IMG/VR virus record: IMGVR_UViG_3300032312_002037
Span: 17,936-81,935 of that record
Source: a virus
Taxonomy: Duplodnaviria > Caudoviricetes
Strand: one strand, 5' to 3'
Length of the DNA stretch: 64,000 nucleotides
Shown: in pieces, positions 1-64,000 of the stretch
Position numbering within the stretch: the stretch's first letter is position 1
Layout of the letters: every line of letters begins with the position of its first letter
Notes under the pieces: model-generated
What the model was told of the DNA's origin: nothing
Database searches by the model: none
Seen by the model: only the letters and a program-made list of their open reading frames with translations
Position numbers and translations under genes: made by a program

Positions 1-137
1 TCATCATCAGAATCATCTTCATCCTCACCTTTATATTCATCTTCTCTTGAATAATCATAATCGTCTTCGTAATCATATCCATCGATATCATCAAATCCCT
101 CACGTTCAAATAATTGATTAAATTTTTTAAGTTTCAT
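1..137 (-). CDS. Acidic protein with MKLKKFNQLFE leader, 3' end runs off the window (not in ORF track)
   Basis: The ATG at 137-135 overlaps the upstream TAA (TAATG). The frame reads MKLKKFNQLFEREGFDDIDGYDYEDD... and stays open to position 1. Confidence 0.75.
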   Translation of the reverse strand, partial: MKLKKFNQLFEREGFDDIDGYDYEDDYDYSREDEYKGEDEDDSDD

Positions 138-1510
138 TATAGTAAATCTATTTTTATGTATTCGGCGTCAAAATATACTTTCTGACTTACTTTGTGTTTG
201 TTTAATAAGAATTGTAATGTTGTTAAAGCCTCATATGTTTCATCAATATAACCTTCTTCTAAATCACATTGAATAAATGTGGTAGCTCTGTCAGACGCTA
301 TTTTAACATCAATACCAAACGGTGTTGCTTTTATATCGTTAATTAACTTACCATATTTTCTAATGATTTCTTCATCAATTCCTACTTTTCTAACTGTTGG
401 TAATGAATTCCAATCAACTTGAACACTAGCCTTAGCAAGTCTTTCAAGGAAATTAATATTTTGTCTTTCTTTACCCGTATGTTCACTATAATAACCAACA
501 GATATGTTAGTACATTCAGCAATTTGTTCTAAAAATGAAGCAGAATCTGTGTATATACCTGTAGGATCTAATGATAAATTAAGACCATTTGCGTTATATT
601 GTTTAGCTAAAGCAGTTCCAAATTCATCAGAACAACAAGTTCTGCCTAATTGAGAAGTAATAACTGAACAAACATCTCTTCTATCAAAAGAAACACATCT
701 CTTAATATTCTTAACATATTCAACTTGTTCATAAACAGAGGATAATAAACCCGAACCGATACCACCTCTTTCTTCTCCCATAAAGAAATAATAAAGACCT
801 GGTACATTATGAGCCATCATATATAACATAACAGCAACACCTGATTTATCATCTGCGCCTAATATAGTAGAACCATCAGTATAAATAATTTCATCACCTT
901 TATCATCTTTTTTAGAAAGAAGCTTAGTAATACCTTGTTTTCTATCAGCAGTATCTAAGTGAGATGTAAACATAGTTGTTGGGTTCTCACCAATAATCTT
1001 ATAATAGTTACCTACAATATCTTTATCTAATTTAGGCATAAAAGCCATTACTTCTTCTTCATGTCCATGAGGATATGTCTTAGTAACTAATGAAATAAAA
1101 GTACTTCTAACGTCTTTAGGATTATAATTAAAAGGCTCTGGTGTAATTCTATTAACAGCAATACTTTCAATTGAACCACCACCAGCTAATATATCATATT
1201 GTTCAATAAAATCTTTAATATCAGCCGTTTGAAAATAATTCCTAAAGTAGAATTTTAGAAAGTTTTCTATTTTCATAGGATGAACTTTACCATCAACAAC
1301 ACCATTAATTGTAGATGTAACATCTAAACAAGATTTTGTTTTAGATATATTAACATCACTAATTCCTAGACCATTATTATATTTAGAATTAGGTTCGTTT
1401 AACCAAAGCATTTCAAATGCGATGTAGCTATTCTCATCTTCTAAAACTTTTAATAAATCATGAAGTTCTTGAGAAAATTTAATTCTTATAGGTTCTTTAG
1501 TATCTGCCAT
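137..1510 (-). CDS. M28/M20-family zinc peptidase with N-terminal extension
   Basis: Zn-ligand motifs FTSHLDT, LGADDKSG, GEERGGIGS, SFDRR, YTDSASF and NISVGYYSEH. Confidence 0.85.
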   Translation of the reverse strand: MADTKEPIRIKFSQELHDLLKVLEDENSYIAFEMLWLNEPNSKYNNGLGISDVNISKTKSCLDVTSTINGVVDGKVHPMKIENFLKFYFRNYFQTADIKDFIEQYDILAGGGSIESIAVNRITPEPFNYNPKDVRSTFISLVTKTYPHGHEEEVMAFMPKLDKDIVGNYYKIIGENPTTMFTSHLDTADRKQGITKLLSKKDDKGDEIIYTDGSTILGADDKSGVAVMLYMMAHNVPGLYYFFMGEERGGIGSGLLSSVYEQVEYVKNIKRCVSFDRRDVCSVITSQLGRTCCSDEFGTALAKQYNANGLNLSLDPTGIYTDSASFLEQIAECTNISVGYYSEHTGKERQNINFLERLAKASVQVDWNSLPTVRKVGIDEEIIRKYGKLINDIKATPFGIDVKIASDRATTFIQCDLEEGYIDETYEALTTLQFLLNKHKVSQKVYFDAEYIKIDLL

Positions 1511-1547
1511 TTTTTATTTTATTTTATATGTTATTATATATTAAATA

Positions 1548-1937
1548 TTAAACTACAATTTGATATGAATTTGTATAATCTACTTTCACTTGACCATCAT
1601 TCATACCTGATTCTTTCTTAACAAATCTACTTTGGCAATAAACAACAGTTGCTTTATCATCTTTAGAAGCTTTACTATTCTTTTTAGCCAATTGAGCGGC
1701 TAATTTAATAACTATTTCAGTAGGTAGATTCTCTCTAACACGAATAACAACATGACTACCTGGAACACCTTTAACGTGCATCCAAATATCTTCTTTATCA
1801 GCAACATTAAAAGTTAGATGGTCATTAGATTTAGCATCTTTACCAACATAAACAACAAATCCTTCAATTTCTAATTTTTGAATATTAGGAAATTTATCTT
1901 TTTTAGATTCGTTAAATGAATTAAATTTCTTTATCAT
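1548..1937 (-). CDS. Stand-alone NFACT-R (DUF814) RNA-binding domain protein
   Basis: YVGKDAKSND, DIWMHVKGVPGSHVVIR and AAQLAKKNSKA. Start moved to the ATG at 1937 because the track start lies across a terminator and promoter. Confidence 0.8.
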   Translation of the reverse strand: MIKKFNSFNESKKDKFPNIQKLEIEGFVVYVGKDAKSNDHLTFNVADKEDIWMHVKGVPGSHVVIRVRENLPTEIVIKLAAQLAKKNSKASKDDKATVVYCQSRFVKKESGMNDGQVKVDYTNSYQIVV

Positions 1938-1970
1938 ACTGTATATATTAATTAGAAATTCTTTAAAAAG

Positions 1971-1997
1971 AAAAAAGACCCATAAAGGGTCTTTTTT
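1971..1997. terminator. Intrinsic terminator downstream of the major capsid gene
   Basis: AAAAAAGACCC-ATAAA-GGGTCTTTTTT hairpin flanked by A/T tracts. Confidence 0.8.
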
Positions 1998-2021
1998 CAA
2001 TATTTCCAATATTACTATTGA

Positions 2022-3692
2022 TTAGTTTAATAACTGAGCAGCGTCAGTAACTACAATAGTCATGTATTGTTTTTGTGGGTACCAACCAACTTCAGTTACA
2101 GCATATCTTGAACGTAACAACATTCTTGGAGCGAATGTAGCTTCAGAGATAACTGAGATAGACTGAGCCATTAAGTAAGGTACGAAAATGATACCTGGTT
2201 GGTCAGGGTTGTTCTTACGACCTAATACGATTCTGTTATCGTTATATCTCATATATGGATCTACATAGATAGAGATGTCTCCGATTGAACCTACAGGGTA
2301 TAATTGACCTTGTCCGTTTAATTTAGATTTAACTGGGTTAATTGTGTAACCAGCGATATCTTGTAAAGCAGCAGCAAGACCTCCGTTTGTGATAAGGTAT
2401 TGAGCAGGACCAACACGACCTTCAGTAGCAATAAAGTTAGAAGCGTGAGCAATCTTAGTGATTAACTTACGTTGTACAGCGTGAGTAGTCTCACCACCTA
2501 CATTACCAGAAGTAGTAGCATAGTTAGTGTTTAAGTCAAAAATAGAAACACTTGAAGCATTTAATGGAGCAGATGTTCTGTTAAGATCACCCATTTCGAA
2601 AATCTTAGCAACAATTTGTTTAGATATTGTTTGAGATAATTCGTTTACAAGGATAGATTCCATTTTTTGAACGATATCCATACCTGTGTTAGCTTTGATA
2701 TCTTCGATTTCAGTTCTTCTAAGAGCTGAAGATACTTCGATAGTACCAACTGCAACAGTTTTAGAAGAAATTTTTGGTCCGATAACTCCAGAGTATGATT
2801 GATCATCAGCAAGACGACCCATTGGATATTGACCAGAAGATTGACCAGCAGCAGCAGATGTCCAGTTTGCAGAGAAACCTGGGATATGATCTTCTAAAGC
2901 AGATACTAAAGTAATAACTGGATTAGTAACGTTGATACCAGAAATTCTAACAATTGCTGAAACCATTGTACCAGTTTGAGGGAATGTATTTAATGTAGCA
3001 TCAAAAAAGTGAGGAGTAGCAAAGTTACCTGAAGTATTTGCTTGTCTGTAAGCTCTGAACATTGGTAAACCATCTATACGAGAGAATCCTAAGAATTCAA
3101 CGATATTTGTTTTAGATGTAGGTTCAGTATTAGTTTTGTAAGCACCTGATGCAGTAAGACCGTAGAATAATCTACCACCAGATAAACCACCAGTAGTTTC
3201 TCTAAGTACTGCTAAACCATTAGCACCTGCAACGTCTAATACAATTTGTGCATCAATAGCTGCAATATTATCAGCAGATAATTTGAATACTTGAGGTCTT
3301 TCGTTTGTTGTTGAATCGATATCATCATATTGAAAATCAATATAAAGTAAGTCGATTTTTGGACCTGGAGTTGGCTTTACAGCAACTAAATCCAAACCGA
3401 TTGTTTGAGCAGCAATTTTCATTGCAACTGGAAGTAAGTTCTGACCTACGTCTCCTGAACCTGCTACGTTACCGTTACCAGTTACGTTACCTGCTAATGA
3501 ACCAATAACTGGATTCAATACAGATCCCATACCTGCTACGTTTGATGCGTTTACATACGCATTTTCATTGATTGAGTGATACTCAGCCATTTCTGACATC
3601 CATTCAACTCTATCTTCAGCTACGCCCATGTTCTCTAAAACTGGAGACCATTTCTTAACTGCTTTTGATTTGTCTATTCTAATGTGTGACAT
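2022..3692 (-). CDS. gp23: Major capsid protein, T4 gp23-like
   Basis: KWSPVLE N-terminus, ESILVNELSQTISKQIV, GIIFVPYL and FAPRMLLRSRY, all gp23 hallmark segments. Confidence 0.92.
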   Translation of the reverse strand: MSHIRIDKSKAVKKWSPVLENMGVAEDRVEWMSEMAEYHSINENAYVNASNVAGMGSVLNPVIGSLAGNVTGNGNVAGSGDVGQNLLPVAMKIAAQTIGLDLVAVKPTPGPKIDLLYIDFQYDDIDSTTNERPQVFKLSADNIAAIDAQIVLDVAGANGLAVLRETTGGLSGGRLFYGLTASGAYKTNTEPTSKTNIVEFLGFSRIDGLPMFRAYRQANTSGNFATPHFFDATLNTFPQTGTMVSAIVRISGINVTNPVITLVSALEDHIPGFSANWTSAAAGQSSGQYPMGRLADDQSYSGVIGPKISSKTVAVGTIEVSSALRRTEIEDIKANTGMDIVQKMESILVNELSQTISKQIVAKIFEMGDLNRTSAPLNASSVSIFDLNTNYATTSGNVGGETTHAVQRKLITKIAHASNFIATEGRVGPAQYLITNGGLAAALQDIAGYTINPVKSKLNGQGQLYPVGSIGDISIYVDPYMRYNDNRIVLGRKNNPDQPGIIFVPYLMAQSISVISEATFAPRMLLRSRYAVTEVGWYPQKQYMTIVVTDAAQLLN

Positions 3693-3721
3693 AATTTTGT
3701 TAATTTTTTTTTGTGTTTATC

Positions 3722-3764
3722 TATATATTATCCTTCGAAATTTCAATAATTTCAAGTGTGGATT
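3722..3764 (-). promoter_or_regulatory. Late promoter with upstream box: AATCCAC-N28-AATATATA
   Basis: The same two boxes with the same 28-nt spacing recur at 5921-5963 and 28767-28809. Confidence 0.65.
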
Positions 3765-3773
3765 TTTTATAGA

Positions 3774-5891
3774 TTAAATGTTTTTGAATCTTTCCATAAT
3801 TGCAGTAACGTCATTATCAGAAAGTTTATCTTCTTGTATTAAACTTTCATGAGCTACTAACTTTTTAGTTACAGACCCGTTTGTTTTAAGCTTTCTAGTT
3901 AACCAGAAATGCTCAACTTGTGATTCAGTCATTAAAACTTCAGCAGGATAAAGTCTAGCTTGTGATAAGATAGATTTTTTAGCTGATTCGTTCATTTGAC
4001 TCCAGATAGCCTTAGTGTTTTCAGGCATTAATCTGATAACTCTTTCTTCAAGAGATTCATTCTTTGATGATAGCGCTTCTGCGATTAGGCTTAACACATC
4101 TTTAGATGTGAAGTAATTTCTTTCGCTTATGTGAAATTTAACAGCCTCTTGGTCTTCGTCAGACAATGCGTAGTAACTATCTACTTGTGACTTGTTTAAG
4201 AATTTTAGGAAATTCAAGTCAGTTGATTCAGAAACTTTACGTTTTTTAGCTTCTTCTATTAATTTATCGATAGACTCAGATAATTCAGAATCACTGTTAC
4301 CAGTTACTTCATAATCATGAGCTTCTTCTTCTTTTTCTTCTTCATTTGAAGTGTTACCTTCTTCTTTATTATATGAGTTTTCCATGTTTCCTGAAGGAAT
4401 ACCATTGTACTCTTCTTCTTTTTCTTCTTCGTTGTTTGGACCACACTCTTCTTCTTTTTCTTCCATGTTTTCAAACCCAGCTGATTGTAATGAAGGAAAA
4501 GCTTCCTCATTTTCATTCATTGATTCATTTAATTTACCAGAATTTAATTTTTCAACTATCATTCCTTGGTAATTAATTGATTTATCAAGATTCTCAGCAA
4601 TATATTCAGAGTAAGCAATATTATCATCTAAATGTTCAGCGATGTATTCAGAGTAAGCAATGTTACCTTCAACGTGTTCAGCTAAATATTCAGAGTAAGC
4701 AATTGAGTTATCAACGTGCTCAGCAATGTATTCAGAGTAAGCAATGTTTTTATCCAAGTTTTCAGCGATGTATTCTGAATAAGCAATATTCTTATCAAGA
4801 TTTTCAGCTAAGTACTCAGAGTACTCAATGTTCTTGTCTAAGTTTTCTGCTAAATATTCAGAGTAAGAAATATTCTTATCTAAGTTTTCAGCGATATAAT
4901 CAGAATAAGAAATATTCTTATCTAAGTTTTCAGCTAAGTACTCAGAGTACTCAATATTTTTGTCTAAGTTTTCAGCTAAATATTCAGAGTAGTTAACAGC
5001 TTTTTCTAAATTTTCAGCTAAGTAGTCATTGTGCTTAATAAGTTTGTCAGTAGTTTCCTTTAAAGACTTGTTTTCATTAACCATAATTTGAACTTTTTCA
5101 GCCAAATAATCTAAATACTTAACAACTTGAGCATTAGTTGAATTTAACTCTTCATAGTACTCTAAAAGTTGCTCCATTTTCTTTGGAGACAAATTACCTT
5201 TAGTAAGAGCACCTTTAACTTCTTTCTGTGTAGAAGCTAATTCTTTAACTAAATACTGTGAATATTCAGTTAACTGTTGCTTTGTAACAAATTCATTTTT
5301 GTTCATATCAAATAGTTGATTTATTTTGGACTCATCGGACATTTCATATATCCTAAAGTTAGAGTTTTCATTATATCCTAATGATTCGTTGATATTCTTA
5401 ACCGACATTTTAGCAGAAGCAAAACCCGGATCAGCAACGATATCATATGTAAATAATTTTTTCAATGAAACAGTACCATCTGATTCAGTGATACCAGCCG
5501 CTCTTGAAGAAACAAAAACAGGACATCCGTCATCAACTAATGCCTTTGCTTCTTTACCCCAATAAGTGTTAAGTAATCTAATTTCACCACTAACAAGATT
5601 TGACTCTTTTACATAGTTAGCTTTTGTGATGATGTGAGACGCTCTTGATAAAGATGTATCAAAAACATCTGGATGGTCAAACTCACCATAAACAACACCT
5701 AAGCTGTTCATTCTTTCATTCAATTCGTCCAAAGCTGGAAGAAATTTATCAGCAGTGTAAATTCTCTCATTACGGTTTTTAACACCAAATTCTGTGAAAG
5801 TACCACCTAAAATATAATCCTTCTTCTGTGAACCATTATTCTCTCTAATAAGAGAGTTTTGTGAATTTTCTATAATTAATACTGGTTTCAT
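3774..5891 (-). CDS. gp21: Prohead protease (gp21-like) fused to a scaffold/core domain (gp22-like)
   Basis: N-terminal KNRNERIY, VYGEFDHPD, VSSRAAG and TYDIVADPG. C-terminal coiled coil with YLDY, a 14-aa repeat array and an acidic linker. Confidence 0.88.
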   Translation of the reverse strand: MKPVLIIENSQNSLIRENNGSQKKDYILGGTFTEFGVKNRNERIYTADKFLPALDELNERMNSLGVVYGEFDHPDVFDTSLSRASHIITKANYVKESNLVSGEIRLLNTYWGKEAKALVDDGCPVFVSSRAAGITESDGTVSLKKLFTYDIVADPGFASAKMSVKNINESLGYNENSNFRIYEMSDESKINQLFDMNKNEFVTKQQLTEYSQYLVKELASTQKEVKGALTKGNLSPKKMEQLLEYYEELNSTNAQVVKYLDYLAEKVQIMVNENKSLKETTDKLIKHNDYLAENLEKAVNYSEYLAENLDKNIEYSEYLAENLDKNISYSDYIAENLDKNISYSEYLAENLDKNIEYSEYLAENLDKNIAYSEYIAENLDKNIAYSEYIAEHVDNSIAYSEYLAEHVEGNIAYSEYIAEHLDDNIAYSEYIAENLDKSINYQGMIVEKLNSGKLNESMNENEEAFPSLQSAGFENMEEKEEECGPNNEEEKEEEYNGIPSGNMENSYNKEEGNTSNEEEKEEEAHDYEVTGNSDSELSESIDKLIEEAKKRKVSESTDLNFLKFLNKSQVDSYYALSDEDQEAVKFHISERNYFTSKDVLSLIAEALSSKNESLEERVIRLMPENTKAIWSQMNESAKKSILSQARLYPAEVLMTESQVEHFWLTRKLKTNGSVTKKLVAHESLIQEDKLSDNDVTAIMERFKNI
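4572..5033 (-). repeat. 11 tandem 42-bp coding repeats (14 aa, consensus YSEY[LI]AENLDKNI[AES])
   Basis: Counted directly in the translation and DNA. Confidence 0.95.
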
Positions 5892-5920
5892 TTAAGTTTA
5901 TTATTTTTTAAAATATAGTG

Positions 5921-5963
5921 TATATATTACACCTCATTTATTCAAAAAAAACAAAGGTGGATT
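5921..5963 (-). promoter_or_regulatory. Late promoter with upstream box: AATCCAC-N28-AATATATA
   Basis: TATATATT at 5921-5928 and GTGGATT at 5957-5963 on the + strand. Confidence 0.65.
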
Positions 5964-6062
5964 GTTTATAGTAATGTGGAGGTTCAGTCCGGCTTTAGGA
6001 TGTATAAAACAATGGAGGAGAAGGTCATAAATTAATAAATAAAAGAAATTGAGTGGTTTTTT

Positions 6063-6458
6063 ATGATCCTGACAAGAGAGATAGAGATAAAAATTAATGA
6101 GTCAAATTATCAGTACTATGATGATTTAGGATATGATGTGGCAATTGGGGAAACTATTCAAATACCAATTGAATTAATGTCAAAAGGATCACATTATAAA
6201 ATAAAATGCAAATGTGATGTATGCGGAATTGAAAAAGAGGTAATATTTAAAAACTATGTTAAATATGATAACAATTTCGGTGAATATTATTGTAGAAAAT
6301 GCTCCGAATCTAAAAGAAAAGAAACTTTAAGAAAAAACTTTGGAGTTGACTACCCAATACAGAATAAGAAAGTTCTTAGTAAGATGAAAAAAACACTTAT
6401 TGATAAGTATGGTGTGGATAATATATCAAAAAGAGATAAACAAAATGAGGTTTCTTAA
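6063..6458 (+). CDS. Zinc-ribbon plus KYGVDN-type repeat protein (homing-endonuclease-associated module, no nuclease domain seen)
   Basis: CKCDVC...YCRKC, followed by KNFGVDYP and DKYGVDN segments. Confidence 0.6.
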   Translation: MILTREIEIKINESNYQYYDDLGYDVAIGETIQIPIELMSKGSHYKIKCKCDVCGIEKEVIFKNYVKYDNNFGEYYCRKCSESKRKETLRKNFGVDYPIQNKKVLSKMKKTLIDKYGVDNISKRDKQNEVS

Positions 6459-6473
6459 ATAGAATACTCATAT

Positions 6474-8354
6474 ATGATAGAATTAAAAGAAGGTGATGTT
6501 TACGAAGGACAAATTGAGTTCTCAACAAACGGTAACGCATCATTAGTAGTGGAAGACAAGGAAGTCTTTATCTACAAGAAAAACACAGCCAACTCTTTAA
6601 ACTTAGATAAAGTAAAGATTCAAATATTTAAGGCTGAAAGAAAATTAGAAGGAAAAGTCATTGAAGTTGTTTCAAGATTTAAGACTGAGTATGTCGGTAG
6701 AGTACAAATAGGTAAAAAAACAATATTTGTTGTTCCTGATAGTAATAAAGTTCCGGTAGACTTCTATATTAAAGGCGGATTAAAAGCCGAACACGACCAA
6801 AAGGTTGTAGTTGAGTTAATAAAGTGGGAAGATACTAAATCACCACAAGGAAAAATCACAAGAGTTTTAGGAGATTCTGGAGATAATAATACAGAAATGA
6901 ACTCAATTATGATTGAGTATGGTTTACCTATTGAATTTCCACAAGATGTTATCAACGAATCTTTCTTAGTGCCTGAAGTTATTACTGAAAAAGAAATCAA
7001 TTCTCGTAAAGATATGAGAGGTATAACAACTTTAACAATCGATCCAGTTGATGCTAAAGATTTTGATGATGCCTTATCAGTTAATATTATCAACGATAAT
7101 AAGATTGAAGTAGGAGTTCACATTGCTGACGTAGGTCACTATGTTAAACCAGGAACTAAATTAGACGATGAGGCTTTCAAAAGAGCCACATCAGTATATT
7201 TAGTTGACAGATGTGTTCCAATGTTACCAGAACGTTTAAGTAATGGTATATGTTCACTTAAACCAAACGAAGATAGATTGGCATTCTCTGTTATCTTTAC
7301 TTTAGATAATGAAGGTAATATATTAAATACTTGGCAAGGTAAAACCGTTATTCACTCTGATAGAAGATATGCTTATGAAGAAGCTCAAGAAATCATCGAA
7401 GGTAATGATGGTAATTATTCAACTGAGATTAGATTACTTGATACTTTAGCTAGAAAGATTAGAAAGAAAAGAATCAAAGAAGGGTCCATTGAAATGGGTG
7501 GTATTGAAGTAAGATTCAAATTAGCTGAAGATAATAAGAAACCAATTGGTGTTTATTTCAAAGAACAAAAAGAAGCTAACAAGTTAATTGAAGAATTTAT
7601 GTTATTAGCTAACAAGTCAGTTGCTAAAACTTTATCAGAGGCTAGTTGGGCAAATGTATATAGAGTTCACGATACGCCAAATATGGAAAAGTTAAATGCT
7701 TTAGTTGGTGTTTGTAAAACGTTTGGATACGATATAGAAATATATGATGATTCAACTGAAATCAAAAAGACTCTAAATGGATTATTAAAAGAGATTAAAG
7801 AAACTCCTGAAGAAAATATGATTGAGACTTTAGTTACTAGATGCATGTCTAAGGCAACTTATACAATTAAGAACATTGGTCACTATGGTTTAGGATTTAC
7901 TCACTACTCTCACTTTACTTCACCAATCAGAAGATATCCTGATTTAATCACACATAGAATTTTATTAGACTTTTTAGATAAGAAATCTCAAGGCAATCCT
8001 AGTAAGATTGAAGAGCAAGCCAAATGGTGTTCTGCTAGAGAATTGGTTGCGGCTAAAGCTCAAAGAGATTCAATTAAATACAAACAAGCTGAATATCTTT
8101 TAGATAAGATTGGGAAAGTATTTGATGGTATTGTTTCAGGTGTAACCGATTGGGGTATGTATGTTGAATTAATTGAAAGTAAATGTGAAGGAATGGTTAG
8201 ATATCAATCTCTTGAAGGTAAATGGTCAGCTGATACAACTAATTACACTATAACAAGTGAAATGGGTGAAAAAATCAGATTAGGAGATCCTCTTAAAGTT
8301 GTAGTTAAGTCTGTGGACTTAGAAAGAAAACAAATAGATTTTACTTTATTGTAA
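6474..8354 (+). CDS. rnr: Ribonuclease R (RNB family)
   Basis: TIDPVDAKDFDDALS, VHIADV, PMLPERLSNGICSL, HFTSPIRRYPD and a C-terminal S1 domain. Confidence 0.93.
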   Translation: MIELKEGDVYEGQIEFSTNGNASLVVEDKEVFIYKKNTANSLNLDKVKIQIFKAERKLEGKVIEVVSRFKTEYVGRVQIGKKTIFVVPDSNKVPVDFYIKGGLKAEHDQKVVVELIKWEDTKSPQGKITRVLGDSGDNNTEMNSIMIEYGLPIEFPQDVINESFLVPEVITEKEINSRKDMRGITTLTIDPVDAKDFDDALSVNIINDNKIEVGVHIADVGHYVKPGTKLDDEAFKRATSVYLVDRCVPMLPERLSNGICSLKPNEDRLAFSVIFTLDNEGNILNTWQGKTVIHSDRRYAYEEAQEIIEGNDGNYSTEIRLLDTLARKIRKKRIKEGSIEMGGIEVRFKLAEDNKKPIGVYFKEQKEANKLIEEFMLLANKSVAKTLSEASWANVYRVHDTPNMEKLNALVGVCKTFGYDIEIYDDSTEIKKTLNGLLKEIKETPEENMIETLVTRCMSKATYTIKNIGHYGLGFTHYSHFTSPIRRYPDLITHRILLDFLDKKSQGNPSKIEEQAKWCSARELVAAKAQRDSIKYKQAEYLLDKIGKVFDGIVSGVTDWGMYVELIESKCEGMVRYQSLEGKWSADTTNYTITSEMGEKIRLGDPLKVVVKSVDLERKQIDFTLL

Positions 8355-8804
8355 ATGGATGGACAGAGTATAACAAAATCTTTTAATATTGAATTAGATA
8401 ATAATACCTTGGAACAATACGAGAAATTATTATCTAATTTTAATAACTGGTCTCAATATAAAAGAGAGATTAAACTAAACTCTGTTTTAGAAGATAAAAA
8501 GATTGAGTTTACTTTAGATATATCAGGTCATGCTCACGGTGTTATGTATGTAAATGTTTTTGTTGATGACACAGACGACTTTGAAGTGCTTAAAAAAGCA
8601 TCATCAGCCATAAAGTTTATGAAGTTTATACTCAAAGGTAATAATGTTTTAGAATTAGAAGTAACAATTAAAACAATGACTACTGAATGGGGTAAGATTA
8701 TCAGAGACTTGATTGAATCAGGAGTTGAACTAGAACTCAAACAAAACATAGTAGATAACCAAGTCAAATCCTTCTACTTTATTTATCCAAAAATGACAGC
8801 ATAA
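8355..8804 (+). CDS. Hypothetical protein; C-terminal half resembles a prohead-protease-fold segment
   Basis: VTIKTMTTEWGKIIRDLIESGVEL parallels EIRLLNTYWGKEAKALVDDGCPV in the local protease. Confidence 0.45.
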   Translation: MDGQSITKSFNIELDNNTLEQYEKLLSNFNNWSQYKREIKLNSVLEDKKIEFTLDISGHAHGVMYVNVFVDDTDDFEVLKKASSAIKFMKFILKGNNVLELEVTIKTMTTEWGKIIRDLIESGVELELKQNIVDNQVKSFYFIYPKMTA

Positions 8805-8838
8805 AAAAACCTCTCAATATTGAGAGGCTTTCTTTTTT
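8803..8838. terminator. Bidirectional terminator between convergent genes
   Basis: CCTCTCAA-TA-TTGAGAGG hairpin with flanking A/T tracts. Confidence 0.8.
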
Positions 8839-8848
8839 ATAGTAAGTT

Positions 8849-10549
8849 TTAGAATTCAAATTCTCCACCACCTTCAGCACCACCTTCAGCAGGAGGAGTT
8901 TCAGGAGCGGCTTGTGCCTCAGGAGCGGCTTGTGCCTCAGGAGCGGCTTCACCACCTTCAGCAGGAGCGGCTTCACCACCTTCAGCAGGAGCGGCACCCT
9001 CAGCACCACCAGCGGCAACACCAGCAGCATCTTTAGCCCAATATTTTTGATTCTCAGCTTTTTCTTCAGGAGTCAATTTAAATACATTATCAATTAAGTA
9101 TTCAATATGGAAGTAAGGCTTTTCACCATTCATAATACCAACTAATGTACCAAAGATTTCAGCTTTCTTAGCCAAGTTGTTTAATTTCTTCCACTCTTCA
9201 AACACTTGATTTGAATTAAAGTTAATATCGATTTGATTTACTAAAACCTCATCATCTTTTAACTCAGGGAATTCAATTAACATTTGTAGTTTCAAAGGCT
9301 TAACGATAAGTTCTTTGAAGTTGGCTCTTAATCTATTAATAAAATTATAAAATTTAATTTCATCTCTCGTCATATCAGCCGAGTCATTGATTAAGTTACC
9401 ACCACCATTTTCTTTATCAAAACGCTGGAAAGGAATCTTAGAAGCTCTTTTCAGAGCATTGTAGAACCAAGTCAACATATCTGACTCATTTAAGTTGTGT
9501 CCTTCAGGTGAAACTAATTCCATAGCTGGCGTACCAGCATCTCCTTCAGGAAACCAAATTTGTTTGTTATAAGGTAAGTGTTTAGCACCATTAATAGTTA
9601 ATGTACCTAATGAATCATCCCATTCAACTTCTTCTGAATAATCATTGATTAATTGACCAATTTGTTCTTCAGCTCTTTGTCTTGATAAGCCTTTAATAGG
9701 AATAGTAAACTTTTGATAAACTGTAGCATTAATAATATTAAACATTACTCTTGTTTGCTCAAGAATCTTTAATTGGTTATAAGGTTTAATTAAACCTTCA
9801 ACATATGATGTTTCTGAATAATCATTTTGAGTAGAATAAGAAATATAAACCATCTGAGAGTCTAAGAAGATTCTTCTCAATTGAGGATCTTCTGGAAACT
9901 GAATCCATAAGTGACCAATAGTTGGCTCAAATGCCGGAACTAAAGTGTCTGGTCTTAATCTATTGAAACCAATAATATTTTTCTTTTTATCATCATATAT
10001 AATCTCTAAAGCGATATATCCATCGATAAGAAAATCCTTCATCATATTCCAAGCCGTGATACTATCAGAGAATCCAAACTTATTATAAATCTTTTCAAAA
10101 TACTCTTGATACTTATCTTTAATTTCTTGCGAATAATCATTACCTAATGGTTTAGGTGAACAGAAATCTCTTTCATCATTATAAACAATACTTTCATCAG
10201 CTAATGAACTAACAAAATCTCTAATCTCATCTTTGATTGAGTACTCTCTTAGAATCCTTCTTTTATCAGCATATGCTTTATCTAAATAAGGAATTGATTT
10301 TCTATTTAATACAGAAGCTACAGCTCTTTGTGAGAAGAAGTCATACATTGAATTTCCTCTAGCTGCAAATGGGTCTTCGTTAATACCAATACCAACTTGG
10401 TTTCTAACAATCATATCATCATAGTTCATACCATATGATGATAAACCTCTTAAAATTCTATTAAAAAGTCCTTTATTTTCAACAGCACTGTTGGTATAAG
10501 TAAAATTTGATTGACCCGAGCCGGCGCTAAATTGATTATAAGATGCCAT
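8849..10549 (-). CDS. gp20: Portal protein, T4 gp20-like, with Ala/Glu/Pro/Gly repeat tail
   Basis: SYVEGLIKPYNQLKILE, WFPEGDAG, ASKIPFQRF and TRDEIKFYNFINRLR. Confidence 0.92.
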   Translation of the reverse strand: MASYNQFSAGSGQSNFTYTNSAVENKGLFNRILRGLSSYGMNYDDMIVRNQVGIGINEDPFAARGNSMYDFFSQRAVASVLNRKSIPYLDKAYADKRRILREYSIKDEIRDFVSSLADESIVYNDERDFCSPKPLGNDYSQEIKDKYQEYFEKIYNKFGFSDSITAWNMMKDFLIDGYIALEIIYDDKKKNIIGFNRLRPDTLVPAFEPTIGHLWIQFPEDPQLRRIFLDSQMVYISYSTQNDYSETSYVEGLIKPYNQLKILEQTRVMFNIINATVYQKFTIPIKGLSRQRAEEQIGQLINDYSEEVEWDDSLGTLTINGAKHLPYNKQIWFPEGDAGTPAMELVSPEGHNLNESDMLTWFYNALKRASKIPFQRFDKENGGGNLINDSADMTRDEIKFYNFINRLRANFKELIVKPLKLQMLIEFPELKDDEVLVNQIDINFNSNQVFEEWKKLNNLAKKAEIFGTLVGIMNGEKPYFHIEYLIDNVFKLTPEEKAENQKYWAKDAAGVAAGGAEGAAPAEGGEAAPAEGGEAAPEAQAAPEAQAAPETPPAEGGAEGGGEFEF

Positions 10550-10655
10550 TTATTTTAAAATAAGTATTTCGTTTATATATTAAATTTTTAATCTTCCTCC
10601 AAGACACTATTAAAAAAGAAAAACCTACATTTTATTGTAGGTTTCACTTGAAGTA

Positions 10656-11129
10656 TTATACATAGAACGTTCTCAGGACAGGTTTTAAGTCTTCTGAACT
10701 TAATCCATTCTCTGATAAGAATGATTGTAAATCACCATTTGATTCACATAACTTAACTATCATTTTTTGAAAATTCAAAACAGATCTTCTATCTAAAAAT
10801 TTATTACCTTCCAACCAAGTTATATCTCCTGTAGGAGAAACAGATGAAGTTATTTTATGTGTATTGTTACCTGATTGAAATACAGAATTCATAATCCAAC
10901 CACTACCTGACCTAAATATATCCAAGCTTGTGAATTTAGCATCAGGAAATGGTCTAACATTACCAACCAATATACCAAAAGTCATACTATCAATTGCCTT
11001 TCTAGACATATCAACTGCGTGATTTCTAATATCTTTAGCTCTATCAGCTTGTCCGTAAGCGGCTAGCTTATCAGCAGCACTCATATATGTAGAGTAGTCA
11101 AGTTCTTCAAATTTTCTTAAATGTTTCAT
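10656..11129 (-). CDS. Hypothetical protein with MKHLRKFEE leader
   Basis: Clean ORF with an AATATATA box upstream. Confidence 0.7.
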   Translation of the reverse strand: MKHLRKFEELDYSTYMSAADKLAAYGQADRAKDIRNHAVDMSRKAIDSMTFGILVGNVRPFPDAKFTSLDIFRSGSGWIMNSVFQSGNNTHKITSSVSPTGDITWLEGNKFLDRRSVLNFQKMIVKLCESNGDLQSFLSENGLSSEDLKPVLRTFYV

Positions 11130-11162
11130 TTAGAATTATAATTTTTATAGTGTATATATTAT

Positions 11163-11858
11163 TTATTTACCACCATATTTTTTCGCACTATTTTGTATTC
11201 TTTTAATATGGTCTTTAAGTAAAACATATTTTTCATTAATTTGACCTCTTACGTCATAAAAGTCATCAATCATAGACTTCATTATCTCTTGATTTCGTTT
11301 ACTCTTATCACCTATTTTAGCTTTCCATATATCAAATAACTTACCAGGATCATATTTATTCTTAGGATGAGCTGAAATTAAAAATCTCGGAACGGTTTCT
11401 ACACTTATTTTATGAACAAATTTTATTTGTATAGCATTATACTCAACCAAAGCATATTCAAAGCCATATTTAATTAATTCAGCATACATGCCTTCATAAT
11501 TAACCTTTAATAATCTATCTTTTTCAAAATCTTCTTCTATCATAAAATTATCAAATAAGAAAGCTCTTACTTCTAAAGGAATAAAATTAAAATTAACACC
11601 AAAGATTATTATTTGATTTGATATCTTTTTAAAATTAGTAACAAATACAGGCGAATACATCATCCAATTAGAGTCGTCTAAGTAATGAAAGTGATAAAAT
11701 CCACCAGGTAGAATACTACTAACATCAACTGAAGTAACGTTATCATCAGATGCTTGATATTTATTATAGAAGTATAATGAGTTATTTTTGAAGTTATCAG
11801 CTAACCCATCACCATCAACTAACATTCTCAATCCTATTCTATCTACTAATTCTCCCAT
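11163..11858 (-). CDS. DNA end protector, T4 gp2-like
   Basis: FYHFHY...YSPVF...FGVNFNFIPLEVRAFL matches the gp2 pattern, and the gene is adjacent to gp4 as in T4. Start set at the ATG at 11858. Confidence 0.65.
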   Translation of the reverse strand: MGELVDRIGLRMLVDGDGLADNFKNNSLYFYNKYQASDDNVTSVDVSSILPGGFYHFHYLDDSNWMMYSPVFVTNFKKISNQIIIFGVNFNFIPLEVRAFLFDNFMIEEDFEKDRLLKVNYEGMYAELIKYGFEYALVEYNAIQIKFVHKISVETVPRFLISAHPKNKYDPGKLFDIWKAKIGDKSKRNQEIMKSMIDDFYDVRGQINEKYVLLKDHIKRIQNSAKKYGGK

Positions 11859-11872
11859 GGAAATCTGTTTTC

Positions 11873-11886
11873 TTTTATATATAAAA
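11873..11886. promoter_or_regulatory. Palindromic (bidirectional) late-promoter core between gp2 and gp4
   Basis: TTTTATATATAAAA is its own reverse complement and sits in the 44-bp divergent gap. Confidence 0.55.
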
Positions 11887-11902
11887 TAAACTAATCCAAG
11901 GT

Positions 11903-12430
11903 ATGTTAAATTCAAAACCAAATAACGCTAATTATAATCAAGGTAACTATATACCAAAATATAAAGACAAAGTAATTAAATTGAATACTCAGGGTGGAGT
12001 TTATTATAGAAGTTCTTGGGAAAAGAAAATAATGACTTGGTTAGATAATAATAAAACTATTACTAAGTGGGGCGCTGAATGTATGAGAATACCTTACCAA
12101 ATGACACACTTTGATAATGGTGATACTAAAATAAAAGAACATTGTTATTATCCAGACTTCTATTATGAAATGAGAAACTCTGAAGGAGTACTCAAACAAG
12201 TCGTTGTAGAGGTTAAACCGTTCAAAGAGTATAAGATGGTTCAAGACTTAAATGAAGGCAACCTAGTCGTTCCTGAGAATGGAATGAAGAAGTTGAAAAA
12301 CTTTGAATATGACCTTAAAATGGCTTATAAGAATAAAAACAAATGGGAAACTATGATTAACTGGTGTGATAAGAAAGGTTATGAATTTATTATCATAACT
12401 GAACAACATCTAAAGAAGTTTAACCTTTAA
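11903..12430 (+). CDS. gp4: Head completion nuclease, T4 gp4-like (TnsA-type PD-(D/E)XK)
   Basis: YRSSWE, WLDNN, IPY, YYPDFY and VEVKP. Confidence 0.85.
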   Translation: MLNSKPNNANYNQGNYIPKYKDKVIKLNTQGGVYYRSSWEKKIMTWLDNNKTITKWGAECMRIPYQMTHFDNGDTKIKEHCYYPDFYYEMRNSEGVLKQVVVEVKPFKEYKMVQDLNEGNLVVPENGMKKLKNFEYDLKMAYKNKNKWETMINWCDKKGYEFIIITEQHLKKFNL

Positions 12431-12764
12431 TTTTATAAATCAATATTATAAGTACAAAGATAAAAGATATACTTGGTAAAATATTAGTCCAAATTATATA
12501 GAGCCTTCTACTTAAATGATAGAAAGGAAATCTAATTAAGTGTAAGGTAGTTAAAAATATGAATAGTTCTGATTGAGAAGACCAAATACCTACAATCATC
12601 CAAATCCAAAACATAATTCTTAATAAGTAATGAGCTATATCTAATTTAGTTGAGGACTTAACATTTAAGTTTTTAAAGTTAGTATCTAGTTTTGATTTAT
12701 TAAAAACATAATAAATCTCATTAAGAGCAAATAAAATTGATATTAAATAAAATAGAGTTATCAT
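12420..12764 (-). CDS. Small membrane protein with about 3-4 hydrophobic segments
   Basis: Hydrophobic stretches in the translation. It is translationally coupled to the upstream ORF. Confidence 0.6.
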   Translation of the reverse strand: MITLFYLISILFALNEIYYVFNKSKLDTNFKNLNVKSSTKLDIAHYLLRIMFWIWMIVGIWSSQSELFIFLTTLHLIRFPFYHLSRRLYIIWTNILPSISFIFVLIILIYKIKG

Positions 12765-13066
12765 ATAGTAGCTTCATTAAAGATTATTTCTTCAAATTTT
12801 AATAGATTTTGAAAAGAGGCTTCATCAATTTTAACAGACTTTTCTCTTTCTATCATATTAAATAGTTTATCTTCTACAAAAACCTCTATCCAATCACCAA
12901 CAATTCTATCATATTCATTAGGAATAATCGAATTATCTCTATTATTATAGACAACTGATAGATAAATATCTCTTTCATCAACATTAAAATGCAATGAACA
13001 TCCATCACTAAGAAATCCTTCTTTAGTATTAGACTCTTCCCAAAGTTGTAAAACTACTTTATTCAT
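12761..13066 (-). CDS. Hypothetical protein
   Basis: QLWEES...DGCSLH pattern. An AAACTTT-N13-TATAAA motif lies upstream. Confidence 0.65.
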   Translation of the reverse strand: MNKVVLQLWEESNTKEGFLSDGCSLHFNVDERDIYLSVVYNNRDNSIIPNEYDRIVGDWIEVFVEDKLFNMIEREKSVKIDEASFQNLLKFEEIIFNEATI

Positions 13067-13147
13067 CTATAAAATTTTAATAAGTATTTTATAATTAGTA
13101 TTAAACAAAGTTTAGTAAAAAACATAAAATAAAAAAACAAATCATTT

Positions 13148-14233
13148 ATGAATATAAAATTAGAGTACATTTGGCTTGATGGTTCTAACCCTCAACAACT
13201 TAGAAGTAAAACTAAAATCACCGAAGCAATTGATTCAATGAACGCGTCAGACTATCCAGTATGGTCTTTTGATGGAAGTTCAACATTACAAGCTAAGTCA
13301 GGTAAGGATAAAAATACTGACTGTCTATTAAAACCTGTTTTTGTAACAAATGATCCATTTAGAGGCAAAGGCAGCAAATTAGTTTTATGTGAAGTTCTTA
13401 ATCCAGACAGCACACCACACGAAACAAACAACAGAAGAAAATTAGAAGAAAGAGTTGAAGAATTGAACATCAATGGCGGTGAGAAATCAGAACTTCCTTG
13501 GTTCGGTTGGGAACAAGAATATACTCTTACACACAAACCAATGACTCCATTTGGCATTGGTGAAGGTATTCCTTTAGGATTTACTTTAGATCCAAGTAAA
13601 GAACCTAGACCTCAAGGTGACTATTACTGTGGTATCGGATCAGATAATGTGGTTGGTAGAGAAATTGTTGAAGAACATATGGATATTTGTATGGAAATTG
13701 GTTTAGATATCTCTGGTATCAATGCTGAGGTTCTCTTAGGACAATGGGAATATCAAATTGGACCAGTTACTGCTTTAGAAGGATCTGATCAATTATGGGT
13801 TTCTAGATACTTGTTACAAAGAGTTGCTGAAAAACATAATGTTAAAGTTTCTCTACACCCTAAACCATTAAAAGGTGATTGGAACGGAACAGGATGTCAC
13901 GTTAACTTTTCTACTAAAGAAATGAGAGAAGAAGGTGGTTTAGAAATAATTAAAGACACTATGGAGAAATTGGACAGAAACCAAAAAGAGCATATTGCTG
14001 TTTATGGATTGCACAATAGCGAAAGACTTACCGGTGCTCACGAAACTTCAAGTATCAATGAGTTTAGTTATGGATTCTCTACAAGAGATACTTCTATTAG
14101 AATTCCAGCTCAGGCGATCATTGAAGGAAAAGGATATTTCGAAGATAGAAGACCAGCATCAAACTGTGATCCTTATTTAGTATCTGATAGAATGTTAGAA
14201 ACTGTTTATTCTGAAGTTGAAACCGAAGCATAA
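13148..14233 (+). CDS. glnII: Glutamine synthetase type II
   Basis: EYIWLDG, FDGSST, WFGWEQEY, GINAEV, GQWEYQIGP, DWNGTGCH and FEDRRPASNCDPY. Confidence 0.93.
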   Translation: MNIKLEYIWLDGSNPQQLRSKTKITEAIDSMNASDYPVWSFDGSSTLQAKSGKDKNTDCLLKPVFVTNDPFRGKGSKLVLCEVLNPDSTPHETNNRRKLEERVEELNINGGEKSELPWFGWEQEYTLTHKPMTPFGIGEGIPLGFTLDPSKEPRPQGDYYCGIGSDNVVGREIVEEHMDICMEIGLDISGINAEVLLGQWEYQIGPVTALEGSDQLWVSRYLLQRVAEKHNVKVSLHPKPLKGDWNGTGCHVNFSTKEMREEGGLEIIKDTMEKLDRNQKEHIAVYGLHNSERLTGAHETSSINEFSYGFSTRDTSIRIPAQAIIEGKGYFEDRRPASNCDPYLVSDRMLETVYSEVETEA

Positions 14234-14250
14234 CATAAATGACAAAAAAG

Positions 14251-14277
14251 AAAACCTCTCAATTGAGAGGTTTTTTT
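14251..14277. terminator. Bidirectional terminator
   Basis: AAAACCTCTC-AATT-GAGAGGTTTTTTT. Confidence 0.8.
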
Positions 14278-14420
14278 ATTTTAAAGATGTTTTGAATTTT
14301 TTCCTTCCTTCTTTTCTGTCGAGAAGGAAATATAGTTATAGGTATAGAACTCACACCAAATGCAGGCTCCATTACTATATCAAATGTTTTTAGATTAAAG
14401 TGAATGTAATCCTTGTCCAT
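14259..14420 (-). CDS. Possible 53-aa ORF overlapping the 3' end of the sigma factor gene (not in track)
   Basis: Manual translation MDKDYIHFNLKTFDIVMEPAFGVSSIPITIFPSRQKRRKEKIQNIFKIKKPLN. It runs into the terminator. Confidence 0.3.
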   Translation of the reverse strand: MDKDYIHFNLKTFDIVMEPAFGVSSIPITIFPSRQKRRKEKIQNIFKIKKPLN

Positions 14421-14760
14421 CGTTTGAACCTTCGATTGATATTAACTTGATTAAGTGTTCATTATCACCTTTCTTCTTATAAAGTTCATTATAACCTTTG
14501 GCTATTCCTCTTTTGAATACCTCTGTGAAATATGCGAACGCATTAACAGATTTATCCTCATTAAAATTATACCAGTTTTGGAACATATCTAATAGTCCTG
14601 ATTGGTAGCAGTCTAATTTATCATCATTAGACCAATATCTCATTTTCTTGATTGTTTTTTTCGCAAGTAATTCTAACATTTTCTCTGCGTTTCTTGTAAG
14701 TTTACCTCGTGCTTTTGATACGATAACCTCGATGTATAAGTCTTTGTTGTTTAGATACAT
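14395..14760 (-). CDS. gp55: Late transcription sigma factor, T4 gp55-like
   Basis: DCYQSGLLDMFQNWYNFNEDKSVNAFAYFTEVFKR matches the gp55 core (NFDPEKSxNPFAYFTQI type). Confidence 0.75.
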   Translation of the reverse strand: MYLNNKDLYIEVIVSKARGKLTRNAEKMLELLAKKTIKKMRYWSNDDKLDCYQSGLLDMFQNWYNFNEDKSVNAFAYFTEVFKRGIAKGYNELYKKKGDNEHLIKLISIEGSNDGQGLHSL

Positions 14761-14892
14761 TCATAATACTTATTTTTTTAAGACTCTAGGAGTTAGAGAC
14801 TTTGTTTCATGTTATACACATGCAACATGAAAAAGTTTCATAATAAAAAAAAATCCTCAAATTTCTTTGAGGATTTTTATTAATATTAAGTA

Positions 14893-16176
14893 TTAAAGTT
14901 TAATTCTTTCGTTGTATTGAAGTTCTTTAGTAGCTTGTAACTCAGTATCTAAGTTTTGTTTTCTTTTCTCTAAGTTTTTAAGAGCTGTAGTTAAAACTTC
15001 TGATTCGCCAATCATTTTGATAGAACCTTTAACTTTAGAGATGTTAAAATTAACGTCTTCAAGTTTCAAAGTGATTTCTCTTTCTTTGTCTTCTAATTTT
15101 CTCTTAACGATTAATTCTTTATCTAATTTATTTTCAAAGAAATAAGTTAAATCATAGTTTAATTCATTTCTTACTTCGTTTACTAATTCTAAAGCAGATT
15201 CGTATTTGAAGAATGAGTTACCATATCTTTCATCACATCTGTAAACAAAAGTATTGTTTTTGTAATTAAAAGCAAATAATTCTAAGTAGGGATTGATTAA
15301 GTTGTTAACTCTTTTAACAACATCTAATTCTACAAATTTATCTAAGTTTTTAGAAACTTCTAATAAAATAGGGTAGAAATTTTTGTTAACGATTGGAACG
15401 ATTGGAGAAGAGAATAAAGACTCTAATGTTGTTTCTTCGTTCATTTCGTCATCATTGATAAATAGACCAGATTTTTTACCAACTGCAAGACCAACTGTTA
15501 AGTATTCAGAAATTCTGAAGTTAACTCTGTCTTCTGTGACTTGAGCATATTTCATTGCTGTTTCTAACATTCTTAAAGACTTTAAAGATTCTTCATCTTT
15601 AACGTGATTTTCTAATAATGTTTTTTCAATTGTATTTTCAGATAATAAGAACCATGAATCTCTAACTAAAGCAACGTGACCATCTTCTACTTGTTCAACA
15701 ATAGTGAATGTAGATTCTGCTTTACCACCACTTAAAAGATTAGTTCTTTTTTCTGGTGATTTAGTCAAATTATGAACGAATAACTTAACTTCCGGAACCC
15801 AATCATAAATAGCTAACTCATTAAGAATTTTTGACATTCTATCTTGGTCAGTCTCTAAGTTAATAGTTTGAAGAACAACGTTTAATGGTTGTCTGTAAAG
15901 TTCTCCTTGATTCTTAGAGTTAAGAACATTATATAAATTTTTCAATTCATATAATAATTCATAACTTTTCATATCATCATTAAGATTCTCTAAAAGAGAT
16001 TTAACGCTCTTATCATAAGTGTATGGTTTAAGTCTATCGTTAAGAGAAACTATGATTTGCTTTTCAGATAACTGATTACAAGCATTCATATGTCCCTCAA
16101 CTATCACAGAAACTTCCTCCTGGTCAAGAGTAAGGTCCTTTTTGAAGTTAAATAACTCAAGTTTAAGATTCTTCAT
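14893..16176 (-). CDS. Hypothetical late protein with C-terminal coiled coil
   Basis: 427-aa ORF with an AATATATA box upstream and a terminator downstream. Confidence 0.7.
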   Translation of the reverse strand: MKNLKLELFNFKKDLTLDQEEVSVIVEGHMNACNQLSEKQIIVSLNDRLKPYTYDKSVKSLLENLNDDMKSYELLYELKNLYNVLNSKNQGELYRQPLNVVLQTINLETDQDRMSKILNELAIYDWVPEVKLFVHNLTKSPEKRTNLLSGGKAESTFTIVEQVEDGHVALVRDSWFLLSENTIEKTLLENHVKDEESLKSLRMLETAMKYAQVTEDRVNFRISEYLTVGLAVGKKSGLFINDDEMNEETTLESLFSSPIVPIVNKNFYPILLEVSKNLDKFVELDVVKRVNNLINPYLELFAFNYKNNTFVYRCDERYGNSFFKYESALELVNEVRNELNYDLTYFFENKLDKELIVKRKLEDKEREITLKLEDVNFNISKVKGSIKMIGESEVLTTALKNLEKRKQNLDTELQATKELQYNERIKL

Positions 16177-16256
16177 ATTTTAAAATATTTTTTTTTATAT
16201 ACTCTATATATTATAGATAAAAAGTCATTTTTTACCATTTTTTAATTTTATGGATA

Positions 16257-17207
16257 TTAAGGATTAGAAGCATCTGCTGGACCCTGCGATCCGTTTGGAT
16301 TTATTATATTTCCTGATGCTTTTTCTCTAGCTTTAAGAATGTTATTAAACCATCTAGTTCTCTTAGGAGATATTATCATATAATCAGAGTTAGTAAAAGT
16401 ACCATAAGCATCATTTGGTGAAGCTGTCTGTGTGTTATAGAAACTACCTGTTTGCCCATAAGCAGGAGGCTGACCTGGTTGATTGAAAAATTCAGAATAA
16501 CCACCAGAAAAAGCAAATCCATTAGAATCACTCATACCAGAACCATATGATTGAGGATAACCTTTGCCGTTAATTCTATCACTTCTAAACGCAGGATAGT
16601 AAGTTTCAACTGTAAAAGAAACTTTCATTTTAATATTATTATCAGATGTTAGATTCTTCTCTCTAGCCATTTCAATTTGATTTGAATCTGGCATTAAAAT
16701 AACAGCATCTATATTCATAAAATTATACTCAAAATACATAAACTTATATAACCAAAGAGTATCCATAATAGCCTGAGAACACTTGAACGTATCAATCTCG
16801 GAACTTAATAATATTTCTAAATCATAGTTTACTGTAATTGGAACTGCTCTAACTTTAGCAATTACTTTTCTAATCTCTACTTCATTCTCAACAACCATTC
16901 TTAACCAAACGTTAGGATTGGCAAATTCGTCAGATTTAATATTAAAACCAGTCATAGTTAAATGACCTCTTGGTATCATATCAGTATTCAATTCAACAAA
17001 TCTATTTTCAGAAACTATATCATCAGTAAATGAGTCTAAAAGGAATCTTTCATCTCCGGTTAAAGAGTAGTAAAAAGGCACTTGCACGAAGACATCACCA
17101 GATGAAAATCTGTTAATCCATTTAATTTGACCTTCTAGAGTGTCTAGAACACAAACAGTTAAGTCTCTAAAAAATACGTCTTCAAAATTAAATCTTTCAC
17201 CAATCAT
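16257..17207 (-). CDS. gp15: Tail terminator / sheath stabiliser, T4 gp15-like
   Basis: VQVPFYY, MIPRGHL, AVPITVNYDLEI and VSFTVETYYP follow the gp15 motif order. Confidence 0.7.
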   Translation of the reverse strand: MIGERFNFEDVFFRDLTVCVLDTLEGQIKWINRFSSGDVFVQVPFYYSLTGDERFLLDSFTDDIVSENRFVELNTDMIPRGHLTMTGFNIKSDEFANPNVWLRMVVENEVEIRKVIAKVRAVPITVNYDLEILLSSEIDTFKCSQAIMDTLWLYKFMYFEYNFMNIDAVILMPDSNQIEMAREKNLTSDNNIKMKVSFTVETYYPAFRSDRINGKGYPQSYGSGMSDSNGFAFSGGYSEFFNQPGQPPAYGQTGSFYNTQTASPNDAYGTFTNSDYMIISPKRTRWFNNILKAREKASGNIINPNGSQGPADASNP

Positions 17208-17272
17208 AGTTGTATATATTAAATATAAACTTTCTCTTCATGAATTTATATACCTATTACTAATTGAATATT

Positions 17273-18235
17273 ATGTCTGTTAAATCTTTACTTTTATGGG
17301 AAAAATGGCGTCCAAAAAATATGGAGGATGTTATTCTTTTACCTAGAATCAGGAAACACTTTGAGTTTGGTATAAACCAAAACTTTATATTCTATGGTCA
17401 CTTTGGTACCGGAAAAACCAGTTTGGCTAGAATTCTTATTGGTAAATACACAAAGGATAAGCCATATCTTGAATTAAACTCGTCTTTATATACATCTATT
17501 GATGTGTTAAGAAGTGAGATTGAAGATTTCTGTAAATTTACTCCAATGATGGAGACAGACTCTGATATTAAATACATCTTTTTAGATGAATTTGAAAGAG
17601 TATCGGCTCAATTTCAAGATGCCTTCAAAGCATTTATTGAAAAATATAATAAGAATGTTAGATTCATTATTACAACCAACCACTTAAATAAAATTTCTGA
17701 TGGAATTAAATCTAGAATTCCTCAGATTAACTTTGACTGTCAAAGTCTTGAAGAAGAAAAGTATCTTAAACAAGAGGTTTATAAGAGAATTAATAATGTA
17801 ATTCTACCAAAAGAAGGCAAAGAGATTCCTAAAGAAGACTTAGCTTCTATTATCACTAAGAAGTTTCCAGACTTTAGATCTATAATGGTTGAAGTTCAAA
17901 ACTATTTAGAAACTGGTAGTTTAGGCGAGAACACATCTAATGTATCCAACAAAGTAAAATTAGATTTATACTCTTGTATTTATGATAAATCATTAGACTA
18001 TGAGAAAATATATCACTTCTTAATGACTAATTTTGGTGCAGAAAAAATTGATGTGATGGTTCGGCTTTTAGGAAAACCATTTATCGACTGGTCTATATCG
18101 GAAAGTAAGAATATAGACAAACTATTCGAATGTAATTTCATAATATCAGACTACTCATCAAAGTTAGAGACCAATACAGATCCTATAGTTTTAGGCTTAA
18201 CAATAATTGGTAAGTTTAGAGATATTTTACTATAA
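17273..18235 (+). CDS. gp44: Sliding-clamp loader AAA+ subunit, T4 gp44/RFC-like
   Basis: WEKWRP, GHFGTGKT (Walker A), FLDEFE (Walker B), RFIITTN and IKSR. Confidence 0.88.
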   Translation: MSVKSLLLWEKWRPKNMEDVILLPRIRKHFEFGINQNFIFYGHFGTGKTSLARILIGKYTKDKPYLELNSSLYTSIDVLRSEIEDFCKFTPMMETDSDIKYIFLDEFERVSAQFQDAFKAFIEKYNKNVRFIITTNHLNKISDGIKSRIPQINFDCQSLEEEKYLKQEVYKRINNVILPKEGKEIPKEDLASIITKKFPDFRSIMVEVQNYLETGSLGENTSNVSNKVKLDLYSCIYDKSLDYEKIYHFLMTNFGAEKIDVMVRLLGKPFIDWSISESKNIDKLFECNFIISDYSSKLETNTDPIVLGLTIIGKFRDILL

Positions 18236-18267
18236 CAAAAGAGCCATAATATATTAATATATATGTT

Positions 18268-18642
18268 ATGGCTTTTGACTTTACAGATTTTTATATTGAG
18301 TATCCTGGGCACCCAAGATTTAATGATACTCAAATTATCGAGGATGACCTTGTTAGAGTTGTTCTACAAAAATGGGAAATGATGATATTCACTAATAGAG
18401 GTGAAGTATTATGTGAGCCTGGTTTTGGAGGAGACTTACCAAAATATTTGCACGAAACAAGACTTTCCGCGGAAACAATATCCGCCGAATTAAGACAACA
18501 AGTAAATAAATATATTCCAGAACTAGATTCAATAACATACGACTTACAAGTTACCTTTTATGATGATCCAGAAAGATACCAAGAATACATGGAGATACTA
18601 TTTCAAATAGCTGACTATAATGTATATGCTGTTATAACTTAA
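18268..18642 (+). CDS. Baseplate wedge subunit, gp25-like
   Basis: IFTNRGEVLCEPGFGGDLPKYLHE and VNKYIPEL. Confidence 0.7.
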   Translation: MAFDFTDFYIEYPGHPRFNDTQIIEDDLVRVVLQKWEMMIFTNRGEVLCEPGFGGDLPKYLHETRLSAETISAELRQQVNKYIPELDSITYDLQVTFYDDPERYQEYMEILFQIADYNVYAVIT

Positions 18643-18836
18643 AGAGTTTGTTTGAACTGCTCAAAAGTCATTATAGATTCGTTTTCAACAAACTTTGGAA
18701 GTGATTTCATCTTAACACCATCTGTCCAGTCTTTATTAAAAACCCACTTCATATTTTTGGGAGATTTTTTCTTACCACCATATTTATGTCTCATTGCATA
18801 AATGTATTTCAATTGTTGTTGGCTTTTAGCTGGCAT
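18639..18836 (-). CDS. Small basic hypothetical protein (MPAKSQQQ...)
   Basis: ORF with an AATATATA box upstream. The C-terminal ENESIMTFEQF resembles the leader motif. Confidence 0.6.
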   Translation of the reverse strand: MPAKSQQQLKYIYAMRHKYGGKKKSPKNMKWVFNKDWTDGVKMKSLPKFVENESIMTFEQFKQTL

Positions 18837-18882
18837 AAAATAATTAAAGTTTAAATATATATTAATTTTTATATATAGATGT

Positions 18883-19281
18883 ATGAGGTATTTAAAAACA
18901 TTTGAGTCTTATATTGATAATGAACTAATATCTAACATTGAGTTTTATAAAGTTCCTGCCGGTGATAAAACTATTTTCAAGCCATCATTCGGTGCTGAGA
19001 GAGGTGAAACCAATTTTTATCAATTAAGATTGGATGGAAAACCTGTAGTAGAAATAGAAGTTAATCCAAATTCAAACTATGGTAAACCCGAAATAATGTC
19101 AGCATTCCCTGATATTAAAGGTAGAGGTTTAGGTGAATATCTAGCTAAGAAGATTTTAGATATTTATTTAGAAGATGAAGTCTTTGTAAGATGTACAAAA
19201 GATAGTAAGAAATTCTGGCAAAGATGTGGTGCTACAGTTGTTGATCCAAAAGACCCTTACTTATTACACTTTATTAAATAA
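18883..19281 (+). CDS. GNAT-like acetyltransferase with MRYLKTFES leader
   Basis: KGRGLGEYL (acetyl-CoA binding motif A) and SKKFWQRCG. Confidence 0.6.
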   Translation: MRYLKTFESYIDNELISNIEFYKVPAGDKTIFKPSFGAERGETNFYQLRLDGKPVVEIEVNPNSNYGKPEIMSAFPDIKGRGLGEYLAKKILDIYLEDEVFVRCTKDSKKFWQRCGATVVDPKDPYLLHFIK

Positions 19282-19319
19282 TCGGCAAAAGGAACTTTTC
19301 GTGTTTTAATATATAAGAT

Positions 19320-20018
19320 ATGAAAACATGTAGTAAATGTAAAGAAATTAAAAATCTTTCAGAATTTTCAAAAAGATCTGACTCTAAAGATGGTTATAGA
19401 TCACAGTGTAGAAAATGTAGAAACACTCAAGAAGCTAAAGATAGAGTGAATAGATACTACAAAAACAATCGTGATGTATTATTAGATAAAAGCAAAGAAA
19501 GAAAATTAAAAAAATCTGATCCAAATTCAAAAATCAGAACAATTAGAAAGATGTTTGAGTCTTGTGATGAAAATCAGAGTGTTTGTACAAAATGTATGAA
19601 TATAAAAAACAAGAAAAATTTCATAAAGGATAAAAGTAGGAAAAACGGTTTATCGGCTCAATGTAATGATTGTAAAAATAAATACTACAAAAATAAGAAA
19701 AAAGATGATATTATATTCAAATTATCAACAACCATAAGAAGTATGATATCATCTTACATAAAATCAAATGGTATTAAAAAGTCAAAAAAATCTGAAGAAA
19801 TAATTGGTTGTAAATTTACAGATTTAAAAATTCATTTAGAATTAAAATTTAGAGATGGCATGAATTGGGAAAACTATGGATTATGGCACATAGACCATAT
19901 AATACCTATAAGCTATGCTAAATCTGAAGAGGAAATATACAAACTAAATCATTATTCAAACTTTCAACCATTATGGGCAAAAGATAATTTATCCAAAGGA
20001 AATAGATTTATTGGATAG
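19320..20018 (+). CDS. HNH-like endonuclease with two Zn-finger repeats (free-standing homing endonuclease candidate)
   Basis: KTCSKC...SQCRKC occurs twice. C-terminal MNWENYG-WHIDHIIP...NHYSNFQPLWAKDNLSK. Confidence 0.75.
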   Translation: MKTCSKCKEIKNLSEFSKRSDSKDGYRSQCRKCRNTQEAKDRVNRYYKNNRDVLLDKSKERKLKKSDPNSKIRTIRKMFESCDENQSVCTKCMNIKNKKNFIKDKSRKNGLSAQCNDCKNKYYKNKKKDDIIFKLSTTIRSMISSYIKSNGIKKSKKSEEIIGCKFTDLKIHLELKFRDGMNWENYGLWHIDHIIPISYAKSEEEIYKLNHYSNFQPLWAKDNLSKGNRFIG

Positions 20019-20622
20019 GACAACTTGTTGAAGTGTATATAAATTTCCAATCTCTTTTTATTTTAACACCTAAAGATAAGGCGGCAGTATAAATATCCTC
20101 TAAACATTCACCATCAGCACCACCTACTATAGTAACCGCCTCATTTCTTAAACTTAAAAGTAAATTATATAACTTTTTACTAAGATGGTGCCATTTATGA
20201 TTATTACCAACATAAACAATATATGTTCCTTCTTTAGTTGGAAATATATCACCTTTCTTTAATAAACTATTATCTTCTTTATCAGAAATTTCGTTATAAA
20301 CTTCTTTATCTAGTATCTTCTTATAAAAGTCAGCATCTACTTTATAGTTATATCTTTTTTCAATAAGTTCTTTTTGATTAGGAAAGTGATAAAGATCTTT
20401 ATGAATAGGAATTACTGGAGTTTCATCATATAAATAATCCTTATCTACATTCTTACCATCTATATGATTATCCCACACTTGGTAAACACTTTGAAAATTA
20501 TTACAATACTTCTTTAATTCATTAAGATACATTTCTGAAAAGAACTTTCTAAATGATTTCTGAACATCAACTATAATTAATGTTCCATTACTATGACTCT
20601 CAAATGTTTTAAGGAATTTCAT
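20008..20622 (-). CDS. Isochorismatase/cysteine-hydrolase-fold protein with MKFLKTFES leader
   Basis: LIIVDVQKSF and VGGADGECL. Start reset to the ATG at 20622. Confidence 0.6.
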   Translation of the reverse strand: MKFLKTFESHSNGTLIIVDVQKSFRKFFSEMYLNELKKYCNNFQSVYQVWDNHIDGKNVDKDYLYDETPVIPIHKDLYHFPNQKELIEKRYNYKVDADFYKKILDKEVYNEISDKEDNSLLKKGDIFPTKEGTYIVYVGNNHKWHHLSKKLYNLLLSLRNEAVTIVGGADGECLEDIYTAALSLGVKIKRDWKFIYTSTSCPIQ

Positions 20623-20691
20623 AAAGTATATATTAAATAAAAAACCCATCAAAATATTTGATGGGTTTTAATTCTTTGAATATTTTATAGA

Positions 20692-21279
20692 TTAAAGAGG
20701 TAATTCTTCTTCACCTTCTTTATTTTCTTCTTCACCTTGTGTTTCTTGCTCTTCTTCACCTTGTGCTGGAGCTTGAGCTTCTCCTTGAGCAGGTGCTTGA
20801 GCTTGTCCTTGTGCTGGTTCTTCAAATTCGCCTTGTGCTGGAGCTTCTTGAGCTTGAGCAGGTGCTTCTTCAGTTTGAGCTGGTTGAGCCTGAGCTTGAG
20901 GAGCTTCTTGTGTTTGTGCTTGAGGATGTGCTTGAGGTTGAGCCTCTACTTGAACTTGAGGTTGAGTCTGAGGCTGTGTTTGAGTTTGTGATTGACCACC
21001 ACCCATTAAAGCTCCACCAGGAATTTTCTCAACATCTAAGTTATCCATGTTAATAAACTTTACAATTTCTTCAGCAATATCGACATCACCAAAGAACGTG
21101 CGTAGGTTTTTACCTGTAGTGTCTTTTACTTTTTTCACATAAGCATTGATTAAAGATTGAGGAATATCAATCATTGTCTTCACTTTGTAAATATCGTTTA
21201 CTTGAAGAACCGATTCTTTAATGATTTCTTCTCTGTTCTTTTTAATACGATAGTTTTCATATGTTCTAATATGCTTCAT
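20692..21279 (-). CDS. Protein with MKHIRTYEN leader and long Gln/Ala/Pro/Glu low-complexity tail
   Basis: Translation; late box upstream. Confidence 0.7.
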   Translation of the reverse strand: MKHIRTYENYRIKKNREEIIKESVLQVNDIYKVKTMIDIPQSLINAYVKKVKDTTGKNLRTFFGDVDIAEEIVKFINMDNLDVEKIPGGALMGGGQSQTQTQPQTQPQVQVEAQPQAHPQAQTQEAPQAQAQPAQTEEAPAQAQEAPAQGEFEEPAQGQAQAPAQGEAQAPAQGEEEQETQGEEENKEGEEELPL

Positions 21280-21338
21280 TTGTATTTGAATATTTTTTAT
21301 AGATTATATATTAAGTATTAAAACTCATTTTTTATCAT

Positions 21339-21854
21339 TTAATTAATCAATAATAATCCTAGTACCAATCCTATGATAGCAACTCCTCCACCGAGACCAC
21401 CAACAACCATTTTGGTTTTCATTTTTCTTAATTGTAAACTTTTTTCGTCAATAACTTGTTGTCTATTAGCAACTTCACTTTCAAGAATAAGAATCTTTTT
21501 AAGATAAGAAGCAACCTCTCCTTGTAATGCTTTAATCTGTAAATCTTTATTATTAATAGATTCTTTCAATTTAGCAATTTCCATTTTCTGTGAAGCAATT
21601 ACTTGTTCTTTATCATTGATAACTTTAACACAAACTGAATCATATTGACCAATCTGAGTACTTTGCTTTTCTAAAAGATTCAATAAATCAGTACTATTGT
21701 CAAGTGACTGTGCTTGTTCAATAGTCATTACAATAACTTGCTGACCATTTGAATCTGTTTCAAATTTTGGATAATCTATTTTAGCTTGTGAGTATTGTGA
21801 GTAAGCACTTAAACTCAACACTAAACCAACTATAAGTGATAAAAACTTTTTCAT
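21339..21854 (-). CDS. Secreted coiled-coil protein with C-terminal hydrophobic anchor (possible outer spanin-like partner)
   Basis: Signal peptide MKKFLSLIVGLVLSLSAYS, heptads, and a hydrophobic C-terminus. Confidence 0.5.
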   Translation of the reverse strand: MKKFLSLIVGLVLSLSAYSQYSQAKIDYPKFETDSNGQQVIVMTIEQAQSLDNSTDLLNLLEKQSTQIGQYDSVCVKVINDKEQVIASQKMEIAKLKESINNKDLQIKALQGEVASYLKKILILESEVANRQQVIDEKSLQLRKMKTKMVVGGLGGGVAIIGLVLGLLLIN

Positions 21855-21855
21855 A

Positions 21856-22272
21856 TTAATTTTTTGTTTTATTTTTTAATGATTCTAAAAGAGCATCTCC
21901 TGTTCTATTAGGAGGATTATTCTTAATCTCTTTAATCTTACGTTGAGTTTCCGCTAAATTACCTCTTAACTTATCTAAATTGGCTTTAGATTTACTAGCT
22001 TCAATTTCAGCTTTCTTAGTCTGAGCTTCTTGTTTAGCTAATTCAGCTTGTAATTTAATATCTAACTGTCTAAGACTATCAGACTTTGCTCTCCAAGATG
22101 TTATTTCTAAATCAACTGCTTTCTTTTGGTTTTCTAAATCTTTGAATTCTTGTTTCAATTGTTTAACTCTTTCTTTTGATGCTTTATCATCAGAAAAAAA
22201 CCACTTAAAACCAAATAAAAGTGTTAATCCAAGTAATACTAATATCAAAATTGACTTAATGTCTAATTTCAT
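21856..22272 (-). CDS. N-terminal membrane-anchored coiled-coil protein (i-spanin-like)
   Basis: A single N-terminal TM segment followed by a long coiled coil. Confidence 0.5.
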   Translation of the reverse strand: MKLDIKSILILVLLGLTLLFGFKWFFSDDKASKERVKQLKQEFKDLENQKKAVDLEITSWRAKSDSLRQLDIKLQAELAKQEAQTKKAEIEASKSKANLDKLRGNLAETQRKIKEIKNNPPNRTGDALLESLKNKTKN

Positions 22273-22378
22273 AAAAACTTCTTATTTTTGAAATATATAT
22301 TATTTTACTAAACCGACCTTTTATTTTTGAGAAATTTTATATATATTTGTAAATAATTTAAAAGCAAGAAACTAAAAT

Positions 22379-22897
22379 ATGAGCTACAAAAGATTAATAT
22401 CATTCGACTTCGACGATACATTATGTCACACACCAAAGCCTGAAGAAGGTGAGAAAGTCTGGCTAGAAAAAACAGGAACTGTTTGGCCCTATAACGGATG
22501 GTGGGGTCGTCCTGAGAGCATCGATCCTGAAATCTTTTACGTTCCACTAAATCAATGGGTATATGCTAAATATTTAGAAGCAGTAGCTGATACCGATAAC
22601 TATGTTATATTAGCAACAGGTCGTCTTAAAAAGAAAGAAGGCATGCTTGATAATGTTATGAAGATTCTAAATCAACACAATTTATCATTTGATGAGGTTC
22701 ACTTAAACTGGGGTGGTGATACATACAACTTCAAAACTAAATTGTTTGAAGAGAAAATCGAAGAACTTGGTGTAAAAGAATTTATACTTTTTGACGATAG
22801 ACACGAGCATCTAATTAAGTTTGAAGAATGGGCTGAGGAACAACATGTGAATGTAACAGTAATAGATGTTATAAATAAAACCACTAAGAATTTTTAA
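22379..22897 (+). CDS. HAD-superfamily hydrolase
   Basis: SFDFDDTL (motif I), ATGR (motif II) and FDDR (motif IV). Confidence 0.8.
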   Translation: MSYKRLISFDFDDTLCHTPKPEEGEKVWLEKTGTVWPYNGWWGRPESIDPEIFYVPLNQWVYAKYLEAVADTDNYVILATGRLKKKEGMLDNVMKILNQHNLSFDEVHLNWGGDTYNFKTKLFEEKIEELGVKEFILFDDRHEHLIKFEEWAEEQHVNVTVIDVINKTTKNF

Positions 22898-22937
22898 GAT
22901 GATAGAAAGGAGCACTTTTTAATATATAAATAAAAAA

Positions 22938-23594
22938 GTGCTCATGAATTTAGACGAAAGAAAAGAAAAGAAAAGATTATATGATAAGGAATATCGAAGA
23001 AAGAATAGAGAAAGATTAAATAAACAAAAAAAAGAGTGGTCTAAAAAAAATCCCGATAAAATGGAGGAAATTAGACAAAAAAATAAAGAATCTAAGAAAA
23101 TAAAAGATAAAGAATATGCTATAAAAAATAAAGAAAAATTAAATAAAATAAAAAAAGAGTGGTCAAAAAATAACCAAGACAAAGTAAAAAAAGCTAATTC
23201 AAAGTATCATAAAGATAAAATGAAGACTGATAGCTTATATAAGTTAAGGCATGTTATTTCTAGTATAATCAGAGACTCTTTAAAAAGAAGTGGTTATTCT
23301 AAAAAATATAAAAGTGTAGAAATATTAGGATGTCAGATAGAGGAATTTAAAATACACATAGAATCTAAATTCGAACCTTGGATGAAATGGGAAAATTACG
23401 GCAATCCAATTGACGGAATATATGAAAAGAATAAAACCTGGGACATTGACCACATTAAACCACTAAGATGCGCATCAACAGAAGAAGATATAATATCATT
23501 AAATCACTATACAAATCTTCAACCTTTGTGTAGCTACTTTAATAGATTTATAAAAAGAGATAAAACAACAAAAGAAACAAACTTCTCAAAATAA
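22938..23594 (+). CDS. HNH-like endonuclease, paralog of 19320-20018, with basic helical repeats
   Basis: MKWENYG...WDIDHIKP...NHYTNLQPL. Confidence 0.72.
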   Translation: MLMNLDERKEKKRLYDKEYRRKNRERLNKQKKEWSKKNPDKMEEIRQKNKESKKIKDKEYAIKNKEKLNKIKKEWSKNNQDKVKKANSKYHKDKMKTDSLYKLRHVISSIIRDSLKRSGYSKKYKSVEILGCQIEEFKIHIESKFEPWMKWENYGNPIDGIYEKNKTWDIDHIKPLRCASTEEDIISLNHYTNLQPLCSYFNRFIKRDKTTKETNFSK

Positions 23595-23624
23595 TATATA
23601 ATACTCAGAAAAATAAAATAATTT

Positions 23625-23909
23625 ATGGCAACAATTACTAAAAAGAAGACCGAATCAAAGGTAGAAGAAATTTTATCAAAACCATATAAGTTGATTCTAC
23701 ACAATGATGATTACAATACATTTGATTGGGTTATTACATGTTTAATGAAAATTTGTAAACATGAAAATGAACAAGCTAATCAATGTGCTCACATCATACA
23801 CTATAACGGAAAATGTGATGTTAAATACGGAGACATTGAAACTATCTCAAATATGAAAGACAAGTTAAGGAATGCTGGTTTAAGTGCTACAATGGAATCT
23901 AACGATTAA
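23625..23909 (+). CDS. clpS: ATP-dependent Clp protease adaptor ClpS
   Basis: LILHNDDYNTFDWVI, EQANQCAHIIHYNGKCDVK and GLSATME. Confidence 0.85.
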   Translation: MATITKKKTESKVEEILSKPYKLILHNDDYNTFDWVITCLMKICKHENEQANQCAHIIHYNGKCDVKYGDIETISNMKDKLRNAGLSATMESND

Positions 23910-23936
23910 TCAAAAAGACACAGAAATGTGTCTTTT

Positions 23937-26084
23937 TTATTTACCAAACCAATTAGTACCATTTCCACCAAAGCCATTGTTATTGGCTTTGAATCTATTC
24001 AATTGTTGTTTTCTTATCTTTAGAACTTGACCATAGTCAACTCCTTCAACATAGTCCATATTTTTTAAGGACTCATTAACATAAGACATAAATTCTTTAT
24101 CAACAAACTTACTAGACCACTCTTCTACCATTTCAGTAAAGTCGTGTCTACCAAAAACTGTAGTAGCATTAACAATGGTCATTACTGTATCATCATGTCC
24201 CACATCTGCCGCATATCTTGTATTACCAGCTGATGTAGTATGTTTGACAAATGTTGTGATTTCCCTAATATTATCTTCATTGGTAATAACAAATCCCTTA
24301 CTTTGCATCAATTCTTGATAATCTTTAACCATCATATTCTTATTCTCACCCACTTTTAAACCCACTTTTTCTTCAGTAGCATCGGCTCTGTGTTTATATC
24401 TAACAAATACGGACGAACCATAGTTATTATTACCATCAAAGACGTGAGGTAATTCAGCAAATAAAGTATTACCGTAGTTATTTAACTCGACAACCACTTT
24501 GCAGTTATCAGGATTCAAATATTCAAACACAATCATATAAAGCAACTCAGCTAATTGCTTAACAGATATGTAATTATTTCTATAAATACCAACTTGTTCT
24601 AATCTAAAGAAATCAACAACAGACTTATAATTATTTTTTTGCATCTCTATTAAATCTTTTGATTTCTCAGAAACTCTAAATATGTTTATAATAGAGTAAT
24701 CTTGACCAAGACCTTCAGAAATATCAACAGATATAACCATTTTATAATCTTTTCTCATAAGAGGTAAAAAACTATCATCATCATCAACCCACTTTAAGTC
24801 TGTATAACTAAATTTTAATTTTTTATCAAATTCAAATATAGGCTCATGTAGATAGTTCTTTTTATTCTTCAACAAATCATCAATGATTGCCTCATTTAAT
24901 AATGACTTAGAAGCATTGATAAATCTTAAACCATACTCTTGGTTGAAAGCATCTTCACCACCAATATCCTTAATAGCTTCTTCTTTCCAAGTTGTTACTT
25001 CAGCAATAGCCATAATAGGAACTTCAAATCCATTCTTATCAATAAAAGTAAGTTTTTTAACATCTTCATCTGTACATTTATCATCATTAAAGATGTTGAT
25101 AACATCTTTTAGTAAATCCATGTTATATTCCATAAAGACTTTTGTTTGGTTACCCCACTTCTGATTAACTAAATCAAATATCTCTTCTTTAGTTACACCA
25201 TATTCATACATCTTATGAGGATTAAGTCTTATATAAGTAACAAAACGACCAGGCACTTGATACCAGTAAACTCTCATTGGTTTATAGTTATTCTTCATTG
25301 GATCACCCTCAGGTCTTTCAGCATCAGTTAATAATCTATGGAATAGATTCATACCATTTGGAGTAGAGGTGATAATAATTTTTGAGTTTTGAACAGCAGC
25401 AGTCGTTGGAAAAGCGGCAGTGTAGTAAGGCTCAATGATATTTGAAGGAATGTGAGCAAACTCATCTAAGTAAAGTACGTCAATAGTAAAACCAATAGCT
25501 GGAGTCTTTGTTCTAGCTGATGTTTTAATTCTACACCCGTTCTCAAATGTTAGTGACTTTTGATTCCAAGTTTTAATACCTGGCTTTAAAAAGAAAGGTA
25601 ATAATGAATAGATTGATTTAATCTTATCAACAATCTCAACAGCTGTATCACCTTTGTTGGCTACAATCATTATATTCTTATCATTATCAAATAGAATTTT
25701 ATGCAACATGAAAATAGAAGATGAGATTGTTTTACCAACCTGACGAGATGCCATTAAAATACTAAATCTATTATTAACAAAACTATCAAGCATCTCTTTT
25801 TGATAATCTCTCAGTTTAATAGAACCAATAGAACCATCTTCTCTTTTTACTTTACAATATTTTTCTACAAAGTAATGAACATCTAAGGCACATCTAACGT
25901 ATTCTTGTTGTTCATCAGCGGTCATCCTAAATGAAACACCAGCTCTTCTCAAGCCAACTTCACTCTTTAACCAAGGATTCTGATATCTTTTAATGACTAT
26001 ACCATCGTTAATCTTATCAGTAGCCTCGCCTACTAATTTGGTCGTAAAAACCATTTGTCTTTCTTGTTGTGGAGCAAATGCCAT
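23937..26084 (-). CDS. terL: Terminase large subunit, T4 gp17-like, with an 85-aa insertion
   Basis: ASRQVGKT, YLDEFAHI, ITSTPNG, FNQEY, VDISEGLGQDYS and HDDTVM. Confidence 0.92.
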   Translation of the reverse strand: MAFAPQQERQMVFTTKLVGEATDKINDGIVIKRYQNPWLKSEVGLRRAGVSFRMTADEQQEYVRCALDVHYFVEKYCKVKREDGSIGSIKLRDYQKEMLDSFVNNRFSILMASRQVGKTISSSIFMLHKILFDNDKNIMIVANKGDTAVEIVDKIKSIYSLLPFFLKPGIKTWNQKSLTFENGCRIKTSARTKTPAIGFTIDVLYLDEFAHIPSNIIEPYYTAAFPTTAAVQNSKIIITSTPNGMNLFHRLLTDAERPEGDPMKNNYKPMRVYWYQVPGRFVTYIRLNPHKMYEYGVTKEEIFDLVNQKWGNQTKVFMEYNMDLLKDVINIFNDDKCTDEDVKKLTFIDKNGFEVPIMAIAEVTTWKEEAIKDIGGEDAFNQEYGLRFINASKSLLNEAIIDDLLKNKKNYLHEPIFEFDKKLKFSYTDLKWVDDDDSFLPLMRKDYKMVISVDISEGLGQDYSIINIFRVSEKSKDLIEMQKNNYKSVVDFFRLEQVGIYRNNYISVKQLAELLYMIVFEYLNPDNCKVVVELNNYGNTLFAELPHVFDGNNNYGSSVFVRYKHRADATEEKVGLKVGENKNMMVKDYQELMQSKGFVITNEDNIREITTFVKHTTSAGNTRYAADVGHDDTVMTIVNATTVFGRHDFTEMVEEWSSKFVDKEFMSYVNESLKNMDYVEGVDYGQVLKIRKQQLNRFKANNNGFGGNGTNWFGK

Positions 26085-26106
26085 ATTTTAGGAAAAGATA
26101 TTTTTT

Positions 26107-26116
26107 AATATATATT
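26107..26116. promoter_or_regulatory. Palindromic late-promoter core shared by divergent terL and putative terS
   Basis: AATATATATT gives AATATATA on both strands. Confidence 0.55.
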
Positions 26117-26133
26117 GTAAAAAACCACCTTCT

Positions 26134-26772
26134 ATGTCAAAAACAGAGAATGAAAGAAATAGAATCAAAGATGAATTCGATGAAATCCAGTCGGAGAGTG
26201 GCGAATTCGATATAAGTAAACACCTCGCTAGACCTGAAGATTTACCAGATTTAGGTGAAATTGAAATCTACGATTATGACTCAGATATGACAGTTGCTAG
26301 CCAACAGTCTATGGAAGTATTAGAATCGCTTATTGATTTATATCTAAGTGATGTACCTCAATTAAAAGAACATCCTTATATTAGAAATAAAATGAAAGAA
26401 GATGCTAAAGTTTATGCTGAAACAATCTTCTTATCAAAAATGACTAGAAAGAACTTCTTATCACAATTAAGACAAGTTGACAATGGTGATAACTCCGCTA
26501 GAATGCATGAAGTTGTCAATCAAACAATTGGTCAAATTAGAGAAAACTCTAAATTTTCATCCACACAAAGAACTGAACTTGAAAAATTCTATAAAGGATT
26601 AAGAAAAGATTTAGGTCTTAATGAAATTGAAAACCCTGAAGTCATAAAAGCTCAAAATATAGCGGCTGAAGAATCAGCAGGTCAGTCAGTAGGCGGTGGA
26701 GAAATAATGGATAATAGAAAGCTTAATGATTTAATTAAGAACGCTATGATTAGTAAAGAAAAAGATAAGTAA
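26134..26772 (+). CDS. Putative terminase small subunit, T4 gp16-like
   Basis: SARMHEVVNQTIGQI resembles the gp16 segment SPRHMEVFATLMGQM (recalled). The protein is helical and adjacent to terL. Confidence 0.5.
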   Translation: MSKTENERNRIKDEFDEIQSESGEFDISKHLARPEDLPDLGEIEIYDYDSDMTVASQQSMEVLESLIDLYLSDVPQLKEHPYIRNKMKEDAKVYAETIFLSKMTRKNFLSQLRQVDNGDNSARMHEVVNQTIGQIRENSKFSSTQRTELEKFYKGLRKDLGLNEIENPEVIKAQNIAAEESAGQSVGGGEIMDNRKLNDLIKNAMISKEKDK

Positions 26773-26773
26773 G

Positions 26774-27619
26774 TTATCTCCATTTGAAACTTTCAAAAAC
26801 TGTTATTAAATTACTAAATTGAATATCCACTTTTGTAGTTACAAATCTATTTACTTTATTATTAGTAATATAGTTAACATACAATGTATGTTTCTTAGAC
26901 TTTAACTCTTCTTTGATATTCTCTTTGATATTAGCATCACTGTTTGATGATAGAACTGTTAAAACTCTATTGGATTCTTTTGCTAGTTTTATAACATTTT
27001 CCTCATCATCATAGAAGAATAGCTCTTCATATTTGTTCAATACTTCATCAGTGAATTTATCACCTTCAGTTTTTAGACCAACAATATGTTGTAGCAACAA
27101 TCTAACTTTCTTATGAGAAATGTCATCAGAACTTCTATTATAGAAAGTCTCAGAGATATAGTAAAACTTCTTTATAAACAAACCATTCTCTTTTAACTTA
27201 TCTTCTATTTTAGAAATCATTAACTCATAGTTTGTTTTATTATTCTTTGAGCATATTACATAGATATCATCATCTGTGTTTTTTAGATGTAAAACATTTT
27301 CTAAATTAATAGTATATTCTAAATTTTCTATTAATTCTTTATTCATAAACTCCTGCATAGAAAAAGCAAGATCAGAGATATCAGCTCTATAATTTTTTGC
27401 TTTGATTTTTAACTTCTCAAACATCTCTGTTGGAATCCAATAAGTATGACCACCAAAGTCAATAGAATTACCATGACTCTTGTAAATGCCTCTTTTAATC
27501 AAATTAAAATCTGATTCTGATATTTTCATAATAGGTAGATTTGGTTTAGTTTTATCAACTATCCAAACCTGACTATTAGTATTCAATATTGTGTCTAAGT
27601 CAAAAAAATGTGCTTTCAT
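26774..27619 (-). CDS. HAD-like hypothetical protein
   Basis: N-terminal FFDLD and late FFYDDE, both degenerate HAD motifs. Confidence 0.45.
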   Translation of the reverse strand: MKAHFFDLDTILNTNSQVWIVDKTKPNLPIMKISESDFNLIKRGIYKSHGNSIDFGGHTYWIPTEMFEKLKIKAKNYRADISDLAFSMQEFMNKELIENLEYTINLENVLHLKNTDDDIYVICSKNNKTNYELMISKIEDKLKENGLFIKKFYYISETFYNRSSDDISHKKVRLLLQHIVGLKTEGDKFTDEVLNKYEELFFYDDEENVIKLAKESNRVLTVLSSNSDANIKENIKEELKSKKHTLYVNYITNNKVNRFVTTKVDIQFSNLITVFESFKWR

Positions 27620-27900
27620 TATAATTTATAATTTGTTACTTTGTATTTCATTTCATGAGGCATACCATCAAATCTAGAACCCTCATATTCTTTAGTCTTC
27701 CACTCTATACCACCACTTAACTCAGTGGCAAAACTTCTACATTTTGGACACTCTTTTGGTGCTATCTTTTGAACTTGACCTAGAACATTATCAATCTTAG
27801 ATGATCTAATATCATTTTTTACTTCAACCATATCAGCCTCTGTATAATAGAAATGTCCTTTACACCAAGGATTACCGCAAATTTTTTTTATCTTTTCCAT
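27619..27900 (-). CDS. Small zinc-finger protein
   Basis: CGNPWC...CPKC. Confidence 0.6.
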   Translation of the reverse strand: MEKIKKICGNPWCKGHFYYTEADMVEVKNDIRSSKIDNVLGQVQKIAPKECPKCRSFATELSGGIEWKTKEYEGSRFDGMPHEMKYKVTNYKL

Positions 27901-27962
27901 AAAGTATATATTAAATAAAAAATCTCGTCATTTCTAACGAGATTTTTTATCTTTTATATTTC

Positions 27963-28430
27963 TTAGTATTTTATCATACTCCTACTTATTGCAAAATTAT
28001 AAAGTATTGGTAAGTTTAGATATTTCATAAATCCATTTCTTATATCTAATAACGTTTTTGATTTTTTAACTATATTAATTATTAAAAATCCAAATTCTTC
28101 TTGGAATTCTAAGTAACAATCACACCAAGGTTGATTATAATGGTCTAGTGAGTTCCATTCTTTGTATCCACCAGATAGCCAGTATAAAGCTTTTTCAGGG
28201 GTTATATTTTCATAAATCATTTTTTTGTCTATTGTCGTATTCCAAATTGGATCATTCCAGTCAGATTTTCTCATTAATATTGATACTGCTTCCGCCAAAT
28301 CTGATGTCATTTCTGGTCCAATCTCAAAGAAGTACTCGTTTCCTTCTTTTGTCACTCTCAACTCCTTCTGATTCAAAATTTCATTAGCTTCTTGTTTTTT
28401 AACTCCAAAAGCAACTCTTTTTCTCTTCAT
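27963..28430 (-). CDS. Hypothetical protein
   Basis: ORF in an operon behind 28742. Confidence 0.6.
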   Translation of the reverse strand: MKRKRVAFGVKKQEANEILNQKELRVTKEGNEYFFEIGPEMTSDLAEAVSILMRKSDWNDPIWNTTIDKKMIYENITPEKALYWLSGGYKEWNSLDHYNQPWCDCYLEFQEEFGFLIINIVKKSKTLLDIRNGFMKYLNLPILYNFAISRSMIKY

Positions 28431-28448
28431 AATAATTTGTGTTAATTT

Positions 28449-28742
28449 TTATATCTGTGTAAGATTAATACCGCTTAGCCATTTCCCTCTGAAATTGCCG
28501 CTTTCCCATATACCATTTTCAAAGTTTCCATAAAAGTTTCCTTTTTTAAATATACCGTAGTACCAGTCGCCTGTATAGAAACTACCATTGTTCCATATAA
28601 GTGTGTTATTTTTTATTTCTAATTGAGCATTCTCAATCTCTGAGTCAATAAGCCAATAGAATTTCTCTTTAAGAAGGATATCGTGTATCTCATTAGCATT
28701 TGTGTATGTCTTACCACGATAGTTTAGTTCTGAATATCTCAT
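28449..28742 (-). CDS. Small protein with (W/F)xxGx pentapeptide-like repeats
   Basis: WNNGSFYTGDWYYGIFKKGNFYGNFENGIWESGNFRGKW. Confidence 0.6.
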   Translation of the reverse strand: MRYSELNYRGKTYTNANEIHDILLKEKFYWLIDSEIENAQLEIKNNTLIWNNGSFYTGDWYYGIFKKGNFYGNFENGIWESGNFRGKWLSGINLTQI

Positions 28743-28766
28743 AATAAAATATGAATTTGTATGACT

Positions 28767-28809
28767 TATATATTCTATTTTTTTATTATCAAATAGACAA
28801 TCGTGGATT
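28767..28809 (-). promoter_or_regulatory. Late promoter with upstream box: AATCCAC-N28-AATATATA
   Basis: Third exact copy of the motif with identical spacing. Confidence 0.65.
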
Positions 28810-28908
28810 TTGTTAAAATTTTTAAGGTGGGTAAAAAAAATATATTTAAAATAAAAAAACCGAACAATATGTTCGGTTTTTTAAGAATATGCAAAAAAGT
28901 GATTTTTT

Positions 28909-29385
28909 TTATTTACTATGGGTGTTCAAAAATTCTAATTCTCTCTTAGTCAAAGAGGCCATACCAGTAGCAGAAATCTTATCAAGGATATCATCTACAT
29001 ATAAATCAACACTACCAATTAAGTCTTCGATAAAGACATTACTAACTTCGTTAGTTTTAGCCACTTTTCTTTTAGTTTGAGCTGGAGTTTTTGGAACTTC
29101 TACAGCTTTGATATCTCTAACATCACTATACTCAACATTAAAAGATTGAAAAGAATATACAAACTCACAAACATCAGCAGTAATAGCATATACTAAGTAA
29201 GTCTTTTGGTCTAAATTAACAAACCAGATTTTTTTATACTTCTCGCTTAATTCAGATAAGTAGTCACTGCTAATAGAAAGATAGTCAGCGATAAATACAA
29301 GTCTTGTGTTAGAAAACTTTTTACCATGTTTGTTTCTCAATTCTAAGTGAACTATTTTGTTGATGTCAATATTCATAGCTTTCAT
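28909..29385 (-). CDS. Hypothetical protein with C-terminal DUF6576-like helix
   Basis: Ends VDDILDKISATGMASLTKRELEFL. Start set to the ATG at 29385. Confidence 0.6.
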   Translation of the reverse strand: MKAMNIDINKIVHLELRNKHGKKFSNTRLVFIADYLSISSDYLSELSEKYKKIWFVNLDQKTYLVYAITADVCEFVYSFQSFNVEYSDVRDIKAVEVPKTPAQTKRKVAKTNEVSNVFIEDLIGSVDLYVDDILDKISATGMASLTKRELEFLNTHSK

Positions 29386-29409
29386 TTTATAGTGGTTTAT
29401 TTTGTTATA

Positions 29410-29441
29410 CAAATATAAGAATAATTTAGTTAACTTACAAA
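29410..29441 (-). promoter_or_regulatory. Bacteroidota-type housekeeping promoter TTTG-N20-TATATTTG
   Basis: Matches the -33 TTTG / -7 TAnnTTTG consensus. A second TATCTTTG lies at 29490-29497. Confidence 0.65.
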
Positions 29442-29571
29442 TTTTATTTATTTTATTTGTTTTTGTTCTATCTAAACTCTTATCTTATACAAAGATAAGG
29501 ATAATTATTCATTTTAAGTATTTTTCAGTAAAAGTTTTTTAATATATAAGTTCAAAAAATTACATAAATTT

Positions 29572-32283
29572 ATGAAGTATCTTAGTAATAGAGATGAATT
29601 CCTTAAAAGAAGTATAATCAAAATAGATGAATACAGAACAACAGAAGATGACTCTTCAATAAATGAAGAGGCTGACTCAGGTCCATTTGCAAATGATATA
29701 CCTTGGAATGACTCATTACTTGGTAGATTAATCAATTCTACTATTAGAAAAGCTAAAGTAGGTGCAAACTTGGTTAGAATTAAACAAGTTGCTAAAAGAT
29801 TAAATGGTGCTTTTGAAGACTTATTAGCAAGATCTGCTGAAGGAAAACTTACAAAAGAAGAACTAGCTCAAAAGAATAAGATAACTATTTACAAATTTTT
29901 AGAAGCTTTACAAAAGTCTGTTGAATCTGGTGAAAAAGTGTATCTTATTAAGAATCTAACGGACTTAGCTATCAGAGACTTTAAACAATTTATTGAGGTC
30001 ACACCAGCTGATGAACTTGCTGTTGATAAAACTGATTTAGAAAAATTGGTTAAACAATTGGAAGATTTTAGAAAATTCTTAGATGATTTCAATGATGATG
30101 AAGGTGTTGACTATGAAGAGGAAGAAGAGATAAAAAGTGAGGTAGATGATAGTCCAGGTGAAGATGATGAACCATCTAAAGAAGAGGAAGATGCTGAAAA
30201 GGTTCGTGAACTATTTTATACAACGACAATTACACTATTAAAATCAATAATGTCTTTATCTGGAATAATAAATGATAAAAAAATTACAATTAAGGATAAT
30301 AATACACCACCCCCACCAGCAGTACCAGCAAAAGTTGAAGCAGGTGAAAAAACTGAAGTAAACAAAGTAAAGGATAAAGCTGTAGTAACAACTGAAAGAT
30401 TTTTTTACGAGAATGAGTCACTTCCAATATTTGAAACTGAATTAAATTCAACAACAGATATAAAAGCTATAAACGCTTGGACCAAAGTTGAAAAGGCATA
30501 TAAAACAACATCAGGACTTGTTAAAATGATGCCAAGAATACAAGAACTTGTTAAAAAATCTGAAGAAGGTGAAAAAGTTGAAAAAGGTTGGATAATCTCA
30601 ATAGGTGAACAAGTTATTAAGAATGAAATAACTATTGGTAAAAATTTAATTCCGCTTGACAAATTAATCAAAGAGGAAGTAGAACCAGTACCTTCATCAT
30701 ATAGTGATATACCAAAAGCCATATCACTATATGGTAATGTTATTCTAGCATTTAGAGATGATATGACTATTGCTGCTAAATTAGCAGAAGCCAATCAATC
30801 TATTAAAGACTTTATAACATCTTATGATAAGTTGAAAGAACTTCTACCTAAATTAAAAGCTAAAAAGGTTGAAAAAACCGTTAAACCAGAAGGTTCGAAA
30901 ATTAAATCAGAAGATGATAGTAAACTTAAAAAAGAGTCTAGACTATTTAGATACTATGACTTTATAAATGAAGCCGAAGAAGGTCAATCAGTTGAAGATG
31001 TTCAAAGAGAAGAAACAGTAACAACAGATAAAGGAGAAGAAGTTTCAGATCCTGTTAAGAAAAATGCTGCTCAAGAAATAAAAGATTATTGGGAAAAAAA
31101 CATAAATATTAAAGGTTATGTAATGACAAGAACTGAAGTAGAAAGAACTCAAATAGCTCTTGAAAAAGCAAGTAAAAATAATATTGTTATTCAAGGCTTA
31201 GATCCTATAATTGAGATTGTTAAAGTATTTAACAGAGCTTATAAGTTACATACTACTCAAGTTATTCCAACTGGAAGAAGTGGTGGTAAAGTATCTAATA
31301 AAACATTTAGAGAATACACATGTTTTGGTAATGGCTCTCCAAATAATGCAGGTGCTGAAGGTGGACCATATAGAAATAATGCTATTTTTGATCAATGGGA
31401 AAATGCTGTTCAAGAAATTAAAAAGCAAACTAGATTTCAAAAAGTATTTAGACAAGAAACTACTCTTAAAACTGAGGAAGGCAACATTATTAAAGATGCT
31501 GGTAGAAATCTTTTAAAATTCATGAATGATATGCTTGATGGTGATACTCTTTATAAAACAAGAGATAGTAAAGGAAAACAAGCTGAATTTATTGAAAAAT
31601 ACTTTGGCGCAGCAGATGCTGAGAAACTACCTCTTTACCTAAGTGAAAAAGATAAAGAAGAAGTACCTAATACTGCAAATAGTATGCCTAAGGCTAAAAC
31701 TCTTTCTTTCAAAAAAGAATCTTTAAAATTTGAAAACTTTAGTGAGCTATCACAAACATTCTTTTCTATACAAAGTAAAGGAGAAAAATTCTTTTTCTAC
31801 ATACAAGAAGTAGATAGTGAGTACGCTTATGTTACTTATTGTAGAAGTTGGTATTTCTTCAAAAGTTATATTTCTAAATCAGGCATCTCATTAACCGGTA
31901 GCGTACCTGTTACTGACGCCGAGAAAACTGAGAATAAACAATACATTATTAAGGCAACTCGTATTAAATTAGCAGAACTTATTGGTAATGATGGTCAAAT
32001 TAAGCTAGAAGGTGATTATAAAGTTAAATATCTAACAAAATATAGGGAAGATAAAAATAAATCAAGTGCAACTCCTTCTTTATCAGGGGACGATAAAGAT
32101 GATAATTTTATTATTGGTTCTGAGAAATCAACTTTATGTGAGGTTGGTAAAGATGAAAATGGAAAAGACTTTACTAAGAGATTTAAATTGTCAAATAGAA
32201 ATATAGGCGAAGTTATAAGAACTGTTGGTGGTTTTCCTACTGTAAGAGTAGATGATATCAACAAAACATATTTTAAAAAATAA
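29572..32283 (+). CDS. Large 903-aa late protein with MKYLSNRDEF leader (putative internal head protein)
   Basis: Late box upstream; acidic and Pro-rich linkers; internal LFRYYDFINE motif. Confidence 0.65.
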   Translation: MKYLSNRDEFLKRSIIKIDEYRTTEDDSSINEEADSGPFANDIPWNDSLLGRLINSTIRKAKVGANLVRIKQVAKRLNGAFEDLLARSAEGKLTKEELAQKNKITIYKFLEALQKSVESGEKVYLIKNLTDLAIRDFKQFIEVTPADELAVDKTDLEKLVKQLEDFRKFLDDFNDDEGVDYEEEEEIKSEVDDSPGEDDEPSKEEEDAEKVRELFYTTTITLLKSIMSLSGIINDKKITIKDNNTPPPPAVPAKVEAGEKTEVNKVKDKAVVTTERFFYENESLPIFETELNSTTDIKAINAWTKVEKAYKTTSGLVKMMPRIQELVKKSEEGEKVEKGWIISIGEQVIKNEITIGKNLIPLDKLIKEEVEPVPSSYSDIPKAISLYGNVILAFRDDMTIAAKLAEANQSIKDFITSYDKLKELLPKLKAKKVEKTVKPEGSKIKSEDDSKLKKESRLFRYYDFINEAEEGQSVEDVQREETVTTDKGEEVSDPVKKNAAQEIKDYWEKNINIKGYVMTRTEVERTQIALEKASKNNIVIQGLDPIIEIVKVFNRAYKLHTTQVIPTGRSGGKVSNKTFREYTCFGNGSPNNAGAEGGPYRNNAIFDQWENAVQEIKKQTRFQKVFRQETTLKTEEGNIIKDAGRNLLKFMNDMLDGDTLYKTRDSKGKQAEFIEKYFGAADAEKLPLYLSEKDKEEVPNTANSMPKAKTLSFKKESLKFENFSELSQTFFSIQSKGEKFFFYIQEVDSEYAYVTYCRSWYFFKSYISKSGISLTGSVPVTDAEKTENKQYIIKATRIKLAELIGNDGQIKLEGDYKVKYLTKYREDKNKSSATPSLSGDDKDDNFIIGSEKSTLCEVGKDENGKDFTKRFKLSNRNIGEVIRTVGGFPTVRVDDINKTYFKK

Positions 32284-32843
32284 TGAAAAATCTTAAAACA
32301 TATAAACTTTTTGTAGAAGAGTCTGAATTTGATTTGAATGTAACAGATGAGCCCGATATTAAAATGGCTAAAGATGAGTTATCAGTAACTCAAAAACAAC
32401 TATCTGATTATAAAACAAAGAAGAATTTAATAGATACGGCTTTTCTTAAAATAAAAGTAGATGCTGACTTACAAACAAAAGTAGATGAGATTGTCGGCAA
32501 AGCCGATCTAAAAACACCTAAAAATCCATTTTTAGTTAGCTATTTACATGTGGCTAAATTGAAAAGAAGACTAGACAAACTTCAAACCGATATTGCTAAT
32601 GACAAAGTTAAAAAAGATGATTTTACTGAAGAATTAAAACTATCTACGGATGATATAACAAAAAAGTCTGTTGTTACAAAAATAACTGATATCACTAACA
32701 GAATATCAACAAATACGACAAATATAGCATCATTAGTTAAAGATATAGCTGATGCGCAAAAGTCATTAGACGATAAAATGAAAAGTATAGAAAAAAATAT
32801 GATGGATAATATTAAAAAGTTGTCAAATCAAACATCAAAATAG
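32283..32843 (+). CDS. Coiled-coil protein with MKNLKTYKLFVEE leader
   Basis: TAATG coupling to the upstream gene; heptad pattern. Confidence 0.65.
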   Translation: MKNLKTYKLFVEESEFDLNVTDEPDIKMAKDELSVTQKQLSDYKTKKNLIDTAFLKIKVDADLQTKVDEIVGKADLKTPKNPFLVSYLHVAKLKRRLDKLQTDIANDKVKKDDFTEELKLSTDDITKKSVVTKITDITNRISTNTTNIASLVKDIADAQKSLDDKMKSIEKNMMDNIKKLSNQTSK

Positions 32844-32904
32844 AAAAAATATCATTTTTTACATTTTATATATACTCTATAACATAAAAAAAAATATTAA
32901 AAAT

Positions 32905-35900
32905 ATGGCAATTCAAATTGGAAAATACAAAAGACCAGGAATCTTCATAGAAGAATTTGATAATTCAATTATTACAACTCCTGTGGTTGAGGGTATTACT
33001 AATATGGTTATTGGCGTTTCTAAAAAAGGACCAGTAAACACACCTATTAGACTTACAACTCTTAACGACTTAGAGTCGATATTTGGTCAACTTGACAGAG
33101 GCTTGGAAAGAAAAGGTTCGTTTTTCCACAGAACTATCCAAAAAATGTTGGAATCAACTCCAGTATTCGCTATCAACTTATTAAGCACAGATGATACACT
33201 TGATACTATTGAGTATAAATCATTATCAGCATCTGCGGGTTATAATAATGATATACAAAGATTAGGAGCTTATAGAAGATTTTTTGATACAACAGGTTTC
33301 TGGAAAAGAGATACTGAATCTTTCATTAACTTAACTAAAGGTAATACTGGTTATACTGAAAGAGCATTCAATATCACAAATCTTTCCGATAAGTTCATCA
33401 CTGTATTTATCATTAAGAGTGCTAGAACTGGTTTTGACAGAACTTTAATCGAATGGTATGGTTCTCAAGAAAAACTTCCACCATATGTTAGTGCTAATGA
33501 TTACGCATCTGACTACATGGTTGATGTTGTAGTTGTAGGAGGTGATTGGACTGACTATCAAACTTTAGCTGTTGATAGTAGATGGAGTGCCTACTTTAAT
33601 ACATCTGGTCTTATCAAAGGACAGATTAGAAACTTTGCTAATGACAGAAATGTTACTTCATTAGCTTATTATGAAGGATTATCTTTGATTCCATATTTTA
33701 GAGATGCCAACGGTACTAATATTTTTATTGAAACAACAATTAACAGAGATACAGACAGAACAGGTTTATTTTGCTCATTCAACGCAGATTTAGTTGAAAC
33801 AGATTACTATAATGGTTTATTAGACTTAGTAGGTCAAACAACTGCTGGTGTTTTAGAAACAGAAATTGATTTTTTATCATATAAAGAAAAAATATCTGAA
33901 TCAGTTGAGATAGTATCAACTCCTCTTGACTTACCAGGTAACGTTACCGCTTTATTAGGCGGTACTTGGTCAGGAAATGGTTATATAAACCAACCAAATC
34001 ACGCATTTGGTTCAGTTCCAACTGAAACAGGTGTTATTACCAATGGTGATAATAGAACTGCTTGGTTTGCTGAAGGCTCTACTTATGATGTTACTATAGG
34101 TTCTATAGTTTCTACAATATCTGATATAACAGTTACTTATTTAGCACCTGATGGCTTTGCAGTTATAGGTGATGAATATATTCCGGTTTCTGGTACTTTC
34201 TCTCTAGCACTTAATGCAAGTGATTACACAGCAACATACGGAACATTATCATATGTTTCTGCATTTGTGTTGGATAACACAGGTACAATTAGTACTCGTT
34301 CTAACACAACTGGTTCACCTGCATCTGTAAATACAACAAATCCTTCAGTATCAACATCTGATATAGTTTTAGGATATGTTAATTTTCAAATATTTAACGG
34401 TGATATCGCAACTAGTTCAGTTGCACTTACTCCGGTTAATGTGAATGGTAGTGGATTTGTTGATTATCAACACGGATCAACAGCGGACTATAGTATTACA
34501 TTAGAAGGATCGGGTTCTATTAAAGTAGAATTCTTAGATACTAATACTGTAGCTTCTGTTAAAAATTATGAACAATATAGAAAAATTAAATTATTCAACA
34601 AACTTGTTGATTTAATTGACGGTGCTAACAAAGATAAAATGACACTATGTCTTGGTCCGGTAAATAACTTTGATAAAGTTAGTTTATCAGGAATGACAAT
34701 TACAAATATTGTTACTTCAACTACTTCTAATAAGTCATTTATCTTAAATACTGGCTTGTCTAATGCTAAATTGGTTGATATACTACATGGTTACTTTGTA
34801 ATTTATACAGTAGATAATGAAACAATCTTAGGTCAAGATTCAATTACTTCTAAGTCGGAAGTTTCAACACCATCAGATGGTGTTGTAGGTAAGTATTCTA
34901 AATTCTACACAAGATATTATGATGGTCTTATAAATACAGGTGACTACTTCTATACTAATAGAATGCCTCAATCAATGGTAGTATCTGGTGATACTTATAC
35001 AGTCATCTTCATCGATGGTGAGACTGTAAGTGCTACATATTCCGGTAAAAACTATGTTATCTTTGATGGTGTTGCTGATCCAACATTTGATGTTTATGAG
35101 CAATTTATTGTTCCTACAACACCAACTCAGACTGTAAGTCTCAATACTGGATCATTTACAATATTTTCAAACCTAAATCCTTCTACATTAGCAACCGCCT
35201 TAGGTTACTCTGGTTCATTTGCTTATGAAGTTACAGAAGAAGTGGCTTATGAAGAAGTAATGCTTGTTTCTAACATATATGATTATATTAATAAGAAATA
35301 TATTAAAATGTATTTAGATAGTGACAATATTCTTTATACTACATTCTGGGATGATTTATCATTTACTGGAAATACTAATCTTGATGTAATTACAAACAAC
35401 ACATTCTACATTCAGTCAGAAAAATCAAATTTCACACAAACTGTTGAAATTGAAGTTCCTAATGGATACGTTCAAATTCCTAACAAGATTCTTGTTAAAG
35501 CCGATAGATATACTGAAGTAAGAGTTGGTGACTTCTTATTAGCTTACTATGATGTAAATTTACTTCAAGTTGGTGAATCACCAAGAAAACTTACAAGAAT
35601 TCTTTCTAAGAAAGCTTATAGTGGTGACTCAACATTATCAGAAATCACTTGTGATTCTAGAATTTTAACTAGCAACACAGGTTCAGCATTACAAACAACT
35701 AGATATTCTTCTATTGATAACTACGCAACTACTTACAAAGGTATTGCTATGAAAGGATTTAGAGTTAGATTAGCTTCTTTACCTGATGGTACAGAATCTA
35801 GACAAAATTCAATATTAAATATTGCTGCTAAAGGCACTCCTTTATTTAAGGCAATAACTAATAAAGAGGCAATTGACTTCAGATATTTAATTGACTCGTT

Positions 35901-36780
35901 TGGTCTTGGTTTAACTGAGAGATCTAAACAACAATTAGTAGATATCTGTGGTGAAAGACTAGACGCTCTTGGAATTATCAACATGCCTTCTATGAAATCA
36001 TTTAAGAACTCATCTTCTCCATCATTCGTAAATAATGAAGGTGTTTTACAACTTGAGTTTGTTGCTAAAGGCGGCAATCCAGAAAGCTCTCCAGCATTTC
36101 TTTACTCATTTGGTGATGGATTAGGATCTACTTCAGTAGGTTACTTCATGCCTTATATAACAGTAAATGACAATGGCAGACCAGTAGATGTTCCACCAGC
36201 AGCTTGGGTTGCTACAACTTATATGAGAAAACATATCTCTAATATAAGTGGAATAACTCCTTGGACAATTGCAGCAGGTGTTACTAATGGTAGAATTACT
36301 AATATTACAGCAACTGAAATGGACTTCACATCAACCGATATTGAGTTTATTAACGAAGCTCAAATGAATCCAATCGTGTTCAAAAGAAATAGAGGAAATG
36401 TAATTGAAACTGAAAATACAGCTCAAACACTTTACTCATCAGCTCTTTCTTACTTACATGTTAGAGAAGTTCTTATCGAACTTGAAAGAGAATTATCAAG
36501 AATGTTATTAGACTTCCAATGGAAATTTAATACACCTGATATTAGAGCAGAAATTAAACTTAGAGCAGACGTTATCTGCGAAACTTATGTAAGTAAGAAT
36601 GGTTTATTTAACTACTTTAACAAGATGGATGAAGAAAACAACACAAATGAAATCATCGATAATCAAATTGGTGTACTTGACACTTATGTTGAACCAATCA
36701 AGGGTATGGGTATTATTGTCAACAATATTACTATCTTGAGAACAGGTGCTATCTCTGCGGGTGGATTCATCAACGGATAA
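32905..36780 (+). CDS. gp18: Tail sheath protein, gp18-like, with large internal insertion
   Basis: RPGIFIEEFD, KKGPVNTP, HVREVLIELE and LDTYVEPIKGMGII. Confidence 0.9.
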   Translation: MAIQIGKYKRPGIFIEEFDNSIITTPVVEGITNMVIGVSKKGPVNTPIRLTTLNDLESIFGQLDRGLERKGSFFHRTIQKMLESTPVFAINLLSTDDTLDTIEYKSLSASAGYNNDIQRLGAYRRFFDTTGFWKRDTESFINLTKGNTGYTERAFNITNLSDKFITVFIIKSARTGFDRTLIEWYGSQEKLPPYVSANDYASDYMVDVVVVGGDWTDYQTLAVDSRWSAYFNTSGLIKGQIRNFANDRNVTSLAYYEGLSLIPYFRDANGTNIFIETTINRDTDRTGLFCSFNADLVETDYYNGLLDLVGQTTAGVLETEIDFLSYKEKISESVEIVSTPLDLPGNVTALLGGTWSGNGYINQPNHAFGSVPTETGVITNGDNRTAWFAEGSTYDVTIGSIVSTISDITVTYLAPDGFAVIGDEYIPVSGTFSLALNASDYTATYGTLSYVSAFVLDNTGTISTRSNTTGSPASVNTTNPSVSTSDIVLGYVNFQIFNGDIATSSVALTPVNVNGSGFVDYQHGSTADYSITLEGSGSIKVEFLDTNTVASVKNYEQYRKIKLFNKLVDLIDGANKDKMTLCLGPVNNFDKVSLSGMTITNIVTSTTSNKSFILNTGLSNAKLVDILHGYFVIYTVDNETILGQDSITSKSEVSTPSDGVVGKYSKFYTRYYDGLINTGDYFYTNRMPQSMVVSGDTYTVIFIDGETVSATYSGKNYVIFDGVADPTFDVYEQFIVPTTPTQTVSLNTGSFTIFSNLNPSTLATALGYSGSFAYEVTEEVAYEEVMLVSNIYDYINKKYIKMYLDSDNILYTTFWDDLSFTGNTNLDVITNNTFYIQSEKSNFTQTVEIEVPNGYVQIPNKILVKADRYTEVRVGDFLLAYYDVNLLQVGESPRKLTRILSKKAYSGDSTLSEITCDSRILTSNTGSALQTTRYSSIDNYATTYKGIAMKGFRVRLASLPDGTESRQNSILNIAAKGTPLFKAITNKEAIDFRYLIDSFGLGLTERSKQQLVDICGERLDALGIINMPSMKSFKNSSSPSFVNNEGVLQLEFVAKGGNPESSPAFLYSFGDGLGSTSVGYFMPYITVNDNGRPVDVPPAAWVATTYMRKHISNISGITPWTIAAGVTNGRITNITATEMDFTSTDIEFINEAQMNPIVFKRNRGNVIETENTAQTLYSSALSYLHVREVLIELERELSRMLLDFQWKFNTPDIRAEIKLRADVICETYVSKNGLFNYFNKMDEENNTNEIIDNQIGVLDTYVEPIKGMGIIVNNITILRTGAISAGGFING

Positions 36781-36800
36781 TAATTAATAAATTTTATAAT

Positions 36801-36836
36801 AAAAAGAGGAAAGTGAAAACTTTCCTCTTTTTTTTT
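36801..36836 (+). terminator. Terminator after the sheath gene
   Basis: AAAAAGAGGAAAG-TGAAAA-CTTTCCTCTTTTTTTTT. Confidence 0.85.
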
Positions 36837-36906
36837 GTTATAACAATAAGGTATTTTATAGGGATAACATTTCCATGAATATATAAATAAAAAATAACAA
36901 CATTAT

Positions 36907-37845
36907 ATGTCTGAACAAAATAATATGAGCGAAGAAGATTACTTAAAGAAACATTTAGGTCAATTAGAAAATTCAAAATCTCCGGTAAATTCCGATATTC
37001 CATTTGTAGAACAACCAAAAAATGACAGTTCAAGAACTACAGATCTTCAATTCTTTAACTTTGATATTAAAGAATTACCTTGTGGTGATTTTTATCCAGC
37101 AGGTACTATCTTTATGGTAAGACCAGCTCAAGTAAAAGAAATTCAAGCATATTCAATGGTAGATGATAATAACTTCTATGATATTGTTGAAAAAATGAAT
37201 GATATCTTACAAGCTTGTGTTAGAATCAAATACTCTGATGGCAAAATGGGTTCTTACCTTGAGATAAAAGACCAGGATAGATTATTTTTAATATTCTTAG
37301 TCAGAGAATTAACGTTTCAACAGGGTAACTCATTAACCGTTCCAACAAGATGTGGCTGTGGCACTGATTTACAAATAGAATTAAAAAGAAATAACTTCTC
37401 ATTTCATGAAATCGATGAAAAACTTGATAGATACTTTAGTAATTCTACAAAATCTTATCACTTCACAACAGTAAATGGTAAAGAGTTTGAATTAACTCCA
37501 CCAAATATAGGATTACAAAAAGCATTTACTGATTATATCTTAAAAGAAAATAACGAGAAGAGAACTCCAAATTTATCTTTCTTGAAAATTATTCCTTTTA
37601 TGTTATCAGGTAGACACTCAATAACTTATGAAGGTGTTAAAGTTAAATTAAAAGAATTTGAAGAAATAGATGATATTTCTTTTCAATTCTTAAATGCAGC
37701 AGTTAGTAAAATGACATTTGGTATCAAAGAATTGAAGAAAACCTGTTCGTGTGGTGAGGAGGTCCACACTGATATGCAATTTCCCAACGGAGCGTCAGGT
37801 ATTTTCGTTATTCACGATGCCTTTGAAGCATATATTAAAGAATAA
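36907..37845 (+). CDS. Baseplate hub assembly protein, gp26/gp51-like
   Basis: ELPCG.FY, VRPAQVKE, QDRLFLIFLVREL, and CGC/CSC pairs. Confidence 0.65.
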   Translation: MSEQNNMSEEDYLKKHLGQLENSKSPVNSDIPFVEQPKNDSSRTTDLQFFNFDIKELPCGDFYPAGTIFMVRPAQVKEIQAYSMVDDNNFYDIVEKMNDILQACVRIKYSDGKMGSYLEIKDQDRLFLIFLVRELTFQQGNSLTVPTRCGCGTDLQIELKRNNFSFHEIDEKLDRYFSNSTKSYHFTTVNGKEFELTPPNIGLQKAFTDYILKENNEKRTPNLSFLKIIPFMLSGRHSITYEGVKVKLKEFEEIDDISFQFLNAAVSKMTFGIKELKKTCSCGEEVHTDMQFPNGASGIFVIHDAFEAYIKE

Positions 37846-38068
37846 ACTTCTATTACAAAAACATTTTCACACTCAAGAAGTGGCTATGGATGAATGGCCC
37901 TTCTGGATGTTTGAAGAGAATATAAAAATGGTTAACGAGATTGTTGAAGAGGAAGAAACAAATAGAAAGAAACAAGAAGGTGAACAACAAAAAGGAATGC
38001 CAAACTTTGATGCTAATTCAATGATGAGAAATGCCTCAAATATGACAAATAACTTACCAAAATTCTAA
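37817..38068 (+). CDS. Small tail/baseplate assembly chaperone-like ORF (gp51 C-terminal-like)
   Basis: LLQKHFHTQEVAMDEWPFWMFEENI pattern; overlaps the upstream gene in the +1 frame. Confidence 0.55.
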   Translation: MPLKHILKNKLLLQKHFHTQEVAMDEWPFWMFEENIKMVNEIVEEEETNRKKQEGEQQKGMPNFDANSMMRNASNMTNNLPKF

Positions 38069-38094
38069 AATACTAAATAAAGGCGCAGATTTAT

Positions 38095-38166
38095 AAATTA
38101 AAAACCCACCAATCGGTGGGTTTTTTTATTTAACAAAAAACCCACCGATTGGTGGGTTTTTAATTT
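38095..38166. repeat. Perfect 32-bp inverted repeat (8-nt spacer) made of two mirror-image terminators
   Basis: 38095-38126 is the exact reverse complement of 38135-38166. Confidence 0.9.
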
Positions 38167-38177
38167 TAATATTATTC

Positions 38178-38798
38178 TTAGTATCCAGATATAATCGGAG
38201 GATTGATAGTAAAGTTGTTATCGATATACTCATCAATGAAGTAGTCATAGATAAAGTCAGCTTGAACTGATTCAATAATGTTATTTGAAGCCCAGTCTAA
38301 AGTATAACCTTGTAATTTACTGATTTGACAGTTTTGAAAAGTTACACGTCTTAGTACAACACCCTTTTTATCATGTTGATTAACGATGATGGTACCAATG
38401 ATATCACTCTTATAATGAAGTGAACCATTTTGTGAGTTAAATACTAAATCATACCAAGCCTTCATAGCATTCCAAGTCTCCATAGAACCTTGCTGATTCA
38501 CGTTAACATTGAACTTAATGTTAAATGCACCAGAAGTTTTTGTAGGAGTCGTTAAAAACGCTCTAGTTGAATACTTGAATCTTTGTTCTTTAACTGTAAC
38601 GTCAAATTCTGTTAAGTTAAAATCAATATTCAAAGCATTTTGAAGAAGTAAGATAGGATTTCTACCTTGTGCCTGTAAAATAACAGGTAATACGAATGTT
38701 GTTTCAAACAAATTTGTATATACTACTTCATCAGGTAATGTACCTGGTCCACCCGGTGACCCTGTGTTTAATAGCTGCGTGAAATGTGGTAACGGCAT
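38178..38798 (-). CDS. gp19: Tail tube protein, gp19-like
   Basis: AMKAWYDLV, IIVNQHDKKG, TFQNC, LDWASNN and DFIYDYF. Confidence 0.8.
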   Translation of the reverse strand: MPLPHFTQLLNTGSPGGPGTLPDEVVYTNLFETTFVLPVILQAQGRNPILLLQNALNIDFNLTEFDVTVKEQRFKYSTRAFLTTPTKTSGAFNIKFNVNVNQQGSMETWNAMKAWYDLVFNSQNGSLHYKSDIIGTIIVNQHDKKGVVLRRVTFQNCQISKLQGYTLDWASNNIIESVQADFIYDYFIDEYIDNNFTINPPIISGY

Positions 38799-38911
38799 AT
38801 TTTTTTAAATTATTTTTTTATAAATTATATATTTTAGTTCTTTGTCTCTTTAGCTCTATTTTTAAAATTATGTTGTAAAAAATGCCATTTCCACCATTTA
38901 ATAAATAGTAT

Positions 38912-39259
38912 ATGAACTGTAACTATAGATATTGCAATAAAGAGATTATATGGGGTAGACCTGATAGAAAATTTTGCAACAAAAACTGCAAGTCTAAAGA
39001 AAACGCCATCACAAAAGAAGTAAAGGCTCTTAATCGAAGAAGTAAAAAAAGTAAAGATTTTGTTGAAAAGTCAAATATTAAACATAACTATAAGTATAAC
39101 TATGATTTAGTACTTTATGAAAATTGTAGAAGTAAAGTCAAAATAATATGTCCAGTTCACGGAGAATTTGAACAAACACCAAACGGGCACCTATATGCTG
39201 GCAGTGGTTGTGAAAAATGTGCCAGAGAAGCCAGAAGAAAAGAAACAATACCTGAATAA
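38912..39259 (+). CDS. Zinc-binding protein with DUF723-like module (endonuclease-associated, no nuclease domain)
   Basis: KFCNKNC and KVKIICPVHGEFEQTP...GCEKC. Confidence 0.6.
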   Translation: MNCNYRYCNKEIIWGRPDRKFCNKNCKSKENAITKEVKALNRRSKKSKDFVEKSNIKHNYKYNYDLVLYENCRSKVKIICPVHGEFEQTPNGHLYAGSGCEKCAREARRKETIPE

Positions 39260-39286
39260 TTTCATATAAAAAGAAAACAATTTTTA

Positions 39287-40411
39287 ATGAAAGTTTTTAT
39301 TACAACAGACTGGCACTTCGGAGTATATCTTAATAACTTAGACAAATGGTTAGATATGATGGAAGATTACTTCTACAACTCTTTTATTCCTTATATAAGA
39401 GAAAATGCTAAACCCGGTGATATTCTTATTCACTGTGGTGACTTATATGACAACAGAACATCTATTCCTATTATTGCTTCATATAAAGCTGAGAAGATTA
39501 TTTTAGAACTATCTCAGATACTACCGTTACACATTATTGTTGGTAATCACGACCTATGGAACAAAGGATCGAATGATATTAACTCTGTTAGATTATTCAA
39601 TCATGTTAATAATGTAAATGTTTACACAGAAACAACTACAATTGAAGTGGATGGTCAGAAATTAGTTTTAATGCCTTGGGTTGAAAAAAGATTAGATATG
39701 ATTAAAGAAATCACTAACAATCAAGGTGACTATTTATTCTGTCACTCTGACTTAAATGGTTGTAGAATGCACTTAAACTCGGTAGCTCATAGAAATGCGG
39801 ATAAGATTGATGTTGATGAATTTAGAAAATATAAACACGTTTTTAGTGGACATATTCATATTCGTCAAACAAATGAAAATTTCTCGTTTATAGGCTCTCC
39901 ATATCAAATGGATAGAAATGATATGGGAGACCAAAAAGGTATCACCATACTCGACCTAAATAGTGATAAAATCGATTTTGCACCTAACACATACTCTCCA
40001 ATTTTTAGAAAGTTTAGAGTTGCTAATGAAGAAGATATTGATAAGTTAGATGAGTTAAGAGGAACTAAAGATTATATCGATTTAGCTATTTCAAATAATC
40101 TTTTAATTAACAATAGAAAGCTTCGTAGAAAGTTAGAAGTTATGTTAGAGAAAGGCAACTTTGCTTCTGTGGAGTATATTGATGATATTACTAAAGACTT
40201 AGTAGATGGTGAAGAAGTAAATGAATCCAATGAGGTTGAATTTGATGAGAACGGAATAGAAATATCAGTTCAATTGGAATATGAAGATTATATCAAAGAG
40301 TACATCTTAAAACAATCTTATGATAATGATAAATTCAAATCAGGTATTGTAAATGAGTTTGATGAAGTTATTAAGATATACAATGAAAATTATAAAGTCA
40401 AAGCTGACTAA
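39287..40411 (+). CDS. gp47: Recombination nuclease subunit, gp47/SbcD/Mre11-like
   Basis: TDWHFG, GDLYDNR, GNHD, SGHIH and IGSPYQ. Confidence 0.85.
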   Translation: MKVFITTDWHFGVYLNNLDKWLDMMEDYFYNSFIPYIRENAKPGDILIHCGDLYDNRTSIPIIASYKAEKIILELSQILPLHIIVGNHDLWNKGSNDINSVRLFNHVNNVNVYTETTTIEVDGQKLVLMPWVEKRLDMIKEITNNQGDYLFCHSDLNGCRMHLNSVAHRNADKIDVDEFRKYKHVFSGHIHIRQTNENFSFIGSPYQMDRNDMGDQKGITILDLNSDKIDFAPNTYSPIFRKFRVANEEDIDKLDELRGTKDYIDLAISNNLLINNRKLRRKLEVMLEKGNFASVEYIDDITKDLVDGEEVNESNEVEFDENGIEISVQLEYEDYIKEYILKQSYDNDKFKSGIVNEFDEVIKIYNENYKVKAD

Positions 40412-40426
40412 AACAAAAATCCATCT

Positions 40427-40696
40427 TTAAGATGGATTTTTTATTAACTTTATTTTCAAATCATTTGTTCCTTTTATCAATCGATGATAAACACCCATTG
40501 GTATAAATACTTTTTCATTTATTTCTTTAGGTAATTCATTATCAATTTGAATTAACCAATCTGTTTCACAGATAGATTCAATTATTCTATCTTCTCTATC
40601 ACGATGCCAAATAAATTCACCAGAATCAGTATCTTGACTGAATACTCTGATAAATTCATTATCACTTAATTTAGTTTCTTGAAACGGAAGTATCAT
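40427..40696 (-). CDS. Small cupin-like protein
   Basis: IWHRDREDR and FIPMGVYHRLIKG. ATG at 40696. Confidence 0.55.
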   Translation of the reverse strand: MILPFQETKLSDNEFIRVFSQDTDSGEFIWHRDREDRIIESICETDWLIQIDNELPKEINEKVFIPMGVYHRLIKGTNDLKIKLIKNPS

Positions 40697-40697
40697 A

Positions 40698-41504
40698 TTA
40701 GTCAATTTTGAATTTTGTTTTATTCAACATATCTATGATATAATCTACATATTGTTCAGCTGTAAACTTTTTACCATATTGAGATTTTAATTTCTGAAAC
40801 TGGTCATTTACTTTATTTGCAACCATTAAACCAAAACTATTTTTGTCACTACCTTTTGCAGTATCTATTCCAAAATCATAAGCTCTTTTTTTAGTTTGGA
40901 TACCTGTTTTCTTCAACCAATTATTATATACTTCTAATACTTTACTTTTATCCTCATCTTTATACCAATAAAACTTTAAATGGTCATTATCTTCTATAAA
41001 ATGTTTAGCATCATATCCACACTTGAAAGAAATTGCGGAGTTTTTTAATTCACCTTCTGTACAAGCCTTATAAAAATCACTTATAAGAGTTGCAAGTCCA
41101 TTGAACCATTTCTTCAAATTGTCTTCACTTTTCTCAAACGTTATATAAAGGTTTTTTGTTATCTCTTTATCACCTTTTACTTCTTTTTGTTTAAGACTTG
41201 AATTATAATTTACACCAAACCACTCATTTTGTACATCCTGTCCAATTTTCATTACACCACTTTTGTACTTAAATAAGTATTCGTCCAGTATTTTTTTCCA
41301 ATTAGGAGATAACTTTTGAATAAAATTATTAAGTTCTGTATGTTCTTCTTTTCCTCGAATTATATTTTGATATATCCAAGAAGAAAAATCCATATCATTG
41401 CCATCTAAACTACTATTTATATAATCAATTAGTTTTTTTCTTCTCTCATCACTGATTGTAAAGAATGTGTTTTCAAAAATTTTATATGATTTTAAATGTT
41501 TCAT
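40698..41504 (-). CDS. Protein with MKHLKSYKIFEN leader; possible HopA1-like fold
   Basis: NLYITF...SFKC...DHLKFY...SFGLMVA motif order. Confidence 0.45.
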   Translation of the reverse strand: MKHLKSYKIFENTFFTISDERRKKLIDYINSSLDGNDMDFSSWIYQNIIRGKEEHTELNNFIQKLSPNWKKILDEYLFKYKSGVMKIGQDVQNEWFGVNYNSSLKQKEVKGDKEITKNLYITFEKSEDNLKKWFNGLATLISDFYKACTEGELKNSAISFKCGYDAKHFIEDNDHLKFYWYKDEDKSKVLEVYNNWLKKTGIQTKKRAYDFGIDTAKGSDKNSFGLMVANKVNDQFQKLKSQYGKKFTAEQYVDYIIDMLNKTKFKID

Positions 41505-41552
41505 TATATTATGTTATTTTTATATGTCTTTAGATATCTCATATTCTATATA

Positions 41553-42314
41553 TTACCAGAATCCCGGATAAGTTTTCCCACCCCAAAGGTGTCCATATTT
41601 ATTAATTCTACAAGCCCAATATCCAGCTTTAGTTTTATCTTTCTTCATATCACAGTTATGTCTAGCAGCAAATGACTTTCTTGCTTTAGGATTACTAACT
41701 TTAGCTGTTAACCCACCATGAACATCACCAAATGCTATCTTTTTAACCTTACCTGTTTTAGGATTCTTAACATAAACTTGATACTTTTTAGAACCACCAC
41801 GCATTGGATAGTTTAATTTAACTTCTTTATTATGGTATTTGGCTTCAAATACATAAGCATCTTGACCATCATCATATTTACACTTACAAGGTTGACCATC
41901 AAACTCACCTTCGAATGTGGTACAAGAAGCCTCTTTGTTTTTAGTCCAAGCCAATGGTTTGATATTTGTAACTTTTTTACCCATAACCTCATAATTAAAA
42001 TCAGGAGTTACATCATGTATAGAAAATGCGGGTTGATTTGTCTCAACAACAAATTCCATTGGTAAATCTAAAGGAACCAATTCACCATTGTAGATTCCAA
42101 ACTTACCAATATCAGTTGATTCGTATAGTTCTTTATCAACATCACATAAATTAACTCTACCTAAGTCAAATAGTTCTCTAGCTTCTTTGATTACTTCATA
42201 GAAAGCCTCTGAACCCGGTCTGAATATATTTTCAGTAATAGGTTTATTATTCTCTAAGTGATATTTAAGAGATTCTGAAACATTTACAGATTCTGTGAAT
42301 TTAATAATTTTCAT
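41553..42314 (-). CDS. Protein with MKIIKFTES leader and C-terminal DUF6321-like basic Cys/His domain
   Basis: EAKYHNKEVKLN, VYVKNPKTGKVKKIAFG and SFAARHNC...AGYWAC. Confidence 0.6.
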   Translation of the reverse strand: MKIIKFTESVNVSESLKYHLENNKPITENIFRPGSEAFYEVIKEARELFDLGRVNLCDVDKELYESTDIGKFGIYNGELVPLDLPMEFVVETNQPAFSIHDVTPDFNYEVMGKKVTNIKPLAWTKNKEASCTTFEGEFDGQPCKCKYDDGQDAYVFEAKYHNKEVKLNYPMRGGSKKYQVYVKNPKTGKVKKIAFGDVHGGLTAKVSNPKARKSFAARHNCDMKKDKTKAGYWACRINKYGHLWGGKTYPGFW

Positions 42315-42327
42315 AAATTATATTTTT

Positions 42328-42750
42328 TTATTGTCCAAGAGAGTTGATAAAGTCAGCCATATTCATAACTTTAACATCAGTCTCTGGATTTGTTTCTTCA
42401 ACTTCTTCACCACAAGTGCAGTCTTGACAACCGCAACCGCAACCTTGTTCTTGTTCAACTTGATTTCTCATATGATTTGCTGTATGAGATGCTTCAGGAC
42501 CACCTAAAAGTGTTTGTTCTTTATCTTCTGGTCTAACTTCAACCTCAACCTCGATTGTAAAGTTTTCAAATTTTTTAACTTTTATTAGTTTATCAAATTC
42601 TTTTTTAACCTTTTCTTGGTCTTCCTGTACATCAGTTGTAAATGATGGTCTCTCATCTTTATCTACTAAAACTTCAGCATTAAAAAGAACTTCTTGGTCT
42701 TCAACCTTTTCATCCTTTTTTGTTTCATTGAATTTTTTAATGTGTTTCAT
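42328..42750 (-). CDS. Acidic protein with MKHIKKFNE leader and Cys cluster
   Basis: GCGCGCQDCTCG near the C-terminus. Confidence 0.65.
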   Translation of the reverse strand: MKHIKKFNETKKDEKVEDQEVLFNAEVLVDKDERPSFTTDVQEDQEKVKKEFDKLIKVKKFENFTIEVEVEVRPEDKEQTLLGGPEASHTANHMRNQVEQEQGCGCGCQDCTCGEEVEETNPETDVKVMNMADFINSLGQ

Positions 42751-42839
42751 AATTTGTTAGTTATTTTAATACTGTATATATTAAAATCACTTACTAAGAA
42801 AAGATAAATTAATATATATGTAAAAGTTTATAATAATAG

Positions 42840-45800
42840 ATGTCAAATCATAAGAACTTATTATTTTTCAATAAAGAAGGAGATAATTTAAATTTTAGTT
42901 ATAGTGAAGCAAACGATAGATTTGAGGGTAATATTCTTTTCCATGAAAATTCAAACGATACATTTAAGACAGCTGGTCTATACACATTAGAGAAAATTCC
43001 TTCTTTTGAGTTTGAATATCCAGGCGAAATGACTTTGAATAAGTTTCAACTATTCAATGAGTTTGGATTTGACTTTTATGCAGGTAACTATACAACACAA
43101 TCTATAACCAAAGTAGAACCTATAAATAATGACCCTGGCTTTTATTCAAAATGGATATACGGAACTCTTTTAGATAGGTCTTTTCCAATAGGAACAATTA
43201 TAAGATTTGATTCACCTCTTTTGGAGTTTACCAATCCTTTACAAACATATACTGTTGTTAGTACAAAGAAAGGTGCTATTATGATTATATCATCGGTTGA
43301 TAATGCTACATTTGAAACTAACTTTCTTAATCAATACATATATGATAATACATATGTAGGCAAGTCTATATCAGGAGTAAATGCTATTGGTGTTTATAAC
43401 TATATTGATGATTTATATAAGAACAAACTATCAGTTTGGAACGAGCCAAACTTTTATGATAAACTTTACAAGAAAAAGAAATTAAATGTTGTTAATAGTA
43501 ATAACAATAATAGTATTTTTACAGTTAAAGAAAATGAGATAACCGATACTAAATTTTTCGAATACTATACTTCAACATCAGATATATCAAACGGGGAATT
43601 AATAATTGAGGTTTTAACAAAAACAGATTTGCCAAAAATATATGATGGTTCATTAACATTAAAATATACTGCGGCATCATTTTCAGCTCCAGAGTTAAAT
43701 AGAATATCATTTGGTAGTATAGTACCAGTTATTTTGAAACCAGGTAGAGAGTTTAAGATAATTGGCTCTAATAATAATCAAAACTTTTTTACAGTTGCTA
43801 ATATTCCATCATTTATTGGAAATACACAACAAACTTTTTATGCTACTCAATCTCAAGTAATGTATGAGAATGTAATATACGAATGTATTCAAGCTTATAC
43901 ACAAAGTTTTGCTAATACATCTACGCAGTTTGTAACACCAAATACAAATACAAATTACTGGACAAATATTATTTCTTATATTCCTGTTGACCAACAAATA
44001 ACAACAGAGTCTTTATTAAGTTGTCAAGTATATTTAACAACTGATAAACTGTATTTTCAATATGGCTGGACTCAAAGTAATGAAGTAACATTAGCATCAG
44101 CTGCACAGAAATATGCAAATGACTTAAAAGTTTTTAACGTAGAATTATATTATGAAGAAAGTAAATTAAAAGCAGACTTAATGTATCCATCTAAATATGT
44201 GGAAGTTAATTTTTATCAAACATCTATTGGTCCTACATACTCAGTTACTAAAACCAATGAAACATATGAAAGACTTATTCAAGTAGTAGAACCGATAACA
44301 AAAGAATTAAATTATAATTTTTCCGAAAACTTCTCATTAAATATAGTCTTTACTGACTTAGATGAATATGGATTCAAAATTAAATTAAACAAACAAGTAT
44401 TTGAAGAAGAAATTGCTTGGATATATAGCGGTGCTTCTCCAGATATGCAAAGAACCATTGATAGAACTTTAAGAGCTTGGCTAACAAGAAATTATGTAAG
44501 TCTTCAAAAGTTAGGTATTATAGCGGAACTACAATATGTTGGATCTTTTGCTTCTCCTTTTTATAATTCTATTAAATTAAGAACGGATTATCCAAACGTT
44601 GAATTCAACTTAAACGAAGTTCTAGTTGGAACAACTGCTGATTATTATATTGAACACTCAAGAGTTTTATTTAATGATATGGGTAATTATTTATCATTAA
44701 CAATAAATAATGATACATATGACCAAGAAACAATTTATTTAACAGGTACTTACTCACAATATCCTGACATACCAGCTACATTACAAGCTTGGGTAGATGA
44801 ACATGGTGATTACTTGAATAGTTTTGGAATTTTAGTATCAAATATTAATAACTTGCTAAAATTCAATGTTAAAAGAGTTGATAGAAGATTAGACTATTCA
44901 ATAAGCACCGGTAAAAGTACTTTACCTGGTATTAATGATTATATCATAACTGAAAAGATTAAAGGAAACTTAGGTGTTTTAATAGCATCAAATGAAGTTA
45001 ATTTATCTTCCACTGCTACCGACAACTATTCATTTGAAGATGCTGGTTTTGCAACTGGAATGGCATTTTCAGTAAATAATACTTTTCATACTTGGAACAA
45101 TCAAGAATATAACATAACAAATCTTGATGGAGGTTTAATGAATTTAAGTTATCAAGGACCATTCTGGGCTACTAATAACGCAATTTGTAACACTTCACCA
45201 TTTATCACTTTAGCATTTGAAGTTGGATTTGGTCAAACTGGATGTGGACCAATAGTTGGACCAACTGGTGGTAGTGCATCCGGTGGACCGTTCAATGTTG
45301 AACAATTTAGTTCAGCATTTAGTTTAACATATAATTTAAATAGTTACAATGTAAATAATTACACATTATCATCATCAACTTCTAATAATTTAGTAGACAT
45401 ACTTTATGTTCAATTATCAAACTCATTATATACACTTGGTGATGGATTGACTGTTTTAGATTCTTATTTGGGTAACGAAATAGCTACTATAACTTTACCA
45501 GGAAATACTCAAAGTATAGCTATGAGATTTAATGGTGTAAATAATTACTTATATTGCTTATCAAGAAATAAAGTATATGTAGTTGATCCGCTTCTAAATA
45601 CAGTTGTTACTCATTGGACACTAGCAAATAATGCAGTGGATATGCAAATAAACACAGCTAATGGTGATATTTATATTTCGTTTAGTAATATAGCTAGAAT
45701 TGAAATATACAATACAAGTAATATTTTAGCAACAACCCCACTAACAATATCATCTACTAACTTTCCGGTCGATGCTACATCAACAGGAACAATGATTTTT

Positions 45801-48665
45801 AATGAATTTGAAAGCAGGATGTATGTTATAACTAACTCAAATATAGGGTCTGTTTTAAGAATTCTTGGTTCAACAAGAACTATACAAACAACATTTGGCG
45901 TTCCAGGTGCGACTGGTACAATTTTTTACGAACCGGTTAATGAATCTGTTTATGTATATGGTTCAGCCTCATTGTGGAAAATAGATAATAGTGTTACCGT
46001 TGCTATACCAAATGTATTAGCGGCTGGATTTCAAGATATTATTTATAATAACTTATCAGGTAATGTTAATATATCCGATTCATCTTCTTCATTCAAAGCT
46101 TTAGATTTAACAACTAATGCGGTAGCTGTAGACTCAGCTGTTGGTAACTATGGTTATTTAGCACTAAGCCAATTTGATGGAGCTATTTATTTATCATCAA
46201 AGACATCAAACACAATACTAGTTATTAATCCAGTGGGTGGAAATGTTGTTCATACCGAAGTACTATCTGCTGGTTCAGATAGAATAATATACAATCCAGA
46301 TAGAAAGTCGATATGGACTATACAACCATCTACTAAGTCCGTATTGGAAGTAGAAGTATCATTAAATAGTATAATAACACCAGAAGTTATAAGTAGTGAG
46401 GTATCAGAAGATAACTTATACGGAACTTTGGACCCAAACTATGTACCACATCCAGACTTATGGTTAAAAACTAAAGAATATTTAAGAAAACCAAGAGAAA
46501 ATTTCAACAATGAAGTACCTGTCATTTATTATTTCAGATGGTACTCTGATATATCTCCTGAATTTTTCATATATGATTTTTCAGGAACTCAATTACCAAC
46601 AGGCACCAGTTATTCATATACTGGACCCAAACCTTTACCAACAGCAGTTTTAAATACTAAGCCAAATAAAGATTTGACTAAGTTAAACGCGCCAGAATAT
46701 CAACAAACGATATTCGATACTGTTTCTCACACTTTAAGTTACATCGATGATGAGAATGATATATCAACCGCGCCAGAAGCATTAGAATTATTTCTAGGAT
46801 TTAGAGCAGATGAAGAAGGCTCAATAAGATCTATTTTACAACTTTATAAAAAAGAAGATATTTTCTTAACATTTGATTCAACATCAATAAATAATTCTCA
46901 AATATCATTTGAAACACTTGACGCATTTGAAACAGATAAAAGAGGTCTTATAAAACTAAATACTAACTCACCTTATGAATTTACGAATAATGGATTAAAA
47001 GAAGGTCAGATTATAGCAATCTATGTAAAAGATATAACAAATAAGAGAAAACAATATATTTCAGATAACAATGGTACACTTGTTAAGATTAGAAATATAT
47101 TTTATAAAAGTATTATTGTCGATTTTATAAGCACAGATGATTATTTATTTCAGGAAAGTACGGTTATATCTGATTATCCAGCTACAGGAAATACAACTTA
47201 TTGTAGAGTTGATATTAACGTGGTTGATAGAGAAATTGGTAGATTCACAACTTATGGACAAACTGAAATTGAGGACATAAGATTTAAAACAGAATTGGGT
47301 AATGTTGGTAAATTAGTAGCACCTAACGAAGTATTTATTTTCAAAGATTATGATATATTAGAGGGTGGTATTGATTGGACTTATCTTAATAAGAAAAGAA
47401 AAGAAATGTTGATGATGAAGCACTTGATATATCCTTATATTGGTGCTTATAAATCAATAATTAATGCTATTAATTTCTTTGGTTATAATGATTTACAACT
47501 AAATGAATACTATAGAAATATTAATCCACAATCTGAGAAGTTCTTAAAATTATTTAAGATGGAAATTCCAGATATATTTGACAACACTGTAGAGGGATGG
47601 ACAGAAAGTGAATTTGTGAAAAACAACTTCCCTAATAATGATTACGAAGAAACTAATATGTTTAATTTAACATATAACATCACAGATATAGATGGTAATA
47701 TAGTCATAAACTATTCAATAGATGAGATAATTATTAAATTACAAGGTCTTAAATACTGGTTAAAAAGAAATATAATACCTTTAACTCATAAGATATTAGA
47801 TATAACAGGAAAGGGGTATTTTAACTCACAAACTCAAATACAACACACATCATATGATATTCAAATATTCAATATTAAACAGAATATGACACCTATATCA
47901 TTTAAGTTAAATGAAGCTTATCTAATGCCTATTAATAGTGGATCAACTGTTTATAATTGTGTAATTGATTTTTATACAATACTAGATAAAGTAGGCGCGG
48001 ATAAAAATCCAACGGGATTAGTAACACCACCTAAACCATTTAATGGTGTTGATTTAGAGTTACCAGATTATTTTGATATAACTATAAGAACCTATAAAAC
48101 ATATAAAGAGTGGTTTCCATTCACAACATATAACAAAGGTGACAAAATAAGTTATTTTGGTAAGATATATGAGTCACAAATTGATAGTAATAAAATTCAT
48201 AATCCTAGAAAGTATGAAAACATAACAACTTGGATATCTGGAGCTTCATACTCAGTTGCAAATACTGTAGAGTACAATAGAGATGTGTTTGTCTATAGCG
48301 GTCTAGGATTAACAAATTCTGTTGCTCCAATAATAGACACTCAAAACTGGTTAAAGATAACCGAGTGGAAAGAAATTAACTACGAGCCGGTGCAAACAAT
48401 TAAAGAGTTTAGACAAGTTCCTAGACCAGTTGTTCAATCAACAACATCTATGTTACCACCACCAAATCCTATATTACCTTTCAACTTTACAATTGATTCT
48501 AATATAGATCCATTTATCGTTATTGAAGTAACAACAGATAATGGTTATGGTTTAATTTATAGAGATAAAAAAAATTATGAAATTAGAGGTCTTAAAGATT
48601 TAAGAGAACCCGTTTCATATATTGACCTAATAGGTCCATTTCAACCAATTACCCCTATTTACTAA
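42840..48665 (+). CDS. 1941-aa baseplate-wedge-like structural protein with beta-propeller and carbohydrate-binding-like modules
   Basis: YVTN-like repeats in the middle, YIGAYKSIINAINFFGY (wedge-type segment), and Wxxx(T/S)YxxGDxV.Y CBM-like motifs. Confidence 0.55.
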   Translation: MSNHKNLLFFNKEGDNLNFSYSEANDRFEGNILFHENSNDTFKTAGLYTLEKIPSFEFEYPGEMTLNKFQLFNEFGFDFYAGNYTTQSITKVEPINNDPGFYSKWIYGTLLDRSFPIGTIIRFDSPLLEFTNPLQTYTVVSTKKGAIMIISSVDNATFETNFLNQYIYDNTYVGKSISGVNAIGVYNYIDDLYKNKLSVWNEPNFYDKLYKKKKLNVVNSNNNNSIFTVKENEITDTKFFEYYTSTSDISNGELIIEVLTKTDLPKIYDGSLTLKYTAASFSAPELNRISFGSIVPVILKPGREFKIIGSNNNQNFFTVANIPSFIGNTQQTFYATQSQVMYENVIYECIQAYTQSFANTSTQFVTPNTNTNYWTNIISYIPVDQQITTESLLSCQVYLTTDKLYFQYGWTQSNEVTLASAAQKYANDLKVFNVELYYEESKLKADLMYPSKYVEVNFYQTSIGPTYSVTKTNETYERLIQVVEPITKELNYNFSENFSLNIVFTDLDEYGFKIKLNKQVFEEEIAWIYSGASPDMQRTIDRTLRAWLTRNYVSLQKLGIIAELQYVGSFASPFYNSIKLRTDYPNVEFNLNEVLVGTTADYYIEHSRVLFNDMGNYLSLTINNDTYDQETIYLTGTYSQYPDIPATLQAWVDEHGDYLNSFGILVSNINNLLKFNVKRVDRRLDYSISTGKSTLPGINDYIITEKIKGNLGVLIASNEVNLSSTATDNYSFEDAGFATGMAFSVNNTFHTWNNQEYNITNLDGGLMNLSYQGPFWATNNAICNTSPFITLAFEVGFGQTGCGPIVGPTGGSASGGPFNVEQFSSAFSLTYNLNSYNVNNYTLSSSTSNNLVDILYVQLSNSLYTLGDGLTVLDSYLGNEIATITLPGNTQSIAMRFNGVNNYLYCLSRNKVYVVDPLLNTVVTHWTLANNAVDMQINTANGDIYISFSNIARIEIYNTSNILATTPLTISSTNFPVDATSTGTMIFNEFESRMYVITNSNIGSVLRILGSTRTIQTTFGVPGATGTIFYEPVNESVYVYGSASLWKIDNSVTVAIPNVLAAGFQDIIYNNLSGNVNISDSSSSFKALDLTTNAVAVDSAVGNYGYLALSQFDGAIYLSSKTSNTILVINPVGGNVVHTEVLSAGSDRIIYNPDRKSIWTIQPSTKSVLEVEVSLNSIITPEVISSEVSEDNLYGTLDPNYVPHPDLWLKTKEYLRKPRENFNNEVPVIYYFRWYSDISPEFFIYDFSGTQLPTGTSYSYTGPKPLPTAVLNTKPNKDLTKLNAPEYQQTIFDTVSHTLSYIDDENDISTAPEALELFLGFRADEEGSIRSILQLYKKEDIFLTFDSTSINNSQISFETLDAFETDKRGLIKLNTNSPYEFTNNGLKEGQIIAIYVKDITNKRKQYISDNNGTLVKIRNIFYKSIIVDFISTDDYLFQESTVISDYPATGNTTYCRVDINVVDREIGRFTTYGQTEIEDIRFKTELGNVGKLVAPNEVFIFKDYDILEGGIDWTYLNKKRKEMLMMKHLIYPYIGAYKSIINAINFFGYNDLQLNEYYRNINPQSEKFLKLFKMEIPDIFDNTVEGWTESEFVKNNFPNNDYEETNMFNLTYNITDIDGNIVINYSIDEIIIKLQGLKYWLKRNIIPLTHKILDITGKGYFNSQTQIQHTSYDIQIFNIKQNMTPISFKLNEAYLMPINSGSTVYNCVIDFYTILDKVGADKNPTGLVTPPKPFNGVDLELPDYFDITIRTYKTYKEWFPFTTYNKGDKISYFGKIYESQIDSNKIHNPRKYENITTWISGASYSVANTVEYNRDVFVYSGLGLTNSVAPIIDTQNWLKITEWKEINYEPVQTIKEFRQVPRPVVQSTTSMLPPPNPILPFNFTIDSNIDPFIVIEVTTDNGYGLIYRDKKNYEIRGLKDLREPVSYIDLIGPFQPITPIY

Positions 48666-48717
48666 AAATAAAAAAACCTCTGTGAAAACAGAGGTTTTAA
48701 TTTTTATATTAAGTTAA

Positions 48718-49383
48718 CTATTCAGTAACTTCTTTTTCTTTCTTAGACTTTTTAACAGGAGCAGAATCTACTTCAACACCATCTTCAAATGTAAGAACCC
48801 AATTTTGAATATCAGTTGAAAGATTTTTATGAGTAGCGTCATAAAAGTTAATGATTTTACTAATACTACCAATTCTATAAAGAATTTGAGAGAAAGTATA
48901 AGCATCTTTAGATAAACCTTTTACTTTATGTTTAGAGATTAAGTGATAAATGTAAGTAATTTCAGTTGCATTTACATCAAAAGAAACTAAAGATTGGTCA
49001 TCAGTATATTTAGCACCTTTCATACCACCAATCATATCAGTTAATTCAATAGCAAAGAATACAGTGTTAACATCATATTCCATTTTAGTAAGAATTAAAT
49101 CAGTTAAAAATTTATGTTGAGGTCTATTCAAGTAAAAGTTATACTTAGCAGTTTTAAGAGCTGATGAATAACCATGCCATAATTTTTGAGCATTTTGGTA
49201 TAATTCGTCTTTTTCTTGCTCAGTTTTTCCTTTACCTGAGTTATTTTTCATATAATCCTCAATATCTTTGATTTTAGAATCTAAGTTAGATTCTTCTTGA
49301 AAACTTATAATTAAATTATTTAATTCATTTTCAAAAAATGATACAGATGGTTTAACTACTCTTGTTTCAATGTTATTTTCCAT
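48718..49383 (-). CDS. Hypothetical protein
   Basis: 221-aa ORF in an operon. Confidence 0.65.
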   Translation of the reverse strand: MENNIETRVVKPSVSFFENELNNLIISFQEESNLDSKIKDIEDYMKNNSGKGKTEQEKDELYQNAQKLWHGYSSALKTAKYNFYLNRPQHKFLTDLILTKMEYDVNTVFFAIELTDMIGGMKGAKYTDDQSLVSFDVNATEITYIYHLISKHKVKGLSKDAYTFSQILYRIGSISKIINFYDATHKNLSTDIQNWVLTFEDGVEVDSAPVKKSKKEKEVTE

Positions 49384-49405
49384 ATTAATATTTTATTTTT
49401 TATTT

Positions 49406-49837
49406 TTAAGCTATAAATTCTTCGTCAGCTTTACCGTCTTTCTTTTGCTCATTATAAAGTTCTTCAACCTTATTAGCACGAGCTACTTTTTCAACACCAT
49501 ATTTATTTACAATAGCCGAGAAAGTATTTAAGTCAGTTCTGATTAATTTGATTTTTCCAGTTTCAATATTCATTGTTACTTTATCAATCTCTTGTTCAAT
49601 TAAGATTGTAATTGACTCATCGTCAAAAACACTCATTAAGTCATCATTAATAGAAATTAAAATTTCTTTTTTAAGAAGAAATGCGTATTGGTCAGCAATC
49701 TTTGAAATTTTGATTAGCTCTTTTTGTTTTTCACATCCAATAAACTGGAAGCCGATAGCTACTGGGAAAGTTTTTTTGTTGAAGACTTCATAAAATCTTG
49801 CGATTGCGTCTTCTGATACCTCATAAAATTTATCCAT
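49406..49837 (-). CDS. Hypothetical protein, possibly a degenerate phage metallopeptidase-like domain
   Basis: ILISIN...ILIEQEID sits where HExxH would be expected. Confidence 0.4.
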   Translation of the reverse strand: MDKFYEVSEDAIARFYEVFNKKTFPVAIGFQFIGCEKQKELIKISKIADQYAFLLKKEILISINDDLMSVFDDESITILIEQEIDKVTMNIETGKIKLIRTDLNTFSAIVNKYGVEKVARANKVEELYNEQKKDGKADEEFIA

Positions 49838-49891
49838 GTTATTTTAGAATTTATATTTTTATTTATAAGTTCTGTAGTGGTAAAAGTTTAG

Positions 49892-50338
49892 TTAAAGAAG
49901 GAAAATTAGTAACAAAATTAAAGACACAATAGAAACTACCGGAAAAACTCTATAGTATAATCTATCATAATACATATTACTTCTGAATGGATCATTAGGT
50001 AGTGAAAATCCAATAACTATTAGGTATGAATATTTATCTACTTTTTTAATTTCATAGAAATCATACATTTCTTGTAAACCCTTTGAATCTAAATATTTAG
50101 AAATATCTGAAGAATAATCTCTAACTGATTTTTCAGCAATTAAATCAATATCAGACTTTCTTAAATTATAAGGTTCACCTATTTCTTCAACCGGAATATT
50201 AATAACATTATAAATTCTATAAGCATTATCAACTCTCGCACCAAACACTTCTTGTAATTCGGTTTTATTTAATTTCAAAACTTTTTTGAAATCTCTAAAA
50301 ATTTTTAGTTTTTTTAGAAATGAAATTTTATTAGCCAT
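49892..50338 (-). CDS. Hypothetical protein with C-terminal TM helix
   Basis: VFPVVSIVSLILLLIFLL terminus. Confidence 0.6.
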   Translation of the reverse strand: MANKISFLKKLKIFRDFKKVLKLNKTELQEVFGARVDNAYRIYNVINIPVEEIGEPYNLRKSDIDLIAEKSVRDYSSDISKYLDSKGLQEMYDFYEIKKVDKYSYLIVIGFSLPNDPFRSNMYYDRLYYRVFPVVSIVSLILLLIFLL

Positions 50339-50367
50339 ATAAATTATATAATATTTATTTAAAATGT

Positions 50368-53300
50368 TTAATCATCACCTTTAGCTCCTATATCTTCATT
50401 TTTCTTAGCCTTAGGATTTTGAATATGTTCGTCAATACTTTTCGCAGTTTTATTCATTTCTTTTAATAAAGATATGACTATATCAAGTTTCATTAGTTGT
50501 GTTTGCCCTTTACTATCTTTTGCTTGAGGTATAACTGCTGAAGATTGAGATACGGCTCCCGATTTAGATTTTACAGCAATCGGATTTTTTAAATCGTTCT
50601 TTACTTTTAATAAAGAATCAAATAAACCTTTATCACTGCCTTTTTTACCCGATAATGATGTATTGGTTAAAACACCAGTAATTGACTTAAACGATTCTAT
50701 TTTTTTAACATCCAATGTATTAATAGCCGCTGTAAAGCTTTTCACCGCTTTTGCTAATTTATCATAAGCAGTTGCTATTTTTGTAAGACCATTTGCTGCC
50801 TTAATAACAGCTTTATCACTACCGAAGTCTAATTTTTCTGATAATTTACTAAATTTAGTTAATGCACTTGACACACCATCAACCCAAGCTCCTGTAGGAT
50901 AACTTTTCCAGGCATTTCCTGCTTTTGATAATATCTTGGCAACACTAACTATAGATTCAGCAACATCGCCTAAACCACCACCAAAAAAGTCTGCTATACC
51001 ACCACCAACTACACTACCAAATGAAATACTATCCATTAATTTAGTCCATTTAGTTAAAGCTAAAGTAGTACCATTAACCCAAGAAACCGGTGGATATTTA
51101 ATAAATTTACCTTTCTGGAATATCTTATCAACTACTAAAATACTTGCAGCAACAGCAGCAATAGAAATAACACCTAATATAATTAAAGGTAGTTTTATTG
51201 AAAGGTCTACGGCAATATCTCCAACTTTTTTCACAACAGCCATAGCACCCTTTAACCAACCAGTTGATGGATATTTCTTAAACGTGCCTTTCTGAAATAC
51301 TTTATCAACTGCAAAAATAGTAGCAGCAACAGCCAATATGGCAATACTTCCTATTATGATAAGAGGTGATATAATAGCCAAACCAGCAGCAATAAGACCC
51401 ATACCTAATATAATACCAGTTGCGGCTAACACCCAAGTCATTGATGGAAACTTCTTAACATCAAAATTACCCTTAGCAAATATTAAAGATGTGGCTAGTA
51501 TTGTAGCAGCAACAACAAGAATCATTCCTAAACCAGCATAGAAGAATGGATTGAAAACTTGAGTACCTAAAAGAACAGCTCCTAAGCCAAAAGCACCCAT
51601 TGCCAAACCAACACCAAGTGCCCAACTGACCGTAGGATATTTTTTGTAACTACCTTCAGCTAAAATATATGAAGTAGCAACTATTGAAGCCGCAACAACT
51701 AAAATAAGACCAAGACCAGCGTAGAAGAATGGATTAGCAACTTGTGTTCCTAAAAGAACTGCTCCTAAACCAAAAGCTCCTAAGCTAAGAGCAACACCAA
51801 GTGCCCATTTCCAACTTGGATAATTTTTATACTTACCAACATTTAAAATTAACGAAGAAGCCATAATAACTGCCGCTAAAACAACAATAACTATACCTCC
51901 CTTAATTGCACTTGGAATAGATACACCCATTTTATTTAAAACGAAGATAGCACCACCAATAACAATAACAGCGGCGGATAAAACAATGCTAAATCCAAGA
52001 ATAGACATTAATTTTCCAAAAGGAATAGTAGTCGCCTTAGCTAATATAAATGATGATACTGTTATTGCTAAAGACATTACTGTAAATAAAGCTGGAATCA
52101 ATAAAACATCTTTCCATTTTAACTGAGATATAGCATTAGCCATTAACTTCAAACCAAATGATATAACAACAAAAACTGCGGCAATACCAATAGCTGTTAA
52201 AAACTGACTGAACTTAATAGGAACTATTTTAGAAAAAGCAACAGATGAATAAGCAATAGCATATGATATAGCAACAAACAATATAGGCAACATTATAGCA
52301 GCAGCAATTGCTTGTCCTGGACTAACGTCTTTGAAAGCTGTTAACATCTTATTTAATCCATAAGCAATAACTGTAAAAGCTATTGAAATACCAATTGCAG
52401 TAAGCATCTGTATAAATCCAACTGGTTTTACTAATTGCAAAGCATAAGAAGCCAAAGCTATACCTAAAGCAACAGCTGGAAGAACTAAAGGAAGAAATAA
52501 AACACTTTTAGCAACAGTCGCCATATTCATACCCTCAAAAGACTTCAACATCTTTCTAAGACCATAAGAAATCACAACAAAAACTATTGAAATTCCAGCC
52601 GCTGTAAGAAACTGCGCAAACCCTATTGGTTTTATAAGTTGAAATGCCCAGGAAGCAAAAGCTATACCCAAAGCTAAGGCTGGTAATATTATGACCATCG
52701 CAACTGAAGATTTTAATATTTCCATCCAAGACATACCTTTAAATGCCATCATAAACTTCTTCATTGAAGGAGCTAATAAAGCAAATGTAACCGCAATAAA
52801 TGCAGCAGTCATTGCTTTAGTAAATGATAAAGGAATTATCATACCCAATATCCAAGATGCCATTGTTATAGAAAGAGCAATAACACCAATAGCAATAAGG
52901 AAATTTTTACCATCTTCTTTAGGATTAAATCCAACTGTTTTTAATGTAGTTAAAACTTTAGAAAATCCTATAGCAAGTAAAGGAAGCGCCAAAGCCAATG
53001 CAATGACCGAAAGAAAATTAACTTTACCAACTATGTTGAAAGCGACACCTAAAGCTAATACAGCAACTGCGATAAGTAATATAACACCAATACCTTCTTT
53101 GAAAGCATTTTGTGATTTTTTATCCTTACCTAAATTTTCAACATCCGATGTTTTAGACTCTTTACCCTTTGTCTCAGCCATCTTCATAATTGTTTGCTGA
53201 TTTGCTAAAATTTCTTTAGTATCTTTTTGCAAAGCCTTTACGCCTTCATTAATTTCTTTTATTTCAGTTATGAAATCACCACCTTGTAAAGCTTTTGTAG

Positions 53301-53397
53301 TAGCAGAACTTGACTCGCCTTTATCAGCAAGTGCTTGTGCTATATCTCCAAGAGCTACAGATAAATTATTTAAAGCATCAAGTAATTTCTTATCCAT
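50368..53397 (-). CDS. Tape measure protein
   Basis: 1009 aa, charged helical termini, and a long hydrophobic Ala/Gly/Ile/Leu repeat region with recurring KYPxxxW. Confidence 0.7.
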   Translation of the reverse strand: MDKKLLDALNNLSVALGDIAQALADKGESSSATTKALQGGDFITEIKEINEGVKALQKDTKEILANQQTIMKMAETKGKESKTSDVENLGKDKKSQNAFKEGIGVILLIAVAVLALGVAFNIVGKVNFLSVIALALALPLLAIGFSKVLTTLKTVGFNPKEDGKNFLIAIGVIALSITMASWILGMIIPLSFTKAMTAAFIAVTFALLAPSMKKFMMAFKGMSWMEILKSSVAMVIILPALALGIAFASWAFQLIKPIGFAQFLTAAGISIVFVVISYGLRKMLKSFEGMNMATVAKSVLFLPLVLPAVALGIALASYALQLVKPVGFIQMLTAIGISIAFTVIAYGLNKMLTAFKDVSPGQAIAAAIMLPILFVAISYAIAYSSVAFSKIVPIKFSQFLTAIGIAAVFVVISFGLKLMANAISQLKWKDVLLIPALFTVMSLAITVSSFILAKATTIPFGKLMSILGFSIVLSAAVIVIGGAIFVLNKMGVSIPSAIKGGIVIVVLAAVIMASSLILNVGKYKNYPSWKWALGVALSLGAFGLGAVLLGTQVANPFFYAGLGLILVVAASIVATSYILAEGSYKKYPTVSWALGVGLAMGAFGLGAVLLGTQVFNPFFYAGLGMILVVAATILATSLIFAKGNFDVKKFPSMTWVLAATGIILGMGLIAAGLAIISPLIIIGSIAILAVAATIFAVDKVFQKGTFKKYPSTGWLKGAMAVVKKVGDIAVDLSIKLPLIILGVISIAAVAASILVVDKIFQKGKFIKYPPVSWVNGTTLALTKWTKLMDSISFGSVVGGGIADFFGGGLGDVAESIVSVAKILSKAGNAWKSYPTGAWVDGVSSALTKFSKLSEKLDFGSDKAVIKAANGLTKIATAYDKLAKAVKSFTAAINTLDVKKIESFKSITGVLTNTSLSGKKGSDKGLFDSLLKVKNDLKNPIAVKSKSGAVSQSSAVIPQAKDSKGQTQLMKLDIVISLLKEMNKTAKSIDEHIQNPKAKKNEDIGAKGDD

Positions 53398-53478
53398 CTA
53401 TTTAATGTAATTTTACAATGTATATATAAAATAAACAAATACTTCTTAATATATAAAACAATAAAGTAGTATATTTGT

Positions 53479-53934
53479 ATGAAGAAAATTGAAAGGTTTA
53501 TAAAATATTATTTATTAAACGAATCTGTTAAAGATATGGAACTAAATAAGATAAGAGTTAAAGTTTCTAAAAAGAAAACTTTAACTAAAAGAGAACATGA
53601 TTTCCTAGAGTTGTACCAAGCTACAAAGAAGGAAGATATGAAAGATTATTTATATCTTTCTAAAAATACTACTTTTTCTAAAATTTTAGAACTTATTGAA
53701 AGTAAAGTTAAAGTTATCTGTAACTTACACGATAGAAATGGTAAATTTGGTATGGAAATAGTTAAAATCGAAAACAATTTTGAGGAAGAAACTTGTAAAA
53801 TAACTATGATTCACGATGAACATCATAAATTACATGATAGGTTTCTTTATAATTTAATATATAATACAAAGAAAAGAGAATATTCACTAGAAGAACAAGA
53901 TGAATATTTTGAAAAAATAGAAGCAAAAAAATGA
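53479..53934 (+). CDS. Hypothetical protein with leader ending LLNES
   Basis: Late box at 53448-53455. Confidence 0.65.
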   Translation: MKKIERFIKYYLLNESVKDMELNKIRVKVSKKKTLTKREHDFLELYQATKKEDMKDYLYLSKNTTFSKILELIESKVKVICNLHDRNGKFGMEIVKIENNFEEETCKITMIHDEHHKLHDRFLYNLIYNTKKREYSLEEQDEYFEKIEAKK

Positions 53935-54200
53935 TTAAATCATTCAAACAGTTTAACGAAGAAATATCTGGTACTGAACTAGTAGGTCCTGTAGGACCAG
54001 CATATGGCGAAACAGGACTACAGAATAAAACTGTTACCTTTCATGATACAAATGTGATATTATCAGAATTAGATAATAGATTCTATACAATAGATGAATA
54101 TAATAACATTTATAGTGATTATTTAAAAGTGGGCGGAAAGCCATTAGACGGATTTAACAGAGAAAACTTAGATACTGTTATTTCTTTTATGAACGATTAA
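53931..54200 (+). CDS. Small protein with MIKSFKQFNEE leader
   Basis: ATGA overlap with the upstream gene. Confidence 0.65.
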   Translation: MIKSFKQFNEEISGTELVGPVGPAYGETGLQNKTVTFHDTNVILSELDNRFYTIDEYNNIYSDYLKVGGKPLDGFNRENLDTVISFMND

Positions 54201-55615
54201 GCATCAACATCAGTCACAACTAATACATCAGAAGAGTTGTAATAAGACAATCTAACAAATCCTAAAGAATTAGAGAACATGAAACAGTTATAGTTACCAT
54301 AAACATGAGTAGCTGACGTGAAATCATAACTAGAAACACCTGTTTGTATTATATTCCAATTAAAGTTATTACCAATTAAATTAGAAGAGAAAGTATCAAC
54401 TGTAGTATTTCTAGAGAAATTATTTCCAATCAAATTCTTACTAAAGTTATAACCGATACTATTATCAAAAAAGTTATCAACAATATGATTATTATAGAAG
54501 TTATCTAATATTGTATTATTCTTACATGAAGTACCAAAAACATTATTAGGTAATATAAATACATTATTAGTGATAGCTAAATAAACCTGAGAGTAATTAC
54601 CAATCTTATTATTAACACTTGATGCCTGGAATGTGTAAATCTCTTTATCATATTCATTGGCGATAGCAAGCTCATCTCCTTGTCCAAAATAAATTTCTTT
54701 ATATTGGTTATAATCACCAGTAGCAGTAGTTGAGTAAAAATCATAATTTTTACCAGAAAAACTATAGTCTTGTGCAGTGATAAAACCACCACTAAGTAAT
54801 GCAACTGAAGAAGGAATAGAACCTGTATATAAACTATCAACAACCGCAGTAAATGAACTATCAGAAGCAATACTATCTACTTTAAGTCCAATGTCATAAC
54901 CCAAGTCAGATTTAGAGTCTATTATTATAATATCACCAATAGTAAGCTCTAAATTAAACGAGGAACCAAATCCTGTAACAACACCATTTGTACAATTATA
55001 ATCTGTAATAACACCTATAAGTTGAACATTCTTTACATGATTTTGATATCTTTTAAATCTTATTGTTCTGTGGTCATAGTCTGTTCTATTTCCAAACTCG
55101 TCTATTCTTTCAGTTATTCTACCTTTAGCACTCCTATTAAGCTCTGTTCTATTCCAAGTAATATCGTACTTAATTTTATCTTTAGGAAATCCTAAATAAC
55201 CACCTGATGGAATTGATGGTTGATAAGCATCCGGAGATAAACTATTTTTTGAAGTAGCTAATACTAAAATTGGCTGATAACCCCAACCACTAGGTCTACC
55301 TTTGTTATCAACAAATGTTTTAGGGGTACCATCACAGTAAAAATCTGGTTGATCGTAAACAGAGTCAAAATCAGTAATTAAATAATACGAAGCTGTTGCA
55401 AATCCATTAGCCGTCTTTAAGGCATATAAAGCAGAATATGTTATCTCAGTAACTGGAATATAAGTTGAACCAGCACCCACAGGCAAAGAATTACCTGAAT
55501 CATCCATATAATATAAAATACCACCATCATTAAAATTACTAAAGAATTTAACATATGTTGATGCTGGAGTCGTAATTACCGAATTTGGTACTTGTTTTAA
55601 TAATATGTGAGACAT
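54197..55615 (-). CDS. Virion/tail-associated protein with C-terminal beta-helix (NxIGxxF) repeats
   Basis: DNFFDNSIGYNFSKNLIGNNFSRN...NLIGNNF repeats; late box upstream. Confidence 0.55.
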   Translation of the reverse strand: MSHILLKQVPNSVITTPASTYVKFFSNFNDGGILYYMDDSGNSLPVGAGSTYIPVTEITYSALYALKTANGFATASYYLITDFDSVYDQPDFYCDGTPKTFVDNKGRPSGWGYQPILVLATSKNSLSPDAYQPSIPSGGYLGFPKDKIKYDITWNRTELNRSAKGRITERIDEFGNRTDYDHRTIRFKRYQNHVKNVQLIGVITDYNCTNGVVTGFGSSFNLELTIGDIIIIDSKSDLGYDIGLKVDSIASDSSFTAVVDSLYTGSIPSSVALLSGGFITAQDYSFSGKNYDFYSTTATGDYNQYKEIYFGQGDELAIANEYDKEIYTFQASSVNNKIGNYSQVYLAITNNVFILPNNVFGTSCKNNTILDNFYNNHIVDNFFDNSIGYNFSKNLIGNNFSRNTTVDTFSSNLIGNNFNWNIIQTGVSSYDFTSATHVYGNYNCFMFSNSLGFVRLSYYNSSDVLVVTDVDA

Positions 55616-55652
55616 TTTACTATAATATTTTTATTAACATATATATTAAATG

Positions 55653-56318
55653 TTATGATTCACTTTTAAGAGTAATTGTAACAACAGCTGATTTACCACC
55701 AAATCTATCTTCAGTAATTTCTTTTTCTACATTAAATCTAGAAAAATCTATGCCTCTAAAAAGACCATTCCATTTTCTATCTGTGTAATCAGAGGATCCA
55801 AAACCACCATTACATCTGACAGTGATTTTTAAATTTTCTTTATCTAAATTCTTAGTCATATTATTTGTAAAATCACTCTTTGAAGCATTTGTTCTAACAG
55901 ACATTTCATTGTAAAGTTTTTGAATTGTAAATAAATCACCTTCAACTTTAGATTTTTGTATAAAAGTAACAATTATGTAATGTCTCCAATTGGTACCAAT
56001 AGAAACTTTAGCACTTTCTAAACGATTTTTAAGAGCTATTAACTCATCTAAGAAATCCCAAAATTTCTCATCAATAATTTGGTCAGTATATCCACCAGAT
56101 GGCCCTAGTTGAAAAGAGTTTCTAAAAACTATATTCATTGATTTATAACCAGAAAACTCACCATCGGTAATAACTCTTGGTGGTGAAAATGTATATTGAA
56201 CACCTAAATCTGTAATAGGAATAAGTAACTCATCCAACTCTTCTTTAGTTAAATCGGTTACATCTTCGGTAGATTCATTTAGATAATTAACAAAATTTTC
56301 AAAGTATTTTAATCTCAT
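55653..56318 (-). CDS. Hypothetical protein with MRLKYFENF...YLNES leader
   Basis: Translation; TAATG coupling. Confidence 0.65.
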   Translation of the reverse strand: MRLKYFENFVNYLNESTEDVTDLTKEELDELLIPITDLGVQYTFSPPRVITDGEFSGYKSMNIVFRNSFQLGPSGGYTDQIIDEKFWDFLDELIALKNRLESAKVSIGTNWRHYIIVTFIQKSKVEGDLFTIQKLYNEMSVRTNASKSDFTNNMTKNLDKENLKITVRCNGGFGSSDYTDRKWNGLFRGIDFSRFNVEKEITEDRFGGKSAVVTITLKSES

Positions 56319-57013
56319 TATTTATTCTTTAATTTTCTATCTAAAATTTTAGCAATATGGTCACCAATAAAGAAGTGAACGTTTTTAATTGTATCTGTTT
56401 CAAAGGTTTCAATTTCATCCATGAATTTAAATTGAAACTTATATGTATCTAACTCTTCTTCGTCTATTTTGTCTATTTTATGAATAGACATATCCATATG
56501 ATAATTATTATTAATGTTAATCTTAAAATCAAATGTTGTTTTATCACAAGGAGTTGTTTTGAACTTAGGCTCATATTCAACATCAAATATTGAATAATCA
56601 GTAATATTAGATCTTCTCATATAGTAGTTTAAGAACATCGAAGGTGCTTCAATAAAGTCGGAAAGAATTTGCAAATCCTCGCCAAAGTTTTTAGACTCAA
56701 TTATATCTTCTATTTTTTTCTTCATGTCAACCACATTTGTAAATTCAATCTTATGATAAACACAGTTGATATCATATAAGTAAATAAAAGAGTTGTCAAC
56801 TATATGTCTTTTATCTAAATCCGTCTTAAAAATGAATTTAGTGTGTATAATAGATGTATCTTGTGTTGATAAACCATGTATTGAAATAACTAATTTATAG
56901 AAGTCTTCATCTCTTGACATCTCATATACAGATTCAACTGTGTTTACTACACCTTCTTCTTCAACAAAGATATCTTTGAATACTTGTTCTATTTCTGATA
57001 TTTTAATTTCCAT
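56318..57013 (-). CDS. Hypothetical protein
   Basis: 231-aa ORF in an operon. Confidence 0.65.
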   Translation of the reverse strand: MEIKISEIEQVFKDIFVEEEGVVNTVESVYEMSRDEDFYKLVISIHGLSTQDTSIIHTKFIFKTDLDKRHIVDNSFIYLYDINCVYHKIEFTNVVDMKKKIEDIIESKNFGEDLQILSDFIEAPSMFLNYYMRRSNITDYSIFDVEYEPKFKTTPCDKTTFDFKININNNYHMDMSIHKIDKIDEEELDTYKFQFKFMDEIETFETDTIKNVHFFIGDHIAKILDRKLKNK

Positions 57014-57014
57014 A

Positions 57015-57761
57015 TTATTTAAATTGATTATCGTATGATTTTCTTTTAAGGTCGATTATTTTACCAACATATCCATTTCTTCTAAGAAACTTAAATACTA
57101 AATTACCCATTGACAACTCACCACCTTCAGATTCTAAGCCACTTTTTCTATAGTTTTTAACCTTTTCCCAAACTTTTTGAACTTTTTCAATGAAAGTATC
57201 ATATTTATCTTCATCTACTTGTTCTTCTAAATCATCAACCATCATCATAACTGATTTACCTTTCTCAGCAATCATATCTTCATCTGGTTCAAAATCAAAC
57301 TCCTCAGGTTTAACATTCCATTTGTTATTCAATAAAGAAAAAACACCTGTTGATTTATGAGGTTCCGACACATCTTGAATATAAACTTCAACCTCATAGC
57401 CCTTTATCTTAATATCATGTTCTTTATTCCAAACAGACTTAGCACTATCAACATACTTTTTAACTAATTCAACAGCATCATTTACATTAGTAAAATCTAT
57501 TAGAATATGTAAGTCATAATCTGAGTATTTTTCAGACCAATTGTAATTAGCCAAAGAACCAGTTAAAACAATATCTTCAACGTCGGCTTCTAAATCAGTA
57601 GAAGCATAAAAGTCTTGAGCGATTTTTAATAAATCTTCTCTAACCTCATCATCAATCTTAAAATCATCCCATATTTTAGGATTAAGCTCGTCTTTAACTC
57701 GAAATGACTTAGACGCTTCTAGGTCTTGTTGATTGAATTCAAAATATTTTACAAGTTTCAT
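57015..57761 (-). CDS. Pol-beta-superfamily nucleotidyltransferase with MKLVKYFEF leader
   Basis: DIVLTGSLANYNW...YSDYDLHIL (GS + DxD) and VEVYIQD. Start set to the ATG at 57761. Confidence 0.7.
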   Translation of the reverse strand: MKLVKYFEFNQQDLEASKSFRVKDELNPKIWDDFKIDDEVREDLLKIAQDFYASTDLEADVEDIVLTGSLANYNWSEKYSDYDLHILIDFTNVNDAVELVKKYVDSAKSVWNKEHDIKIKGYEVEVYIQDVSEPHKSTGVFSLLNNKWNVKPEEFDFEPDEDMIAEKGKSVMMMVDDLEEQVDEDKYDTFIEKVQKVWEKVKNYRKSGLESEGGELSMGNLVFKFLRRNGYVGKIIDLKRKSYDNQFK

Positions 57762-57858
57762 ATTGTATATATTAAATTCTATAGGCACTTTTTAATTATA
57801 GGTCATAACTTTATTCTTATTTTTAATATAATCTATAAGAAAAAATATAACTATAAAT

Positions 57859-60048
57859 ATGCAAGAAAAAATAAAGATATTGTTTTTAGCACCACATCTT
57901 TCTACAGGCGGAATGCCCTCATTCCTTTTAAAAAGAATACAAGCTTTAATTGATAATGAAGACTTTGAGTTGTTCGTAGTAGAATATGCGGATATTGGCG
58001 GATGGGCTTATGTGGTTCAAAAGAATGAAATCAAAAGAATAATAAAACCTGAAAACTTTACCACATTATACGAAGATAAATCTATTTTAATGGATATCAT
58101 TCGAAATAATAAAATAGATATTGTACATGCGGACGAGATTTTAGAAGGATTCGATCATTCAAATAAAGTACCAGATGTTATGTTAAACGAATTATACGAC
58201 AATAACAGAACATGGAAGATGGTTGAGACTTGTCATAATGTTTGGTTCAATCCATCAACATCTAAAAGATTTAATCCAGATGGTTACGCTTTTTGCACAC
58301 CTTGGCATAAATCAAAAACATTTAATATGATGCCATCATATAGCGAAGTTCTTCAATTTCCTATAGAGAATAAAGTTCCAACAGATGAGGAAAAGTTAGA
58401 AGCTAAGTTATCACTAGGAATGGATCTTAATAAAAAGCATGTTATTAATGTTGGTTTATGGACTTCTGGTAAAAATCAAAAAGAAGGTGTAGAAGTTGCT
58501 AAATCTTTAGAAGAATCAAATCCGGAAATTCAATTTCATTTTATTGGAAATCAAGCTCCAAACTTTGAAGATTATTGGGGACCTGTTATGGAAAATTTAC
58601 CATCAAATGTAACAGTTTGGGATGAAAGATCTGATGTAGATATATTCATGAAAGCAGCAGACTTATTCATGTTCAACTCTACTTGGGAATGCAATCCTTT
58701 AGTTTTAAGAGAAGCCGCTTCATATGGCTTAAAGATTCTATCAAGAAATCTTGAACAATATATGGATATGTTTACTCCTTATATAACAGAAATAAATGGT
58801 GATATATCTTCAACCAAATATAAATTAATAGCTTTACTTTATTCAGATAGAAAATATGTAGTTGAAGACCAATTAGAGTCTTTTAAAAACGATTATTCTA
58901 ATTTTTACAAAAAAGTTAACAGAATGCCTGTTATAGAACAAACTAGATTCATACCTAAACCGGTAATTACTCAACACTTTATCAATAATCCTTATTTAGA
59001 AATAAATGGAACCTCTGAAAGTAGTTTCAAAATTGAATTCTATGATGAGGTTGGAAAGTGTCATTATTCAAATACACTACCAATAAATCATTGGACTAGA
59101 TTAAACAGAGAATATTTCACAAAATGGAATACTAAAATTTGGGAAAATAATTATTTAATCTATGACCAAACCTTAAACTTAAAAGATAAAAGAGTTTTTG
59201 TTGTACTTGAAAGTAGTTCATTGGGTGACACTTTGGCTTGGATACCTTTTATTAGAGAATTTAAAGATAAACATAGTTGTGAACTAATAGTTTCTAGTTT
59301 TATGAATAATCTTTTTAGAGAAAGTTATCCAGATATTGAATTTATAGAACCTGGAACAGTGGTAAATAATATTTACGCCATGTATAAAATAGGATGGTTC
59401 TATAAAGATGGTGAATTTGATGTTGCTAAAAATCCAAATGATTTTAGAAAAGAACCTTTACAAAAAACAGCATCAGATATTTTAGGTTTAGAATATAAAG
59501 AAACTAGAGCTTTATTGAATATACCTAAAGTAGAAAAGAAAAAGAAAGTTGGAATTGGAATGCACTCTACTTGTCAAGCTAAATATTGGAATAATCCAAA
59601 TGGCTGGCAAGAAACAGTTGACTATCTAAACTCTCTTGGATATGAAGTTGTTCTTTATTCAAAGGAAAATGATGGTTATATGGGTAATTTTCATCCAAAA
59701 GGTATAACTAAATTTGAGGCTGGATCAATTGAAAGGTTAATAGAAGAAATGGCTTCTTGTGAGTTCTTTGTTGGTTTAGGTTCTGGTTTAAGCTGGTTAT
59801 CTTGGACAATTGGTCTACCAACTGTACTCATATCTGGCTTCAGTGAAGAACAAAGTGAAACTGTATCAAATACCTATAGAGTTATAAATAAAAGTGTTTG
59901 TAATGGATGTTTTAATAGACACAGATTAAATGCTAGTGATTGGAATTGGTGCCCAGACCATCAAAACACAGAAAGACAATTTGAATGCACTAAACAAATC
60001 ACCTCATCTATGGTGGTTGAAAAAATTAATCAAATTATAAATGGATAA
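57859..60048 (+). CDS. GT4 glycosyltransferase fused to a TibC/Aah-type protein O-heptosyltransferase
   Basis: N-terminal half has HLSTGG, VGLWTSGKNQ and FMFNSTWECNPLVLREA. C-terminal half has SSSLGDTLAW, FVGLGSGLSWL and the four-Cys metal motif VCNGC...WCPDH...RQFECTKQIT. Confidence 0.8.
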   Translation: MQEKIKILFLAPHLSTGGMPSFLLKRIQALIDNEDFELFVVEYADIGGWAYVVQKNEIKRIIKPENFTTLYEDKSILMDIIRNNKIDIVHADEILEGFDHSNKVPDVMLNELYDNNRTWKMVETCHNVWFNPSTSKRFNPDGYAFCTPWHKSKTFNMMPSYSEVLQFPIENKVPTDEEKLEAKLSLGMDLNKKHVINVGLWTSGKNQKEGVEVAKSLEESNPEIQFHFIGNQAPNFEDYWGPVMENLPSNVTVWDERSDVDIFMKAADLFMFNSTWECNPLVLREAASYGLKILSRNLEQYMDMFTPYITEINGDISSTKYKLIALLYSDRKYVVEDQLESFKNDYSNFYKKVNRMPVIEQTRFIPKPVITQHFINNPYLEINGTSESSFKIEFYDEVGKCHYSNTLPINHWTRLNREYFTKWNTKIWENNYLIYDQTLNLKDKRVFVVLESSSLGDTLAWIPFIREFKDKHSCELIVSSFMNNLFRESYPDIEFIEPGTVVNNIYAMYKIGWFYKDGEFDVAKNPNDFRKEPLQKTASDILGLEYKETRALLNIPKVEKKKKVGIGMHSTCQAKYWNNPNGWQETVDYLNSLGYEVVLYSKENDGYMGNFHPKGITKFEAGSIERLIEEMASCEFFVGLGSGLSWLSWTIGLPTVLISGFSEEQSETVSNTYRVINKSVCNGCFNRHRLNASDWNWCPDHQNTERQFECTKQITSSMVVEKINQIING

Positions 60049-60427
60049 ACCAATTGTTATAAACGCACTTCATACAGAAGGATGTTGTGTTCCAAAAGGT
60101 TGGGGCAAAGAAGTTATTATAGAAAACAATGAACTTTATTGCGGTAAGTTACTTTGTTTTAATAAAGGTGCTAAGTTTTCAATGCACTATCATATGATTA
60201 AAGATGAAACTTGGTATGTTGATAAAGGCGAATTCTTATATCGTTGGATAGACACTGAAACTGCCGATGTTATAGAACAAAAATTAATTGAAGGTGATAC
60301 AGTAAGACAAAGACCTGGTCAACCTCATCAGTTAGAAGCTTTAACTGATGGAGTTATCTTTGAAGTATCAACAACACACTCAGATTCAGATTCGTATAGA
60401 GTATGGAAAGGCGATTCACAGAAGTAA
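60041..60427 (+). CDS. Cupin-fold sugar isomerase-like protein
   Basis: FSMHYHMIKDETWYV and PGQPHQL. Confidence 0.7.
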   Translation: MDKPIVINALHTEGCCVPKGWGKEVIIENNELYCGKLLCFNKGAKFSMHYHMIKDETWYVDKGEFLYRWIDTETADVIEQKLIEGDTVRQRPGQPHQLEALTDGVIFEVSTTHSDSDSYRVWKGDSQK

Positions 60428-60807
60428 AAGTTTGGGTTAATGGAACCTTTGATGTTTTACACATAGGTCACATCAAACTATTAGAATTTGCCAGTCAATT
60501 TGGTGAGATAAGAGTTGGTATAGACACAGATGAAAGAGTTAAACAGTTCAAAGGTAAATTAAGACCTATAAATAATATTAATGATAGAATTGATTTTATG
60601 AATTCTATTAAATATGTAAATAATTCGGTTAGTTTCTCAACAGATGAAGAACTTTGTGATAGAATAAAAGAATGGAACGCTGATATTATCATAGTAGGAA
60701 ATGACTATAATAATAAAAATGTAATAGGCTCTCATTTAGTTAAAGAAGTTATATTCTTTGATAAAATAGATGGTTACTCATCTACAAAAATTATAGAAAA
60801 TAAATGA
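60403..60807 (+). CDS. Heptose-1-phosphate adenylyltransferase-like (HldE/RfaE domain II, cytidylyltransferase fold)
   Basis: NGTFDVLHIGH (HxGH), GIDTD, VGNDY and YSSTKII. Confidence 0.8.
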   Translation: MERRFTEVKVWVNGTFDVLHIGHIKLLEFASQFGEIRVGIDTDERVKQFKGKLRPINNINDRIDFMNSIKYVNNSVSFSTDEELCDRIKEWNADIIIVGNDYNNKNVIGSHLVKEVIFFDKIDGYSSTKIIENK

Positions 60808-61544
60808 TTAAGATTTTAGTAATAGGAGAAAAGTGTATAGATAGATTCATGTATTGTGACGTTTCTAGATTTAGCCCAGAAGCACCGGTGCCTGTTTTAA
60901 ACCCTATTGAAATAGTTGAAAATGATGGAATGGCTGGAAATGTTGTTAGAAACATTTTAGCTATGAAAAGTGATAGTTTGGTAACACATTGGTATCAAGA
61001 TGAAATTATCACAAAAACAAGATTTGTTGAAAAAAAAAGTAATCATATGTTTCTTAGATTAGATGAAGGTGAAACAAACATATCTAAAGTAGAATTGATT
61101 GATGAAAGAATGAAGGAGTTAGTTCATTTTGATATTGTTATTGTAAGTGATTATGATAAAGGATTTATGACTAATGAAGATATATTATCAATAGGTAGAA
61201 ACTCAAAGATATCTATATTAGATTCCAAGAGGAAGTTAAGTAAAGAGATTGTAAATAGTTACACATTTGTAAAATTGAATGAAAAAGAATCTTTACAGAA
61301 TTCGGAACTGTTAGAATGTAAAAATATATTAATTACTTTAGGAAGTAAGGGAACTAAGTTCAATAATGAGTTATATCCTAGTTCGAATCCACAAGAAACT
61401 ATAGATGTTAGTGGTGCAGGTGATACCTTTACATCATCATTTATTCTAAAATACATAGAAACTGGTGATATAAAATCATCTATTGTTTGGGCAAATGAAA
61501 TGGCTTCTATTGTTGTCTCAAAAAGAGGAGTAGCGACACCGTAA
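60804..61544 (+). CDS. Heptose-7-phosphate kinase-like (HldE/RfaE domain I, PfkB)
   Basis: RFSPEAPVPV, GMAGNV, SDYDKG and DVSGAGDTF. Confidence 0.82.
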   Translation: MIKILVIGEKCIDRFMYCDVSRFSPEAPVPVLNPIEIVENDGMAGNVVRNILAMKSDSLVTHWYQDEIITKTRFVEKKSNHMFLRLDEGETNISKVELIDERMKELVHFDIVIVSDYDKGFMTNEDILSIGRNSKISILDSKRKLSKEIVNSYTFVKLNEKESLQNSELLECKNILITLGSKGTKFNNELYPSSNPQETIDVSGAGDTFTSSFILKYIETGDIKSSIVWANEMASIVVSKRGVATP

Positions 61545-61561
61545 ATTAAATTGTTTAAAAT

Positions 61562-61597
61562 AAAAAGACCCGTTAGATTATAAACGGGTCTTTTTTT
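61562..61597. terminator. Bidirectional terminator
   Basis: AAAAAGACCCG...CGGGTCTTTTTTT. Confidence 0.8.
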
Positions 61598-64000
61598 ATT
61601 TCTTTAGATTCTTAATCTCTTCTTTCAATTGGTCTATTTGAATTTGTTGTTCTTTAATAGCTTCTATCAATACAGATACAATGTTTGGATAAGCCACCGA
61701 TTTTGTACCATTGTTATTATCAAATACAACCTCAGGGAAAGCTTTCTCCATTTCTTGAGCGATAACCCCAGCATATACTCTTTCTTTATCATCTTCGTCA
61801 TTTCTAGTGAAGGTAACACCTCTCATTAATTTTACTTTATCAAGTGAATTAGTAATTGTATTAACATTATCTTTTACAGATTCATCAGAGAAGGCTATAA
61901 TATTACCTGTTGCAAAAATATCACCTGTCACTTCTAAGATATATCCACCTAAAGAACCAGGAGTACCACCACCAATAGAAACACGACCGGAAATATAATC
62001 ATTTTGAATAGAACCAGAAGTTATTGATGTAGTTGTGTCCCAAACTGCAACAGAGTTAGTAACACCACCACTTAAACCACCACCACCAACAGACGCCGTA
62101 GAAAACATAATCTCACCAGTACCGTCAACTCTTGTTAAATATTTTGTAGTTGTAGTATTAGTAAATGACGGAGTGGCATATAAAGATAATTTACCATCTG
62201 ATGACAGATTCATTAAATCAGTAGTACTAAAGCTAGATCCACTCGTATATTCAATCCATGTGAAATTTAAACCAAAGTCACCAGTATTATCACCAAATAT
62301 AATAGATGGTATGTTATTATCATTACCCGGAAATACTTTACTTGCAAATCCAACAAAATCCGTTTCTGATGCGTTTACAATGAAACTATCAAAAGTAGCT
62401 TGAACACCTGGATAAGTTAACCATCCAGCGGCCGATAAACCTTGATAACCATTTATAATCTGAGGGAAATTAGCAAGATTAGTTAAAATATTACCATCAT
62501 ATGTTAAATTACTCCAAGCATATGCTTGATTTGTTGAAGAACCAGATGCTGATAAAATTCTATTAGTACCAGGATTTTGAATAGCATTAAATCCTGTACC
62601 GCTTGTTCCCGAAGATCCTGAACTTCCCGATGTTCCTAAAGTTCCAGAAGCACCATCAGCGACCCAAGATATAGTATAAATACCATTTACTGTTATATTA
62701 CCATTCTGAGCTATTGGAGGAGAATTTAATACATAAACGTAGTAAGTACCGTTAGATGATACACTTGTTATTGACCATATACCGAGAGTACTTGAGTTAC
62801 CAAATTCATGTAATTGTAAATAAGCTTGTCTACCAGAATTAATAATAGTCTGTATAGCCAAGTGCCAGCTAGCATAAGCAACATTAGTGGCTGATGTATT
62901 GTCTATCCAAATTTGAGTTATACTATTTATAACAGCAGAATCTGATGTAAATCCGCCACTACCAGAACCTGGTGCTAATAGAGTAGTGCCAACATTTCTC
63001 CATCTACCACTATTAGAAGAGTCTGTACCATCAATACCACTATAACCTGATGAACCAGAAGCTCCTGAAACACCACTTGAGCCACTTGAGCCACTTGTTC
63101 CACTTGATCCTGAACTACCTGACGTACCACGAGTTCCTGATGAACCACTTGTTCCACTTGATCCTGCAAATCCTGAAGTACCAGAAGCTCCTGAAACACC
63201 ACTTGTTCCACTTGATCCTGATGTTCCACCATCACCTGTTCTATAAAACGAAATAACACATTCTTCGGAATTCGACGGAATCGTTCCACTTAAATAAGTA
63301 ACATTTAATTTACGATATCCGGCTACGGTTGTAATACTATTCAATTGGAACTTTGTAAAAGTTGCATCTAAATTTGCATTTGAATCAATCAGAATATAAC
63401 CTTTTACGACAGAATTTGAATCATCCCAAGTATCAATGAATGCACTAATATCAGTACTACTAACATCTTGTATATCAATAAAAATTTGAGTTACCGATCC
63501 AACTGTTGCGTTGTTATATTTAAAAACACCCGCACCTGGATCAACATCTGTTATTGTTGTACTAAAGTTATAACGCAAACCGGCACTATTACCTTGAACA
63601 CCTTGTGTTCCTGATGTTCCTGATGATCCTGAAGAACCACTTGATCCTGATGTACCATTAACACCACTTAAACCAGATGTTCCACTTGATCCATTTAATC
63701 CCGATGATCCACTTGATCCGGAAGTTCCACTTGATCCTGAAGATCCACTAGAACCTGAAGATCCACTAGAGCCTGACGATCCACTTGAACCTGAACTACC
63801 TGAGGTTCCACGAGTTCCGGATGATCCACTTGTTCCTGATGATCCACTTGTTCCTGATGATCCACTTAAACCGGATGAGCCACTTGATCCAGATGTTCCT
63901 GAGCTACCTGAAGAACCACTTGATCCTGAAGATCCCGAACTACCACTTGTACCAGCAGATCCTGAACTTCCTGAAGATCCACTTGAGCCGGATGAGCCAC
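61596..64000 (-). CDS. Tail fibre with Gly-Ser/Thr triplet repeats and C-terminal S74 intramolecular chaperone; 5' end beyond the window
   Basis: FSDESVKDN, GVIAQE and VLIEAIKEQQ (S74). The frame stays open upstream of the track start at 63578 to the window end. Confidence 0.8.
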   Translation of the reverse strand, partial: GSSGSSGSSGSSGSAGTSGSSGSSGSSGSSGSSGTSGSSGSSGLSGSSGTSGSSGTSGSSGTRGTSGSSGSSGSSGSSGSSGSSGSSGSSGTSGSSGSSGLNGSSGTSGLSGVNGTSGSSGSSGSSGTSGTQGVQGNSAGLRYNFSTTITDVDPGAGVFKYNNATVGSVTQIFIDIQDVSSTDISAFIDTWDDSNSVVKGYILIDSNANLDATFTKFQLNSITTVAGYRKLNVTYLSGTIPSNSEECVISFYRTGDGGTSGSSGTSGVSGASGTSGFAGSSGTSGSSGTRGTSGSSGSSGTSGSSGSSGVSGASGSSGYSGIDGTDSSNSGRWRNVGTTLLAPGSGSGGFTSDSAVINSITQIWIDNTSATNVAYASWHLAIQTIINSGRQAYLQLHEFGNSSTLGIWSITSVSSNGTYYVYVLNSPPIAQNGNITVNGIYTISWVADGASGTLGTSGSSGSSGTSGTGFNAIQNPGTNRILSASGSSTNQAYAWSNLTYDGNILTNLANFPQIINGYQGLSAAGWLTYPGVQATFDSFIVNASETDFVGFASKVFPGNDNNIPSIIFGDNTGDFGLNFTWIEYTSGSSFSTTDLMNLSSDGKLSLYATPSFTNTTTTKYLTRVDGTGEIMFSTASVGGGGLSGGVTNSVAVWDTTTSITSGSIQNDYISGRVSIGGGTPGSLGGYILEVTGDIFATGNIIAFSDESVKDNVNTITNSLDKVKLMRGVTFTRNDEDDKERVYAGVIAQEMEKAFPEVVFDNNNGTKSVAYPNIVSVLIEAIKEQQIQIDQLKEEIKNLKK
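63579..64000 (-). repeat. About 140 codons of G-(S/T)-S triplet repeat (a second block at about 63047-63230)
   Basis: Manual translation gives GSSGTSGSSG... Confidence 0.9.

Follow-up and report, generated by a model that had tools for sequence, protein, structure and literature searches.

A glutamate-terminated N-terminal peptide carried by many unrelated proteins of a Mahaphage-type huge phage may be a T4-like capsid-targeting signal

The window analyzed here is a stretch of 64,000 nucleotides and forms a portion of an 82-kb fragment from an uncultivated, Mahaphage-type huge phage. The closest complete relative is LR745206 (634,780 bp), and the clade is without any cultured member. In this phage and its 635-kb relatives a leader peptide of 9 to 12 residues with Glu at its end was found to head approximately one tenth of the genes.

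Judged from its genes, the phage has a T4-type head machinery. This comprises a gp23-type major capsid protein (2022..3692, minus strand; Pfam Gp23, E 1.1e-28), a gp21-like prohead protease fused to the scaffold (3774..5891, minus strand; phrog_207, E 5.8e-31), a T4-type terminase and a gp55-like late sigma factor (14395..14760, minus strand; phrog_234, E 4.4e-6). By tblastn the protease-scaffold fusion matched annotated prohead core proteases from T4-like and Rak2-like phages. The DHP and SSRAAG motifs of the protease are invariant; the match to Pfam S77 (E 2.7e-4, 20.9 bits) was under the 27-bit cut-off, and a PDB profile search gave no match. The scaffold contains 11 tandem 14-residue repeats, NIxYSEY[IL]AE[NH]LDK (DNA 4575-5048), that carry (I/L)-A-E, the T4 gp21 consensus.

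A first-pass annotation had listed 15 leaders in the window, and all 15 positions were found to be true ATG starts encoding the peptides it reported. We scored these with a gapped HMM trained on the leaders of LR745206, using 450 internal Met as controls (top control 6.9 bits). Seven starts (11129, 18883, 20622, 21279, 32283, 41504, and 42750) carry a canonical leader, MK[HYF][LI][KR]x[FY]..E, and scored 18-23.5 bits. Four weaker variants (1937, 53931, 56318, and 29572) scored 8-12 bits, while the four starts at 137, 42314, 53479, and 57761 were indistinguishable from background. Since only the canonical and the weaker forms exceed the controls, about 11 leaders are supported and not 15.

Among the canonical leaders, MKHLRKFEE heads a 157-residue protein (10656..11129, minus strand; HMM 21.0 bits, PSSM 28.7) that had no Pfam or PHROG match and is encoded next to the portal gene. 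MRYLKTFES heads a 132-residue protein (18883..19281, plus strand; 20.8 bits) with weak GNAT similarity (Pfam Acetyltransf_1, E 0.005, under the cut-off). MKFLKTFES belongs to a 204-residue protein (20008..20622, minus strand; 18.2 bits) whose true start is 20622, and MKHIRTYEN to a 195-residue protein (20692..21279, minus strand; 20.7 bits) with an identical leader in the LR745206 orthologue. The long-form leader MKNLKTYKLFVEE is carried by a 186-residue protein (32283..32843, plus strand; 19.2 bits) encoded immediately 5' of the tail sheath gene, and its orthologue has the N-terminus MKYLKKYKIFLEA. A second long form, MKHLKSYKIFEN, heads a 268-residue protein without a match in Pfam or PDB (40698..41504, minus strand; 23.5 bits), and MKHIKKFNET a 140-residue protein (42328..42750, minus strand; 19.7 bits). 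A 12-codon remnant ORF, MRYLKTYKNNII (41504..41542, minus strand), begins 4 nt past a AATATATA box; its stop codon and the ATG of the tagged gene that follows overlap in TAATG.

The variant leader MIKKFNSFNES is found on a 129-residue protein (1548..1937, minus strand) encoded immediately 3' of the capsid gene, with an NFACT-R domain at residues 23-119 (Pfam NFACT-R_1, E 3.4e-16). The other variants are MIKSFKQFNEE on an 89-residue protein (53931..54200, plus strand; 9.0 bits), MRLKYFENFVNYLNES on a 221-residue protein (55653..56318, minus strand; 8.3 bits) whose orthologue begins MKHLTQFFDYIKES, and the weak leader MKYLSNRDEF on a 903-residue protein (29572..32283, plus strand; 8.1 bits) whose orthologue begins MKYLSKRSEYLKS. 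Ambiguous cases are MKLKKFNQLFE, in the 5' part of a 150-residue gene running past the window edge (3..137, minus strand; 1.0 bit, background level), MKIIKFTES on a 253-residue protein (41553..42314, minus strand; outside the top HMM matches, PSSM 1.1), and MKKIERFIKYYLLNES on a 151-residue protein (53479..53934, plus strand; 3.5 bits). MKLVKYFEF (57015..57761, minus strand; 248 residues, phrog_36119) matches the strict pattern described below and scored weakly with the HMM (3.1 bits).

The leader was found to be commoner at gene starts than expected from background. On the 82-kb contig the strict pattern M[KR].[LIV][KR].[FY] matched 8 of 94 starts of called genes, in addition to the true start at 20622, compared to 3 of 1332 other ATGs followed by at least 12 open codons, of which one was the true start at 20622 and one the remnant ORF (Fisher odds ratio 41, p = 4e-8, a conservative estimate). 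The annotation had called the leader genome-wide on the basis of one window, and this holds in the complete relative: the tag is present on 101 of the 924 ORFs of LR745206 (11%). Only 98 of its 14,638 ATGs scored 15 or above, and these were 85 called gene starts, 11 heads of ORFs (83-291 residues) and 2 mini-ORFs. Using a version of the HMM without Met, almost no internal copies were detected. The tag is confined to N-termini.

The consensus of the tag is MK[YH][LI]Kx[FY][NE]E. A basic amphipathic core, MK[YH][LI][KR]x[FY], is followed by Glu at position 8, 9 or 11 (the first Glu in 88 of 101 tags) and then usually by a small residue. The 101 tagged ORFs of LR745206 fell into 96 BLAST clusters (E <1e-5, first 20 residues trimmed), which bears out the proposal that the tag is a peptide portable across otherwise unrelated proteins. 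The 120 orthologues of the 20008..20622 product have kept M[KR][FY][LI]KTFES with M1, K5, and E8 invariant. In orthologues of the NFACT-R protein the leader alternates between MIKKFNSFNES and MRYLKYYES or MKYLSYFEG with E10 invariant, and proteins with swapped leader forms have a domain identity of 78-94%. The constraint is on the motif and not on the exact sequence, with Glu invariant in both orthologue sets; the retention of such a motif by orthologues that have diverged points to selection at the peptide level. In AF2 models residues 1-13 of both proteins had a pLDDT <50, compared to >90 for the NFACT-R domain. The tag is therefore predicted to be flexible or disordered and to lie outside the folded cargo domain, which in the NFACT-R protein starts at residue 23.

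Most of the cargo functions named in the annotation could not be confirmed. Its NFACT-R assignment was confirmed, while the GNAT assignment stayed below threshold and the proteins named as cysteine hydrolase, nucleotidyltransferase, and HopA1-like had no sequence match in Pfam or PDB; for the 204-residue protein (20008..20622) a fold search was also empty. Only 4 of 100 tagged proteins of LR745206 contain a Pfam domain, and with 96% lacking one the description of the cargo as many enzymes is unsupported.

The annotation also placed the leader genes behind a AATATATA box. The box is real and about 3-fold enriched, as 45% of tagged and 15% of untagged genes in LR745206 have it in the 60 nt preceding their start, but it is a general box of structural or late-type genes and not leader-specific. 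In the window it precedes the genes for capsid, protease, portal, terminase, tail tube, and further structural proteins, and was not found before recognizable replication or metabolic genes. As had been stated, the leader is absent from those genes of the window that can be recognized as structural or replication genes. Going by gene content alone, the box would mark late genes, and it is likely to be read by the gp55-like sigma factor.

The leader ends in a conserved Glu, as previously noted and as a Glu-specific prohead protease would require. At residues 5-14, phi-x-E was found in 77% of tags compared to 24% of controls; in these tags P2 was Asn in 32 of 78 and P1' was Ser in 33 of 78. The protease-scaffold junction contains phi-N-E-S at residues 167-170 (DNA 5382-5393), conserved in 6 of 6 relatives. 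The capsid propeptide ends in a conserved I-N-E-N at residues 41-44 (DNA 3561-3572); in an alignment of six relatives, the last Glu ahead of the mature capsid domain sits in a conserved [IML]-[NHY]-E-N. The phi-N-E motifs at the end of the tag, between protease and scaffold, and at the boundary of the capsid propeptide may represent matching candidate protease sites.

In phage T4 the capsid-targeting sequence (CTS) is an N-terminal propeptide of 10-20 residues (MKTYQEFIAE) that is cut after Glu and puts diverse, even foreign, proteins onto the core (PMC5694885, PMC3012670, doi 10.1101/2021.01.19.427310). [quoted passage not shown] Like the CTS, the tag described here is roughly 10 residues long and sits at the very N-terminus, begins with MK, has aromatic or hydrophobic residues 3-4 apart, and ends in Glu followed by a small residue. 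It is also borne by otherwise unrelated, fast-evolving, phage-specific proteins, in a phage with gp23, gp21-like, and gp55-like genes. The sequence itself differs (MKYLKxFNES or MKYLKxYKIFES): similarity to MKTYQEFIAE is absent, and only the pattern of MK, aromatic-x-x-aromatic, and Glu is common to both. The T4-like heptad YSEY[IL]AE is found in the scaffold repeats and not in the tag.

We judge the chances evenly balanced that the tag acts, as in T4, as a signal for capsid targeting and cleavage. If so, tagged genes and head genes would be expressed together from late promoters of the gp55 type. The tag would dock cargo on the assembling prohead core, made of the gp21-like protease fused to the repeat scaffold, and a Glu-specific protease would then cut the tag off. 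The mature proteins would be retained in the head and pass into the cell along with the DNA. From the resemblance to the T4 signal, these phages may package more than 100 different proteins.

Several observations argue against a T4-like signal. The carriers exceed 100 per genome, compared to approximately 5-8 in T4, which is over ten times more. The cargo is mostly acidic (85% of tagged proteins are net negative compared to 64%, p = 9e-10), in contrast to the highly basic internal proteins of T4. The strict T4 site (L/I)-x-E was found in only 37% of tags; P3 is Leu or Ile in T4, while the commonest form here has Phe. The scaffold repeat was not matched by the tag HMM. LR756501, a 735-kb relative, has kept the scaffold repeats and has only degenerate tags, with none fitting the strict pattern. 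Tagged genes in LR745206 showed no enrichment near head genes and are spread across the whole genome. Protease and scaffold also form one polypeptide here, unlike in T4, and packaging and cleavage are known for T4 but predicted from sequence here.

Phages phiKZ, 201phi2-1, and SPN3US carry long N-terminal propeptides on head and ejection proteins (PMC5694885, PMC10052503). These myoviruses likewise have large genomes and a prohead protease, related to that of T4, that cuts after Glu, and they package approximately 50 head proteins, part of which are ejected. They process 8-19 proteins at an A/S/G-x-E motif, and their propeptides have 80-160 residues and no common sequence, while one short peptide is found on more than 100 proteins here. 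Encapsulin cargo-loading peptides are short, disordered, and terminal, and address diverse cargo inside an HK97-fold shell. These are C-terminal, uncleaved, and found on one to few cargo types of a cellular nanocompartment and not a virion; the present tag is similarly short, disordered, and terminal, but N-terminal and with more than 100 carriers.

A possible, though somewhat unlikely, alternative is that the tag is a peptide address read by a partner other than the prohead core, such as ClpS/ClpA-like/ClpP turnover, another phage-built compartment, or a chaperone. An N-terminal, portable, disordered tag acting at the peptide level fits this equally well, and the acidic cargo and huge number of tagged proteins, by which this phage differs from T4, agree with it. 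ClpS is encoded in the window (Pfam E 2.8e-19), and relatives encode a 709-residue AAA_2 Clp ATPase and two ClpP paralogues. Among the N-terminal motifs recognized by ClpX is a class similar to N-termini of the type Met-basic-hydrophobic-hydrophobic. However, nothing specific links the tag to Clp. ClpS recognizes N-terminal L/F/Y/W and not Met-Lys, and a degron leaves unexplained both the invariant Glu with its small residue and the phi-N-E that recurs between protease and scaffold and at the boundary of the capsid propeptide. A phage chaperonin was looked for and none was found.

It is quite improbable that the first approximately 10 codons merely form an optimal A/U-rich initiation region with a functionless peptide. 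Many tagged genes begin 4-5 nt after the box and may therefore be transcribed into leaderless mRNAs; a box at -12/-13 was found for 26 of 101 tagged compared to 44 of 798 untagged genes. Tag codons are all A/T-rich, codon 6 varies in amino acid with mostly A as third base, and for Leu, Thr, Phe, and Ser the codons used differ slightly from those of the genome. Against this, no -12 box is present at three quarters of the tagged genes, and the 44 untagged genes with one have unrelated N-termini. For K, E, N, H, I, and R the tag uses synonymous codons in the same proportions as the genome (AAA/AAG 75/25 compared to 74/26), which again points to selection on the peptide. Substitutions are conservative (L/I/V, K/R, F/Y) and keep chemistry, not bases, and A/T richness accounts for neither the residue order nor the invariant Glu.

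It is highly improbable that promoter and first codons serve as recombination homology for accessory-gene swaps with a hitch-hiking peptide, as the remnant leader behind a box directly 5' of another tagged gene, the two further mini-ORFs in LR745206, the tandem arrays (32 adjacent tagged pairs compared to 10.9 expected), and the swapped leader forms among orthologues might suggest, since tags share little DNA identity owing to freely varying synonymous sites, 55% of tagged genes lack a box within 60 nt, and the motif with its invariant Glu in diverged orthologues indicates peptide selection; recombination may make use of the tag without being the reason for it.

We suggest tentatively, and with some doubt, that the tag represents one of two things: a post-translational sorting label new to phages, on approximately one tenth of the proteome of 0.5-0.7-Mb phages and directed to a destination other than a T4-type core (a phage-built compartment or ClpS/ClpA/ClpP), or head delivery of more than 100 mostly acidic orphan proteins at infection. 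Capsid loading, if true, would give an injected proteome of at least 100 orphan proteins and explain in part the enormous genomes. A simple sequence rule would then flag many candidate host-takeover and counter-defense proteins, and large capsids would have a short natural packaging tag. Another reader, if true, would be a new protein-sorting system in bacterial viruses. Under either reading the tag defines a functional class among proteins otherwise without annotation and aids annotation of the clade by marking true start codons; in LR745206 real ORFs begin at 96 of the 98 high-scoring ATGs.

All start positions of the shared N-terminal leader proposed in the first-pass annotation, here called the tag (9-12 residues ending in Glu), were found to be ATG codons encoding the peptides assigned to them. 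The strict pattern M[KR].[LIV][KR].[FY] occurred at 8 of the 94 called gene starts and additionally at the true start at 20622. Among the 1332 other ATGs with 12 or more open codons behind them it occurred at 3, a count that includes the 20622 start and one 12-codon remnant (conservative Fisher p = 4e-8). Scored with a gapped HMM trained on leaders of LR745206, for which the best of 450 internal-Met controls reached 6.9 bits, 7 of the 15 proposed leaders were canonical (18-23.5 bits) and 4 were weaker variants (8-12 bits), while the other 4 were at background. The LR745206 orthologues of the tagged genes in the window retained tag-like N-termini. Two further candidates were dismissed as chance matches: a 53-aa ORF at 1460-1621 (+), MKFLRKFNSY, which is antisense to two genes and without the AATATATA box, and an internal Met at 12284 (+), MKKLKNFEYDLK, inside a TnsA-like domain. 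The 12-codon ORF MRYLKTYKNNII at 41504-41542 (-) is positioned at the canonical -12 from a box, and its TAA shares bases with the start codon of the tagged gene that follows. It resembles what remains of a tagged gene after replacement; LR745206 has two mini-ORFs of this kind, at 513339 and 515075.

LR745206, the closest complete relative, was fetched in full for genome-wide counts. The tag was present on 101 of its 924 ORFs (11%) across the whole genome, in agreement with the genome-wide distribution originally claimed, and 98 of 14,638 ATGs were high-scoring, 96 of them heading real ORFs and 2 heading mini-ORFs. Tagged genes were often found in tandem arrays (32 adjacent pairs vs 10.9 expected). 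With the first 20 residues trimmed, the 101 tagged proteins formed 96 BLAST clusters. Only 4 of 100 tagged proteins matched Pfam, in three families (NUDIX twice, M15 peptidase and a DUF), compared to 60 families matched among 100 length-matched untagged ORFs, and just seven PHROGs families, mostly NUDIX, were found among the tagged proteins. PDB sequence searches with four tagged proteins gave no match. The proposed cysteine hydrolase function of the tagged 204-aa protein (20008-20622, minus strand) was unsupported, since its AF2 model was poor (pLDDT 60.7) and Foldseek returned nothing at E <= 0.001.

The strict DNA pattern was counted 64 times in LR745206, 71 in LR756502, 34 in LR756504, 14 in LR756500 and 0 in LR756501, with reversed-pattern controls giving 0-3 matches. 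In LR756501 (region 53916-96330) strict MK[YH]LK tags were absent and degenerate N-termini were present (e.g., MNNLNEYKLF, MNKLKTYKTFEN, MENLNDYKQFNEN, and MIKRFNNFVKES), the conserved core of which seems to be [FY]-[KN]-x-F-x-E. Cultured or better-known relatives were sampled as well, and no such tag was found in 50 kb of Tenacibaculum phage PTm1 or in 42 kb of Prevotella phage Lak-A1. Within the 'Mahaphage' clade, LR745206 and its kin have the largest genomes, and their hosts are predicted to be Bacteroidetes (PMC7162821); the tag is unmentioned in that paper, and a literature search gave no paper joining 'huge phages' and 'capsid targeting'.

The source virus contig is 81,935 bp with approximately 30% G+C, and the window represents its bases 17,936-81,935. 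For the tail sheath, the capsid protein and the prohead protease, identity to the LR745206 (634,780 bp) and LR756502 (642,428 bp) proteins was 66-80%, and LR756504, LR756501 (735 kb), LR756500 (462 kb), the Lak phages and PTm1 were more distant kin. Judged by sequence similarity the head and tail genes are T4-like, comprising a gp23-type capsid protein (2022-3692; Pfam Gp23, E 1e-28), prohead protease (3774-5891, minus strand; phrog_207, E 6e-31), portal (8849-10549), T4-type large terminase (23937-26084), sheath (32905-36780) and tail tube (38178-38798); a gp55-like late sigma factor is encoded at 14395-14760.

The prohead protease is fused to the scaffold in one 705-aa protein. Residues ~290-445 form 11 tandem 14-residue (two-heptad) repeats, NIxYSEY[IL]AE[NH]LDK (DNA 4575-5048, 78% matches), and behind them come an acidic segment and a C-terminal helical domain. 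The number of repeats (11-12) is conserved among relatives of 634-735 kb; those of the 462-kb relative are degenerate. Every repeat contains (I/L)-A-E, the consensus of the T4 prohead protease gp21, and the repeat segment YSEYIAE closely resembles the core YQEFIAE of the T4 capsid-targeting sequence (CTS). Searched against the PDB as a profile, the protease-scaffold alignment gave no match. Cleavage after Glu is common to all prohead proteases of the T4 family and of giant phages, and the T4 CTS, a propeptide of 10-20 residues, brings even foreign proteins to the core (PMC5694885; PMC3012670; doi 10.1101/2021.01.19.427310). Two sites are predicted as the most likely maturation sites of the phage: a phi-N-E-[SA] site directly behind the protease domain (residues 167-170), kept in all six relatives, and a conserved [IML]-[NHY]-E-N in the capsid protein (residues 41-44), whose Glu is the last one ahead of the conserved mature domain. 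The tag end, F-N-E-S or I-F-E-S, has the same form as these two predicted sites.

Three tag registers were found, MK[YH][LI]Kx[FY]E.., MK[YH][LI]KxFNE[S] and MK[YH][LI]KxYK[IL]FE[S]; in 88 of the 101 tags the first Glu is residue 8, 9 or 11. A phi-x-E was present at residues 5-14 in 77% of tags vs 24% of controls, P2 was Asn in 32 of 78 and P1' was Ser in 33 of 78. Asp and Glu were overrepresented in the ~30 residues behind the tag. Within proteins, the observed/shuffled ratio of [LI]-x-E was 0.96 in tagged bodies vs 1.15 in untagged proteins, which is suggestive of a depletion of protease-like sites, a comparison confounded by structure; Phi-N-E-[SNAG] was not depleted inside tagged proteins.

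The best explanation of the tag, to which we give about an even chance, would be a signal for prohead targeting and cleavage analogous to the T4 CTS (MKTYQEFIAE). The capsid-targeting system envisaged by the first-pass annotation is partly supported: the shared N-terminal peptide and the T4-type head genes are borne out. Against it, the number of carriers is huge, and the cargo is acidic, unlike the highly basic internal proteins of T4. The strict (L/I)-x-E occurs in just 37% of tags, and the tag does not qualify as a copy of the scaffold repeat: a Met-less tag HMM had no match in the protease-scaffold, leaving a loose aromatic-x-x-aromatic...Glu likeness. Both points speak against capsid targeting, as does LR756501, which has scaffold repeats but few tags.

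The main rival, possible though doubtful, is that the tag serves as another peptide-level sorting or turnover signal. The phage family has its own ClpS, ClpA-like ATPase and ClpP, and a different reader of the tag is therefore possible. The ClpS adaptor gene is located at 23625-23909 (+) beside the terminase gene, and relatives have genes for a Clp ATPase (AAA_2, 709 aa) and for two or three ClpP paralogues; together, by annotation, these make up a complete Clp proteolysis system carried by the phage.

An RNA-level explanation is unlikely, since synonymous codons in the tag track genome usage and amino-acid replacements are chemically conservative. Lys codons AAA/AAG were used 75/25 in the tag vs 74/26 in the genome, usage for Glu, Asn, His, Ile and Arg was likewise as in the genome, and preferences for A-ending codons were only mild. 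Selection acts on the tag peptide, not on the RNA. A tag explained by recombination only is also improbable, and chaperonin targeting was rejected, Cpn60 and Cpn10 both being absent in the two relatives searched. Among 120 orthologues (78-94% identical) of the tagged NFACT-R protein the leader alternates between MIKKFNSFNE[SG] and the canonical MRYLKYYES or MKYLSYFEG, and Glu10 is invariant despite this switching; across 46 orthologues of the 204-aa protein, M1, K5 and E8 never vary. The tag is modelled outside the folded domain: in the NFACT-R protein the Pfam domain covers residues 23-119, and AlphaFold pLDDT was <50 at residues 1-13 and >90 in the domain. This stand-alone protein, with an RNA-binding domain of the ribosome quality control type, is encoded at 1548-1937 (-) directly downstream of the major capsid gene and is kept in >600 metagenomic relatives.

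In the window the AATATATA box precedes most structural genes and many others (e.g., 1938-1949, 17208-17220, 18256-18267, and 57762-57773). It was absent before the clamp-loader, gp55-like, phosphoesterase and TnsA-like genes, and before two genes situated among the structural genes, an RNase II/R-type exoribonuclease (RNB, CSD, and S1 domains; 6474-8354, plus strand) and a glutamine-synthetase-like gene (13148-14233, plus strand). In LR745206, 45% of tagged ORFs had it upstream vs 15% of the untagged, usually at -12/-13 or about -30; the box is not specific to tagged genes. Given the gp55-like sigma factor and the distribution of the box, it is probably a late promoter, which supports co-expression of tagged and head genes. 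Two box-to-ATG distances were favoured in the window, -12/-13 and about -27 to -37. At -12, as for about 70 genes in LR745206, 4 nt separate box and start codon, and the mRNAs would therefore be leaderless or nearly so if the box acts as a T4 late promoter.

A long 9/18/27-nt periodic repeat at 63087-63968, with G+C up to 34%, lies in a large ORF (61596-63998, minus strand) open at the window end, and is probably part of a fibre, Gly/Ser-rich and collagen-like. A perfect G+C-rich hairpin (AAAAACCCACCAATCGGTGGGTTTTT), present as a tandem duplicate at 38100-38169 between the convergent genes 37817-38068 and 38178-38798, is probably a bidirectional terminator.
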